Positions 1 through 64,000 of a stretch of 64,000 nucleotides of DNA are shown piece after piece. The stretch is taken from the NCBI GenBank assembly GCA_052327205.1, contig CM126226.1, forward strand, positions 40,176,001-40,240,000, given 5' to 3'. A program made the position numbers and the translations under genes. The stretch is from Somniosus microcephalus. Its lineage: Eukaryota. Under the pieces are notes generated by a model. The model worked only from the letters and a program-made list of their open reading frames with translations. It had not been told where the DNA came from and did no database searches. Positions within the stretch are counted from its first letter, which is position 1. Every line of letters begins with the position of its first letter.

Positions 1-1184
1 TTGGGTGAAATCAAACCAACATTAATACTGCTCTGTGTCTGACTGAAAGGAAACTCAATGAAATCGGCCTTCGAAGTTCTGGCATTGTTACCAATACCTT
101 ATCATCAGAAATAAAGGAGGCTGTACATGGCATTGTGTGCTTACTGCGCAAGTAATAAAATATTCTTGGTCTTTAGGGGGTTAAGCCAAAACAAACATTC
201 TGTTGAGTTGGGTGTTGCTCCTTCATGCAAACAAAACTTTAGGAGTCACAACAAACAACTCAAAGCAGAGGACTTTCAGATAAAACTGTACACTTCTTGC
301 TTCTCGGTCTGCTGTAAAATGCAACATTAATTTATTCAGCAGTTACAAAAAACTGGAAAAGAATTGCGTAATAAAGTCAAATATACTGTAATAGACCGGG
401 GCTGGGGGCGGAGGGGGGCGGGTGCTGTGGCTCTGCACTCCACCAAAGGAGTGAAACAGTGCAAACGTTGTTTCCTCCCTCTGAAAGTCAACTTGTTAAC
501 TGATTTCAGAGCCTGCAGCTGTAGTATATGTTGGGTGACTTGCCAAATCTTGCTTTGTCTACCATGTGAACTGCATGACATGGCATGTAAATTACCCTGA
601 TCCAATGCAGAGCCTCCAGCCCGCACAGTGTTGATCAACAACAGGACCCTGTCTGGAACAGCAGTGATGATAACACCAGTTAGGTATTTGGCAAATGCCC
701 CTCCATTTCTGAAAACCTCTCAGTTAGGGGTTCCAGCACTAAAACCACAACAGGTGACAATGCCAAAGGGAGGCCGTTATTTTTCTGTCAGCACACAGAA
801 CATTTTGTTCGGACAAGACATCAATTTCAGACTCACAGTCAACACTCGAAAAACTGCTAGAACACGGCCTCTTTGTGGGTCAAGTGTGAAACAGACACAG
901 TGGGCCAAAAATCTTTAGTGTTCTGCAATCAGTAACCCTTTGAGGACCTGAGCAGCATTTCTGATCACATTTTTAAAAGAATTCAGGGACTAATTAACTG
1001 AGAAATCTTCGAGAGTTCCATCTTTATTTAAGAACTAAATCTTAATGAGACATTATGATGGAACAAACGCACACACTTGAAAAATGGTTCCTTGTATCTA
1101 CTAAGAACTAGAGGGAGCTAACCCTATTGTTTATAGTACACTATAAGCAAAAGCTCAGAGTTTATTCACGAGTACTTTTTTAAA

Positions 1185-1561
1185 TTCACTCTTGGGATGT
1201 AAGCATTGCTGGCAGGGCCAGCATTTATTCCCCATGACTAGATGCCCTGAGAAGGTGGTGGCTTGGTACAACTGAGTGACTTGTTAGGCCACTTCAGAGG
1301 GCAGTCGAGAGCCAACCACATGGGTGTCGGACTGGAATCATGTTTAGGCCAGACGACAGGTTTCCTTCCCTAAAGGATATTAGTGAACCAGTTGGGCTTT
1401 TACGACAATCCGACAGCTTCATGGTCAGTTTTACTGATACCAGCTTTTTATTCCCAGCTTTTTTAAAAAACTGAATTCAAATTCTCAAACTGCCCTGATA
1501 GGATTTGAACATAAACATTCTCTGGATTATTAGTCCAGACCCAGTAACATAACCACTATAC
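1185..1561 (-). mobile_element. tRNA-headed SINE with LINE-derived tail
   Basis: Minus strand begins with A-box/B-box-like gtatagtggtt...gttcaaatcc. The tail (gggatgt..gctggcagggccagcatttatt..ccctgagaaggtggtg) recurs at ~38830-39110 and ~40890-40990. Confidence 0.6.
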
Positions 1562-2292
1562 AAATTCATACACAATGTTTGTCACAGGTTCAGCTCTTGT
1601 ATCTGTGTTCTGCAAACTGGGTAAGTTGTGTACTTACTATTGCAGAGAAGCTAGTATTCATTTGTTCAGATGTGTGATAAATATAATAGCCCTGTAGTTT
1701 GTATGCATCCCCATTACAAATAGGCTATACCGCTCTTGCACGAATGTCACAAAAGACTACACGTGCCAAGAGCATCTGGTATATACAGTACTGGTTATTG
1801 ACTGAAAGTCAGTTTAACCAAACAAGTAACAGTTTGAGTTTTCATACCACGTTAATTTGAATGTGCCTCAACAATTTCATTCCAAATCCCAGCCAGTGAA
1901 ATTATGGGGAACACATTCAAAAGAATACACCTACATTTCCTTAGATATTTGAACTGATTACAGCTGGTTTCAATGAAAACAGCCAAGGTTGGAATGTTTT
2001 GAAGTTTTGGCCTAGTACCACACACATAACCCTATCCTACTGGGAAGTTATACAGGATATTCAGCAATCACAAAAGGCCAATCAACTCTTTTTAGCATAG
2101 TAATTCTGCGCTTTCAATAAACCACTCAACAGCCACTGGAAAAAAAACTGCAGAAATTATTGAAGCACCATCTTTTTTATGGGGAGGGCAGCTTTGGAGA
2201 AACTTTTGTCACTAACAAACCTCGCAAAGATGCTTTGCAATGCAATGAAGCAAACAAATAAGGTATGTGAAACACTCTTTAACAAAGACGGT

Positions 2293-2366
2293 TCCTCCTT
2301 AAATTGAATTGAATTGATAACAAACAAATCCTCCTTAAACTGAATTGAGTTGATAACAAACAAATC
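2293..2366. repeat. 36-bp tandem duplication (2 copies, 2 mismatches)
   Basis: tcctccttaaa(t/c)tgaattga(a/g)ttgataacaaacaaa at 2293-2328 and 2329-2364. Confidence 0.95.
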
Positions 2367-4080
2367 AGATTTCTTTGAGATGGGATTTTTTTGGCTCAGG
2401 AGGAGAAGTAGGAAAAGAGAGAGCTCTATGCGCCAAACAATTAAAACACTCATCCTATCTCAATACTCCACTTGAGGTACGACTCATGAGAATAAGTTCC
2501 GTCAGCTCAAAAACCAGAAGGCCAGAGAATTACACTTCTATGCTTTTGCAGTTCATTGGCGTGCATTGTTTTAGAGTTGCTTTGTTAGCGGCAGTTCTAA
2601 AAATGCTTTCAGATGAAAGGATTTGTTGTGTGAGAGCGCCGAGCCAAATCTGACCCAGCATAAAGGCTATTATTATAGTGAGGAGGAACAACTGAGGGTC
2701 CCTAGCAGAATCAGTGACCCATATATTGCAAGGTTAGTGGCTCACCCTTTTTCTTTCTCCAACATTGTCAACTCAAAGCTGAAAACTTCTACTCACCAAA
2801 GGCAAGTAACTGTTCGTGTTTACAAGATGAAAAAATAAGACAAACAGCCTGCTTTTCAAGTAACACTGGATTCTCCCTTCTCATTTCTTAATGTTTCCTC
2901 TCTTTCCCCGTCGTATCAAATCCTTTGTAATCCTCTGCAGGATTTTTCATTCTCACTAACATCCCATCTACACTAAAAATATTCTCTATTCCTCTTTAGG
3001 GATTCTTTTGCTTGGGTTAAAGTTCAAGTCACAGTTTTTGCTGAATGAAAAGTTGACTTGCTCAAGATTAAAAGGGCTATTGTCACATGGAGGCTGTCCT
3101 GCAAGACACTTTTCAAGGCCTGTAGACAGAGTATTGTACAATGACATCATCTGTGATGTGACGACATGCTCGCATCTGACCAAAGATTTAAAAATCAAAT
3201 GGAAACACAGTGCAGTCGAGCAGTGAGGTCAGTATAGTAGTGTTTGCAGACCCTGGTTGATTCAGAAATTTAGCTCATTTGAAAACTCCAAACTACAACA
3301 ATACCCTTAAAAAAAATTAGCATTACTTGCATAGCAAGAATTTACTTAATGAGTATTTTTGAATTAAAGAACTGGATTGGTGGTTTTTTTTTTTTACAAT
3401 GATTTGCTCTAATCTTCATTGTGTTACCACAAACAAAGGTTTGTGAGCACAGATTGTAAGTCCATTGACCAACCAGTCCAAAAAGTCACATGTAAAGAAA
3501 TGCCTAGTAAGTCACATGACAACCCAGAAAAGCTAACATACTCTAAAAATGCAGGGTGTACAGGAATTATTGACTGACTTGACAGACATCTTAAATTATA
3601 ACCGCAGTGAGATGTTTCCAGATGGCTCAGTGGGTAAGAGCATTGTGCAGTATACAACAGTCATATGCAGTGGAAGGTCCCAGGTTCAATCCCTGGTCTG
3701 TACCGAGTTAACTGATCCCAGCTGAGGTGGTGATGAAAACTCTACAATTGGCTTCAGGTGTTCCTGGTTAGGGAGAAGGAAAAATTCAAGAGGATTACCG
3801 TTCCTAATTATTAACCAGTCACCTTCAACTTGAAAGTCTGCAGTGGTGAGGTCAGGGTAGGGCTTGGCTACGATAGCCTACATAATCAAATTGCCAGCCA
3901 ACGCTTAGGGCTGGATTTCTTTCAATTCAACCTAGGAAACTAGGTCCTGCCCCAACCCAGAGTGAGCCTGCCACTGCCAACCAGGAAAATGAGGGCAAAG
4001 TGACAGGAGCTGCTTTAAAGGGCAGAAAAGCCCAGAAGATTGGCCTCCTAATTGTGTTTTAGATTTCAGTCAGGACTGAA

Positions 4081-6007
4081 TCTCATCGAAACTTATAAAA
4101 TTCTGACAGGACTAGACAGACTAGATGCTGGAAGGATGTTCCTGATGGTCGGGGAGTCCAGAACCAGGGGTCTAAGGGTAAGGGGTAGGCCATTTAGGAC
4201 AGAAATGAGAAGGAATTGCAGTCAGAATCAGGGGAATTTATAATGGGGAACAAAGAAATGGCAGACCAACTAAATACATATTTTGGTTCTGTCTTCACAA
4301 AGGAGGACACAAATAACCTCCCAGAGATGCCGGGGAACATAGGGTCTGATGAAAGGGTGGAACTGAAAGAAATCAGTATTTGTAGGGAAATGGTGTTAGG
4401 AAAATTGATGGGACTGAAGGCCGATAAATCCCCAGGGCCTGATAATCTACATCCCAGGGTACTTAAGGAAGTGGCCCTAGAAATAGTAGATGCATTGCTG
4501 GTCATCTTCCAGAACTCGATAGACTCTGGAACAGTACCCATGGATTGGAGGGTAGCTAATGTTACCCCACTATTCAAAAAAGGTGGCAGAGGAAAAGCGG
4601 GGAATTATAGACCGGTAAGCCTGACATCGGTAGTGGGGGAAATGCTAGAGTCCATTATAAAAGATGTAATAGCAGAGCACTTGGAAAGCAGTGACAGGAT
4701 CGGACAAAGTCAACATGGATTTACAAAAGGTAAATCATGCTTGACTAATCTACTGGAATTTTTTGAGGACGTAACTGGTAAAATAGATAAGGGAAAACCA
4801 GTGGATGTGGTGTATTTGGACTTTCAGAAGGCTTTCGATAAGGTCCCGCATAAGAGATTAGCGTGCAAAATTAAGGCACATGGGATTGGGGGCAAGGTAT
4901 TTGACTTGGATAGAGAACTGGTTGGCAGACAGAAAGCAAAGAGTTGGAATAAACGGGTCGTTTTCCGAGTGGCAGGCAGTGACTAGTGGGGTACCGTAAG
5001 CATCGGTCCTAGGACCCCAGCTGTTCACAATATATATTAATGATCTGGATGAGGGAATTGGATGTAATATCTCCAAATTTGCAGATGACACAAAGCTAGG
5101 TGGGAGGGTATGCTGTGAGGAGGATGTCATGAAACTCCAGTACGATTTGGACAGGTTGGGTGATTGGGCAGAAACATGGCAAATGCACTATAATGTGGAT
5201 AAATGTGAGGTTATCCACTTTGGTGGCAAAAACAGGAAGGCAGATTATTATTTGAATGGCAATAGATTGGGAGAAGGGGAAGTGCAAAGAGACCTGGGTG
5301 TTCTTGTGCACCAGTCGCTGAAGGTAAGCATGCAGGTGCAGCAGGCGGTTAAGAAGGCAAATGGTATGTTGGCCTTCGTAGCGAGAGGGTTTGAGTACAG
5401 GAACAAGGATGTTTTGCTACAGTTGTACAGGGCCTTGGTGAGACCGCACCTTGAGTATTGTGTGCAGTTTTGGTCGCCTTATCTGAGAAAGGACGTTCTT
5501 GCCATGGAAGGAGTGCAGCGAAGATTCACCAGGCTGATACCTGGGATGGCAGGAATGACGTATGAGGAGAGATTGTGTCGATTAGGCTTATACTCACTGG
5601 AGTTTAGAAGATTGAGAGGGGATCTCATCGAAACCTATAAAATTCTGTCAGGCCTGGACAGACTAGATGCAGGAAAGATGTTTCTGATGGCCAGGGAGTC
5701 CAGAACCAGGGGTCATAGTCTAAGGATAAGGGGTAAGCCATTTAGGATTGAAATGAGGAGGAATTTCTTCACCCAGAGAGTGGTGAACCTGTGGAATTCT
5801 CTGCCACAGAGGGCGGTGGAGGCCAGTTCATTAAATATATTCAAGAAAGAGTTGGATATATTTCTCAAGGCTAAAGGGATCAAGGGGTATAGGGAGAAAG
5901 CAGGGACCGAGTACTGAATTTGGATGATCAGCCATGATCGCATTGAATGGCGGAGCAGGCTCGAGGGGCCGAATGGCCTACTCCTGCTCCTATCTTCTAT
6001 GTTTCTG
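4081..6007 (+). mobile_element. 5'-truncated CR1 (HER1-like) LINE; chimeric, 3'-region fragment 4081-4215 fused to ORF2 body
   Basis: RT motifs KSPGPD, NYRPVSLTS, QHGFTKGKSCLTNL, YLDFQKAFDKV, FADD (5078-5089) and RPHLEYCVQFWSP; CR1 3' UTR ending ttctatgtttctgtg; putative TSD tgaa. Confidence 0.95.
4216..5917 (+). pseudogene. CR1 ORF2 reverse transcriptase, disabled (no endonuclease, frameshift near 4900, stop near 4997)
   Basis: ORFs 4216-4986 and 5129-5917 are consecutive RT pieces. GVPQGS is mutated to gta ccg TAA. Confidence 0.9.
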
Positions 6008-6977
6008 TGAAACCTAAAACCACGCAAGTTTTTGGGGCATGAGGTGAGGGAGAGGTGCCCAGTACTGGTCCATCTCCCTCCAAAGGGAGTACAGAGGGCC
6101 TTCCACTCCTGCTCCACAGACTACCACCACCCCTCTCCTGGTAGGTAGTTCCCTGATTCAGCAGTAGTAGTGGTGGAAGGCAGAGATATTGGGCTGCTAG
6201 CCGGGCCCTGCCTACCAGTCACCATTGACAAATGACCAGACAGTGAAGGAGCAGCCAGTGGCCTTTCCTGCCGGAGTGGGGGAAGGAAACGTGAGGCCGG
6301 GGCGGGAATATAATAGTAGGCCTCACAATCCAAAGGTTCTCCTAAATTTTGCCGCTATGCCGTCTGATTTGGGGTATTATCATGTAGGAAAACCCAGTCT
6401 GTCTAAGCTCACACATAAATAATGGCTCGTTAAGTGAGATATGCAGGAGGCTGCCACCACTTGTGGAATCCTAGTCCAGCAGGAGTCCCCACCTCTAGGA
6501 GAGGAAGAGAGAACATTTCCAGAAAACCCACAGAACCAAATGAATATTTACAATATTCTTGGAACAAGCATTAAAAATAATAACGTAACCAAAAAGTTGC
6601 AGGAAATGCTATTAAATCCTCAATGGGTTAAAACTGTAGTTTCAGAATTCAGATTGAACTCTGCAAGCTAATCTTTTCAAAAGGCCCTTTGCTGAAAGTG
6701 TCATCACTCATCAGTGTAAATACAATCATGCTTTTGACTCTATCCAGTACTGCATGTTAAAAGCCTGGATCTTTATGACAATGCTTAGATACTGTAACTA
6801 TGAATACTCAATCAAGTACTTAAACCTTAACAACAGGGCTCCAATACAATTTAACCAGGAGTGGAAAATGTTTGTTAATGGCTATAGTTATAAAAAATTC
6901 TAGCATTTTTATTTTTGAGTAGCAATACCCCTTTGAATATTGTGCATTTATGAGGCATCTAAGCTACAAAGCACTTT

Positions 6978-7696
6978 GGGGGGAAAATTGGGCCACGCCC
7001 CCTTTGGGACGCTAACTTTGCCGTGGCGCTACTTTTAGCGCCCCCGCGCCTGAAATTGAATGGTAGCACCCCAAGCAGGAGGCGTGGCACTACTGGACGC
7101 GCTCCTCCTTCCTCTTGGGGTGCTCCTATTGAATATCGCGGCACTAAGTGTAGCAGTGCCACACGCATTGGCACATAGCGCCGTGGTGCTACAGGTCTCC
7201 CTCCCCTTATTAAAGGCCTAGCGCAGCACGCACCAGGGCCCTGCTGGACCACCAGGGAGCGGGGTGCTGGCAAAAGAGCCTGGCACTCGAGAGGAGTGGC
7301 AGGCTGACCAATCGCGGCCGGCACCGCGCAGGAGGGGGCGAATGCTGGAAGGTGGCCCAAAAAAATGGCCGCCTGGCACCTGCCCTTTAATTTGCGTCGC
7401 CCCGGCCGCAAACTCGGCACCCTGACCCTGTCGGACATAGCGTCTGGCGATAGGCCAGGGGGTGTGAGCGAAGTTTGTGGCCGGGGCGCTGCGCACGGTG
7501 ATGGCTTCATCGCCGGAGGCGCAGCGCCGCGGGGTGCGACCGGCTATTGCTGTTGCTAACCTCCCGCTGAATTTCGCGGGAGGCATTAGCGGCGCCGCGC
7601 CGGGCGCTAGGTTAGCGCCCCCCTTGGGGGAGCGACGATAGCCGGTAGCGCTTCAGGACGCTAACGGGAGGGGCAAAGCAACCCAATCTTTCCCCC
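6978..7696. mobile_element. Harbinger-type MITE (GC-rich)
   Basis: TIRs ggggggaaaattggg / cccaatctttccccc; TSD ttt/tta; inverted homolog of 46199-46733. Confidence 0.85.
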
Positions 7697-7800
7697 TTAC
7701 TCTTTTATAAGTGTACTAGCTGGGGAGCCCCGCGTTGCGAGGGCAATTTTGGGGCGTTTGGTCTCCCTGCCCCTGTGTGTCCCCCCTCTCCCTGTCATGT

Positions 7801-7997
7801 CCTCTCCCTGTCCTATCCCTCCCTCCCCTCCCCTCTCTCCCTCCCCTCCCCCCCCTCCCTCCCCTCTCTCCCTCCCCTCCCCCCCCCTCTCTCCCTCCCC
7901 TCCCCCCCCCTCCCTCCCCTCTCCCTCCCCTCCCCCCCCTCCCTCCCCCCCCTCCCTCCCTCCCCTCCCCCCTCCCCTCTCTCCGGCCCCTCCCCCT
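7801..7997. repeat. Polypyrimidine (CCCT/CCCCT)n tract; G-quadruplex/H-DNA potential
   Basis: About 190 nt of almost pure C/T with many C3+ runs. Confidence 0.95.
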
Positions 7998-8230
7998 GCC
8001 TAGCGCCTGAGGTCCGGTGCCGTTGCTGAGGTCCCCCGCGTATCGCGCGGCTGATGGACGGCCGCTGCGGGCGGTGCATGTGCGGTCAGTGCGAGCGGCC
8101 CGCGGGAGCCGGCAAGGCCGTTAGCGAGCGGGAAACTTCGGGCAGCGCGCCCGCGCTCCGTCCGCGACACCTGAGAGTGGGGCGCGAGGGCAATTTTGGG
8201 GCGTTTGGTCTCCCTGCCCCCGTCATGTCC

Positions 8231-8415
8231 NNNNNNNNNNNNNNNNNNNNNNNNNNNNNNNNNNNNNNNNNNNNNNNNNNNNNNNNNNNNNNNNNNNNNN
8301 NNNNNNNNNNNNNNNNNNNNNNNNNNNNNNNNNNNNNNNNNNNNNNNNNNNNNNNNNNNNNNNNNNNNNNNNNNNNNNNNNNNNNNNNNNNNNNNNNNNN
8401 NNNNNNNNNNNNNNN
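8231..8415. other. Assembly gap or masked run (185 N)
   Basis: N run whose flanks (tcatgtcc / ctctccggcc) equal the flanks of the 176-nt pyrimidine tract in the first unit. Confidence 0.99.
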
Positions 8416-8734
8416 CTCTCCGGCCGAACAGCCGTTACCATAACAATATCACCGTGCTAGGCCAGTCCAAAATGACAGTTGCTAGTAAGGTTGCTGCAGT
8501 CTTTTTAATAATTTCAAATGTGCATGCTTCTTCAATATTGTGGAGTTAAAATGTCCGTGGGGGTTGACCTGATCGCCTTCTGTAACTTGAGCGGAAGATC
8601 CACAGAAACTTCTGGAGAAACGGTGTGAACGGTTTTTATACTGTTTCTTCGGGGTTTCTGTGGACCTCCTGCCAAGGTCACAAGAAAAAGTGAGATGACC
8701 TGGGACTTCATGCTTCAGTACAATACAGGGGGGC

Positions 8735-9175
8735 GTGGGTGCTGTCTTTGGATGAAATGTTAAACTGAGACCCTGCCTCCTTGCTGAGTTGGATGTAAAC
8801 GATCCCATGACAGGAGAGTTCTCCTGATGTCCTGGCCAACATTTATCCCTCAACCAACACAAAACATTGGCCATTTATCTCATTTGCTGTTTGTGGGATC
8901 TTGCTGTGTGCCATTTGGCTGCCACGCTTGCCTACAAACAGTAACTATACTTTAAAAGGAATTTATTGGCTGTAAAGCGCTTTGGGACACCCTGAGGAAC
9001 ATAGGAACAGGAGTAGGCCATTGAGCCCTTCGAGCCTGTTCCGCCATTCCATATCCCTTAATACCTTTGGTTAACCAAAATTTATCAATCTCAGATTAAA
9101 ATTAACAATTGATCAAGCATTAATTGCCGTTGTATAGGACAGGAAATACCCTATATAAATATGAGTTCTTTCTTA
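8735..9175 (+). mobile_element. DeuSINE (AmnSINE1/SacSINE1-like) with L2-type tail, interrupted by a CR1 tail (8998-9131, minus)
   Basis: Deu-domain-like gtgctgtctttggatgaaatgttaaactgag..gatcccatg..gtcctggccaa; tail tgtaaagcgctttgggac...ctatataaat. Confidence 0.75.
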
Positions 9176-9196
9176 ATAGAACTCTGGAAATATACT

Positions 9197-9334
9197 GAGG
9201 CTGAAATTCTGCAGAGTTTCCATCAATCTCTCGCTATAACCACAGCCTTTTCCCCCCATTTCCCTGGGGATCTGCCAGTCTCCCACTGGAGTTACAGTGG
9301 GAGACTTGTATGATAGCTGTGGAATTTCAGCTCC
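9197..9334. mobile_element. Short Harbinger-type MITE
   Basis: TIRs gaggctgaaattc / gaatttcagctcc; TSD act/att; internal hairpin agtctcccactg..cagtgggagact. Confidence 0.65.
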
Positions 9335-9666
9335 ATTGTGTTTATTGCATGGGAGTGAACAATCCCCAGAGTCTCAGCTTGTTGTTTAAATTAATTCTAC
9401 AACAATGAGCATGACTGGCAAACAATTTTAACATCGGTTTTGTTTTCCAGCTGTGCGAATTATCTCTCTAGAAGGCAATGAAGATATTGCTGATTCCCGT
9501 GAGCGTGAAAGAATCAAAGATATTTTGGCCATCATATTCAGAAACGGAGAGTGGGCTGCTCTACAAGTCAGTGGTCACACAATCTCTTTAGTGACATTGG
9601 GATTTTTAGATTTGCTATGCAATGTAGCGTGCGATTTAAAAAAAAGAAAGTGCTCATCAAGGTGAG

Positions 9667-10070
9667 GGACATAGGAATGTAGTAATAGAAGTAGGCCATT
9701 CAATCCCTTGAGCCTGTTCCGCCATTCAATTAGATCATGGCTGATCTGTACCTCAACTTTTACTGCCTTTGTTTCATATCCCTTACCTAACAAAAATCTA
9801 TCGATCTTGGTCTTGAAAATTTCAATTGACCCAGCATCCACAGCCTTTTGGGGGGGGGGGGGAAGAGTTCCAGATTTCCACTACCCTTTGTGTAAAAAAG
9901 TGCTTCCTGATTTCACTGCTAAATGGCTCAGCTCCAATTTTAAGATTGTAACCCCCTTGCTCTGGATTCTCCCACCAGAGGAAATCGTTTCTTTATATGT
10001 AGCCTATCGGATCCTTTCATTATTTTAAAGACCACGATTAGATCAGCCCTCAGCCGTCTAAACCCAAGGG
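9667..10070 (-). mobile_element. CR1 LINE 3' fragment
   Basis: Minus translation DAGSIEIFKTKIDRFL; gtaggccattc..gccattcaattagatcatggctgatc 3' UTR. Confidence 0.85.
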
Positions 10071-10677
10071 ATGTCAGTATCAGCTAAGACGACTTTGCCA
10101 TTTGTATGCTTTTTAAAGAGAGCTTCACACTGTGTCTAACCCACACTGCACCTCATCAAGGAGTGTTTGACACAGAGACTGGGTGTGAAAAAGGGAGTCA
10201 CTTTTACTGGTATGAAATGTCAGTGGTAAGGACCGGGAAAGTATTATCATAAAATATTTCTATTGGCATGACTGGTAATTTTATAGCTCACACGCTCATT
10301 ATCTACATGGGAAATTCAAAAAGCAAAAATACGGAAGACTGAACAATATTGAACATTCAGCAACATTTTTCCTGAGCTATGGATCTTGCACGTATTGAAC
10401 AATAGCTATAACTCACCATCATCAGCAAGATATCAATTTATTAGGTGAAATCTTCCACTATTTAAAGCCTGCTCTTTTGCTGATTGCTACTATTTCTTAT
10501 CCACAGTAGCAGGATCCTCCCATTAACAAAGATTGAATTTCTTTTGCAGCTTCTGTTCTTAAAAATAATTTTCCACCCTGCAACATCTTCAAAGCATTTT
10601 TTTGAAATTATATTCATTATCACAAAGTAGAATCAGCTGTGTGCCAAATATTTTTCACTTATACGCTCACATAAAAA

Positions 10678-10714
<37 letters not shown>

Positions 10715-10720
10715 CACATA
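10678..10720. repeat. (CA)n(TA)n compound microsatellite
   Basis: Seen directly. Confidence 0.95.
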
Positions 10721-12077
10721 TCAGCAAGGGGTTAACACCCACAGCTCTACGTCTCATATTTCCAATCTAGTGCGAGTGGTTAGTCTGGGAAGGGTGGTGC
10801 TTCCTTTTCATTTCTCTGCAGTACAGCTAATGGCTACAAGTTCTGATAATGGTTTTTACGCAAAGTGAAAGCCACAAGAAGTGGCTGTTTGTTATCACTC
10901 TGAAACCTCAAGGACTCGCTGCTCAGACATACTCGTCTGTGAGCACGAGGTATGAGTCATACAAAAAAAAGCAGAAAGTACAGTAGAAAGGATATTCGGC
11001 ATCCAACCCTGTCGGCAAAGTGGGTTCTAACGTCTGAGATGATGGGTGCAGTCACACAGTCATAAATACTTTGTAGATTTGACATTTAACCACTGTTGTT
11101 TTTCTGTACAGGCAAGAAAAACTGCTCCATTTATTGAACATCTATGCCTATCACCCTACTGATTTTCACAACAATTGGATAGTGTTCTGTTTCTTTTGAT
11201 ATTTTTCAATCCCCCCCCCACCCTCCTTCTACAAAAAATGAATTTTAAATTGCAAGTCTACACAACATTTTCTCATACCCAGCTGTAGAATGTAGTCCAT
11301 GGTATTGTGGCCACATATACCAGTTACACACTGTGTGGTATTGTATAGCATGAGCCACCCAGTTCACACAGCTGTGACCAAGAGTTGCAGACCCTGGAGT
11401 TTGTAGCAACCATATATGTGGTATTTGTTGATTTGAAAGGCCTGTGCAGTATGGCATTTCTAATATGCAGGCTAGAAATTTCTCTCCACGATTTATCTTT
11501 CTAAAATCAACTAGCATTTCCACATCAAGAAGTAGCAGCAGAGAGGGTTTATTTTGGTCAACCAGGCTGTCTAATGCTTGCTGAAACTCAAACTCATCAC
11601 CATTCTCCAAACCAAGCTGAGAAATGTACGTGAGCAGAGTGTCTGTTATCCGACATAAAGTGCATACTTTCTGCCACAGCACAATGTTCAGAGAGCTTAG
11701 GTGCCGGTTAGAAGACCCAGGCCTAGAAATTGGGTATAGCCCCGCTTGAGGCGTTAGAACTGGCGATGCGCAAAGTTTATAGCCAGACGAAACTTATCGC
11801 CGCCTGGCACGATATTGGGTTGCTTCGCCCCCAAAGGGAATTGAGGCGCTAAATCAGCCGTTGCACGGTGCTCTTAAGGCGCAAAAGGTCAGGCGCTACT
11901 CAATATCGGCGCGGACGGGCGCAGCGCAGGTGAACTCAATTACGGGAAAGCACGAGACCTACAGGCGCCGGCCGGCTCTTAAAGGGGCGGGTCAGTCAGA
12001 CTGAGCTTAAACACCCAACGCCCTGTAGGCCTCAGATTCGGCGCTCGCCCTTGTCTGGCATTAGAAACTTGTGCATT

Positions 12078-13242
12078 ATGGAGAAGGTTAGGCAGAGAGC
12101 AGAGCGCTTCAGCACTGAGGCTCTGGACCACTTGGTGGCTGCAGTTGAACACCGTCGAGAGGTCCTGTATCCGGATAATGGCAAGAGGCCAAATCAGAAG
12201 GCTTATCGACGATCTTGGAGGGAGGTTGCTGTGAGGGTGAATTCCAGCAGCATGGTGACCAGGACCCCTGTTCAGTGCAGGAAGAAATTCAACGACCTCA
12301 CATGGATCGTTAGGGTGAGTGATGGTTCACCAAACTTGTGCTTCCCTCCATCTGCAGCTGACTTCGGGCACCCTGCTGCAATGATGCGCCAATGGCCATC
12401 TGTCAGTATGCACCCATGGCCCTTTCTGGCCACACACATGGACAGATGTCTCAAGGCCTCATGTAAGGGCTCTTGCACCATGGGGGGCATGCGATGAGGT
12501 CTCAAGGCCTCATGTAAGGGCTCTTGCACCATGGGGGGCATGCGATGAGGTCTCAAGGCCTCATGTAACAGAACCTCCCCTTCTTTCCCCTGCAGTCCAA
12601 GATGGCACAGATTAGAAAGGAGCAGCGTCGAACCGGTGGCGGACCTCCACAAGTGGTCACTCTCACGGATCTGGAGGAGAGAGTGCACCAGATACTTGGA
12701 GGACGTCTGTCTGGTCCAGTGACCACTGCATCTGCCGACCCAATTACCAACAGCGAGGGTAAGACTCTCACCTTTTCCACCTGTTGCCTTCCACTTGGTC
12801 CCCCCGCCAGCATGCATCCTCAGTGCGCAGCCATGTCAGAGCCATGCCGCAATCTGGCATGCCTTTCAGCAAACCTGTCCTTTTGCTAAAGCCACTCTTC
12901 CACCTCCCACTTTCAGATGAAGCAGCACCAACTCGGGCTCAACGCGCTGAAGCTGCCAGTGCCAGTGCCACCGGAGGCGAGGACCAGGAGGAATCCGGAC
13001 CAGCCGTTGCAGAATCCGGGGAGCGGAGACATCTGCAGACTGGGGATAGTAGTCCCCTGGAGGGGAGGGGGGGTGGCTCTGAGGATGAACCAGTTGCCGG
13101 ACCAAGCGGCATGGAGCAACGCAGGGGGGATAGGCAAGTTCGGCCACCGTCTCCCCGCAGGGCAAGGCAGGTCGTCATGACTGCTGCACAGAGTGCAGAT
13201 GAGGTCCGTCGCCCTCCAAACAAGCTCCCATTCCGATGCTAG
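12078..13242 (+). CDS. Myb/SANT-like (trihelix; NAIF1/MSANTD-like) Harbinger DNA-binding protein, 3 exons (12078-12314, 12596-12758, 12917-13242), 241 aa
   Basis: RAERFSTEALDHLV..W.EVA.RVN...RT..QCRKKFNDL and RRTGGGPP motifs. GT-AG introns (agg|gtgagt, ctgcag|tcc, gagg|gtaaga, tttcag|at) with matching phases 0 and 1. No stop in the spliced frame. Confidence 0.8.
12448..12568. repeat. 51-bp perfect tandem repeat (~2.4 copies) in intron 1 of the Myb-like gene
   Basis: gtctcaaggcctcatgtaagggctcttgcaccatggggggcatgcgatgag at 12448, 12499 and partially at 12550. Confidence 0.95.
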
Positions 13243-15234
13243 TTGGTCAAAAGGCTTTTAGGTGTAGTGGTGCAAGTGCTTCGGACAGGGTTGAAGGTAC
13301 CAAGTACTGTAAAGCTCAAATCCCAGAACTCCGCTCCACATTAGCTCGCCAACTCTCTCTAGCAGCGATCGCAATGAGCAGGCCAAGTGGCAGAAGATTC
13401 TGCAGTAGAGCTGTCCCCTTTAAATAGCGTCCCCCTACTCCGAGAAGGGCCTGTTAGCCCTCCCTCGAACTGTCACTAATAGCGCTGGGCGCTAAGGCTC
13501 CGGGCGCCACCCAATATGCGCTCAGGCGCTCCTAAAAGGCGTTGCACACTGAAATGACATCATGAGCTGCTTGCGCTCGCGGGTGCGCGCAAACACTTAG
13601 CGCAGGCGCTAAATGTATAGTCAATATCTGAGTTGGCGCTATCTTCATAGCGTCCGCCCCAACATAGCGCTTCGCCCCAATTCTAGGTCTCTTTAGGCGC
13701 TCAGCGCCGGCGCTACCAACCCAATTTCTAGGCCCCAATGTTTTGGGACCCCCAAGTGTGCATGGTGGTACTACCGGAGTTTACCCAGTTAAAACCATGC
13801 CACTCACCAATACAGAGCACTGGTAAGCTTCTAGCTGTTTTCCAATTAGGATCGCCCGAGCGATTAGTGCATTGGTTTCCATGGTTATCTGGAGCTGACT
13901 GGGAAGAATCCCAGCCCTCATTAACAGGTCACCCCTTCAAGTTTCATTGGTGAGCCAGACTGGCTGGTCAATCATCAACATTGCAGACTTGCCTGGTTCC
14001 GGAATTGGATTACCAAGGCTGCCGCAGTGGGTTGACTTGGTTCTGAATTTTCATTGCCAGGCATGTTATATTTGATCCCCCTCGACTCCAAAGAGACCCT
14101 GCCTACCTGCTCCTTAAAAAGGATTCCCACAACAACAAAATGCCAACTGAAAGACACAAAAGAGTGAGTTGTAGTCTCCATTCTGAAAGAATTCTGAGAA
14201 ATTTGGGGTGAAAAATAAAACACAACTGCACTTGGTACATGTATATTAAAGCTGTGACAAAGATTGATTTTGTTAAGCCTTTTTAACCAATATTTAAATC
14301 TTTTGCCCAGCATCTTAAGGAATTGAAGTGACTGGGTTGCGCCTACCGTTGCAATGCTTAGAAGAAGCCTGAATGATGTCTATATGTACATCTGTATGTC
14401 TATACAGTACATAATAACAGTGCTGACAGAGCAGCCAGATGGTGGTGGACAGATGCAGTTCATCACATATCCAGCATTAAACACTATTCAAGCCTCAAGT
14501 GCAGGATGCTCAATAACAAAAGGTTTATATAAAGATCCCAATACCAAGATTGTTCAAACAATGTACAATGTAAACACTGTAGTGATTCCATCTGCCTGCC
14601 TACATCTTTGGGATTACTTCTCTGGTTGTTTTGTCAGCAACAATACTTTCACATACTATTTTTCTGTAAGTCTGATTTTCTGGCTCGCAGTCTTATTTTC
14701 CTGATGGCTTTTAAGCTAGGGCACTAGGGAAGGGTATGGCACTTTGGGGAATAACTGATGCTCTGAGTTTTTCCTTGCACTTCCTGTTGACTGAGACGCT
14801 AAATGGAATCAGCGTTAGAAAGTGCAGAGGAGTTTGTATCATTTTCACCCAACTGTTAGCTAAAAACGTCTGTCTAGGGTGTCATTTTCATTTACAAGAT
14901 TTTTAAGAAAACAGATAAAATGTAGGATTTGAAAATATAATTAGAAAAACAAATGATCACGTTTTAGGTACCCTAACTGGAGCAGTCGGAAGCAAAGTCA
15001 GACAGCAACTCAGCTAGACCACTGGCATAGTTACCAAGTGAAGCCAAGGTGCTTCACGCCATGGGGGATGTGGTGGTAGCATATTTGGGTTGCTCTACCA
15101 TGTCTCCTGTGTGTCCGATCACAATCAGGACTGACAGAATGGCCCGGAAGCAGGTAGCTTCTTCAGGTGGGAGAATAACAAATGATGCAAGGAGCCTTTG
15201 GATTAGAATTCTCTACACAGAGCAGTAAAGTGCT

Positions 15235-15713
15235 AGGTTCAATCTCCAGACTGCACTAACTTGGCTATTGACAGGAAGGATACTACAATTTCAGCCAGAG
15301 TTCCTGATCACCCCTGCTGCAAGATCTACATGTCTGGACATCAGGCAAAGACAGAGCCAGGTTCGGCTGCAATGCCCTCCACCTTCGACAGCTCACTGAC
15401 AATCACAATCTACGCTCACATATGGAGAATGATCACTTGTGCCAGGTACCAGAGGGTGACCAGTAGCTAGGAAACCATAATTCAGCCAAAGACAGTGCCT
15501 TCAGGGTAGTGGAAATCTAGAACTCTGTTGCCCAAAACGCTGTTGGGGCTAGGTCAATTGAAAATTTCAAAACAGATTGATAGATTTTTGTTAGGCAAGG
15601 GTATTACGGAACCAAGGCGGGTAGAAGGAGTCAAGATACAGATCAGCCGTGATCTAATTGAATGGTGGAACAGGCTCAAGGGGCTAAATGGCCTACTGCT
15701 TTTCCTACGTTCC
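15235..15713 (+). mobile_element. Family A SINE (15235-15505) followed by a CR1 3' tail (15505-15713)
   Basis: ggttcaatctcc...gctcacatatggagaatgatcacttg, then gatcagccgtgatctaattgaatgg..ggcctactgct. Confidence 0.7.
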
Positions 15714-17139
15714 CAAGTACAAAGAAAAAATCGAAAGAACGATATCTACTTTCCGTGTGTATACACTCGCAATGTGGTTCTGAAGAAAACGTAAAAAAGG
15801 GACCACTTTATCTGTCTTTAATTCAAAATTGGGGAGCGGGGACAGAACTGCCCTGGATTGTTTACATTAATCTGGCTGTGACCACTGCAAGATTACGTAC
15901 AGTCAAAACTACAACATTGCAGGGCCATGCAAATTATTTTTAGGAGATTGTCTCATTATGTTTTGAATTCCTTCATTGACTAAATGGAATCTGCCACCAA
16001 GATACTAGGCATAAGTTTGAGGCAGATACAATAACAGGAATTTCTAATCACATACTTCTACTGTAATTGTACTAAGGTGGGGACTTGGAATTGCATCATT
16101 TTCAAACATTTCAAACGAGGAAAACATATTTAAGAGTCTTTTTTTTACTGAGAAGGGTGCCTCTCTAACAATGACAGACTTCCTGGTCCAGCCTTGGTCA
16201 GCACAAACACGACCTCTCTCCTCTCTGGAAAGCCACTAACTGCATTCTCAGACATGCTGTAAGAGCTCATAACATTCCAGTACTTCATGTTCTGAGAGCA
16301 CCGGATGGACAAAGCTGTAATGGCTACGAACCATCCCAGACACCACAAAACTGCTAGACAGACTAAATTTGGTGATGATTTAAGTCATTAAAGGAATCTT
16401 GAGGAGCTCATGTTCATACACCACATCAAAAGCAAGTGGTTGTGCAGCTGAGCGAGACCAAGAGCAAAAGAATAAGCTACATTTTCAGCACAGCTGCAAT
16501 AAAGAGGAAACATTTACTGTAAGCAATATATATATAATAAAACCCCATAAATTTTTGAGTAAAAATATAATCTGCTAATTTCTCTGCTAAAAATTTTTAA
16601 TTAATTAAAAACAAATATCCAGACAGAAATCTAGGTGCCTAAGGAAGATAACAAGATGTCCACGGGAAAATGGATAAAGACCAGAAGATATTATTTGTGG
16701 GGTCTCCAAGGATACCAGAAAGAAGTAAAAAAACAAAATTAAAAAGCCAATGTTACTTGAATCTACTGTTTGTTACTGAAGCAACACAGGGCAGAGGGGA
16801 TCTTCTGGCAGATTTCTGTTGGAACTGGCAGCCTTGCCTTATAGAAGCATACTTCAGGCAGCCAATTATAGAGAAGTGATGGTAGTCATGGGTGAGTCAA
16901 CAACTTAGATGCTCTGTCCTCCTGACTTAAGGAAATGTGGTGAGTTGAGACAGGACTGAAACGGAGAAGCAACTTAAAAATTAAATGGTAGTATATATAT
17001 GTCAAATAGACTACAGTCAAAGCTTCTTGGGAGGGATTATTCCCGAGTCTGGCAGGGTCATTTTTTTTTCTCACGCAAATTTCTGCCCTCCTCTGCTGAA
17101 CGTAGGATACACACTGGGCTTTGATTCCACAGATGCCAG

Positions 17140-17580
17140 AACATAGGAACAGGAGTAGGCCATTCAGCCTCTCCGTCATGCAATGAGATCATGGCTGATC
17201 TGTAGCCTAACTCCATCTACCCGCCTTGGCTCCATATCCCTTAATACCTTTGGCTAGCAAAAATCTATCGACCTCAGATTTAAAATGATTAATTGAGCTA
17301 GCATCTACTGCTTTTTGTGGGGGACTTCCACACATCTACCACCCTTTGCGTGTAGAAGTGTTTCCTAGCTTCTCTCCTGAATGGCCTGGCTCTGATTTTA
17401 AGGTTGTGTCCCCTTGTCCTAGATTCCCCCACCAGCGGAAAAGATTTCTCGCTCTCTACCCTATCAATTCCTTTCAAAATCCTAAAAACCTGAATGTTTT
17501 AACCTTCTATATTTTAGGCTCCAAGGGTTAGTTTATGTAATCTCTCCTTGTAATCTAACCTTGGAGCCCTGGTAACATTC
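17140..17580 (-). mobile_element. CR1 LINE 3' fragment
   Basis: aacataggaacaggagtaggccattc tail plus degenerate ORF2 C-terminus. Confidence 0.85.
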
Positions 17581-17589
17581 TAACTCAGT

Positions 17590-17895
17590 TGTCACTCAGG
17601 TAACCATTCTTATGTGAGCCTAGTCAGTGAGTGTTGTTAGGCTGGTTAACCATCACAGTAGAACTTGATCCTGTCCTCACCTAACGCTGCATGTACATTT
17701 TCCATCAAGGGTCATGAGATAGCAATCAGGAGTGAGAACCTTGGCCTCAGTATTCCCATGAAACACAGGCTAATGTAGTGCCCTCCAATGCCACTCAGCG
17801 GAGTCAGTACAGACCAGGAATTTAGCCTAAAATGTTCCTGGTGTCTGTGGACCTCTATTACACCACACAATGCATCAAGAAACTGAACATCAGGG
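17590..17895 (-). mobile_element. Family A SINE
   Basis: Reverse complement of ctcactgactaggctcacataagaatggttac. Confidence 0.6.
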
Positions 17896-18435
17896 GAGTT
17901 TCAAGAGTCTGTTTTAAGTATTAAAAATAGACAATAAAATCCTAGAACATATGTCAAAGCAGAGTGCTTCTGGCTTATGTTGAATCAAGCAGCCTCAAAC
18001 AGTTATTGAGCAGCACTGGCAGACGCTATGGCAAGGACTGTTGCTTTATCCCCCAAGTTAGAGAATAGCGAGAGTTGCTGGAATATGGGTGATGCAGAAG
18101 GAACAGGGAAAAATTGAAAACAAGGAGGCAAAGATAAGATTATAAAAGCTGCCTGAAAATAATTTGTAATTTTAATGTTTCATTGTGTTTCCATTTAAAG
18201 TGGAATCACACTGCTGCTACCCATCACAGAGCAGTACCTTTGAAGTTCGATGTGAAGTTGGCACATCAAATTACTGTATACTGCTAGCTGTGCATCCACC
18301 CAGGTAGCAGTGAGGTCAGCTACAAAAGAGCTCTGCATGTGCCTCACTGAATCTATGTGCGGGGCTTTGCTTTCCCCAGTTGCCAATTTTAACGTTTGGA
18401 GAATGTGGGTGGGAGAGTCCATTCTTATATAACAT

Positions 18436-19030
18436 TTGTTTGAATGGGTAGACCTAGAGAAGATGTTTCCACTTGTGGGAGAGTCCAAAACTAGGGGTCA
18501 TAAGGGTTCGAATCCGGCCTCGGGTGACTGTCTGTGTGGAGTTTGCACATTCTCCCCGTGTTTGCGTGGGTTTCCTCCGGGTGCTCCGGTTTCCTCCCAC
18601 AGTCCAAAGATGTGCAGGTTAGGTTGATTGGCTATGATAAATTGACCCTTAGTGTTAGGGGGATTAAATACATGGGGTTACGGGGATAGGGTGGGATATG
18701 TGTTGGTGCAGGCTCGATGGGCCGAAATGGCCTCTATCTGCACTGTGGGGTTTCTGTGATTCTGTGATAAGTACAAGATAGTCACTAATAAATTCAATAA
18801 GGAATTCAGGAGAAACTTCTTTACCCAGAGAGTGGTGACAATGTGGAACTCACTACCACATGGAGTAGCTGAGGCAAATAGCACAGATGCATTTAAGGGC
18901 AAGCTAGATAAGTACATGAGGGAGAAATGAATAGAAGGATATGCTGATAGGGTGAGATGAAGTAGAGTGGAGCATAAACACAGACCTGTTGGGCCGAATG
19001 ACCTGTTTCTGTGCTGTAAATTCAATGTAA
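18436..19030 (+). mobile_element. CR1 3' fragment interrupted by an HE1 SINE
   Basis: EKMFPLVGESKTRGH before the insert, then KY..RRNFFTQRVV after it. Confidence 0.85.
18505..18766 (+). mobile_element. HE1-like V-SINE (5'-truncated at the B box)
   Basis: V-domain tgtgtggagtttgcacattctccccgtg..gggtttcctccgggtgctccggtttcctcccacagtccaaaga; TSD ataag (18500-18504 / 18767-18771). Confidence 0.9.
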
Positions 19031-19894
19031 TTTTAAAGATGCCATACAAAGTCTTAAAAGCTCTTGGGTGCGTAGATACTTTTAAAATGCAGCTTTGCAC
19101 CAGACTCGAATTATATTGCATTTGGTGCAAACTCAAACTGGTGTCAGATGCCTTCTTGGAGAAGGCCTCCTACTTGACTTTAGGGAATTCGGGCAGAAGA
19201 TCAGGATCTGACATCCATCCCAGTTATACTGGCACTTTCACATCAATATGTACCCGATACCACTTATTTACATTAAAGTGGCAGCATCACTGCTGGCTTA
19301 AAGCACCAGAGTCACTGTAAGAAAAGTAACTGAGTTAACAATCAGGATAGCTGATCCATGATACAGGGTGGCATTAGGGGTACATTATTTTGTAATTAAA
19401 TATCCCAGAAACTATTTATCAGATCACTGAACCGTGCTGTTGACAGTTGCACATTTTTGATGCAATTATTTTCTTGTTGACTGAAGCAGACAAGCATCAC
19501 TTAGAGGTTAAGTGTTCTGCAACCTTTGTGAACATTCGCTGTGTAATCATTTCAGCCAATGTAATTTTATTAAAGCTCTCACCACAAGCTTTTGTTGTAC
19601 ACTCTCATCATCTTGTTTTCATCCCAGTACAAAATCCCAATGTATCGTTGTCATTCTAGTGAATTTCTTAATCAAGGCTTCCTCTGGAAAAGCATCCACA
19701 TTGTTCTCAGGATTAAACAGCACAGCACACAATAAAAACCATTTGTATGTGCTTGCATTTGTTCTCCTTTTTAAAATGTTCTAACTTGAGCTCAGTGGCT
19801 TTTACATCAATGCAATGTTACCACCAGTGCTATTTATACATGTTATATCTAAAAGGGATATCACATATACAGTACACAGTAAAAGGAAAAAAGG

Positions 19895-20263
19895 AAAAGA
19901 CTTGCATTTATATAGCTCCTTTCACAACCTCAGGACGTCCCAAAAAATTAACAGCCAATTAAGTACTTTTGAAGTGAAGTCACTGTTGTAATGTAGGGAA
20001 GGACAACAGCCAATTTGTGCACAGCAAGGTCCCACAAACAGCAATGAGATTAATGACCAGATATCTGTTTCAATGGTTGAGGGATAAATGTAGGCCAGGA
20101 GAACACCCTTGCTCTGCTTCGAATCGTGCAATGGGATCTTTGTATGTTCACCTCAGAGGGCAGACGTCTCATCCAAAAGATGGCACCTCCAACAGTGCAG
20201 CACTCCCTCAGTGAATTGCTAGCCTGGATTATGTGCTCAAGTCTCTGGAGTGGGGCTTTGAAA
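19895..20263 (-). mobile_element. DeuSINE with L2-type tail
   Basis: Reverse complement of the family at 8735-9175; tail ttgcatttatatagc. Confidence 0.8.
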
Positions 20264-20277
20264 CTTAGCAATACATA

Positions 20278-21044
20278 GGGGGCGAAATTCAGTTACGCCT
20301 CGTTTGGGGCCGGTAACTGAATTAGCGCCAGACATTTAACGCCTGGCACGGGAGTACCGCCACAGCCGCTAAATTGGGCTTACCTCCCCTGCGAGGAAGC
20401 GGAGTGCTATCTTGGGTGCTCCACTTCCTTTCGGGGCGGTGTCTGGGGCATAAAGCACGGCAGCGCTGACGCGTTTCAGTGCCCCTCCCCTTCCGTTAAA
20501 GGGGAGGGACGCTGCGAGTTCTGCGGGCTGTTTGATGGCCTCCACTAGCCCACCAGGGCAGCGTGGTGTCATGGTTGCAGCCCGGCACTGAGAGGCGGTG
20601 CCAGACGGCGTGATGGTGGCCACGGACCACGCCAAGCACCACCAAGAGGGGCCACCAAAATAATAAAATGGGGGCGCGGGGTGCAGCCGGACCGCACCTT
20701 TAATTACCCCCCCCCCCCCACGACAGCGGTGTGCGGCCCGGTTCGCGACCAGTGAGGCTATCGCTGACATCGCCCGCGGCAGCCTCGCGAGGTGCAGCTG
20801 AATTTCTGCCGCAGGACAGTAAGGGGCTTTGGCAGGGTACTAAGGGGTCGCGTCGCTCGCCAATTACGTCATCACCAGCGGCCCAGGACTTTACCGGCGG
20901 GGGCACAGCACTATCGGCTAGCGCCTCAGTAGCGCTCTGCCGAATTTCGCAGCAGGCGTTATTAGCGTCCCCGCCCGGGCGATAAGCCCTTTGCGCCTCC
21001 CGGAGGCGCTAACTGCGGGTGCAAAGGAGGCAAATTTCGCCCCC
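20278..21044. mobile_element. Harbinger-type MITE
   Basis: Perfect TIR gggggcgaaatt / aatttcgccccc; TSD ata/gta. Confidence 0.88.
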
Positions 21045-21129
21045 GTAATTTTTTAAGTAATTTCTCATTAAGGGGCAAAACTGCAAAACTAAGCTAGTTT
21101 AAAAGACTGGCTTTCAAAAGTAATTGCAG

Positions 21130-21500
21130 CTCCTCTGACGGCTTAGTGGGTAAATGCACTGTTCAACGTAATATTCAGTCATACACATCAGGTAAGTTTC
21201 AGCTTTGACTCCCAGTCTATGCTTAGTTAACTGATTTCAGCTTGGGCTAATATTAGTTGGGGTGCTAAATAAGCCCCTGCACCACTGGGCTCAGAAGAGG
21301 AAGAAAATTAGCTATGGTTTGCACTGCTCTTAGAAAGGCCGTCTATGTGTACGCTATGATCTGACACCCTCTACACAGTCAACTGGCCTGCCAAGGCTCA
21401 CGCATGAAGAATGGCTCCTTGGGCAAGGCACTGGAGGGCAGCTGGCATTCATGGAATCAAATCCGAGGATGAATCAGCATCTTCAAAGAGGACGGAAGTA
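21130..21500 (+). mobile_element. Family A SINE
   Basis: gctcctctgacggcttagtgggt head; ggctcacgcatgaagaatggctccttgggcaagg body. Confidence 0.65.
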
Positions 21501-22490
21501 AACTGCAGGGACATTTTAAAAAAGACGTTGCTTCCACACATGGATTGAATTGTTAACCACAATGCAGGCATGCTTTGTTTGAGCTGTACACGTTGTACAT
21601 GGTACAAGCCAATTATCTAAACTTTTCAGAGAAATTTCTACAGATTTTTTTTGTCTGCATTTCAGTTTCAGACTGCATTTCACAAAGCATGCTTGAGCTG
21701 TAAATTGCAATTCCCAGTCTCCAACACATTTTGATCTGAATACATGATGCTGAATTCCAAAGAGACTAGTGGCATGGGTAATGGTTTACTCTCTTAAGTA
21801 TGGTGCCCTTTCCACTTTGGGGAAGGCAATTCTGTTAGAGTAAATATAACAAAGTTGACCCAAAGGAGTGGTGTGGGTGACAGACAATTCTCCCAAAGGT
21901 TTCAAGGCAGCTACAGCAGCAACAGCAGCCTCAGTAAGCTGAAATTGGTCGTGTGCCAGCTCCCTCATCTTGGTGCAGAAAGGAAGAGCCAAGCAGTGCT
22001 ATCAGCGCTCTAATGCTGTAACCCTTGCCGTACTGGCAAACGGCCAGGGGCTGAGACCAGTCAAAACCAGGCCTGTGGATTCTATAGAGAAAGCTCTTTT
22101 TCCTCTCTTCAGTTTTATTTGGCAACCCTTGTGTGGGAACACTACAAAGCTGAGGCTGATACAGAGGAGGGACCTGGCAAGGCTCTGTTGAATCTGAACA
22201 GTCTCCAAGCTGCAGCTGCAAAGTCTGTGTACCATTCACTCTGTGATAAAAGTACACAGCTCACAAAGCCAAAACCTCAACTGGGCCTGGAACAAATGCA
22301 GAACACTGATATGTACTTTGAGAGGTTAAAATGTTTTGGAAATCACAGGTTTGGCAAAGTGAGGGCTGAACAATTGTTTAATTATTTGAAATGCAGTAGC
22401 TAGTTGCCAGAACACTTAGAGATACAACAACCTTGGATATAGCACACATTGTTTGGAGCATGTTCATTAACACCCTCTCGGTAACAATCT

Positions 22491-22666
22491 GAGGGTAATT
22501 TTAACCTAACCCGCCCGGTGGGAAACTGAACAGATCGGGTTGAAAGTCGGGTTTACTCCCTGCGCCAATTTACTCTCCAATGAAGTTGATGGAGAGCAAA
22601 TTCGGGTGGGGTGTAAAACTGGCGTTGGACATGATCTGGTCAGTTTCCTGCCTGGTGGGTTAGGTT
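22491..22666. mobile_element. Foldback (palindromic) MITE
   Basis: Arms aacctaacccgcccggtgggaaactgaacagatc / gatctggtcagtttcctgcctggtgggttaggtt; related fragment at ~50378-50475. Confidence 0.65.
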
Positions 22667-22998
22667 ACGTACGAAACAACAGACAGCTAAGAGTAAGTTT
22701 GTGACACAATCAAATCGTGTAAGTGATGTCACAGCACCCCAAGAAATGTTACTTTGAACGTTGACGTTGTGCTTCTGCTGGTTTAAGACTGCACAACACA
22801 CAGCACAATTGACATTTTTAAATCCTTCACTACCAGTTGCTGGAATCAAGTGATAGAGTAAAGAAAAAGAAAAAGAACTTTCATTTATATGAAATAATCT
22901 TTATGATGTAAGCATCCACAGTGAAATAATATCAAATATCAGGCAGTGTTATAGGGATGTTTTTGCAGTATTTGGCAAAATGGTACTGTGGTAGATCC

Positions 22999-23485
22999 CA
23001 TCAGAAAAGATTTACGAGAATGATTCCAGGGATGAGGGACTTCAGTTACGCGGATAGACTAGAGAAGCTGGGATTGTTCTCCTTAGAGCAGAGAAGGTTG
23101 ACAGGAGATTTGATAGAGGTGTTCAAAATCATGAAGGTTCTGGACAGAGTAGATAGAGAGAAACTGCTCCCTTTGGTGGAAAGGTCAAGAACCAGAGGAC
23201 ACAGATTTAAGGTGACTGACAAAATAACCAAAGGCGACATGAGGAAAAACTTTTTTACGCAGCGAGTGGTTAGGTTCTGGAATGTACTGCCTGAAAGTGT
23301 GGTGGAGGCAGACTCAATCGCGGCTTTCAAAAGGGAATTGGATAAGTACCTGAAGGGAAATTTTTTTGCAGGGCTACGGGGAAAGGACGGGGGAGTGGGA
23401 CTAGCTGAAGTGCTCTTGCAGAGAGTCGGCACAGGCTCGACGGGCCGAATGACCTCCTTCTGTGCTGTAACCATTCTATGATTCA
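22999..23485 (+). mobile_element. CR1 LINE 3' fragment (different subfamily)
   Basis: QKRFTRMIPGM..LGLFSLEQRRL.GDLIEVFKI..RTRGH..FFTQRVV; attctatgatt tail. Confidence 0.9.
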
Positions 23486-23605
23486 ATGATCAGGCATAAA
23501 CTACTCACCTAATTATATGGCTGCTGTTTCGGATTAAAAAATATAAAAGTCACAAACTGTACAAGCCACTCCCTATACATCAAAGTAATACAAAATTAGT
23601 TATGA

Positions 23606-24000
23606 CTCCCCGGATGGCCCAGCAAGTTTAACCAATGAGTAGCTCTGCTATACAGAAAAGGAAGTTCTCAGGTTCAATCTCCATTCTCTGTTGGATTGAG
23701 GAGGGCTAAACTGGAGAAATGGGAGGGGCAATACAATTGGTCTTAGAGGCCCTTGTTTAAAGAAGGAAAATCGGCTAAGCATGAATCTTATCCGATCGCT
23801 ATCTAGCAATCCCTGCTGGAAGTACATGGGTGCGCCAGATGGGTAAGGTCAGGCTTAGATGTGATACCCCCATGGTTGAATAGTTTGGCTACACTCACTG
23901 TAAAGGCTCACACATGAAGAATGACTACTTGGGCAAGGTACATCTGATAGCTGGTCCCTGTGGAACTATACCTTAAGGAGTCAGTGCCTTTACAAGAGAA
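23606..24000 (+). mobile_element. Family A SINE
   Basis: ggttcaatctcc B box; acactcactgtaaaggctcacacatgaagaatgactacttgggcaagg. Confidence 0.65.
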
Positions 24001-24729
24001 AGTGAGTTGAAGGAAAAAAAAGGAGAAAAACTGGCAAAGAAAACTGGTGATAGCAGAAGATAGAGAAAATATATACGCTGTAACTTGTACCAAATTTGAT
24101 ACTACTTATTCCCCAGGACACATTACTGAATGACAAATGAGGAATGAAGTATCAAATAGATCAGAACAATGCACAAGAAAATAGAAAATTCTTCTCCATA
24201 TTACTTTTTGCTGTGCAAAAATGCTGCTGCAATTCCCAAAAGGAATACCTGGTTGCTAATCTGCAAGAAAGAGATTGCTAGGTTTGTAAATGAGATTGTT
24301 CAATATTCCCACACCATCACAGACCATAGGGCACAATTGTATCTATTTCTCTGCTCCTACTAGAACAGTACTTCATTTATTTTTATGTTCTTAAATGTCA
24401 CAAACAGTTCTAGACCCCCAGAGCACTCTCAGCTATTCTTTCAATTTTGTCAGCTGAAGATTTAAAACGGCTCCTCCCACAAGCCTCTTATTTTCCTTTT
24501 CCTAAAGGTTACCCTGCACCAGTTCCTGGCTGAGACAACAGGTAGGCGTCACCAGTTCCTTAGATTCCTTCAATTCCATTCTTGAACTAGCCAGTAGAAA
24601 GTGCTCAAGAGTAATGTGGTTGAAACCATCCCACACATTTGCTTTTTCTCTGTGGGGAATCCCGTTACTGGTGACACCACTTTCCTGTGTGTCAGATATG
24701 GCCTCCAGCCCATGGACCCGCCACTGACC

Positions 24730-25075
24730 TTTCCATACTTGGTCAAATATGCCCCAATGTCAACAGCAATCACTTTCACCTCTCCTCTGGCATTCAGTTC
24801 CTGCATCCATGTGTGGATCAAGGCTATAATGAGGTCTGGAGCTAAGTGGCTCTGGTGGAACCTGAACTGAGCACCAGCGAGCAGGTTATTGGTGAGTCGA
24901 TGTCGCTTAATGGCACTATTAATGACTCCTTCTATCACTTTGCTGATGATTGGGAGGCGGTTGATAGGATAGTAATTGGCCGGGTTAGATTTGTCCTGCT
25001 TTTTATTATTAGGATGTAACTGGGCAATTTTCCGGTGTCATAGCTGTACTGGAATAGCTTAGTTAGGGGCTTAGC
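24730..25075 (-). mobile_element. Non-LTR retrotransposon RT fragment (not HER1 type; clade unassigned)
   Basis: IEGVINSAIKRH..NNLL..AQF.F.Q.H.APDLI..L..TW..ELN.RGEV.V.A.DI resembles RT subdomains 1-3. Confidence 0.75.
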
Positions 25076-25309
25076 TAATTTTGTTGAAGAGTGAAAAACC
25101 ATTAGTTAGATCAACTCAGCAAGTTTAACCAAATGGGATTTTATACTGATTTAGTTTAATTATGTTGTACAGTCCAGATGTGTGCAGTGCACATTAAGGA
25201 AAAAAAAGTACTAATGCATAAAATTTCTTTTGATCTCATATCATTGAACCAGACATTTGAAATATGAGATTGAGTCCAACCCTCCTGCCCCCATCCCCCA
25301 CCCCCATTT

Positions 25310-25818
25310 TCTTCCTTCCTCTGCTAAGGAACAAGACTTATACTGGAGTACAGTTCCATATCTGCTGGCAGCCTTCTGGTACTGTACCCAGGTGCCCGTA
25401 GTGAATGCCTGGACACGTCAGCAGGCTATTCCATCGTGAAGAACGTTACAGCAAAGCCAAATCCTGTTATCACCTGATGGCCACCTCTACGTGTTCCAGA
25501 AAACGTCACTAGATAGCAGGAAACCTAGGTGATTTTTTCTTTCCCTAGGCCAAGGATGCCGAGGCCAATTATAACACCACAGTTGCTGCTCTGATTAAGA
25601 TTGGCTAACATAGCACAGAACATGGATCGAAACTGGACGCTCTTGATACATGGTTTAGGGACACATCATGCGATGAATTAACCCACTCAGCCAACAGTTA
25701 AGGGTTACGGAACCAAGGCGGATAGATGGAGTTAAGATACGGATCAGCTATGATCTAATTGAATGGCGGAAAAGGCTTGAGGGCCTCCTCCTGTTTCTAT
25801 GTTCCCAACAGGGGAGCG
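25310..25818 (-). mobile_element. Family A SINE with a CR1 tail (25698-25804, plus) inserted in its head
   Basis: TSD ccaacag at 25691-25697 and 25805-25811; the SINE head resumes after it. Confidence 0.7.
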
Positions 25819-26609
25819 GTGTGTAACATATAACGAATGACAACCCATGTGAGCAGCACATATGCCCAGGACACATTCTCTCAGGTTTGAACAATCAGTC
25901 CTTTGGGTTACTGAAGCAATTCTAGAAATTGAAACTCAATTTTTTGCAATGCATTCTTTACTTGGCTCTGCAACATAAGAGACCTGGAAGCATGCCAATG
26001 ATATAGTACACTGTGTGCACAAACAGGAGTGACCAACATTTCAAACAGCAACCAGAAAAGTCAGCCAGTAAAAGTGAAACAATAGGTGAGGAGGTTCTTC
26101 TCCCTCAGACCATTTTATTAAAGAAACTAAACCCCCACCCCAAGAAAACAACAGAAAGGGCATATTTCTAAACGTTATTTGTTATCCCTGTCAAGAAAAG
26201 GAGCCGAGGAGGAGGAGCCCAACAATATTTTAAAAAGAAAACTGATCAGTTTCTATTCTGATGAAAACATTCTCTGCTCCAAATTCTGGAAACAGCCATT
26301 TTCTAAAGAGTCGATTTCCATAGCAATGTCATCTGTAATTAGTTTAAACAAGGGTCTTTCACCCTCCCCCATACAATGCAGTTCCACAAAGCCAGTCCTT
26401 CGTCTCCCTCCCCTACCCAATGTTCAGGCCACAAACTAATTCCGCTCATCGCTAACATCCATTTGAAAAGCTTGCTAGGGAAATAAAAATAAAAGAAAAA
26501 TAATTTGCTCCTCACCAACCAATAATAGTTAATATTTTTTTTAAATCCAGCCAGGTCTACCAATTACTTATTGCAAAAATGTACTGTCTGGAGTGGAACA
26601 GAGACATAC

Positions 26610-26945
26610 ACAAGTCCCAGGCTCAATCTCTGGCTTGTGTTTAGTTAACTGAACTTAGTTAGGATGATGCTGGAGACCCTACAATTCTCCTATGTGCCCC
26701 TGGTTAGGCTAAGTTCCTGCTTCTGATCACTATCCAGTGGCTCCTGTTGGAAAAGTACACATGTACAGTGGATATTGCGTGAGAACAGGATCAGGCTTGG
26801 CTGCGATGTCCTTCATGGTCGATTAATCTGTCAACACTCACTGTCTAGTCTCATACGTGAAGAGTATCCATTTGGGTGAGGTACCAGAGGGCTGGCAGTG
26901 CTCATGGAATCGTACCCCAGCATGAGTTAGCATCTACAGGAGACG
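26610..26945 (+). mobile_element. Family A SINE
   Basis: gtcccaggctcaatctc..acactcactgtctagtctcatacgtgaagagtatccatttgggtgagg. Confidence 0.65.
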
Positions 26946-28702
26946 AGTACAGGAAATCAGGGTGGGATGAAGAATATATTTAAATATACAGTAAGAATAC
27001 ATTTTACATCTAATTTAAAGACAGAGCATATTTCTTTTTATACCATGAAAATGACCTTGAGGCTATTATGGTCTGTAGTGAGGCGATTTTGATCTTGTGT
27101 TATTAAGGTATTCGTACCTCTCAACACGTTCATGATTTAAACTGTGAAGACGCTTGGGACCAGCGTGATACTTTAAACAAAGCATCATACCGTTCACGTC
27201 CTATCACTTGTGAGTTCCTTGGCTGAGTCACTGGTTGTGAAGAAAAAGTTCACCAAGTTCCTCAGTGAACATCCTCTATTAGTTTTACATTGAAAGAAAT
27301 CTTTAGGAAGAAGAAAAACCTATTCGGCCCAACAGACCCATCCTTTATGGCGGATATCAACCCCATGTTGTCACCAGATCCCCCACAATCCCTTTGCTTT
27401 CCAGAAATATATCTGGTTGCCTCCTTAACCTTATTATACCGTTTGCTTCAATGGCCGACCCTAGTCACTTATTTCACAACTCTAACACACTTTGTGTAAT
27501 AAAAGTTCCGCCTGACTCTCCCTTTTACTCCTAACTTCCTAATTTTTCTGAACTTATATCCCTATGTAACAAATATAGGTTTTTATTAAATATAATTCAA
27601 TGAATACTATGAATTAAGAAATAATTGGAGAGTGGGGAAAAAACTTTAAAAAAATCATAAGCAGATACATTTGTGCCTATTTTCCAACAAAAACTTCCAA
27701 AATTTGTTCCAATTCCCTTCTTTGGGTACAGTTATTGATTGGTACTGTTCCCATCTGAGTACTAATGCACTTGTACTAAACTTCCTTTGCACGCCTAAGC
27801 ACACAAGCTTTTTAGTAAGAGCACGGGAACAGCACAAGTTGAAAATCTCTTACTCCAGATTCAGCAGTAGAAACCAAGGTAATGTTTCTGCAGCTGTTTG
27901 AATCGTGCGTGTATTTTGACAGTTATTTAGCACTTAATGGGTTAATATAATTAAAAAGTGAAGGATAAAAATGTAAAAATAAACACCATTGTAGATCTGT
28001 AATGTCCAATTTACTTTCTATTTCAGATTTTTTCCTTCACTAAAAATCCTTCAATACCTTGCAATTTATAAGATAAATGAAATTGAATAGTATATGAACC
28101 TGACTATTTTCAATGCTATCCCCTCTGAATGGAAACAATTGTGATTCCAGGTCAAAAAGACTCCACCACCATATTTTCTTATTTGGTTGTCAAAAGACTA
28201 GAAGTAATGAATATTTTGACTTGGCATTACACAGGAAGTATGGTCTCATTTTCCCTATGCATAGATTTTATAACACTAACTAGGTGCCTGCTGTCTGGCT
28301 TCTGAAACAGAACTGTATTGATTGTGTCTGCTTAGATTATCACGGAGCCCAATTTCTGTTTCGCTGAACACGTAGACAAAGTACAGTAACCACGTGCGAT
28401 GCATTTTGGACAATTGTTGCAGTTAGAAGACACCAGCTTGTAGGAAACCACAGCAAGTGCAGGTCTGGTGTAAGATTCCACACTTGTCCTTACGGTTCTG
28501 AAATATTACCATTTTATAAAACTGGGAAGTAAGAAAAATTGCAAATACTAGAATTCTGAAAATAAGAGGAAGCTTACAACAGGGCCATCTGTATCTGAAA
28601 AAGGAAAGAGAGGCTAATGTTTCAATTGAGCTCCTCCACCAGGGTGAAAGAAACAACCCAAACATTAACTTTATACTTTCTCCTTCAAATGCTGATTGAT
28701 AC

Positions 28703-28825
28703 CATAGAATCATAGAATGATACAGCACAGAAAGCGGCTATTCGGACCATCGTGTTCTTTGGTAGAGCTATCCAATTAATCCCAGTTCCCTGCTTTTTCC
28801 CCACAGCCCTGCAAATTTTTTCCCT
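28703..28825 (-). mobile_element. CR1 3' tail
   Basis: atagaatcatagaatgatacagcacag; homolog of ~23360-23485. Confidence 0.75.
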
Positions 28826-28871
28826 TCATGCGGTGTGTTTCCAGTATTTTCTGCTTTTATCCCAGTTTTTT

Positions 28872-29452
28872 CAGTTGACTTTTTGTATGCTGGCACCGGA
28901 CTTGCCTCAACACTTGCCACTGAGATCGTACTGTTTGCTCTGCTGCTTGAGGCAACATGCTGCAGTGCTCTTTCCCTGGGCCTACCTCTGGGCAGCCAGA
29001 GCACCCGCCTAAGCCAGGCGGTAGGCTCCTTTATTATGCAAATAGGGATCCCATGACGTATGTAAGACCCCATCTTTGCCATTTTAGGACAGTACGGGCT
29101 GGAGCTTTACCGTGTAGGCTCTGCAGGGTCAGCCGGCAGTCCAGCCAAAGAGGAGCCCTCAGCTAAGTTTTACTGTATTCTTGTGGGGCCAGGGGGAGCA
29201 GGAATACTCAGGGCTCCATAAAACCAGCCTGGGCCAATTCTGCTCCAAGGTCACCCACCTACCATAATTTGGTCTGGGACACCCGATATTGCGACAGCCC
29301 GGAAACGGTGAGCTACTCACAGCCCACCAGCCTATTGCTAATGAGGTCTAGCCTCAAACTGGACTGGGCCACCTGCTAGTACTATCGGGTGGCCGGTGAG
29401 CGCACTCTGCCACCTGGCTGCATAAAGTCCGCAACGGGGGAAAATCCACCTC
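28872..29452. mobile_element. Degenerate non-autonomous DNA transposon
   Basis: GC-enriched block with a central hairpin (gcaaatagggatcc..gaccccatctttgc) and a TIR-like right end aaaatccacctc; left end unclear. Confidence 0.35.
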
Positions 29453-29589
29453 ATTGAATCATCTGGGAAAGTTGCATTATGGTACAGTACTTGAGCATGT
29501 CACAGTAATGAAGGAATTTTTGTTTTCCTGAAGGCAGTATTCCTTTAAACAATCATTGTGCTCTGTAGTAATGAATGCAGCTTCACATA

Positions 29590-29860
29590 AAAATCTATGG
29601 CACTATTCAAAGATGAGCAGGGAGTTCTCCCAGTATCCTGACCAATATTTACCCTTCAACAAACACCACCAAAACAGATTAATTGTTAATTTATCTCATT
29701 GCAGTTTGTGGGATCTTGCTGTGTGCAAATTGGATGCTGCAGTTACCTATAAAAAAAGTGACTAACCGTCTAAATTAATTAATTGGCTGGGTGGCAGTTT
29801 GGGATGCCCGGAGTTCATTAAAGGCGTTATATAAATACAAGCCTTTCAAGTCTTTCTTTT
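29590..29860 (+). mobile_element. DeuSINE 3' part
   Basis: atggcactattcaaagatgagcaggg..tgggatcttgctgtgtgc..aaggcgttatataaat. Confidence 0.75.
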
Positions 29861-32800
29861 ATTTTCCTTGCTATAATTCTCTACTGTACTAAATATTAAA
29901 ACCTTCTGAACGTACACGCTCACCCGATAACCCTCCTGATCAATCCTGTCAGCCGGCTCCCTGGACACCACAAAAGCAGGCACATGTTAGCAATACAGGT
30001 CAAGGCACAGCTAAAAATGCAAGCTCCGTCTTGCTAAACTGTAGGCCAGTCTGATCCCATTATAAAGGATAACATCAAAACAGTAAAGGAGAGGGAACAG
30101 ACAGTCACCAAAATCCCCAAAGGGCCTAAAAAGCTGCAAGAGCTGAGCTTTTTCAAGAACATTTATTACTTATGAAACCTTCCAAGCTCAGACTCTGTGG
30201 ATGAAGCCAGACAACCAATTACTGTATTAGTGTTTCAAAGCCTCTTTAGCTGTCTTCAGAAATCACCATCACGTTCTCCTTGCAGCACACGCAGTTGCTG
30301 CAAAGCTTCAGGCCATACTGTTAGTACTAGTGTGCCACATGTGATCATTTCTAAGCTCACGTGCCGTGCTCCCTTGAACCATTTACTTTCCGAAGCACCA
30401 GACACATTCTCGTACGAGTGAAATTCGACAGCTTGCAAATTTGATGAATTAGAGATTCATTTAGAAGTACATTTCTCTTGATTTCTACATAGTCGAACAT
30501 GTCCATTATGTTCACAGAAGGGACCAAGCCATATTGGCAGTAACTCACAGGTGACTGATTTATCAAGCAACTCAGCTGCTAGCGGAGGAAGCTGAACTGG
30601 ACCCAGGCCTAGAAACCAACTCCCACTCTCTCGTGGATTCTCTGAACAGGAAGAGAATAAGGTTGAAAGAAAACCGTCACCAAAAAAAACCAGGTTGGGA
30701 CTTGGGAGGAAAAATCGTAGAGACTCTTGTGATCTCAAGACCTAAAAATGTGGAATTAGGCGACTGTAATATGGAACACAAAGGTGATCACTATACACAG
30801 AATAATCGCCATTGAATTGCATTAGCTTCTGGCCTGGGTCAAAATGTGTGGCTGTAATATGCAGGTGACCCTAAGTACAGGTTTGACTGCAACCTCTTTG
30901 AAATATGAATACTGGCCAACCTATGGTGGTTAATACGTTGATTCAGCTGCAGAACCACAAGAAACAAAAGTAGGGGGTGTGGCAGCACTGCATTTTAATT
31001 CTCGGCTTATTTCTCATAAAAAATACAACCAGCAAACTTGTCTCTCTCTCATGCTTGCCTCATAAGATTATTCTGGCTGGCCAGTTTTACCAAATAAAAT
31101 CCTCATTCCACATGCTCTAATACAGGGCTCAAAAGCAGATTTGTTTCCAAGTAAAATGGCATAGAAATTAGATAATGAAAAAAACCCAAAACATCCAGAC
31201 TAAACTATTAGGTTACAGGTAAATGATAGGCAAGTCTGCTTCGCACAGCCATTTGTGTGTTTTGTTTAAATAATGCCCCAGAAAAACCAAGACCTTAAGA
31301 CCTATCCTGTAGTAAATTCTGTCTGTAACAATGTTGCTTTACCTGAAACTAACGATAGGAGGGTTGAAAATACCGCACTCAATGGAAATGTTATGTGTCA
31401 CGGATTCAACAGTAAAGTATGAAGGGAAACTGCAGCTTAATGACCAAGGTTTATGGAAAAAAATGATGGTCACAGATGATATACTGTACATGTCGTTTTC
31501 CCACACACGTATTCTTTCCTACTTCTTTCATTACCGAAGTGAAGCCTTTTAACACTCTGCCCTCAACTCAGTTACTTGCCTTCTTATTAAGGCAGAAAAA
31601 ATAGTGTGAAGGCCACACCAACCATACAGCAATTACAGATAACAACCAATTACTCCTTGTAAAGAAAAATCAATTTGTAGCCTTGTTTTAGTTTGTGACA
31701 CTTGGAATTCACATCCACCCACGTGACTGAGGCAAGTTCTCCCTTGTATTTTATTTTAATTCTTCCCTCCCCCGGCCATTTTTCTCCCAACATTTTGGTT
31801 CTCTTTGTACCATCCCAGTGTGGATTGGCTGTTCTTCTCCCAATGAAAGAATCTCCCTCCTCCACTTGCCTTCTTTTACATACAATGTTGCTCAGTTTGA
31901 TTACTTTGATGTATAGGGAATTGAGGCTACAGGAGGACACCCATTTGTACCTTGGCACCATCCTTACCGTTTTTTCCTCAGTTCTTTGCTTGGGATTCAG
32001 TTCCATGGGTGCCAGTCATCCTCAAGTACCTAACAACCCAAGTGACAATTATTCAACTGTGAGGCATGGAGCATCATATTTCTGTTTTCACCTGATGCCC
32101 ATGCACTTCCAACAGAGTGATTAGGGGTAGGAACCCTGACCGACTTTTTCTGGTCTTCACTCAGGGGCACTGAGGCCAATTGGTGTTCCCCTTCCACCAG
32201 CCTGGCTGAGATCAGTTAATTTAACACAAACTGGAAACGGAACCTAATCTGTGCGGTTCACCTGCTTACTGCAACATTTTTGCTTTATTGGCCAAAACTG
32301 GTTTTCATAGAAATCTGCTCTACCATTACTGCTAACTGATTGAAATGCTGGTGCATAAGGATAAGATCACTTAAGAGACTCATTCCAAAAGTACAACAAC
32401 AATATAGCCAATTGTTTAAAAATAATAGTGCAAATTTTGTGCTGCCTTGTTGTGGAAGTCTTGGCACAATATCCTAGCAGGAACGGACTATGGACATGAC
32501 CCAAGACTTTTATCATGTGACTTAGTTTGGGAAATGAATGGTGCGTTCAACAGAGTAAAGGGGGTGCTATGTCACTTTATATCACTGGGGTTGTACTCTT
32601 TCACTCAACAGAACAAATCCATACAGTGATGACACTTGTAGTGAAGTGTAACCTACCTCTATGTGGAGGAACCTGCACTTTAGATTAACATTTGCAGCAT
32701 TTTAGAAATTGTAACTTATTTTTCAAATTGATAAATTATGAAATAAAGGAAACCCTGTCAGAGTGCCTTTTATTTGTTTCTCTGGTTGCATCTACAGTGT

Positions 32801-33271
32801 TTAATAGAAAGGTCACACTTAATAATATAATATGAATTGGATTAATCCACCTCACTGAGTTTGGACAGTTGAGTGTTCCCATTCAATGGTCTATTTCTGT
32901 AGGGACGACAAAGGTGATGATGAGTGTTGCTGAGGAAATTACACCACATCTACCAAGTGATCCTATGGAATATTTATATTCAGCCTGACTTATATTTTAA
33001 CCACAGAGGTTTACAGAAAGCACGGAACACAAAGGTAATTCACCAATCCTGCACTGCCAGAGGGGAACTGTGGTCAGAAACAGCACAGGTAAATGAATCA
33101 GGGATACAATGCTGTAGTTCTATCTCTGACTGACGCACCTTCCAGCCCAGCTCCATGCTGGGAGTAGTGAATTTACCACAAATTGCACCGGTTTCTAAAT
33201 TGTTTAAGGAACTTTATTTTAATAAAGTACAAACTGCTAATATTTCAGTGTCAGACTGTTTCAGTGTCACA

Positions 33272-35273
33272 GGCCGGAATTTTGCCGGCGCTCAGAGAGC
33301 GGGTTCGGAAGTGGGTCCGCTGTCAAAATCTGAAAGATTGACAGCGGGTTGGGATCCCGCGCTGAACCCACCTCCGTGTCAGTTTCCCAAGTGCGGGGTC
33401 TGCCTGCGCTTTGCAGACCTGGCACTAAGCGGCGGGTCAGCCAATTGAGATATTTAAGAGGGTCTTTAAAGGTAGATGAATGGCATTTTACCACCTTCTA
33501 GCCATTTTTCCAACTTTTCCACAAGGTTCCCGTTGCTCGGAGATCACGTCAGGTCAGTGACGTAAGAAAACTACTAGGCACTTGGTCTGAGTATTAATCA
33601 ACTGTTTTTCAACATGGAAATCTAGTTGTGTCCTTCACTAGCTTCTGTTAAAGAATGTCCTGAGCAAGCTGGGCCCATGCCCGAGTATTTATACTCTCCC
33701 TGGACAGCGCCACCAGCAGGCCACCCAGTATCATTTCATAAGTCATTTCCACATAAATGACAAGATTCATGTCAGTAAATGTGTCGGATTCTCTATGACT
33801 CTCCATTGCTGTGAATAGGTGACAACTGCAAAGTGGTATAAAAGCTACCATTTCACAGCTGTTCACTTTCCAATGCGCCTTCAGGATTTGGAAGACACTT
33901 TTGAGCTGTATGCAGTTCGGAAGTGTTTGGAGTAAACTCTCTATCCACTGTCACCTCCTTGGAGCAACCTCTCTCACCATTGACAATCACTTCAGTTATC
34001 TCAACTTCAGCTGCCATATATTCCAGCAGCATCGGTGCCCCTGAAAAAAATCTCACCTTGGTCCTCAGAATCCCACTACGATCAGCTCCAACACCAACAT
34101 CACCAGACACACCAGCAGCAACAACACCAACCGTCTCCGCAATCACCTGATGCTGCACAGGACACAGGGCATCAGCACCTGACAACATTGCTGCCCGGGA
34201 GGCCAGCGATGGCCTCACCATGGCCAGATTTACTTCACTTGACGCTGTATCGCTGTATACCCTGGCTGCCACATGATGCACCAGGTTGCCACCACCCCAC
34301 ACCAGCACTACCAGCACTAAACTATGCCTACAATGTCCAAGCTATTCCTTTGTTCCTATCACACTCATCACCATGGGGGGGGGGGGGGGGGGGGGGGGAA
34401 AGAGGGCAGGGGGAGTTATGTCTCACCATTCACTGAAACTCACTAAGGTGCACACAAGTCTGTCCAAGAAGGCAAAGTGTTGAAAATAAAGATTTCAATG
34501 CTTGACAACACATTAACACTTTACATGAACATTGGCTAAAGTACACAAGTGCCGACCCTTGTGTGTTGTTAGTTTGAATGATTGGAGGGTGAATGAGAGG
34601 AGTGGATTGTGCGATGGGGAAGTGATAATGTAGATAGAGATGAATGAGTGGAGATGTAAGGTAAGTTGGTGTAAGGATGTGCAGGAGGGCAGAGTGATGG
34701 GGATGTGATGAGTGGCACAGGAGGATGAGGTTGAGTATGGCTTTGCAGTAACATTTCGTGGTCTACTGAGATCATCGAAAGGCTTGCGCCACTGTAGTCA
34801 GGTCATTCTGACAACATTCCTGCTTGTGGCCTCTTGTGCAACATGTAACCAGGCTGTGTTGGTCTCCTGGGGAAGTCTCTTCCGCCCATTGGAAGGGAAG
34901 AAAGCCTCCCTGCGTGCCGTGACTCCCTCCATAAGCATACGGAGGGAGTCATGGGAGAGACTGGGTGCAGCCGTGCCCCCTTGTGCAGTGCCGGTCAGTG
35001 TTTGCAGCACCTCAATGCTGCAGAACACTGACATACAACTGTCAAAATGAATGTGGACATGGTCCCTTCAAGGAAATCGGCTGATGACGCATCATCAGAT
35101 GACGTCATCAGACCCGCTTCCTTTTAATTGGCCAGGAACCTTGCAGGGCGGGCTTAACAAGCCCAATCAGGGCAAAACCACTTGGAAGAGGCGGGATGAA
35201 GATGGGAGCAGGGTTTGAAGCCGCCACCTACTCCGGCCGCATCGGACTAGCCACTATTTGCGCAATCGTGGCC
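33272..35273. mobile_element. Older internally deleted Harbinger element (putative transposase start on plus, Myb-like remnant on minus)
   Basis: Imperfect TIRs ggccggaatt / aatcgtggcc; TSD aca on both sides. Confidence 0.75.
34755..34990 (-). pseudogene. Degenerate Myb/SANT-like exon
   Basis: AAPSLSHDSLRMLMEGVTARREAFFPSNGRKR....AWLHVAQEATSRNVVRMT*LQWRKPFDDL aligns with the protein at 12078; in-frame TGA at 34798-34800. Confidence 0.8.
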
Positions 35274-35530
35274 ACAGAGTTTAAACAAAAAACAATTTAA
35301 TTTCTAGGCAAATAAGGCTTTTATAACCCATCTTTTTCAGCAGTGAGTAGCAATATTTTCATATGAAAACACTATAACCAAAATAAAATATAAACCAGGG
35401 TGGATTACAAAAATGGACTGTTTTACCCTCTATATTTACAGGCCACGAATGGCATTTGCAGGAATATTTTTTGATGGACAACATAGAGATAATTTGCACA
35501 AAGCTTTATATAAATTTTGCAGTATTCCCC

Positions 35531-35750
35531 ATTCCCTTCGCTCCACCAATGGTGGCCGTGCCTTCAGCTGCCTAGGCCGTAAACTCTGGAATTTCCTCCC
35601 TAAATCTCTTTGCCTCCCTCACCTCATTAAAACCCATCTCACCACTCCTAATATCCCCTTCTTTGGTTTGGTGTTGATTTTTGTCCGATTACACCTCTGA
35701 GGTGCCTTGGGACATTTTTCTACATTGAAAGAGCTAAATAAAGGCAATTT
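35531..35750 (+). mobile_element. L2-like LINE 3' end
   Basis: LRSTNGGRAFSCLGRKLWNFLP; tail ccttgggacattt..attgaaagagctaaataaa; similar copy at ~38480-38690. Confidence 0.7.
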
Positions 35751-36134
35751 ATTGTTGGAAGATATGGTAAATTGAAAATATCAATTATGTAATATCTAAA
35801 ATGATGAATAACATCCTATTTAATAATCAGTAATTTTACATTAAATCTTTTAAAGTTATACAGGCTAACCTAAAAAGATAACCCCTCATTTTAGTTTAGT
35901 TCAAAATTAAGATACTGACTAAAGCTAGAGAAATCCTACATGAAATTTAGGGTCCAAATTAATATTCTTAACGAGCATTAATCTTTCCATCCCACATAAA
36001 ACATTAGATAAACCCCAATAAGAGCCACCAACAGACTTTACTTCTGCAAGGGCATGGTAAGGTCCAGATTGTCAATCACTTTTTAATAAACAGTCCCTCT
36101 GAAATGTGAATAAACATATTCTTTAAAAAAAACG

Positions 36135-36517
36135 AAGGGAAAAATCATCAGCGAGAGATCGTGCTCCTGATCTCTATCCAGTGACCTCTGCTGGATAGGT
36201 GTATGTGTGTGTGTGGACTTTGGGTAAGGATAGGCTTGGTTGTGATACTCCTGGGGGTGAATAGCCTGTCCACATTCACTGCCTAGGATCACTCATGAAT
36301 AATGATCATCTGTGACACTAGAACTGTATCCTACAAGGGGAGAGGAGAAAACTGTGCAGATGTGCGGGTTAGGATGATTGGCTATGATAAATTGACCCTT
36401 AGTGTTAGGGGGATTAAATACGTGGGGTTTACGGGGATCGGGTGGGATATGTGTCGGTGCAGGCTCGATGGGCTGAAATGGCCTCTATCTGCACTGTGGG
36501 GTTTCTGTGATTCTGTG
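36135..36517 (+). mobile_element. Family A SINE fragment (36135-36345) plus truncated HE1 SINE (36358-36517)
   Basis: 36358-36517 is nearly identical to 18608-18766. Confidence 0.75.
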
Positions 36518-39500
36518 AAAATTAGAGGAATATAGGTGGAAATTTAAAGAAAACGGAGAAAGAAACCTTCATGCAGACTGCAGTTAATTTTATTTGAAAA
36601 GACGGCACCAGCTGTATACAGTATTAGCCTACAATCCAAGCGGATCGCTGCATCCCATCAGGAAAGATGATTTTCCTGTCTGTGAGCAGCAGTGGCAAAA
36701 AGAGGGGGGTGGGGGGAGTGGGGGAGGAGACATGGGAAGACAGATTGTCTTTTCTATGGGAAGTGACTGATTCATTGCCTGGGGTGTACTGAGCACACTG
36801 CAGCGTGACTGAACATCCACATGTCATGTCTGCACAGACCCACTATTAATAGTCTTCAATTAAGGCTTTGGAATTAGTTTGTCTGCGCCTATATTGGGCC
36901 CTATCATGTTAAAGAAATTAAGGTACTAAAAAAAACAAACATACACTGAACTCTACTTCACATTTTTTTTTAAGGAGGGAATGTCCCTTTTTGTAATCCT
37001 GCTTCTGTATTTCACAACTCCTTAAAAATATTCTCACTCGTCCTGTGAAGCTGTAGTGAGTGTGGTGTGGTGTGGTGACGAAGAGAAGGAATCTTCCTTC
37101 CAAGTGAGTTGCAGTTTTTCGCATGGTGCGATACTTGGGAAGACCCATGATGACATACCTGGTTGGAGGAGTCAAGCATCAGTCACCACCATGATGTGAA
37201 CGGTGCATCTTAACTGCTGTGCTTAGAATTGCACTCTGGTCTTAGTTTTGCATCACCCACTGTTGAAAATACATTTATCATCATCCCATCACATGTTTGA
37301 GTGCTGCAATAATTGACCAGTTCTCCCTGTCTCTAAACAGTTGCCTGCGATCTGGCTGCCGTTTTTTTCTCCCTTCCTTCCCCTTTTGGTCATCGGCTGC
37401 TTGTGTAAAATGACAAGATGTAAAATTGGGAGAAAAAGCGTTTTATTTCTTGACCTCACTCTTTCCATTTGCAAATTTGGGGAATGGCACAAATTCAATG
37501 GCCAGTAAGTACAGTACTTTGATAATGCAGCACATTTGCTAATGGCAAAAAGAAAATGTCAAAACAATAAAGTCACCAAGTAAGACAACACATACGATCA
37601 GTGAGTTAGGTATGATGTAGGCTCACCAGAGTGATCTAGAAGTGGCGCTGATAAAAAGCTAATTCAATATACCTAATTTTCATGAAGGAAAAATTAATAT
37701 TTTATTTTCTCTTAGTAGTAAGGGGGCTGAAATTCTTGTCCTCATTATTTTTAAACAAAGAAGCAAGTATGAGAGAAAGATAGTGAAATACCAATTTTGC
37801 GATAAACTTTTAGCCTAAGGTTGGGTCTACCTTTCTCATACAATTTCTCGTGTCTGTAATCAAATATCTGTATCTTCCTGTATTTGTTCACTTGCTAGTG
37901 TGTATATATACACATATACACTGTTCTTTGCAATGATAGCACCATTTTCTTTTATCTTTTGGAAGTTACAATAGAAAAAGTTGAAAACATTGGAGTGTCT
38001 TGAGCTTGTTGTCTGTGGTGACCATCGTGTCTTGACAATTTTCTTCTTCCTCATTGGTTGAGTTATACTTTCCAATTCGTTATTTTGTATTTTTGTTTTT
38101 CACCAATTATACAGTTATAAGACTCCTGCTAACAAACTTGCTGCCATTGCAGCTAAAAAAGCTGAAACGGCCAGTCTCCAAGTCTGATCAATATGACAGA
38201 GTGTCCAACCAGGACTCGGGAATAACTAAGTGGTGACATTAAGAAATGAGCTACAGGATATGGGACAGACTGGCTGTGTGCCAGTTTCTCAGTACTTAAT
38301 ACTTCCATTTTATGCCTGGTATTTTCTAAAATAACTCTAGAATGTCAAATGTATTTTGCACCGGTCAACAAGACACAATTGTCAGAACTGATTTAATACA
38401 TTTTATGACTCAAGATTCTAGATCAAATTTTAAATCCTCTTTCTTATCTACAGGTCCCTCCACTGCCTTATCCCAACCTACCTCTGCAAAGTTCTTCCGT
38501 CTCGTCCTGCACCACCCCCCACCCTGATCCACCTTTGATGACAGAGCCTTCAACCACTGTGGCCCCACTCTTAAGGAATTTCATTTCTAAACCCCCCATC
38601 ACTCTATTTTCATCTGCAACTTTAAAAGCCTTCTCAGTCACATCTCTTTGCCCAGTGTTTCAGTGACCTTGCCTAATGCTCTGATAAAGGCACAGCACCC
38701 ACTCCTTTTCTAATCTCATAAAATCAGACTTGCGGATACAACCTATCAAAATATGCTGAGGATGTCAAGAATCACCATCCAAGAGTTACACAGAAGTGTC
38801 TCAATGTGCACAGGACCTTGACCTTTTTTTAAATTGTTCTTGGGATGTGGGCAACTCTGACATGCCAGTATTTATTGCCCATCCCTAGTTGCTTTGAGGG
38901 CATCAAGAGCTAACATCATAGTGTGTGGTACTGAAGTCCCTTTTAGTCTAAACTAGGTTTCGCTACCTAAAGGATATTAGTTATTCAGTAGGGTTTTTAC
39001 AGCAATCCAGTAGCTTTCATTTTTTGAATTCAACTTCACAATTTGCTTTAGTGGGATATAAATTTATGACCTCTGGTTGCTGGTCCAGTACCATGACCGA
39101 AGGTTACTGTAACCTTTATGATGAATTTCATGGAATATTCTAGGGCAAATCCCTGCCCTAGAGGTCAGTAATGGGATGGATGAATATTCTGCAGTTTTGC
39201 TCGATTACCTTTGGGAATAAGGGATTATTTATACACAGTTTCTTTCAAAATTTAAATGGTTGGCCCAACTGGATAGATTAAACACTATCTGTGGAACCAG
39301 TGAACTTGATGGACCGAATGCTTTATCTCATTCCATAATTTTTTACATGGTGGAGTCCCAATTATATGGACTAGTCTTAAAGTGCTTGTACCTTAATGCA
39401 GGGCCATTGACAGTAAACAGGTGATATTCCTGCTAACAACAATCTTCAAAGTAAACAAGCCAACCTCCTCCACAGATCTGATGGCAGCATGGGTGAACTG

Positions 39501-42500
39501 CCTCCACCTGTGGCCTGCTAATAGTGCTGAGCTGGTTCAGGGCACTGGCACACATGATTCTCGACTCAAAATAGCATCATGGCGTGAACATGGTGGTGCA
39601 GAAAACTGGTCGTGCATCAAATGCCTAGGTCTGCCAGGCCCGTGTGCCATGACACCTAAATGCCTTGTGACACAATGTCCCCGTGTCTGCCCTGTCCAGA
39701 ATTTTAACTGACTAAAATTGAGGCCAGATTGTATTTTCTTGAACATTGCTTTCCCAAGCTCCTGCACATAAACAAGGGAAACAAGAAGCTACATTGCAAA
39801 AAAAAAAGTCCCTTGCTTAAAATTAACATGAACAGAAGATCAAATTTTACTTTGCAGAACAGGTCGAGTGGACCAGTGTAAACACAGGAGATGGGCGTAC
39901 ATAGGGTGGGACTGTTGTGTTCTCCCCGGACTCCATCTACCAAGGAAAAGTACCCTACAATTCCCAGCACAATTTCATATTGCACTTTCCAACATTCAGC
40001 TAATAAAATTAATCATCTGTCTTTAAATTAGTAGCCCACAGACATACCAATTCTTTTGTCCCCAGAGATGTTACAAACTACAGCATCCTGACTCACATTC
40101 ATAGATGCACGGGGTATGATCTTATGCATAGTCATTCTTATCCAGGCTCCTTAGCTTGGTAAAATAATATATTGTACAAAGAGCACTCGGTGTCTTTTAA
40201 CTATACCCTTATTTTATCTATGATGGTAACTGCAGTACAGATTGTATGTAAAGCAATCCTCCGCAATGGCCTTCGGTTACACACGTGGCAAGCATGACTG
40301 TTGGGAATGTTTAGAAGTAAATTTGCGTTTTATTTAAATATTTGAGTCTAAGGCTCCTCCGATGGCTGAGTGAATTTATCCAATGAGGGGCTGAGTCTCA
40401 TGCCCCAGTGCTGGGATTCTCCTCTTCCGCCTACCCCTCCATATCCACCCCAACCTGACTCATTTCCCTGTGTCGGAGTTCCTATTGATGCAGTGAGCTT
40501 CCAGTGGGATTCCTGCTACCAATGGGGAACCCACCAATGTGAAGAGGAGAATTCTGCTGTTGAAACACCAGAAGATCTAGAGAAGAACTTTAAAGGGGCA
40601 GAAATGCCCTGAACATCCATGTCCCATTGAAGACCTCAGCCGAGGCTGGGGCCGTCAGCGGGCAAGTGTTGGGGGCGGAACTGAAAAGGCACTACAAGGA
40701 CCTCTTGCTCCATGGAGGCACTTTACAGCGTTACTGACACTTCCTAGGGCTGGACAGAAAAGAAATCCTCCAGCGGATGGGAAACGAGAGAAGTCAGCAG
40801 GGACATGGGGAGGAGAATTGAGGTCAGGCGGCAAGGCAACAGTAGGCTTTACCGCCCGCACTTCCTTCATTGTTCTCTGCTATCTCACCGCATTCTTGGG
40901 ATTTGAACGTTGCTGGCAAGGCCGGCACTTATTGCCCTTCTCTAATTGCCCTTGAGAAGGTGGTGGTGAGCCTTCTTGAACCGCTGCGAGCTTCTTGCTT
41001 CTGATTGCTATTTAGTGACCAATGCTGCAAGTGCTCCTACTTGGATATCAATTGATGACAGATTCAGTCATAATGTCCCCGTGATTAAATAATCTGACTC
41101 GATCATTAACAACGCTCACATACGAATTATGGGAAGTTGGGTGAGGTACAGAAGGCACATGGTGCCCTTAGCCCCAAACTCCAGCAAGAAATGCATGCCT
41201 ATAGGAATAACAGGAAGAGATTAAAAATTGGCACAGAAATATTGGTTAGACACAAAAAAATGACGAGTTCTGCAAGGTTGAATCACATCTTGCAACACAT
41301 TCTATATACATCCCAGGGACACCTTGTGAAAGAATCCTAACCACAGTCTAATTGCTGGCCTAGTGCAAAACATTGTTAAGTATGTTCTTCAGTACTAAGT
41401 ACATTGTCAGTACTTTCAAGGACAATGATTGCGTCAGTGCGGTATAAGGATTGTCAAGCACGAGCATTTTTGTTTCCCAGAAGCAGCTGGATGTAGGCTC
41501 CCTTTTTGTCAGCCTGCACTGACTCCTCTATATTCGCAAGAAGATCATTAGCTTGTCTTCCCAATACATTATAGATGTCTCAGAGTCTTCCACTAATCCT
41601 TCTATTAAATAAAAATTTCATGAAAGTGTTTAGTCCATAGCAAAATAAATCCTGTATTTATGTAGGGCCTTTATCAGAGCAATCTTAAAGTGCCTCACAT
41701 AATGAATTACTTTTGGAGTGCGGGCAAATGGATGCAAGGTTGTGGTATTTTTTTGGTGAGAGTACAAACAACTTTCACACAGAATTTCTTCACCCCCATC
41801 TCCAGGTATGCATCAACTAAGCTCTGGGCAATGACCATCAATGGCACCCTGAGTTGGTTGCTAAGGAATTCATCCCCAGACAACTGTTAAATGCCTCCCC
41901 AATGAGCAGGGGGAGAATAGAAAAATTTGATGTTCCCCAAAAAATAATTAGTTGTCTTCAAAATGAAATTGTAATTGCATGTGCAATGTTCCCAATACAG
42001 CAAATTCACAGCCATGGGAGGAGGTAGAAGATCAAAATACATGGTATTAAATTGGGTATTTTATAACAGCAATACATTTTACGGCTACCTTAGCTTTAAC
42101 TTTGTTTAGTGAGAAACAGTTTGAGCTGTACTATTGATTATAATAAACTTAAACTGGAGAAATTAACAGAACCACTGATTGCTTAACCCTTAGAGTTAAT
42201 GATTCGATGAAATACTGCTACAGACCAAATGCAAAAATACAGCTTTTGGAATGAAAACTAAACAGGTGACCTTTATTTTTAAATATTTGTAATAAATAAA
42301 TAAGACACGTAATATTCAGACATATAGATATGCCATTATACTTGAGTGTAGGGCTAAAACAGATATTTTCTCACAGTTCCTTTTGAAAGCATTTTTTTTT
42401 ACTGACTTGTCAGATCTGTGCAGTGCTCAGTTAATTCAACGACAGTGAATTTATGCATAACTCAAGTCAGAATTACAGTCACTGCGGGGTGATATTACAA

Positions 42501-43530
42501 TTAGCAGGCTGGGGTCAGGCACCTATTAACTTACATGAAAAAAGTCTGAAACAGGTGCTGTAATTAAATTCCCTCGAGCATTCTTAATGGATTGTATTTG
42601 TGCATTTTCTTACATTTAGCTTGCCAAATCATATGGAAATAAAGAGAGACTAAATTTAACTAAATGACAGTCTACAGTACGATTCATAGGGAAATCTGAA
42701 CCATTTAGATTTTCTTTCCAAAAAAAAACTATAGTTATCGGATTATTTTCAAATCATGAGATATCAAAAGAGTTCTCCACCCAAATAACCAACGGATAAA
42801 AGAAAAATCTATTTATTTCCACTGACAACATAACAAAAAGTATCAGCAGATTACACTAATACCCATGACTGGACCTTGTCCAACAGATCCAAAATTGTAG
42901 CACAATTGTGCAAACTCGACAACCAGGAAATACCCATCCTACAGATAGGGCAGTTAAAAAAATGCTGGTTGTCTATAGGGAAACCTCGCTTAATGGTTCT
43001 TCCCCATCACCCCGTCTGCCTAAAATGAGCACCAAACATTAGTCACTGAAATCTGGTGTATAAAACCATTTCTCATTCATTCCCACTGTACAAAATGTTT
43101 CATTTAAGCATTAATATATTTTCCTATTGCAAGCATTAAATTGCTTCCTAATTATTAAAAGCATAATAATAGCTACTTTTATAATAAACTGTTAGCTTTC
43201 AGCTAAAGGCAGCAACACAATTTAGGAGTGCTAGTCGACCTCCCACGGCCTTGCAGACTGGCAGTCAAGCCGTCTTCAGGTGAAGCGGGGTTTAAGGTCA
43301 GGAATAAATGGCACCAGAACACACAGATATAATTCAATCTCCATTTTAAAGCCATACATTCTATCCTTACTTTTATATAATATATAATGCTTTGATTTTA
43401 TATTACTTGATAGTTAAATAACAAAATATACGGCATGTTGGGAATTATAGTAGAGTGCAAGCTAAGAAGCTGGGAGATGCAAAACTGAGGTACCAAAGTA
43501 CCACCACTGGCAAGAAGGTGTAAATACAGT

Positions 43531-44216
43531 GGCCTAGAAATTTGGTGGCGCCCCAGCTCGCCTGGGCGCCAGAAGTCCCGCCCCGGAAGGAGCCGATTGC
43601 GCCAGCGCAATATTCAGTTTCAGCGCCCCAAACGGAAGCGGGGCGCTGCTCGAGGCACCCCGCATCCCTCTTGGGGCGCTGAAACTGAATATCGCAGCGC
43701 AACGTGCCGCAGCGTGCGGTACTGCAGGCCTTCCTCCCCTTAAAGGGGAGGGGCCTGCACCAGCGCGATCATAGATCGCGAGTGCCGGCAAAAGAGCCCG
43801 GCACCGAGGAGAGGTGCTGGGCTCTTGGGACACAGCCGGCACTGCCCGGGGGCAGGGGGGCTCAGGAGGCCGGGGACGGCGGCGCGAGGAGGTGCTGGCA
43901 GGCAGCCAGCAAAAAAAATGGCCGCCCTGCACCTCCCCTTTAATTAGCGCCACTACTGCTGCAGGTCGGCCCCCCTGAACCGGTCGCAGATTGCGACCGG
44001 CGTTACAGCGGGGGGGCGCGACCCAATATCGCGATCGGGGCGGTAGCAGGGCGCTGCGCACACTGATGACGTCATCGGTGGTGGCGCAGCGCTACGGGCT
44101 AACGCTGCCATTAGTGCCCTGCTAAATTTCGCGGGGGGCGTGGCCAGTGGCGCTAAAGCCACTAAGTGCCCTCTTTGGGCGCTAACTGGTGGCGCAGCCC
44201 ACCGAATTTCTAGGCC
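43531..44216. mobile_element. Harbinger-type MITE
   Basis: Perfect TIR ggcctagaaatt / aatttctaggcc, identical to 11720-13734; TSD agt on both sides. Confidence 0.92.
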
Positions 44217-44332
44217 AGTGTGTCAAGCTTGCATAGGCAGTTTTCATTATAAATGTGGACATAGGAATTTATAGTGGGAAAAAGTTGACACAAAACATTA
44301 AGTAAGATTTTGCAGACAAATGCAAGATGCAA

Positions 44333-44515
44333 GGGGTCTGGTAGTGCAGTGAATTAGAAGCTTGTTTCATGTTCAACCCTGATTGATGGGATAAAAGTCT
44401 TTTCTGCCTGCCAGCTATAAGGGCCCTACAGGAAATGGCCTGGTTAGTCTAAACTCACTTGCTAATAGATGACCGCTAACACAAAAGTACCCAAAATTTG
44501 GCTAAAATTGGCAAG
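44333..44515 (+). mobile_element. LF-SINE-like 5' fragment
   Basis: ggggtctggtagtgcagtgaatt head and acaaaa..aatttggctaaaattggca resemble the LF-SINE consensus as recalled. Confidence 0.4.
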
Positions 44516-46198
44516 GGCCTGTGCCTGTTACAGGTAGTAAAAATGTCGTACTAGTTCAGTTAAGGGGGAATCATAGAATTGTTACAGCACAGAAGGAGGC
44601 CATTTGGCCCGTCGAGCCTGTGCCATGGGAAAGGAGAAAAAAAAAACTGAGGACCATAAGCCCTTGGGTTGCTCTCATACATGTCCGAGTGGCTAACTCA
44701 GAACTGCTTTGGTGATAGTCTGGGAGCAGCATGTCTATCCGCTGCCCTATAAGGCCCTTTCATACTGGTATCAGTGGGGTGTTTGCACCATCAGTTCCCA
44801 AAGAATGATCTCGCTGCAGCCGGCTGCAAGCCAAATGTGAAACTGCTGGATCTCCCGGAAAAAGAGCTGGAGTAAGTCTGTGGCCTAAGGAAACCAAAAG
44901 ACTGGAGAGAAGATAGCGAGATTCATACATTGAAAAAAAAGGCCAGATTAGTTCTGTCTGTCAGAATTTCCATCATGTATTGTGGTGCAGCAACACAATT
45001 GGAGCCCTTAACGGATGAACCAGAAATCTATATAAAACAGTCGAGCAAAAATATGTTCAAGCAAACCACTTCAATAGATTTTTATTACATACAAAGTCAT
45101 AATCTGTTCCTGACAGGGCGTCTGTCCTACTACTGATGTTCTTATTACAGTGTGCACAAATTTGGTTTTAACAGTTTTGTTTGTCCCAGCCTATTGCATG
45201 TAACAAGTACTGTGACCAGAACAGGTTATTCACTAAACAGAAATTGCCTGTACTTTCAAATACAGCCTATGTCGTTCACTAAGAGGAGGATACAGGTTGA
45301 CCTTCCACCCAGATTTAAATACAAAACCAGACTAGACATGGTCATGTTACACGGTTTCCAAATTTCCTTCAGGCTGGGCGTAACTGCTGAAACAAAATCA
45401 TCTTTGCTCTGTGGCAACAGGGCTTCCCATTTCAAACCTGTTAATCATCTTAATCCAGCCTAGCAATTCTGATGCTGACTCAAGCATAAAAAATTTCATT
45501 CTCTTGCAAATATGGGTGATAGTGATGAATCCCGGCTGTAACTGCAGATTAGCAAATTTCATATATCGTTCAGTTATCACAGACCTAAATTAACTCCTTG
45601 AGAGCGACCAGCTCCTATTACATTGCTAAATTCAACGAGTTGGAGAAAACGGAGCTGGAGAATCTACTAAGAAAGTAATGCTTTACGGTCCTCTTCTAAA
45701 GTACATTCTATGTTGCCAAGTGCTTAATTAAACTTTCTACACTAAAACTCCAAGCTTCGTTCACAAATTAAACATAATTTTTTATATTCGTAAATAGGAA
45801 AGATTTGGATATGAAAAGGATAAATTTGTCGTTTGTCACCATATTGGGAAATTTTTGGTCAGATTAAGTCCCTGGATGACACCATTCTAAAAATTCTACT
45901 TTATTGGGCATTATAACTAACCCTTTGTGTACCATGGACTGTACATACTTCTTCTAGGGCCAACAGCAAGTGTTGGTTGGCACAGCTTTCCATCTGGCAT
46001 TGCAAAACCATCAACAATTGAGCTGGATGTGCCAAACTTGAGCTCAAAAAGGAACTCTTAAGCCAGTTTTTAACCAACCAAATACATGGAACAAAGCAGA
46101 TTGAAACTCCCTGGAAGAGTCACACTCCACTTTGCTCCAGAATCAGATCAGGCCCTAACTCCGGATTTACGCTGCAAACCATTTTGCACTGACACTAT

Positions 46199-46733
46199 GG
46201 GGGGGAAATTCGGTTGATTTGTGCCTCCCGTTAGGGCGCAAAGCAACTAGTGCCCGAACGCTGTGCCCCGAACGCTGTGCCGCTAACGCCTCCTGCAAAA
46301 TTCAGCGGGCGAATGCGTCATCACCGTGGGCAGCGCCCCGGCCGTGATCTTCAGTAGCGCCCCCTGACTTACCGCCGGACGCTGGGGGGGGGGGGGGGGG
46401 GGGCGTACGTGTGGCCAGGGCAGCGCAAATTTAAGGAGGTGCTGGGCGGCGATTTTTGTTGCACTCCTCTTGAGCGCCGGGCTCTTTTGCTGGCACTCCG
46501 ATCCCTGGTGGCCCAGCTGGGCCCCGGGCCGTGCTGCGCTAGGCCCCTCCCCTTGAATAAGGGGAGGAAGGCCTGCAGTACCGCGGCACATAGTGCCGCG
46601 ATATTCACTCGCAGCACTCCAAGAGGGAGGCAGGGTGCTTCCAGTAGCGCCCTGCCTCCCTCTTGGGGCGCTCCCAGTGAATTTCGGGCGCGGGGATGCC
46701 AACTTTTTCGAGGCGCGACGCAATTTTGCCCCC
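46199..46733. mobile_element. Harbinger-type MITE
   Basis: TIRs gggggggaaatt / aattttgccccc; TSD tat on both sides; 14-bp internal duplication at ~46251-46282. Confidence 0.88.
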
Positions 46734-47067
46734 TATAGGTGTAATGTAAATGCACTCTTATGGTTACAATTGCACCACGAACTGTTACTAACATTAATGG
46801 ATGAATGAATGTGTTTGTAAATGGATTCATGCCTGCTTTAAAATAGCGGGCAGAGGAATGTCATACAAACATGTCAGACATTCAACTACTAATATTGCCA
46901 ATATTTATTTCTCGGTTAATATATGCTACTTGCCAGGTTTTCCAATATTTTGTTATTTTTTACTTCAGTTTCAAAAAGGACATTACCAATCATGTAATTA
47001 ACACTGTATAATTAGAATTCAACTTCATGTCATTATCACTGTTCATAAACTTTGGCTGAAAAAATTT

Positions 47068-47927
47068 GGGGGAGAAATTCGGTATCACCCCGTTTGGGGC
47101 ACAATTATTGGCCGGGTGCAAAGTTTAGCGCTTGGCGCTAATTATTGCCTCCGACTGCAAACTTGGCTTCTATCGCCCCTGGAGGTGATTGGAGAGCTAA
47201 ATCAGGCGCTACGCACCTCTCCGAAGGCGCTAACGCCGAGGAGCAAGGCGCTACCTCAGAGCACCGGCGAAGCTCATGTGATGTCAGTCAGCAATGGAAC
47301 ACAGACACACTGGCGCCGGCCAGTTCTTAAAGGGGAGGGTCGATCTTGCTCTCCATCCACACCCTGCTCATTGCAGCCTTGAATCTCAGCCTGGAGAGAC
47401 CTGTACATCAAATCTGCTGGAAAGAACAATGGAGAGGCCCAAGGACAGAGCTCAGAGTGCAGCCCCCAAAGTCTCTTCTAAATCGATGCAAGGAAGGTCA
47501 AATCAAAATGAACCAGCAAAGTGCTGCTCAGTGCCCAAAACTCCTTCACACAGCGTTGAATCTCTCCAGAAGTCTCTCTCTCTCTCAGAATGCGTGGTGC
47601 AAAAATGTCGCAGACAAAAAAAAGGCAGGAAGCGGTCGCCTTTAGAAGGCAGGAAGAAGTCCCTTCCCGACTGCAAAACGCTCCCCTCAACCTGTCGTTG
47701 CTAGCGGCAGGCAGTAAGGCAGGGGGCGCCACTCAATATCCGGTCCGGGGTGCTGCACACTCGAGTGACGTCACGATCTGCGGGCGCAGGAGATCATGGA
47801 GGTAGTGTTTAGCGCTGCTGCAAAGTGTTTGGTCAATTTTGCGAGCGGCGCAAACATCACCGTGCCTGGGCGCTAGTTGCTTTGTGCCCCATTAACGGGA
47901 GGCGCAAAGCAACTGCATTTTCCCTCC
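47068..47927. mobile_element. Harbinger deletion derivative apparently retaining both gene starts
   Basis: TIRs gggggagaaattc / gcattttccctcc; TSD ttt; MERPKDRAQ at 47429 resembles the Myb N-terminus. Confidence 0.8.
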
Positions 47928-50769
47928 TTTGTATTAAAGTCAGACCATTTAAAAAGTTACCAACAAAATGTCTTGGCAATCAGCTGATTCCCAATGGAAA
48001 CTGGTCAATAGATTTTGTTTTTTCTTGGTAGAATAGTGACATTGTTGAGATGTAAACAGCACATTTCTAACATGTTTGCCGTTCTCCTTTGCTTTGTGTT
48101 GTTTCCCCCATTCCTGCCACATTTATTCAAGCCATTAAAAAGAACATGAATTTCTTCCTTTGGCTGCGAGAGATGATGGACGGGCTATGATTTTTCTAGG
48201 ATTTCAAACTCCACTGCCAGACTGATTGCTCAATGTAGGTTGGACAGAGAAAGTACAGATTGTTCTCTGAAAGAGGGATACCACACACACCCCTTATAGC
48301 CTGACTGAGAACCAGTAAAACCTGTCATACATTACCAGAGGTTTCATTATAATCTGGCAAAGAATCCCAGGCCTCCTCTCACAAAATTGCCATAAGTTAC
48401 TTACTGGTTCATCCGTATAAAATGTTAACAAAAATTTCAGGAAAATTAGCACTATTTATGCATGCCCCAGCTCTTGCGCCATATCACCACTTTTGTTAGT
48501 TTTCTCCTCCCACATCAAAACTGAGAAACCCTTGAACACCGCTGACAGGTTCAAGTGCCTGCTACTGCAGTGAGTCAAACTGACAAGCTGGGGGAGGAGG
48601 TGCTAAGTCTACTATGGTGACATAGCATAGTTTAATCATTCATTTTCCTATACAGACACGAACATGAAAAAAAGGTTTGTTTGACTGAACTTCAGTATGC
48701 CATAAGAAGATTCTTCTCAGATTTAGGTACAATTTTAAACCACTAGTTTACATAGTCCCTTACTGATCTCCCAGGAATTCAAGCAAATGTGCTTGATGGC
48801 TCAGCTGTTAACTATCTTGCCTTTCTTAGCTGGGATCACCTGTTTTATCAGTCAAAATCTTAACTGGGTCATACTTAATCCTATTAGAGATTATTATGTC
48901 AACTCCTAAATTCCACCGTACAATCTGAATGCTTAAACCACCCAACCTTGTAGTAACTGGTACAGGCTTCCAAGGCACCCTCATGGGAAAAGGAAACTAT
49001 TCTGTAGGCTTAACTTAACAAATCTGTTAGCGCTGCTCTGTAAAGGGTAAAAAAAATGCACATCTGTTTTATTCTGAAGGGGGCTTAAGACAAGTCATGC
49101 TTGCCTGTCCATATTTTCTATGAATATTTGTTCAATGACTCACCCATATGCACTGAAATATTAAAAACATATTTCCAATCAAAATGAGGAATGAAGCACT
49201 TGAAAACTCCAGTCATTATTTCATCATAATTAATTTAAACCTACCTAATTCGAAGTACAGCAGTGGGGTGTGTGTTAGCCCTATCGGTGTACTCCTTCGT
49301 CTCCCAGAGGAACAGAACACAGCGATGAAAACGCCTGCAGTATCCAAAACATTTCTGTGCGCTTTTTGCAGAAAGTAAAAATTACATGAGTTGTTGGACC
49401 CTTAAACTTAACTCCTTGTTGTCCTGTTGGACCGTCACCATGCTGTACCAGACTGAGTAGGATGTGAATTCAGATCCACAACAGCTCTCATGGTCTTCCA
49501 TTCTTCACAGGAGATGGGAAAATTAACTTGGATCTCTCTTACACAGCTCCTCGAGTCGCATTGGTAGAGGCCTGGGAGAAAATTATAGCCCACCCTTTCA
49601 ATTGGGTTTTGGTGTGAGACTGGAAGAGGGAAATATGTTTTAGCTTGTCTTTGTTCTTATCTTTGTTTTCCAACAATATAAGAAAAAGTTATGATTTCAG
49701 TGGTTTAGAATTATCATTTTAGTGGAAGAAAAAGGTCATCATTAGTTTTACTTAATGTGATAGCACAACTATTGTGTCCATACAAGACCTTCTTAGCTGG
49801 TTGTCTCTACAACCGTGCACTATCTGTGTTTGGGAAAATAAAATAGTTTCAGTTGCAGACTCCATTCAAGGATTTTTGCAACATCAGCAACAAAATACAA
49901 GCTCATGCTAAAAGCCTTGAAGTACAGTAACAGAAGAGCACCTGAAGTCCCCATTCGACACACTAATGAAAAATCCTAGCATTTGAACCATAGGGTTTTA
50001 TAAGCACAGTTGCTTGCTGACAATACTATGCGATAGAATCACAGGCATGGGGTAGAAATATTTGCGAAAAAATGTTCACTTGTCCCTAGAGAATACATAG
50101 CCCACATGCAACTGAAATACATCGGATGTACAGGCACAATTTTGGCGAAAAGATAACTTTTCAGTTTCCAAAATTATAATCATGCCAATCTAATTTTTTT
50201 TGATCAGTATACTTTTGCCCCCGTTTAACCCAAACTTCAGTCAGCTTCACTCCAGAGGGTGGGTCTCTGGATTGTGGATTTTATAACTATGATAGTGCTT
50301 GCTGCTACAAACTGCTCCAAATGCAGTTGCAATCTAGCCAGTAGCTAGAAAATCTTGAGTAAAAAATGTTTATTAAAAATGAAGTCAATGGAGAAGAACA
50401 TTGGGCGGGGTGTATAATAGGCGGCTGATTCGATATCGCTTATTTTACACCATCGTTGAAAGCCAAAATTACCCCAAAGTGTCTACACAATGAGTTTTTT
50501 TATGGGTGTATCACATCCCACCTTCCAATGCTATAAAAAGGGTTAAATGGAACCAGTGAATGCATGCGTGCACAGTATTTTGTTTTATCGACCTTCGTTC
50601 ACATGCTTATCTTGTATTGTTACGAGGAGCTGCTGAAATTATGCAGTATAGAAAAAGGTTGAAGAAGAAAAATATAATAAAACGTTGATAATTATGAAAT
50701 GGGTTTAAGCAATAAAAAGGTTTCATGCATTAACCATATGCATAAGCTTCTAATTTATATTCAGCCCTC

Positions 50770-51110
50770 TCTTCTAATGGCTCAGTGAGTTTATCCAGAG
50801 TTGCTGAGCCGTAGAGACCTGGAAAGTTCTAGGTTTGTCCTGAGTTAGTTGATCTAGGCCAAGGCAACAGCAGGGGCACTACAATTGGACTCACCGCCCC
50901 AGGTTAGGGAGGGGAAAATCAGCTAGGGCTCCTGCTCCTGATCATTATTCGGTGACTATGGTGGAAGGATGCATGTGTACAATCTGGCTTTGCTTTGATG
51001 CATCCCGCGGTCGAACAGGCTGAAAAGATTTACTGTAAATGGTCACACATGACTTCTGGCCCACTGGCAAGGTATCAGAAGGGAATTGGCAGCAAGATCT
51101 TCAGGAGAGA
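50770..51110 (+). mobile_element. Family A SINE
   Basis: tggctcagtgagt head; ctacaattggactc..ggttagggaggggaaaatcagc body. Confidence 0.65.
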
Positions 51111-52274
51111 AGGGAAAGGGTGACACGAGGGGAACAAATTACCAATCTGCAAGTTAATATATATTTTCACATACCAACTGCAGGATGCAGATCAATATGA
51201 CAGCTTTTAATTATCTATCCAGTTAACAAAAATCAACAATTTATTTTAATCTTGTTTTAAAATATTTTAAACTTCTAGTAAGTGTGCTTTTATGCTGGGT
51301 AAGGTGGGTGACTGAGGTTTATTTACTGATCACTTTTTGTCTGGATGCTGTAAATCATTTCAACATAGCAAGTGGTCCATCAGCCTCTTCCCAACAAAAA
51401 CAATCATGAAACTCACAGTTGGATGTGGGCGCAAGTGCCTGGCCAGGCAACACAAAGCACTCTATTTGTCCTTTCTTTTATTGATAATTTTTGCCAGAAT
51501 ATTTTTTTCCTCAGTGCTTGTAAAGATATCCCTGAATTAAACTCGCCAAACCCCAAAATGTTTTCCACAATGTTTTCCTAGTACTTTACTGGTCTTCATC
51601 TTTTTGTATTTTGTTGAACTGAATATCATTTGTCCTTCTTCACACCAATCAAACAGTTGAGTCTGACAGAGCGCAAGGGTCACAAAGGCAAAGGCCCATG
51701 TTTAGACTTAAGACCGTTGATTTAGAATCAATAGTAGACATAGATTAAAGAATGAAACACATACACAATGAATCATGTGCCTGACCATAGCAAGGCTAAC
51801 TGATGCAACCATGGCCTTGCACGTTCTGTGAAGAGTGCAAACATCCACTCGGCATTGCAGTTTAGTGGTACGGAAAGAAAGAGTTTGCTTTTATACAGCA
51901 CCTTTCATATACTCAGGACATCCCAGAGAACTTCACAGCTAATTCATTACTTTGAAAGTGTTGTTTCTGTTGTTTTGTAGGCAACCACAGCAGACTTTAA
52001 AAAAGTTATTTCCAACCTGAAGTGGCCTGAAATTTAACACGAGGTCTAGCAGTTTTACCTCATTACATCCTTCGGTGCATTTTATCACTGTCAAACACAC
52101 ATACATTGTAATGGTGTGTATACTTTGAAGGATCAATTTCCTGCATTTTTTTCTGATCAAACAAATTAAAATTATTGGGACTAAATTTAAAAAAAAACAA
52201 AGACTCACATTCTGACTTAATGCAAATTTTGCAGCCTACAATAGCTTAAGTGAAAGAGAACTCAAAACTGCAGG

Positions 52275-52640
52275 CTCCTCCAGTAGCTCAGTGAGCAGCT
52301 GCAGCACAGAGTGTGGTACTGGGAAGATCCCAGGTTTGATTCCTCTGGTCTGTGCTGAATTAATCCACTTCAGTCAGGACACAACAATTGACCTCAATGT
52401 CCTCAGGCTTGGGAAAGAGAAAAGACATTAGCCAGGGTAACTGCTCCTGATTGTTAACCACTAAAGTGCACATGTGCAGATGTTGGCTGAGGGCTGGATC
52501 TTGCGCAGCTACGATGGCCTCCAGAGTCAAACAGCCCATCGACACGTACAGACACTGTTCACACATGAAGAATAATCACTTAGGTACAATACTGAAGGGC
52601 TGCCAGGGCACATGGAACTGTATCCTACCATGAGTCACCT
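52275..52640 (+). mobile_element. Family A SINE
   Basis: gctcctccagtagctcagtgag head; cacacatgaagaataatcacttagg body. Confidence 0.65.
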
Positions 52641-54127
52641 TCAGGGTCCAACCCCAAATGAAAGCCAACCTTTTCAAATGATCATGGAGAAATACAATTC
52701 AACGGGTGTTTTAACTAGAGTTAAAATTCAGTTGTGTTGATAAGCTACAGAGAACTTACTCTGTATGGCAAGACTTTTAGTGAAACATAGCATAATAGTA
52801 CTAGATTTTGTACACCTACAACATACTACACATAGGGCATAATGCTACATGATTCAATATTTACAATAGATTAGTTACAGTAATAATGCAACTTAGAAAT
52901 TATGGTAAGGTAGCCAATAGGTTTTTCAATTACAACCCCTGAAATAGAAACTGCAATGTAGAAACAATTTTGCTGGGTATCCTTCCCAAAAGTGCAATAC
53001 TTGAAACTAGGCCATATTTCTTTCCTGTCATACTTTAGTTACTCATCTGCTAATTAACAGGTTGCAGTAGAAACACCTCCAAGTCTGCCTGTTCTACAGT
53101 GAATCCTGTTTTTCACCATCTTTTCCCCAGTTTTTTTCCTTAACCATTTGTAATCAAATTTAGAGAAACAAATCAGTAGCCCAGGAAATCATAACCTTTC
53201 AAAACCAAGGTGGATATTTGCATCAGCTTATAAAAGGGTGGACATAATGAACATGTACTCCCGGTGTGGGTGATTATCGGGAAACTATGGGTAAACTACA
53301 CATGATTTTCTATCCATTAAAATTAATCAATTTCTTGAGTTGCGCTCCCAGTGGGCAAGGCTCCACACCAGGGGTGCACATTCATAAAAATGGCTCTATG
53401 GCATTTACAAGAAAGCTCCCCTCTCTGTTTGTATGTATGTTTGCAAGTTCTGACCAATGTGAAGTTATTTTTCAAAGTTTCTCTTTCATAGAATGCCAGA
53501 CAGGTGCGAAAATAGATCAACAGCATAGATGCGACAAGTAGGAACGCAAATGTAGAAGTAGGTTAATGCCTTCCTGGAGGCATTCTGTTGGAAGCATGTA
53601 GAGGATACACAATAAGAAGGCACAGATTTCAGAAAATAAACCCTCAAGTGTAATTTGGGTGCATATCTGATTTGGACCATGGCATAAGGATAATTTTTCA
53701 AAGATGCGCGGTTCCATTTCCCGTAGTTGTGTCGTAATATATATTTTTTAATTTTAAATAAATACAAAAAGGAATAGAAATGAGCCTTTGATGGTAAATC
53801 ACTGCTGGAATCCCCAAGGTTATTCGGGAAAAAAATGTAAATGCTGGTTTAAGGGCTAAAGCTGTTCCTTCAGTTAATTAGGTGATCTGGGGGGAAAACT
53901 GACATTTTCTGATCTTGGCTGGCAAAGGGGAAATAAAAGAAGGGAAATAGGGGAATAAACAAAATAACTAATATATAAAACTGCACTATATACACATTGC
54001 AAGCATAAATTCATATTTTTAGCAAAGCCCAGCAAACTTGCTGTTTTGGTGCTGAATAATGAGCTACAAGTTTAATACTGTCACATAAGATATTTTATGT
54101 TTCAGACATTGAGTTGCTTCCGAAGTG

Positions 54128-54527
54128 TTTAGCTGGGAGGCAGTTAGGGCTCATTCAAGATTGTCAGGCAAGCAGTCTGACAACACAGAGGCAATGGAGG
54201 GGGTCAAGAGAGTTGGTGGGGAGGTAGAGCTGAGCGTCAGCAAACATGTGGAAGCTGTCACGATGGCTGCGGATAATGTCACTAAGGGACAGCATGTAGA
54301 TAAGGAACAGTAGGAGGCCAAGAATGGATCCTTGGGGGACTCTGGAGGTGATAGCGTGGTGGTGGGAGAAGCCATTTCTAGAGCTGCTTTGGCTATAATT
54401 AGATAGGTAAGAGCAGAACCAAGGGAGGGCAGTCCCACAGAGTTGGATAATGGAGGAGGTGTTGAAGGAGGATCATGTGATTGATTGAGTCAAAGGTTGC
54501 AGAGAGATCGAGGAGGATGACGAGAAA
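54128..54527 (-). mobile_element. L2-clade LINE RT fragment
   Basis: LVILLDLSATFDSINH.ILLQ; downstream SxVPQGSILG and degenerate FADx-TQLY-like motifs across frameshifts. Confidence 0.8.
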
Positions 54528-55496
54528 CAGTTCTGTAGGGAGTGGGGTAGCACAAAAGAGCTGTAAATAGTCAGTGTGGGTCCTGACAGAAGTCTTGACA
54601 AAATGAGGCGAGCTAAATGGGACCGAATGGCCTTCTCTTATTGCTAATTTTAAGTGTATTTCACTCGGCAAGATCCTTCGCAGAGCCAAGAAAGTGATGG
54701 AGTCACGGTGATTGTGTGTACAATTAGAAGAGATGAAGAATGTTCCTTTCTGGGGAGCTGTAATATTGAAAAATCATGCACATGTAAAACTAATGTAAAA
54801 ATCTCGTCTTTGGTGACTCCATACATTGTTTCAACGTTTTTAAAAAAGTTTTCCTTTGCATGGCTTTGCAAATAATTAATAATTATTAAAACTTTGATTG
54901 ATATTAAAAGGACCTGATAATATTTGTAATGCCCGACATCTCTAAAGACGGCATTCCTTTTTGTAGTGTGATCAGATAAAATGCAATCCCATGTAATTAC
55001 AGATCCTGATCATTTCAAACATTTGCATGTGTTTTGAGAGTATGACAGAAACATTCTTATTTGGAAGCAAGGTTGGAGAGAGATCTTGAAAATTACTTTC
55101 TGTGGAATAACACCTTTTATAGGAAAATTAACTTATTCTCATTATGCACATGTATAGAACTGGATGAGAGAACTGTATGCTTAAAAAAATATCAGGGTCT
55201 GTAAATGCGTCACATAAATATCCTTTATTCCAGAATCAGGTCTCCCATCTGCACCACTTCCTCAAAGGCTGTGCGTTTTCAATGCAGCAACTATATTTGC
55301 TAACCAGACAGTTCTTTAGAAATAAAAATGAACTTTGCTATCCAACCATAAAATGCAGACTGTTTATTGAGACTGTCTGGTCAGTTACTCCAAAACCAGA
55401 CGGTGCATTTCATTCAACAAAACCGCATTAACAAGGGTGGACTGACCCTTTCCTCACCTCTCAGCAGCCAAATACTTTATAGAATTTACGCGCATT

Positions 55497-56053
55497 GGGT
55501 TATAAATTTGTCGGCGCCCGGTTTCAGGCATGAAGGTAGCGATGAACCGGGTGGCCCGAGGCCCGATTTCATTAATATTAATTAGGCCAGCTGCCGGAGC
55601 CTGTCGTGCCTCCATAGACAGCTCGCCCAACTGAAGAAATTAATCTCAGGCCGCTGGCAGGAGGGGAGGGGGGGTCGGTATACTGTGGAGTCAAGGGAGC
55701 GCTCCTCTTCTTCCTGGCTCGACAGCAATGACTTTGTAACAGTTACCTCTGGTTCCTGTTGCTTAGCGACTGCGTAAGAATCCCGTGCGATGCAGGCCCG
55801 GCTCCTGCTCCGGGACATAGAATATGGGCGAGCGGGCCTAAAATAGGCAGTAGGCCCCTCACTTACCTATGTAAGGGGCCTAACGCCAGTTTTAGGCAGC
55901 CACCAGGGATGCCTGTAAATGCGCCTGACCCAATATAGGGTCTGATGTACTGCAAGTGTCCTTTGGTGGCGGGGCGTTCGTCCCTGCAATTGGCTTGCAT
56001 TGCGATCATTTTATGCCCATAAAACCGGCACAACGGGGTCCAATTTCTAACCC
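55497..56053. mobile_element. Harbinger-type MITE (distinct family)
   Basis: TIRs gggttataaatt / aatttctaaccc; TSD att on both sides. Confidence 0.85.
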
Positions 56054-56056
56054 ATT

Positions 56057-56754
56057 GGGGGAGAAATTGGGTGAGTAGCGCCACCTGTTAGCGCCTAAAG
56101 AGGCAGTCAGTGGCTGTAGCGCCACTGGCTGCGTCTCCCGCGATATTCAGTAGGGGCGCTAATGGTGGCGTTAGGCTTTTGCGCTGCGCCGCCACCGATG
56201 ACGTCATCGGTGTGCGCAGCACCCCATTCGTGCCCCGTTCGCGATATTTGGTAGCGAACGCCGCAGTTGCGCCGCTCGCTACCCGCGCCCGGTTCACGGG
56301 GCCTTACTGTGCCGGCAGCGGCGCAAGTTAAGGTGGAGGTGCAGGGCGGCCGCCTGCCAGCACCTCCGTCCCCGGCCTCCTAACCCCCCGCCCCCCCGCG
56401 GCATTGCCGGCTGTTTCCTGAGAGCCCGGCACTTCTCCTTGGTGCCGGGCTCATTTGCCGGCACTCGCGATCGGGGATCGCGCTGTTGCAGGCACCTCCC
56501 CCTTAACAGTGGGAGGAAGGCCTGCAGTACCGCAGCGTGCCGTGCCGCAGCATGTGGCGCTGCGGCACGTTGCGCTGCGATATTCAGTTTCATCGCCCTA
56601 AGAGGGACGCGGAGCGCCTCGAGCCTCGCCCCGTGTCCCTTGAGCGGCACTGAAACTGAATTTCTGGCGATCGGAATTACTCCGATCGCTGCGCTAAATC
56701 CTGCGCTCAGGCGACTTTTGCGGCACTTTGGCGCCCCAACCCAATTTCTAGGCC
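56057..56754. mobile_element. Harbinger-type MITE, inverted homolog of 43531-44216, with mixed TIRs
   Basis: gggggagaaattggg / cccaatttctaggcc; TSD att on both sides. Confidence 0.9.
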
Positions 56755-56796
56755 ATTGTGTTTTCTCTTTCAATCCCTGAAAACTACGTGGTACCT

Positions 56797-57537
56797 CATA
56801 GAATCATAGAAATTTACAGCACAGGAGGCCGCCATTCGGCCCATCTTGTCTGTGCCAGCCGACACAGTGCTGTCCACCCTAATCCCACTTTCCAGCACTT
56901 GGTTCGTATCCTTGTAGGTTACAGCACTTCAAGTGCATATCCAAGTGCTTTTTAAATGTGATGAGGGTCTCTGCCTCTACCACCCTTTCAGGCAGTGAGT
57001 TCCAGACCCCCACCACCCTCTGGGTGAAATAATTGCTCCTCAAATCCCCACTAAACCTCCTACCAATTACTTTAAATCTATGTCCCCTGATTATTGACAC
57101 TTTTGCTAAGGGAAATAGGTCCTTCCTATCCACTCTATCTAGGCCCCTCATAATTTTATACACCTCAATTAGATCTCCCCTCAGCCTCCTCTGTTCCAAA
57201 GAAAACAACCCCAGCCTATCCAATCTTTCCTCATAGCTAAAATTCCCCAGCCCAGGCAACATCCTTGTAAATCTCCTCTGCACCCTCTCTGGTGCAATCA
57301 CATCCTTCCTCTAATGTGGTGACCAGAACTGCACGTAGTATTCTAGCTGCGGCATTACCTCACACTTCTCTGGATTGAATTCCATTTGCCACTGTTCTGC
57401 CCACCAGACCAGTCCATTGATATCTTCCTGCAGTCTATAGCTTTCTTTTTCATTATCAACCACACGGCCAATTTTTGTATCATCTGCAAACTTCTTAATC
57501 ATACTTCCTACATTGAAGTCCAAATCATTGATATATT
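56797..57537 (-). mobile_element. CR1 LINE 3' part with internal deletion
   Basis: KFADDTKIG..W...WQMEFNPEKCEVM joined directly to PQLEYYVQFWSPH; then ERVQRRFTRMLPG; ttctatgattctatg tail. Confidence 0.92.
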
Positions 57538-57783
57538 CCTGCTCAAGTTATAGAGCTGGCACTTCAGTTTGCCCTCTGAATAATGTAAGGTATGTATTTT
57601 TAATACTTTTGGCTTTGTGGCACAGCTAAGATAAGAAACAGATAATGTCACATAGACCTGGTGCTTTACCAAAATCCAGTGGTTTATTAGGAGCAGCCAT
57701 TTAACTAGCATGCTGATCATCCTTTCTGGTTATCACTCTTCATCTGGTTGTACATACAACCAATGTGAGTTCTAGGTAGTCAT

Positions 57784-58030
57784 GATGTGGAGATGCCGGT
57801 GTTGGACTGGGGTGGACAAATGTGAGAAGTCACACAACACCAGGTTATAGTCCAACAGCTTTATTTGAAATCACAAGCTTTCAGAGCGCTGCTCCTTCGT
57901 CAGGTGAAGTGAAGAGATGCATATAGGCACAGCATATATAGTCAGAGAACACTGCCAGATGATTACAGGTAATCTTTCTAACTGCCCTTTATCACACCGC
58001 GGCAGAGAGATAATCACAGCAATCAGAGGT
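57784..58030 (-). mobile_element. Penelope-like element terminal (pLTR-like) fragment
   Basis: Contains a hammerhead core and AATAAA on the minus strand; ends ccagtccaacaccggcatctccacatc. Confidence 0.7.
57871..57907 (-). ncRNA. Minimal type-I hammerhead ribozyme motif (Penelope type)
   Basis: Minus strand ucac-CUGACGA-a-ggagc(agc)gcucu-GAAA-gc-UU-guga. Confidence 0.65.
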
Positions 58031-58159
58031 GTGAATGGTGTCTAGGTAGGTGTGAGCTGTGGTAGAACAGGGCACTCACGCCTAAAGAAGACGCTATTGT
58101 AGATCTAAAGGACTTTTTGATTACGTTTTTAGAAAGAAACAAGATTTGTACCATCAAGA

Positions 58160-58330
58160 TCACAGATGCATTTAAGGGGAAGCTAGATAAGTACATGAAG
58201 GAGAAAGGAATAGAAGGTAATACTGATAAGGTGAGATGAAGTATGCCAGGAGAAGGCTCGTGTGGAGCGTAAACACCAGCATAGACCAATTTGGCCGAAT
58301 GGCCTGTTTCTGTACTGTAATTTCTATGTA
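58160..58330 (+). mobile_element. CR1 3' tail (similar copy at 59680-59800)
   Basis: gatgcatttaaggggaagctagataagtacatg..ggccgaatggcctgtttc..aatttctatg. Confidence 0.8.
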
Positions 58331-58547
58331 TTATGGCTTCAGTTAAATCTTCCAAAGTTTCCGCAACAGATATTGCAGAGACAACAATGGGGATAATTGA
58401 TCACAGGCCTAGGTTCAAATGCCAGCCGTTACATACTCCAAACTGATTGCCAGTGCTGCACTGTATGTACCATGTACAGCTGGAAGATAGGAAGGGAGAA
58501 ATAGGAGAAGAGGGTGTCTTTTCAGGGCATAAAATATTGAGAATTTG

Positions 58548-59378
58548 CAGATGCAATATAACGTGGATAAATGTGAGGTTATCCACTTTGGTGGCAAAAA
58601 CAGGAAGGCAGATTATTATCTGAATGGCAATAGATTGGGAGAAGGAGAAGTGCAATGAAACCTGGGTGTCCTTGTGCACCAGTCGCTGAAGGTAAGCATG
58701 CAGGTGCAGCAGGCGGTTAAAAAGGCAAATGGTATGTTGGCCTTCGTAGCGAGAGGGTTTGAGTACAGGAACAAGGATGTCTTGCTGCAGTTGTACAGGG
58801 CCTTGGTGAGACCACATTTTGAGTATTGTGTGCAGTTTTGGTCGCCTTATCTGAGGAAGGATGTTCTTGCCATGGAGGGAGTTCAGCGAAGATTCACCAG
58901 GCTGATACCTGGGATGGCAGGAATGACGTATGAGGAGAGATTGGGTCGATTGGGCTTGTACTCGCTGGAGTTTAGAAGAATGAGAGGGGATCTCATTTAA
59001 ACTTATAAAATTCTGACAGGACTGGACAGACTAGATGCAGGAATGATGTTCCCGATGGTCGGGGAGTCCAGAACCAGGGGTCACAGTCTAAGGATAAGGG
59101 GTAGGCCATTTAGGACAGAAATGAGGAGGAATTTCTTCACCCAGAGAGTGGTGAACCTGTGGAATTCTCTACCACAGAAGGCAGTAGAAGCCAATTCAGT
59201 AAATATATTCAAGAAGGAGTTGGATATATTTCATACGGCTAAAGGGATCCAGGGGTATGGGGAGAAAGCAGGGACCGGGTACTAAAATTGGATGATCAGC
59301 CATGATCGCATTGAATGGCGGAGCAGGCTCGAAGGGCCGAATGGTCTACTCCTGCTCCTATCTTCTATGTTTCTATGT
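58548..59378 (+). mobile_element. 5'-truncated CR1 LINE, same subfamily as 4216-6007
   Basis: Near-identical to 5180-6007 with premature stops (tga ~58656, taa 58998-59000); ttctatgtttctatg tail. Confidence 0.95.
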
Positions 59379-61149
59379 TCACAAATGACTACTTTTGATT
59401 CGCCCATTTTGCTATCTGTATTACTGCAGCAGGCCGAAAAGAATATTTAAATTTTGAAAGAGACTCTGAGCAAAGAATCGTAAACTTACATATAAAAAGT
59501 ACAACTCTCCTCTTCTCCAGAGAGCGAGTTTTGGCAAAGTTGGTTAGGCATTCAATGGGGGAGGTGAGGTGTGTAGGGGGGCGGGGGGACTCTTCTGGCA
59601 CTGCTCAAGCTTTCCTCATGAGTCAACTAAAGTATATAATTGATGGCTAGATCATTTGTACTCTGAACAGAGACCAGTTTAGAAGGTTGTGCTGATAGGG
59701 TTAGGTGAAGAGGGGTGGGAGGAGGCTTGTGTGGAGCATAAACACCGGCATGGACCAGTTGGGCCGAATGGCCTGTTTCGGTGCTGTAAATTCTATGTAA
59801 TTCTAGTGTGGATGCAGAGGGTGGGAACAATTTGAGAATGGAGCGGTATAAGAAAAAACAACAACATTACAACTTCCACCCCCCCCCCCCCGCCATCTGT
59901 GCCCCACTAAAAAAGTGAAACAGCTTTACAAAAAAGTAAAATGTGCGTACGTGTCAATTGCAGCTGCTGACTGCAGAATGCACCAAATTCAGTGGTTCCC
60001 TTAAGGAGACTAACTTAAAATTAGACAGAGAAAGACGTTTCTGCACAGTGTCCATATTGGTACAGTACAGCACAATTCATCTGGGAGTTACAGCACTGCA
60101 ACTTCCCAGCTGCACATGGTATTTGCAAAAGTAAACAGGCTGAACTTTATTCCTCCATCTGGTAACCTCCATTGGCCTACACATACATATAAATCTGCAC
60201 ACTTAAAATCCAAGACAAACCAGTAAGCCCATAGCCATGAATTTTAATGGACAGTTCGAAGCTGTAAAGAACTTTTCTAATGCCCCAGAGAAATTACAGT
60301 ACTTTCCCAGACAAGCTTTCTTTGCCTTCATGCACCAGACATTCCAATGGCATGACTTGCTCAGCGCTGGGGGGAGGGAGGGAAGGGGGGGGGCGCGTTG
60401 GACCTCTGCCACTAGCTATTCATCAAAACAGATCAATATGAGACATACAAACATTCTCATCCATAATTAAAGGAAATGTCACTAAACTAAAAGTGCGCTT
60501 ACTGTAAAACAGGATGTTGCGGTTACACTGTATAAAGCCTGCATCTTTCTTTTAAAATGGTGTGTGTTTTTTTTATTAAATGAATGATAATTTGCTCAAT
60601 TATACATCAGGCACTAAACACTAGTTTCATTCTAAACCAACTACCGGTGCAGCAAGCCAGAATTGTGCAACTGGGCAATTTTGTTTCAATTTAAAACTAA
60701 CAGACAGACAGCCAAATGTTAGCATTTGTTAATCTGGCTAGGTTAAGCAGCAGCTGGTAGCAAATGAGGAGCACGCACATATAAATCTATAGACATAAAA
60801 TCCGAGTGCTCCCAGATATTTACTTTTTGCACTGTAGACTTCTGGAGTAGGACTAAGGGACCCTCAATTAAACTCAGCTGGGTTAATGTACAATACAGTA
60901 CACATGCTTACAGGTAACATGTATGTATAGAGCAATTCCAAATTCCCAAGTTGCTTTGATTCTATTGAGCAATGTAACCCTTTAATTACAGACAGCTGTT
61001 TTCCAAACTCTCTTTCATCTGCACTGATTCAATGTCTTTATAACATTTTTTCTTAAATAAGTACAGTCCATTAATTTGATTATATTTTGTTTTAAGAAAT
61101 TTTCCAGCCCATTACAAAACGATCTCTTTCATAAATTGATCCTCAGTAG

Positions 61150-61560
61150 TAGAACTATAGAAGCTTGCAGCACAGAAGGAGGTCATGTGTCCCATCGTGT
61201 CTGTGAAGTTTTCTTAGTGAAACATTCCAAAACTAATGCCAATGCCCTGCTCTCTCCCCATAGCGCTGTATCTTCCTCGGCTTCAAATATTTATCCAAAT
61301 TTCCCGTAAAAAATGCACGGTCTCTGCCTCAACCACGCCCTGCAGCAAAGCATTCCATGCTCCAACAGCCATCTGTGTAAAGAAACTTTTCTTAACCTCT
61401 CTCCTCACTCTTTTCACAATAATTTTAAATTGATAATCCCTCATCACTGAAATAGTCTTTCTCTATTTACTCTATCAAAGCTCTTCCTATTTTTGTTAGA
61501 AAAACCTTCATTAAGTCTCCACTTTGCCTTCTCAGGAAAATAATTCAATGTTGCTATTTC
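61150..61560 (-). mobile_element. Old CR1 3' fragment
   Basis: FDRVNRERLF-like coding remnant and cagcacagaaggagg tail. Confidence 0.65.
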
Positions 61561-62611
61561 TCTGGACTGCTTAAAAGAGTTCACATGAAAGGAAACACAT
61601 CTTGGCCTTAATAAAAAGAAAAAGAGTTTCCCATTTTTAAATGTTTTCATGCTACTTTAGAAATTAATGAGACTCCTTATTACACAGGGAGTGTGTGCAA
61701 GTACAGAAGCTGCTTACAAAGGTTACAACAGTAATAATGTGTGGTATGGCTTTCCTTCTGCTTGCTGACACTTGTGGATACCAGCTTTTGTTGGGTTAAC
61801 GTTTTCTGCTCTAATAAAAGTACGGAAAAGGCTTACCTGAAAGTATGCAAAGCAGGTAAATTTGATGGTACATGAAAGAAAAGCAGAAAAAATTATTAGA
61901 ATACTAGCTGGGCCAATCTTTTTTTGTAGTACAATATTTAAAAACATAGGATTGTCTAAATACGATGTTGTAGTGTTAAGACCACCTGCACTTTGTGTAA
62001 TGAATATTTTGAAAGAGGCAGATTTTGTCCCACTCTTGGTAATTCTCTGACTTGTAACATTGCAACTTTACCAGTAAAACAGAAATTATTCCCCAATCAG
62101 GTTGCTAAAAATCCACGGTGCTTCTGAGACACACCTGCTTGTAGCCCTCTTACAAAGGGGTCTAGGGGAGCAGTTTTACATTCTCTCTGAGCTGTGGGGG
62201 TTGGGGGGCGATGGATTGGAAGCGTAGACACCCTGGAACTGGCAACACTATGCTGCAGGAAGTGACCCCGCTCAGCAGGCAGACGCCAGAGATAGTCCGT
62301 AGTGGGACGAATGCCCACCGGCTATATATAAATTAAATGACTTCTCCCTGACCCTGTACACTGTGGCAGGGTCAGCACTAGAGGCCCCAAGCAGGCGCAT
62401 CCTATCCATTTATGCTGGGATGCTACGTCCAAGGATTTTCGGCACTGCTGTGTCTCACATTCGTAATATTGTTTATTGCAGGCGGTCATCTTGAAATCAG
62501 CCAATAATCCTCCAATAACAAAGAGGAACAAAACAGTAGTTTTAAAACTTTTAATATGTTACTTGCATTTTATATAGTGCCCTATCACACTGAAACATTT
62601 CTAAACACAAT

Positions 62612-63367
62612 GGCCCAGTACTTCGGGTCCCAACGCGTGAGTAAGGATGGGGTACTCACGCGTGGACTCGATGGAAGTGCCGGTTTCTTGCATGCACAGT
62701 GCATGCGCGGGAAACTGGCATTTCCTCCAAGGGGTTCAGAGGTCCAACGCGTGCGCGCAGGACTCTGCGCGCACGCGTTGAACTTCCTTCTTTTTTACAG
62801 GTTTGCCCGTGTGTAAGGGCCTCAACTTTTTACGAATGTAAAAAGGAGACGCAAGGACTTGATTCTTTAAGCTAAGTGGTCTATTTTTTAAAATTATAAC
62901 ATTTTTTCCACAGCTTTATTGTTTTTAAGGACTTTACAGTAAGGTAAGTGTATTTTTAGACCCGATTTAAACATTTTTTATTTTTTTTAAAAATTTGAAT
63001 AATTGTTTAAAATCGTTTTTTAAAGTTATTTATAGTTCATTTAATTAGTGGGATGTTTTTAAAAATTTTATTTAAAGTTTAAGTAGTGTTTTGGGCGCCC
63101 GTAGTTTTCATGAGTTTGACAGTTCTTACTATCAAACTCATGAATGAAGTTTTCCCTCCCCTGATTGGCTGCCCAGTGCTCACCTGATCCCAGCCGGCAC
63201 ATCGAACTAACTACGCCGCTGGATCAGGCAAGCACATCGCGCCAACAGCTGAACCGGGCCAGTGACAGGAATTCCAAGCAGGCTCAGGCTTCAGCTGTCG
63301 GCGCGCCGGGTAAGTGCACATCGGGGGCTTGCACGCGCGGCAAGCCCCCGAACCTAATTTCTGGGCC
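62612..63367. mobile_element. Harbinger-type MITE with AT-rich core and hairpins
   Basis: TIRs ggcccagtactt / aatttctgggcc; TSD aat/att; left flank aaacac. Confidence 0.75.
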
Positions 63368-64000
63368 ATTGAATTATATTCGGGGCGCACTAACTATTAT
63401 TATATACCCAAAAGAGAATCTTCTGCCTAATGTACAGCTAGGCCATAGACAAATTCAGCTTGTAATACTGTATTTTTTCATTATGAATGATGACATTTCC
63501 CCCCCTGTATATGCCAGTCTGGCAACGTGATTAAGAACAGATTTCCCAGTAAGAATTAGCCCCGTTTGGATGCATTATCTGAAGTATTTGACTTGTCAGG
63601 GTAGAAATCCCGGTCAGCAGGCTTCACAGACAAACGTTGAATTTGCTTGCACCATATTCCTATATGTGATTTTTTAAACAGGTATTAACTGATTTAAAAT
63701 AAACAGGTTAACACGTGCATAAAAAAAAAACATACAAAGGAATGCTGTTGAGTGCATTCTTATATATGAAGCCCACCAATCACAGAATTTGTATCCTGTA
63801 CTACACTATTGCAATCAAATCAAGATCCCACCCGGGACCATTTTTATTGGGAAACCAGTCCAGACAACTAGCAGAGAAAAAGAAAGGTCACCAACTCCAC
63901 AGTGAACAATAAACTGAATGCAACCGTAAAATCTGGACTTCCCCATAGCACATCATCTGTTGAAATGTGTAATTTTGTTTCAATAGAGTTAAGATCCATA

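Follow-up and report, generated by a model that had tools for sequence, protein, structure and literature searches.

Elements and target sites

The 64,000-nucleotide stretch of DNA analysed here (the window) contains ten target sites that house 11 elements with terminal inverted repeats (TIRs), which make up 15% of the window. The preliminary description had reconstructed ten empty sites, each read as hexamer, trimer and hexamer; all ten readings and the left-end coordinates match the sequence letter for letter. The right ends have been found for every element, and the site at 55497–56754 holds two elements, with ATT occurring three times. All 22 element termini begin with G, 21 of these with GG, and an RAATT core lies at positions 8–12.

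E1 (6978..7696) is a 719 bp non-autonomous element with 12 bp TIRs alike at 10 out of 12 positions and target site duplications (TSDs) of TTT and TTA. Its CpG o/e is 0.85 against a background of 0.31, and it is 70–73% alike to E6, E7 and E9b. The 138 bp E2 (9197..9334) is an old MITE with TIRs alike at 10 out of 12 positions, TSD copies ACT and ATT, and a CpG o/e of 0.12. E3 (11720..13734, plus strand) is a 2015 bp Myb-only element without a DDE match, having perfect TIRs and CCA on both sides. E4 (20278..21044; 767 bp) has TIRs alike at 12 out of 12 positions and TSD copies ATA and GTA. E5 (33272..35273, minus strand) is an older element of 2002 bp with a decayed Myb exon, TIRs alike at 7 out of 12 positions and ACA on both sides. 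E6 (43531..44216; 686 bp) has TIRs alike at 12 out of 12 positions, AGT as both TSD copies, and 76% likeness to E9b across 629 columns. E7 (46199..46733; 535 bp) is flanked by TAT twice and E8 (47068..47927; 860 bp) by TTT twice, the left 270 bases of E8 being 65% alike to E3. At the double site, E9a (55497..56053; 557 bp) is followed in tandem by the younger E9b (56057..56754; 698 bp), both with ATT/ATT; the TIR starts of E9b differ (GGGGGA and GGCCTA). E10 (62612..63367; 756 bp) has TSD copies AAT and ATT. Strand is assigned to E3 and E5 only.

A scan for paired TIRs with TSDs, using a TIR profile trained on the same eleven elements, as was that of the single-end scan, finds 10 of the 11. 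The remaining pairs are near chance (67 in the real background, 39–62 in simulated sequence), and therefore the set does not leave out any strong element whose flank is poor. At least six families, differing in age, are represented among the ten sites. Rfam returned no matches.

Myb genes and the search for a transposase

The first exon of the E3 Myb gene (12078..12314, plus strand) encodes a Myb_DNA-bind_5 domain (Pfam PF13873, E 4.8e-10), and its nearest relatives are elasmobranch proteins. A second exon is predicted at 12596..12758 on the same strand from tblastn matches to Myb proteins of sharks (E 6e-4 to 5e-3) and AG/GT borders, which would allow splicing. A putative third exon, also on the plus strand, runs to a stop (12917..13242) in an open frame that continues the phase of exon 2; a family search with it gave no match. 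In E5 a decayed Myb exon with one stop lies at about 34762–34968 (tblastn with P0001, E 7e-9), with no Pfam match when searched alone. The nine other elements contain no Myb gene. The GG ends, the 3 bp TSDs and the Myb_DNA-bind_5 domain in E3 uphold the Harbinger identity first proposed.

None of 102 stop-free frames of at least 50 aa matches a DDE domain, and the elements are therefore non-autonomous derivatives. A putative transposase remnant on the plus strand of E5 gained no support and was rejected. Searched by word index against proteins, the Myb exon had no matches among 109 candidates and 1 candidate; a HMMER search gave 62 proteins, none with a DDE domain among the families listed. 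A metagenome scan with the TIR and subterminal pattern, which matches 3 ends in the window, found no loci. The same scan with the Myb alignment found 1 locus among 81 candidates, 37% identical and decayed.

The flanking motif

The ten sites resemble the palindrome AAAYAC-WNW-GTRTTT. Reading the 20 half-sites towards the TSD, positions -6 to -1 have A at 14, A at 15, A at 17, C at 10 (Y at 15), A at 15 and C at 14. These positions carry 4.38 bits of information. Random sites carry 0.68 bits on average (maximum 1.9), AT-matched sites 0.78 (maximum 2.03) and shuffles within each half 2.05 (sd 0.22); 0 out of 20,000 draws equalled the observed value in each of the three nulls. The motif is 15 bp wide, since positions -12 to -7 carry no signal above background (P 0.48). 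When each site is left out in turn, all ten rank in the top 0–3.6% of 52,863 background positions.

The flanks also match those of Harbinger3_DR (NuwaI-2_DRer of Han et al. 2015), for which the zebrafish target is given as AAACACCWGGTCTTT (PMC3016246). Against this consensus, fixed in advance, 88 out of 120 letters match, with 36 ± 5 expected by chance; the null values are 36–37 for random and AT-matched sites and 54 for shuffled halves. The preliminary description was thus right that the flanks resemble the zebrafish target. Its wider statement, that recognition is conserved across fish lineages, is in keeping with this likeness as far as one zebrafish family and ten sites can carry it; shared descent of target recognition is only inferred, because the transposase was not found.

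Fifteen unpaired TIR-like matches outside the elements include none with at least four flank matches. Such matches occur at chance frequency (37 against 26–41) and therefore neither help nor clearly hurt the motif. One at 902 has a good flank and was not counted, because its interior is AT-rich and it lacks a partner end.

The duplicated trimer

With a TSD of 3 bp, 29 out of 33 letters match between the copies, 7 of the 11 pairs being perfect and 4 having one mismatch. Lengths of 1, 2 and 4 to 8 bp give 4/11, 10/22, 9/44, 18/55, 8/66, 24/77 and 22/88. TSD matches are highest at the called element ends. Complementarity of the terminal trimers is 26–29 out of 33 up to these ends, falling to 17 and 12 at two and three bases outward.

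The trimer had been described as unconstrained, which does not hold: it varies with a bias. Its outer bases are A or T (W-N-W) at 9 of the 10 sites, compared to a background of 0.356 (P 0.0006; P 0.003 against a flank-matched background, P 0.005 if E4 was GTA). A-N-T is the commonest class, at 4 of the 10 sites against a background of 0.087 (P 0.008). CWG occurs at none. TWA, the TSD of the PIF/Harbinger group sensu Han 2015, is present in both copies at none of the ten sites, one E1 copy being TTA, and TNA is likewise present in both copies at none; C and G frame the trimer at 14 of 20 half-sites. Two outcomes named beforehand as counting against the motif, a logo of A/T richness only and shifted ends with a fixed TWA or CWG TSD, were looked for within the window and neither was found.

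Insertion history

Contigs of related organisms were aligned over 43420–63419, leaving out runs with shares under 0.2. Joints and loose ends in this region are swamped by LINE copies, and absence was read from where contigs stop. E7 and E8 are present at the same places in organisms A and F, and E9a is present in all four runs. At the E9a/E9b junction the contigs of organisms A and F continue unlike E9b for 68 and 52 letters, and they cease matching at 62610, within the E10 trimer. It is likely from these breakpoints that E10 is absent at its place in both organisms. Contigs of organisms D and E enter E9b and E10 by 15–23 letters, below the 31-letter bridging rule. These alignments point to E9b and E10 as lineage-specific insertions.

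The E9a end TAACCC resembles a target half-site, ranking in the top 2%, compared to 18–74% for the other 20 ends. The sole tandem insertion, E9b, adjoins the only element with ends that score as half-sites. Together with the contigs, this suggests that E9b landed beside an E9a that was already present, the end of which mimics a half-site.

Proposed mechanism and alternatives

The eleven elements are very probably non-autonomous and of PIF/Harbinger type, in what is likely a shark or ray genome, and likely moved in trans, with symmetric reading of the flanks and a 3-base stagger. Two proteins are described as necessary for Harbinger; TIR binding is the task of the Myb protein, and target preference resides in the element's proteins (PMC2836001). 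A DDE transposase and a Myb partner would likely have moved the elements in trans, recognising targets from the six bases to either side, read symmetrically (AAAYAC...GTRTTT). A cut with a 3-base stagger would then generate 3 bp duplications with A/T edges. A symmetric transpososome may read both flanks directly and the trimer loosely, with A/T where the cuts fall, perhaps owing to bendability. The several families, which differ at TIR positions 3–6, may use a common enzyme or related ones. Roughly estimated at 8–9 bits, target preference would be loose, with a site occurring once in several hundred bases.

As first proposed, the motif is a genuine flank preference and not A/T richness. The sample is small and was picked by eye, and the flanks are A-rich, so that an artefact, due to A/T-rich DNA or to the choice of elements with good flanks, has to be considered. 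However, the AT-matched and within-half-shuffle nulls never attain the observed values, the enrichment at -1 (14 of 20) and -3 is of C rather than A or T, and the pair scan turns up no strong omitted element. An artefact is thus largely refuted within the window, and its probability is negligible. The duplication could instead be of 5 bp (C-NNN-G), with elements one base shorter at each end. Han et al. left this open for NuwaII, for which TNA and CTNAG are undecided (PMC4482050), and here it is the sole alternative register that scores well, with 45 out of 55 matches. In this register, however, the element-side letter is G/C at 22 out of 22 ends and the host-side letter at 16 out of 22. Each of the six exceptions falls on the host side (sign test about 0.03), which fits a preferred flank base and not a duplicated one. 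E2, E3, E4, E7 and E8 look like sites without C at -1 or G at +1, yet their filled alleles begin with G and end with C. A 5 bp duplication is therefore most improbable.

A rather stronger challenge to a loosely read 3 bp trimer is that each family has its own fixed or near-fixed trimer (e.g. ANT; ANA/TNT or YGG), the variability coming from pooled families. There are several families here, 65–76% alike or unalignable; the related pair E6 and E9b are both A-N-T (AGT and ATT), and Han et al. describe one TSD class per family (PMC4482050). On the other hand, the related E1, E6, E7 and E9b carry TTW, AGT, TAT and ATT, and E3 and E8 carry CCA and TTT. Single mutations of one fixed trimer cannot yield the trimers of related groups, because most pairs of TSD copies agree. 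Family-specific trimers are on balance unlikely. Pooled trimers of this kind, from only ten sites, could mimic one loose preference. It is improbable, to a greater degree, that the driver was an ANT-duplicating transposase of the Pangu clade rather than one like Nuwa or Harbinger3. The frequency of A-N-T fits such a driver, and two Pangu families have a Myb_DNA-bind_4 ORF (PMC4482050). Six of the ten sites are not A-N-T, however; the Myb domain is of the NuwaI kind, Myb_DNA-bind_5; the flanks correspond to those of a NuwaI element; and the account in PMC4482050 reports no vertebrate Pangu and mostly no recognisable domain in the second ORF.

Significance and comparison with known systems

Extended palindromic targets, of 9 bp in plants and 15 bp in vertebrates, are on record for PIF/Harbinger elements, and the main claim is therefore already known. 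The apparent novelty is that, in a vertebrate, a flank like that of Harbinger3 encloses a WNW/ANT trimer. The literature searched yielded no account of a Harbinger target site in sharks; Repbase and Dfam entries or bioRxiv supplements may already record such targets. With a sample of ten sites and a phenomenon that is known at its core, the gain is modest.

We tentatively suggest, as something short of probable, a large and repeatedly active elasmobranch Harbinger lineage that kept the Harbinger3_DR flank code and switched the trimer from CWG to W-N-W/ANT. If so, flank reading and trimer choice would be separable transposase modules, and sorting PHIS elements by their TSDs could not be relied on. 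Certain element ends would, moreover, restore a half-site and thereby seed tandem arrays. Which of the two PIF/Harbinger proteins picks the 9–15 bp target is left open by PMC2836001. A vertebrate pair that agrees in its flanks but not in its trimers, CWG in zebrafish and W-N-W here, would allow the determinants of each to be mapped comparatively and with cell assays, with relevance for employing such elements as insertion tools. The TSD rule for sorting PHIS groups fails here, and annotation filtered by TSD would therefore miss or misfile such elements.

An extended target of 9–15 bp is stated for all characterised PIF/Harbinger elements (PMC2836001). In plant PIF and Ping/mPing it is 9 bp around TTA/TAA (PMC2836001), compared to 15 bp around W-N-W here. 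Spy has no TSD and inserts in AAA|TTT (PMC4122938), and is ruled out by the 3 bp TSDs. Harbinger-1M_cIno resembles E3 and E5 in having only a DNA-binding helper gene between its TIRs, but is from a nematode and is described with a TTA/TWA TSD (PMC13668399). The one-gene variants of Harbinger-Snek are likewise described with the helper gene only, in another host (bioRxiv 2021.06.13.448261).

The combination found here fits none of the TSD-defined Myb-bearing groups. Pangu shares AG/GG ends and, with its ANT/AWT TSD, the commonest trimer class, which is enriched here without being general, but is a separate transposase clade. Framing of different trimers as C|NNN|G is already catalogued (PMC4482050). 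NuwaII, described from turtle, Xenopus and amphioxus with a C|TNA|G target, shares the C before and G after the trimer, the GG ends and the Myb partner; it differs in the TNA trimer, and its vertebrate members are listed with Myb_DNA-bind_4 (PMC4482050). Myb_DNA-bind_5 is the domain listed for HARBINGER3_DR/NuwaI (PMC4482050), so that of the NuwaI features the partner is present here and the CWG TSD absent. Harbinger3_DR shares with these elements the 15 bp palindromic target with near-identical flanks, the 3 bp TSD, the 12 bp TIR and the Myb_DNA-bind_5 partner. The elements here, unlike Harbinger3_DR, are without a transposase and in an elasmobranch-like host, and in place of the CWG trimer they have W-N-W, mostly as A-N-T or A-N-A/T-N-T.

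Harbinger-type elements and other features of the window

The ten left ends and ten site readings of the preliminary description all match the window sequence. Location of the right ends gives eleven elements with terminal inverted repeats (TIR), designated E1 (6978–7696), E2 (9197–9334), E3 (11720–13734), E4 (20278–21044), E5 (33272–35273), E6 (43531–44216), E7 (46199–46733), E8 (47068–47927), E9a (55497–56053), E9b (56057–56754) and E10 (62612–63367), which together occupy 9,733 bases. At one element per 5.8 kb (6978–63367), this 15% of the bases far exceeds the reported 0.002–0.14% in teleosts and the 1.58% that DNA transposons as a whole make up in the grey reef shark, although it comes from a single and perhaps atypical window.

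A terminal G is present in all 22 element ends, and GG in 21. The TIR have an RAATT core at positions 8–12, with positions 3–6 varying among elements. E9b is young and has a perfect target site duplication (TSD), yet its TIR starts, GGGGGA and GGCCTA, are unlike, which suggests that positions 3–6 matter little and that the GG and RAATT core matter. The elements belong to several families: E1, E6, E7 and E9b are mutually 70–76% alike, E3 and E8 are 65% alike across the left 270 bases, and the others have little in common except their ends. Interiors are CpG-rich in nine elements (o/e 0.64–1.03, against a background of 0.31), with E5 at 0.43 and E2 at 0.12. Several elements contain internal palindromes of 50–90 bases (43600–43700, 46590–46690, 56570–56665 and 62660–62790), common to E1, E6, E7 and E9b, which may serve in Myb binding or as hairpin modules.

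GC-richer stretches with inverted-repeat or TIR-like features (6177–6365, 22490–22670, 28980–29455, 40420–40870 and 62160–62450) are possibly older decayed Harbinger MITEs; their ends are too worn to call and they are outside the element count. Past E1, a CpG-island-like GC-rich block (7697–8420) contains a duplicated stretch (~7730–7790, ~8180–8230), a long tandem tract rich in C and T, and a gap of 185 Ns, and possibly represents a promoter or an assembly problem. Reverse-transcriptase frames (Pfam RVT_1) are present in two CR1-like LINE pieces (4080–5997 and 58401–59365), which are 95% alike across 300 bases; many short LINE tails lie elsewhere.

The target site

The palindromic flank motif is real and well above chance. 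Across the 20 half-sites, the six bases on each side read towards the TSD (-6 to -1), the composition is A14, A15, A17, C10 (Y15), A15, C14. This carries 4.38 bits, against 0.68 (maximum 1.9) for random sites, 0.78 (maximum 2.03) for AT-matched sites and 2.05 for shuffles within halves, a value reached by none of 20,000 draws in each null; the preference within the window is therefore more than AT richness. Positions -12 to -7 are at background (P 0.48). In a test preset by the zebrafish consensus, 88 of 120 letters agree with zebrafish half-sites, against 36, 37 and 54 for the respective nulls, and on leave-one-out all ten sites rank in the top 0–3.6% of 52,863 background positions. Using a TIR profile trained on the same eleven elements, a scan for TIR pairs with TSD match finds ten of them, missing E5, with other pairs near chance (67 against 39–62 simulated). 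The motif is absent from fifteen unpaired TIR-like hits in the window, which occur at chance frequency (37 against 26–41). Since the site carries roughly 8–9 bits once small-sample bias is subtracted, the target is a preference rather than site-specific integration.

For a 3-base TSD, 29 of 33 letters match and seven of eleven elements are perfect; other lengths are near chance. Moving the called ends abolishes the match except in a 5-bp C-NNN-G reading. This register scores 45 of 55 matches, and the text of Han et al. on NuwaII leaves the same ambiguity unsettled (PMC4482050), but each of the six departures from C/G falls in the host flank, whereas the element ends show none. The 3-bp TSD is therefore favoured, and a 5-bp duplication is highly improbable. 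Within the 3-bp TSD, W-N-W trimers are found at nine of ten sites (background 0.356, P 0.0006; P 0.003 against flank-matched background, or 0.005 if E4 was GTA) and A-N-T at four (P 0.008). CWG occurs at none of the ten sites, nor does TWA or TNA in both copies. The trimer, previously described as unconstrained, is thus variable, and not a fixed TWA or CWG, yet biased, and the AAAYAC-NNN-GTRTTT proposed for these sites is refined to AAAYAC-WNW-GTRTTT. Pooling of families each with its own trimer would also produce apparent variability, a rather unlikely explanation that the window leaves standing.

Coding capacity and proposed mechanism

E3 carries a Myb gene exon (12078–12314; Myb_DNA-bind_5, E 4.8e-10), a second exon backed by tblastn matches to Myb proteins of sharks, and a predicted third that stays open up to a stop at 13242; the splicing of the gene is inferred. 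The first predicted intron contains a perfect 51-bp tandem repeat (2.4 copies, 12448–12568). E5 retains a decayed minus-strand Myb exon (E 7e-9). No DDE family match was found among 102 stop-free frames within the elements. The low-complexity plus-strand frames opposite the E5 Myb exon (33984–34300) might be a transposase remnant, for which searches yielded no support.

HMMER identified 62 relatives of the E3 Myb, 20 of which were looked up. The first ten, all within the best 14, are shark or ray proteins by name; the second ten comprise four from sharks or rays, five from teleosts or frog, and one with an incomplete name. These affinities make an elasmobranch the likely host. Repeat annotations include Harbinger in the whale shark (PMC8455134) and grey reef shark (PMC12498223), though in the elephant shark it went undetected (PMC9179366).

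It is established for the PIF/Harbinger superfamily that a TIR-binding Myb protein and a DDE transposase act together, that the TSD is 3 bp long, and that an extended target, spanning 9 bp for plant elements and 15 bp for vertebrate ones, tracks the element's proteins across hosts (PMC2836001). Here, the transposase would come from an autonomous relative at another genomic location. A symmetric complex would read six bases per side, with the trimer read loosely and A/T favoured at the cut positions.

Insertion history

Contigs from 4 of the 20 listed runs, representing organisms D, E, A and F (word shares of 0.81, 0.71, 0.35 and 0.20), were compared with 43420–63419; one run, X17, is possibly the source sample itself and does not count as independent. 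E7, E8 and E9a are bridged by contigs of both A and F and therefore predate the splits from these organisms. Contigs of A and F span E9a to its right end (56051 and 56059), followed by 68 and 52 letters unlike E9b, approximately the distance between the empty site and the following repeat, at 56800. For E10, one contig from each of A and F loses its match at 62610, within the trimer; 2406 letters remain in the contig of A and 7 or 82 in that of F, depending on minus-strand counting. From these points, E9b and E10 appear to be lineage-specific insertions. Contigs of D and E extend less than 31 letters into either. Summed depth across both elements, which is not a copy-number measure, falls ~50–1000-fold short of that in D for A and F.

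If E9b arrived later, its left half-site was the E9a end, TAACCC. E9a is the only element with ends that rank in the top 2% as half-sites (other ends 18–74%), and the landing of E9b beside it would agree, in this one case, with the model's prediction.

Comparison with known Harbinger groups

An extended palindromic target is an already known trait, and Myb-only derivatives have been described (PMC13668399; bioRxiv 2021.06.13.448261). No description of the target site of a shark Harbinger turned up in the literature searched, which did not extend to Repbase or to the original reports from 2004, 2008 and 2012, where one may already exist. Han et al. group elements by TSD as TWA, CWG (NuwaI), C|TNA|G (NuwaII) and ANT (Pangu); NuwaI and NuwaII are inseparable on their tree, and Pangu as presented there includes no vertebrates and has Myb in two listed families (PMC4482050). 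The elements in the window lack the defining trimer of each of the three Myb-bearing groups (TWA, CWG and C|TNA|G), and have the ANT of Pangu only in part, at 4 of 10 sites. They work like zebrafish Harbinger3_DR, the target of which is AAACACCWGGTCTTT (PMC3016246) and which is listed as NuwaI-2_DRer, with a 12-bp TIR and Myb_DNA-bind_5 (PMC4482050, Table S5). What appears new is the W-N-W trimer within a Harbinger3-like flank in an elasmobranch, a modest variant based on ten sites.

What the first reader, a model, noticed from the sequence alone, without database searches (positions are those of the whole stretch)
12078..13242. Intact spliced Myb/SANT-like gene in a transposase-less Harbinger element
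Seen: three exons (237+163+326 nt) with canonical splice sites give an uninterrupted 241-aa protein. It has a trihelix domain, an RRTGGGPP linker and an acidic disordered tail; a ttaaa element lies at ~11979. The last ~12 residues appear to read across a deletion junction near 13205. Established: Harbingers encode a DDE transposase plus a Myb-like DNA-binding partner, and such pairs were domesticated as HARBI1/NAIF1. Inference: a helper or dominant-negative regulator of the surrounding MITEs with the same TIR, or early domestication; a young insertion would also explain the intact frame.
Basis: partly seen in the sequence, partly recalled or inferred. Interest (0 to 1): 0.75.

Follow-up and report, generated by a model that had tools for sequence, protein, structure and literature searches.

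The report
Truncated Myb-only shark Harbinger copy
This is one internally deleted copy of an abundant jumping-gene family in a genome that is likely a shark's or ray's; its DNA-binding gene is cut short, showed no spliced RNA in two samples, and likely reads open only because the copy is young, so it is probably ordinary.

Summary
The anatomy is real. A 2,015-bp element (11720-13734) has perfect 16-bp TIRs, a CCA target duplication, three GT-AG exons giving 241 aa, a Myb_DNA-bind_5 hit and no DDE domain.
(1) Public reads show an abundant family whose Myb frame runs on past a microhomology deletion at 13198-13213. This copy ends at residue 232, followed by 9 foreign residues and a near-private stop. 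It lacks the conserved C-terminal region (134-309 aa in 11 selected homologues), the part that binds transposase in studied Harbingers, so a helper role is unlikely.
(2) In two RNA runs no splice joint was listed, and introns were covered like exons. At a near-private exon-2 site, 0 of 181 and at most 8 of 208 reads could be this copy's.
(3) Near-private changes are as dense in coding as in non-coding DNA (5/726 vs 10/1289). At about 1% divergence an open frame survives by chance about half the time.
Myb-only Harbinger derivatives are already published (sea krait, C. inopinata). A dominant-negative role is not excluded but has no positive support.

The parts
11717..11719 (+). left 3-bp target-site duplication (CCA)
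11720..11735 (+). left TIR, 16 bp, perfect match to the right TIR
   Evidence: (pair I2)
11979..11987 (+). TATA-like TTAAAGGGG motif, likely the Myb-gene promoter (inferred); also present in non-coding MITE-like elements
12078..12314 (+). predicted exon 1, 79 aa, Myb/SANT trihelix domain; near-private change at 12303 gives W76 where 10 of 11 aligned homologues have R
12315..12595 (+). predicted intron 1 (GT-AG), with a perfect 51-bp x2.4 tandem duplication at 12448-12568
12596..12758 (+). predicted exon 2 (RRTGGG linker, helix, start of the acidic region)
12759..12916 (+). predicted intron 2 (GT-AG); its acceptor is also in the family's loose-end consensus
   Evidence: table 7
12917..13212 (+). 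native part of predicted exon 3 (acidic, poorly conserved linker), ending at residue 232
13198..13213 (.). internal deletion junction with ~15-bp imperfect microhomology
   Evidence: (loose ends before 13206 and behind 13213)
13213..13242 (+). 9 foreign codons and a stop read from the right arm; the stop depends on a near-private change at 13240
13206..13718 (-). right arm with mirrored TATA-like motif (13415-13423); likely promoter and 5' remnant of the oppositely oriented second gene (inferred; no DDE or other Pfam hit)
13719..13734 (-). right TIR, 16 bp
13735..13737 (+). right target-site duplication (CCA)

Best explanation
This is a non-autonomous, internally deleted copy of an abundant PIF/Harbinger family whose Myb-like gene is cut at residue 232, and its frame is likely open only because the copy is young and likely silent. 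How it works: the parent carried the three-exon Myb gene and, by the superfamily's known layout, an opposing transposase gene (the transposase is inferred, not seen). A deletion between two ~15-bp similar words, likely made during repair of a transposition break (inferred), removed the Myb C-terminal helical region and everything up to the right arm (shown by reads). The intact TIRs and the 3-bp TSD show the copy was inserted by transposition, and it could be moved again only with proteins supplied by other copies (established for the superfamily). Exon structure, splice signals and promoter motif are inherited family features, not features kept for this copy. If any protein were made it would be predicted to bind TIR DNA but not to recruit transposase.
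For: TIR and TSD intact. Abundant family: summed contig depth 2.1e5-8.2e5 across the element against 16-27 in the unique flank bins (overlapping contigs inflate this, so it is qualitative only). At 13206, 95 of 131 (X15) and 229 of 260 (X16) RNA reads carry the left-arm letter; 80 and 232 reads run on behind 13213 into sequence missing here. Eleven selected homologues keep 134-309 aa after the cut, with conservation rising exactly there (mean BLOSUM ~1.1 against 0.1-0.6 in the linker). The Myb C-terminus binds transposase in zebrafish Harbinger and Ping (PMC7282668, passages). No RNA joint among the 15 joints shown. Intron-1 depth is 119-167 and 290, against exon 1-2 depth of 133-168 and 252-299. 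At 12749, 181 of 181 X15 reads and 200 of 208 X16 reads carry the family letter. Near-private changes: 5/726 coding vs 10/1289 non-coding, Fisher p=1.0. The neutral chance of an open frame is 0.44-0.74 at 0.5-1% divergence. An older Myb-exon remnant with an in-frame stop lies at 34968-34765.
Against: Only 2 RNA runs, tissue unknown, 24% and 31% read; gonad may not be covered. 14 joints, 968 loose ends and 668 difference rows were not shown. Up to 8 of 141 plus-direction X16 reads at 12749 (8 of 132 at 12742) are not the family letter and could be this copy's. At 13240, 14 of 140 and 12 of 136 RNA reads are not the family letter. The ~0.7% divergence is a lower bound; at 5% the neutral survival chance is only 0.02-0.05. 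Fifteen sites give little power to detect selection. Of the 12 listed differences in the native coding part, 8 are synonymous. I assign this to family-level selection (6 of 8 shared sites, p=0.009; 2 of 4 near-private sites, p=0.33), but that split depends on my threshold. The insertion appears present in both organism labels A and B, with no empty allele listed (contigs reach 25 letters into the TIR, below the tool's 31-letter bridging rule). The parent's transposase was not seen.
Confidence: 0.86

Rival explanations
1. Dominant-negative repressor: the truncated protein is made, occupies the family's TIRs through its trihelix domain, cannot recruit transposase, and so damps transposition (by analogy with truncated P-element repressors, recalled, not from a call).
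For: The DNA-binding domain is kept and the predicted transposase-binding region is lost. Promoter motif and splice sites are intact. A few RNA reads lack the family letter at near-private sites (up to 8 of 208 at 12749). No empty allele was listed in two DNA runs.
Against: No spliced joint listed; 0 of 181 X15 reads at 12749. No excess constraint on this copy. Most family reads at the junction come from undeleted copies, so one locus would be heavily outnumbered. R76 to W change next to the third helix (though 1 of 11 homologues also has W).
Confidence: 0.06
2. Helper in trans: this Myb-only copy supplies the DNA-binding subunit for a transposase encoded elsewhere and mobilises the MITEs, as proposed for Harbinger-1M_cIno.
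For: Precedent in C. inopinata (PMC13668399, abstract and passages; the authors call the in-trans step hypothetical). Two MITE-like elements in the window share the TIR start.
Against: The C-terminal region that mediates transposase binding in studied Harbingers is deleted. Longer Myb copies are abundant in the same genomes. No spliced RNA was listed.
Confidence: 0.03
3. Early domestication: a new host gene of the NAIF1/MSANTD kind, fixed and under purifying selection.
For: Open frame; insertion apparently shared by organism labels A and B. Harbinger Myb genes were domesticated repeatedly in vertebrates (PMC9392472, passages).
Against: A and B differ by only 2 letters in 1,195 flank bases, so sharing shows no depth of time (table 8). 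TIRs are perfect. Best homologue is 55% identical over exon 1, with no close orthologue among 60 hits. Coding and non-coding near-private change rates are equal. RNA depth in the flanks is 0 (X15) and under 5 (X16).
Confidence: 0.03

Closest known systems
Harbinger-Snek solo-ORF variants in sea kraits (PMC8437027; passages seen)
   Same: TIR-bounded vertebrate Harbinger derivatives that encode only the DNA-binding protein after a large deletion (452 intact ones in Laticauda colubrina, 6 in L. laticaudata), beside non-coding short derivatives.
   Different: Those are described as intact and multi-copy. This copy's Myb gene is truncated, and whether its deletion is amplified is unresolved.
Harbinger-1M_cIno of Caenorhabditis inopinata (PMC13668399; abstract and passages seen)
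   Same: DDE-less element with TIRs, 3-bp TSD and a MADF/Myb gene, beside MITE-like relatives.
   Different: There the MADF-only form is amplified, several loci are expressed and a new insertion was caught. Here the protein is cut, no spliced RNA was listed, and longer copies dominate.
Harbinger3_DR and Ping/Pong two-protein system (PMC2836001 and PMC7282668, passages; Sinzelle 2008 not held, seen only as cited)
   Same: Myb-like protein with N-terminal trihelix; 3-bp TSD; TIR-dependent mobilisation of deletion derivatives.
   Different: No DDE gene here, and the Myb C-terminal part that binds transposase is absent.
NAIF1 / MSANTD1-4 domesticated genes (PMC9392472; passages seen)
   Same: Same Pfam domain class and Harbinger origin.
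   Different: Those sit at syntenic positions across jawed vertebrates under purifying selection. This is one TIR-flanked copy of an abundant family with no sign of constraint.
Chondrichthyan 'MYPOP-like' or uncharacterised gene models (e.g. P0004, P0009 from Pristiophorus japonicus)
   Same: Colinear over exons 1-3; 47-55% identity in the Myb domain.
   Different: They continue 144-266 aa past the cut point. Their genomic context was not seen.

Membership tests
PIF/Harbinger non-autonomous derivative | terminal inverted repeats | tested here: met
   16 bp, perfect; shorter than the 25-50 bp given as usual in PMC9179366
PIF/Harbinger non-autonomous derivative | 3-bp target-site duplication | tested here: met
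   CCA on both sides
PIF/Harbinger non-autonomous derivative | Myb/SANT-like gene or its remnant | tested here: met
   PF13873, E 5.4e-10
PIF/Harbinger non-autonomous derivative | interspersed repeat family with a longer parent | tested here: met
   depth step at both TIRs and loose ends at the junction
Autonomous Harbinger | DDE transposase ORF inside the TIRs | tested here: not met
   no DDE_Tnp_4 hit in the 27 frames of 45+ aa overlapping the element; right arm only ~520 bp
Autonomous Harbinger | parent family encodes a DDE transposase opposite the Myb gene | not testable with these tools
   no genome held; the read lay shows only 30 letters past each side of the junction; right-arm frame gave no atlas hit
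Myb-only helper (Harbinger-1M_cIno / Snek solo-ORF type) | full-length Myb protein including the transposase-binding C-terminus | tested here: not met
   cut at residue 232; 11 selected homologues keep 134-309 aa more
Myb-only helper (Harbinger-1M_cIno / Snek solo-ORF type) | same deletion present in many copies | tested here: inconclusive
   at most 36 of 131 and 31 of 260 RNA reads at 13206 could span the junction; these may be right-arm reads
Myb-only helper (Harbinger-1M_cIno / Snek solo-ORF type) | spliced transcript | tested here: inconclusive
   none listed among 2878 and 5463 laid reads of two partly read runs of unknown tissue
Domesticated Harbinger Myb gene (NAIF1/MSANTD) | single locus without mobile-element ends | tested here: not met
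   perfect TIRs, TSD, abundant family
Domesticated Harbinger Myb gene (NAIF1/MSANTD) | purifying selection on the locus | tested here: inconclusive
   5/726 vs 10/1289 near-private changes, p=1.0; 2 of 4 synonymous; low power
Domesticated Harbinger Myb gene (NAIF1/MSANTD) | syntenic orthologues in distant species | tested here: inconclusive
   no homologue above 55% identity; synteny could not be examined
Dominant-negative transposition repressor | binds TIRs and lowers transposition | not testable with these tools
   needs binding and excision assays

The most novel reading that the evidence does not exclude
The deletion founded a fixed or amplified subfamily that makes a spliced, germ-line 241-aa Myb protein which binds the TIRs of a very abundant shark Harbinger family but cannot recruit transposase: a natural dominant-negative brake on a two-component transposon, in a family that may itself have become Myb-only with the transposase supplied in trans.
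Probability: 0.07. Interest if true: 0.6.

Novelty: new member of a known kind. Interest (0 to 1): 0.15.

Why it matters
As found, it matters little. It documents an abundant, probably recently active Harbinger family in a cartilaginous fish, for which I found no paper (searches; Repbase and Dfam could not be searched). It also shows how an inherited exon structure in a young copy can look like a new gene. If the novel case held, it would be a natural self-repressor of a two-protein transposon and a testable intermediate between mobile Myb genes and NAIF1/MSANTD-type host genes.

Tried and rejected
No whole genome is held, so copies could not be counted or aligned directly.
Word-based homologue searches found nothing for exon 1 (0 of 104 candidates) or for a frame of the second element (0 of 44); both are weak negatives. 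The alignment search gave 3 sawshark proteins.
The atlas gave no usable hit for the right-arm frame, so its identity as the transposase start stays inferred.
Pfam scans of 114 frames in GC-rich islands and 102 of 110 other frames of 72+ aa (8 antisense or overlapping LINE frames left out) found only the Myb hit and RVT_1 above noise. No host gene and no DDE were found, but short exons would be missed.
No RNA holder was listed among the indexed runs; this is no evidence.
Summed contig depth was rejected as a copy number.
Non-majority RNA letters were rejected as proof of this copy's expression: they also occur at 12009 (6 of 45 and 15 of 136 reads), upstream of the gene, where DNA weight is 98% majority.
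A structure prediction of homologue P0009 had not finished and is not used.
The alignment used 11 of 60 hits, chosen for length of 340 aa or more; short models (P0005, P0006, P0008: 152-187 aa) lack the C-terminal region and were left out. Names were looked up for only the top 10 hits.
One flank row (11567) was dropped from the 40 difference rows before counting.
Three look-ups of earlier findings returned nothing.
Supplements of the papers were not read.

Full report
Observation. Exon 1 matches Pfam Myb_DNA-bind_5 (E 5.4e-10). The gene lies in a 2,015-bp element, 11720-13734, with perfect 16-bp TIRs and CCA duplicated on both sides. No DDE domain was found in the element's frames of 45 aa or more. 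The splice model has independent support: a sawshark protein, P0009, aligns without a break across both predicted introns. The top 10 of 60 homologues are all from sharks and rays by their source names, so the window is likely chondrichthyan. The best identity over exon 1 is 55%.

The family. No genome was held, so I laid two RNA runs of organism B and contigs of organisms A and B on 11000-14400 at 85% likeness. Summed contig depth jumps from about 17-27 in the left flank to 2.1e5-8.2e5 inside the TIRs. The tool warns that this is not a copy number. Even allowing a roughly 30-fold inflation from overlapping contigs (my estimate), it implies at least hundreds of relatives. Only 121 of 2878 and 240 of 5463 RNA reads are 99% or more alike, so most come from other copies. 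Flank contigs of B match the window exactly and those of A differ by 2 letters in 1,195. Both run 25 letters into the left TIR, which suggests the insertion is present in both, though this is below the tool's 31-letter bridging rule.

The deletion. Loose ends pile up before 13206 and behind 13213. The two arms share an imperfect ~15-bp word (13198-13213), so the cut looks microhomology-mediated (inferred). The 30-letter consensus behind 13213 reads open in the Myb frame (hand translation). The native protein therefore goes on, and this copy ends at residue 232 followed by 9 foreign residues. The stop depends on a letter at 13240 that over 99.9% of the DNA weight does not share. At 13206, 95 of 131 and 229 of 260 RNA reads carry the left-arm letter, so most transcribed relatives lack this deletion; a minority subfamily sharing it is not excluded. 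In an alignment of 11 long homologues (chosen from 60 for length), conservation is low through the acidic linker and rises at the cut. They keep 134-309 residues beyond it. PMC7282668 (passages) states that the Myb C-terminus binds the nuclease in zebrafish Harbinger and Ping. That the lost region does this job here is inferred by position, not shown.

Expression. None of the 15 joints shown has RNA support and none matches either intron; 14 less-supported joints were hidden. Intron 1 is covered as deeply as exons 1 and 2 (119-167 vs 133-168 in X15; 290 vs 252-299 in X16), on both mate directions. This fits read-through of many copies better than a spliced mRNA. At 12749 in exon 2, 181 of 181 X15 reads and 200 of 208 X16 reads carry the family letter. 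Against my reading: up to 8 X16 reads at 12742/12749, and 14 of 140 and 12 of 136 reads at 13240, are not the family letter. They could be this copy or third letters, since such minorities also occur at non-coding sites. Tissue is unknown and only 24% and 31% of the runs were read.

Selection and age. Of 39 listed differences inside the element (40 of 708 rows shown, one flank row dropped), 15 are near-private (94% or more of DNA weight differs). Five fall in 726 coding bases and 10 in 1289 non-coding bases (p=1.0; p=0.62 and 0.76 at thresholds of 90% and 97%). Shared differences are mostly synonymous (6 of 8, p=0.009, one being the junction site), near-private ones in the native frame are not (2 of 4, p=0.33). 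This is the pattern expected if selection acts on the mobile lineage and not on the inserted copy, but the numbers are small. With my assumed mutation model, a neutral frame survives with probability 0.44-0.74 at 0.5-1% divergence, 0.19-0.30 at 2% and 0.02-0.05 at 5%. The ~0.7% figure is a lower bound. Perfect TIRs and a perfect 51-bp duplication in intron 1 also fit youth. A second element in the window keeps a Myb-exon remnant with an in-frame stop (34968-34765), which looks like the later fate of such copies.

Surroundings. The TATA-like motif occurs 7 times in the window, mirrored at the element's right arm and inside non-coding MITE-like elements, so it is a family feature. The mirrored copy suggests that the right arm is the promoter of an opposing second gene, presumably the transposase; this was not confirmed. 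Two MITE-like elements share the TIR start, but only their terminal ~45 bp resemble the element. No host gene was detected nearby (insensitive to short exons).

Comparison. The element works like a non-autonomous PIF/Harbinger derivative and meets the tested membership features for that class. It fails those of an autonomous element, of a full-length Myb-only helper and of a domesticated gene, or is inconclusive on them. DNA-binding-protein-only variants are published for Harbinger-Snek (452 intact in one sea krait; PMC8437027, passages) and for C. inopinata (PMC13668399, abstract and passages). Searches listed no paper on this shark family or on a truncated Harbinger Myb repressor; repeat databases could not be searched.

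Verdict. Observation confirmed with corrections; interpretation partly supported. Best explanation: a young, truncated, likely silent deletion copy (0.86). Rivals: dominant-negative 0.06, helper 0.03, domestication 0.03. New member of a known kind; interest 0.15.

Noticed in passing
window ~33274-35310, minus strand: Second, older Harbinger-like element with a Myb exon-1 remnant (34968-34765, 34% identical to exon 1, in-frame stop) and no DDE hit; its ends were not resolved.
   Followed up: partly
window 43531-44216, 56057-56754, 46199-46733, 47068-~47927, 62612-63367: MITE-like elements of 535-860 bp with short TIRs and 3-bp flanks (AGT/AGT, ATT/ATT, TAT/TAT, TTT/TTT; AAT/ATT for the last). 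The one at 47068 is 65% alike to both ends of the studied element.
   Followed up: partly
protein P0073 (sawshark): Gene model with an N-terminal region (Pfam PF12126; RING/B-box/coiled-coil by eye) joined to Harbinger-Myb-like sequence that starts where exon 2 starts and lacks the Myb domain. It is a possible host-transposon chimeric gene or a mis-annotation.
   Followed up: no
protein P0010 cluster: A Myb-like protein of this class clusters at 90% identity across Hypanus, Mobula and Hemitrygon. It is a better candidate for a domesticated Harbinger Myb gene in rays than the copy studied here; synteny was not checked.
   Followed up: no
window 12448-12568: Perfect 51-bp x2.4 tandem duplication inside predicted intron 1.
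   Followed up: yes
window 4198-5917 and 58547-59365: Two LINE 3' fragments with RVT_1 hits in the first, 95% alike over 300 bp; further LINE remnants near 23000, 54300 and 57000.
   Followed up: no
window 11000-11744 and 13951-14400 (run X2): Flank contigs have depth 18-20 while other listed X2 contigs have 30-44, which could mean a haplotype-specific or hemizygous locus in that sample; unexplained.
   Followed up: no
window 13736-14077: A separate lower-copy repeat abuts the right TIR (summed contig depth 430-1970).
   Followed up: no
window 8231-8415: 185-base assembly gap inside a GC-rich MITE-like region next to a C-rich low-complexity tract.
   Followed up: no
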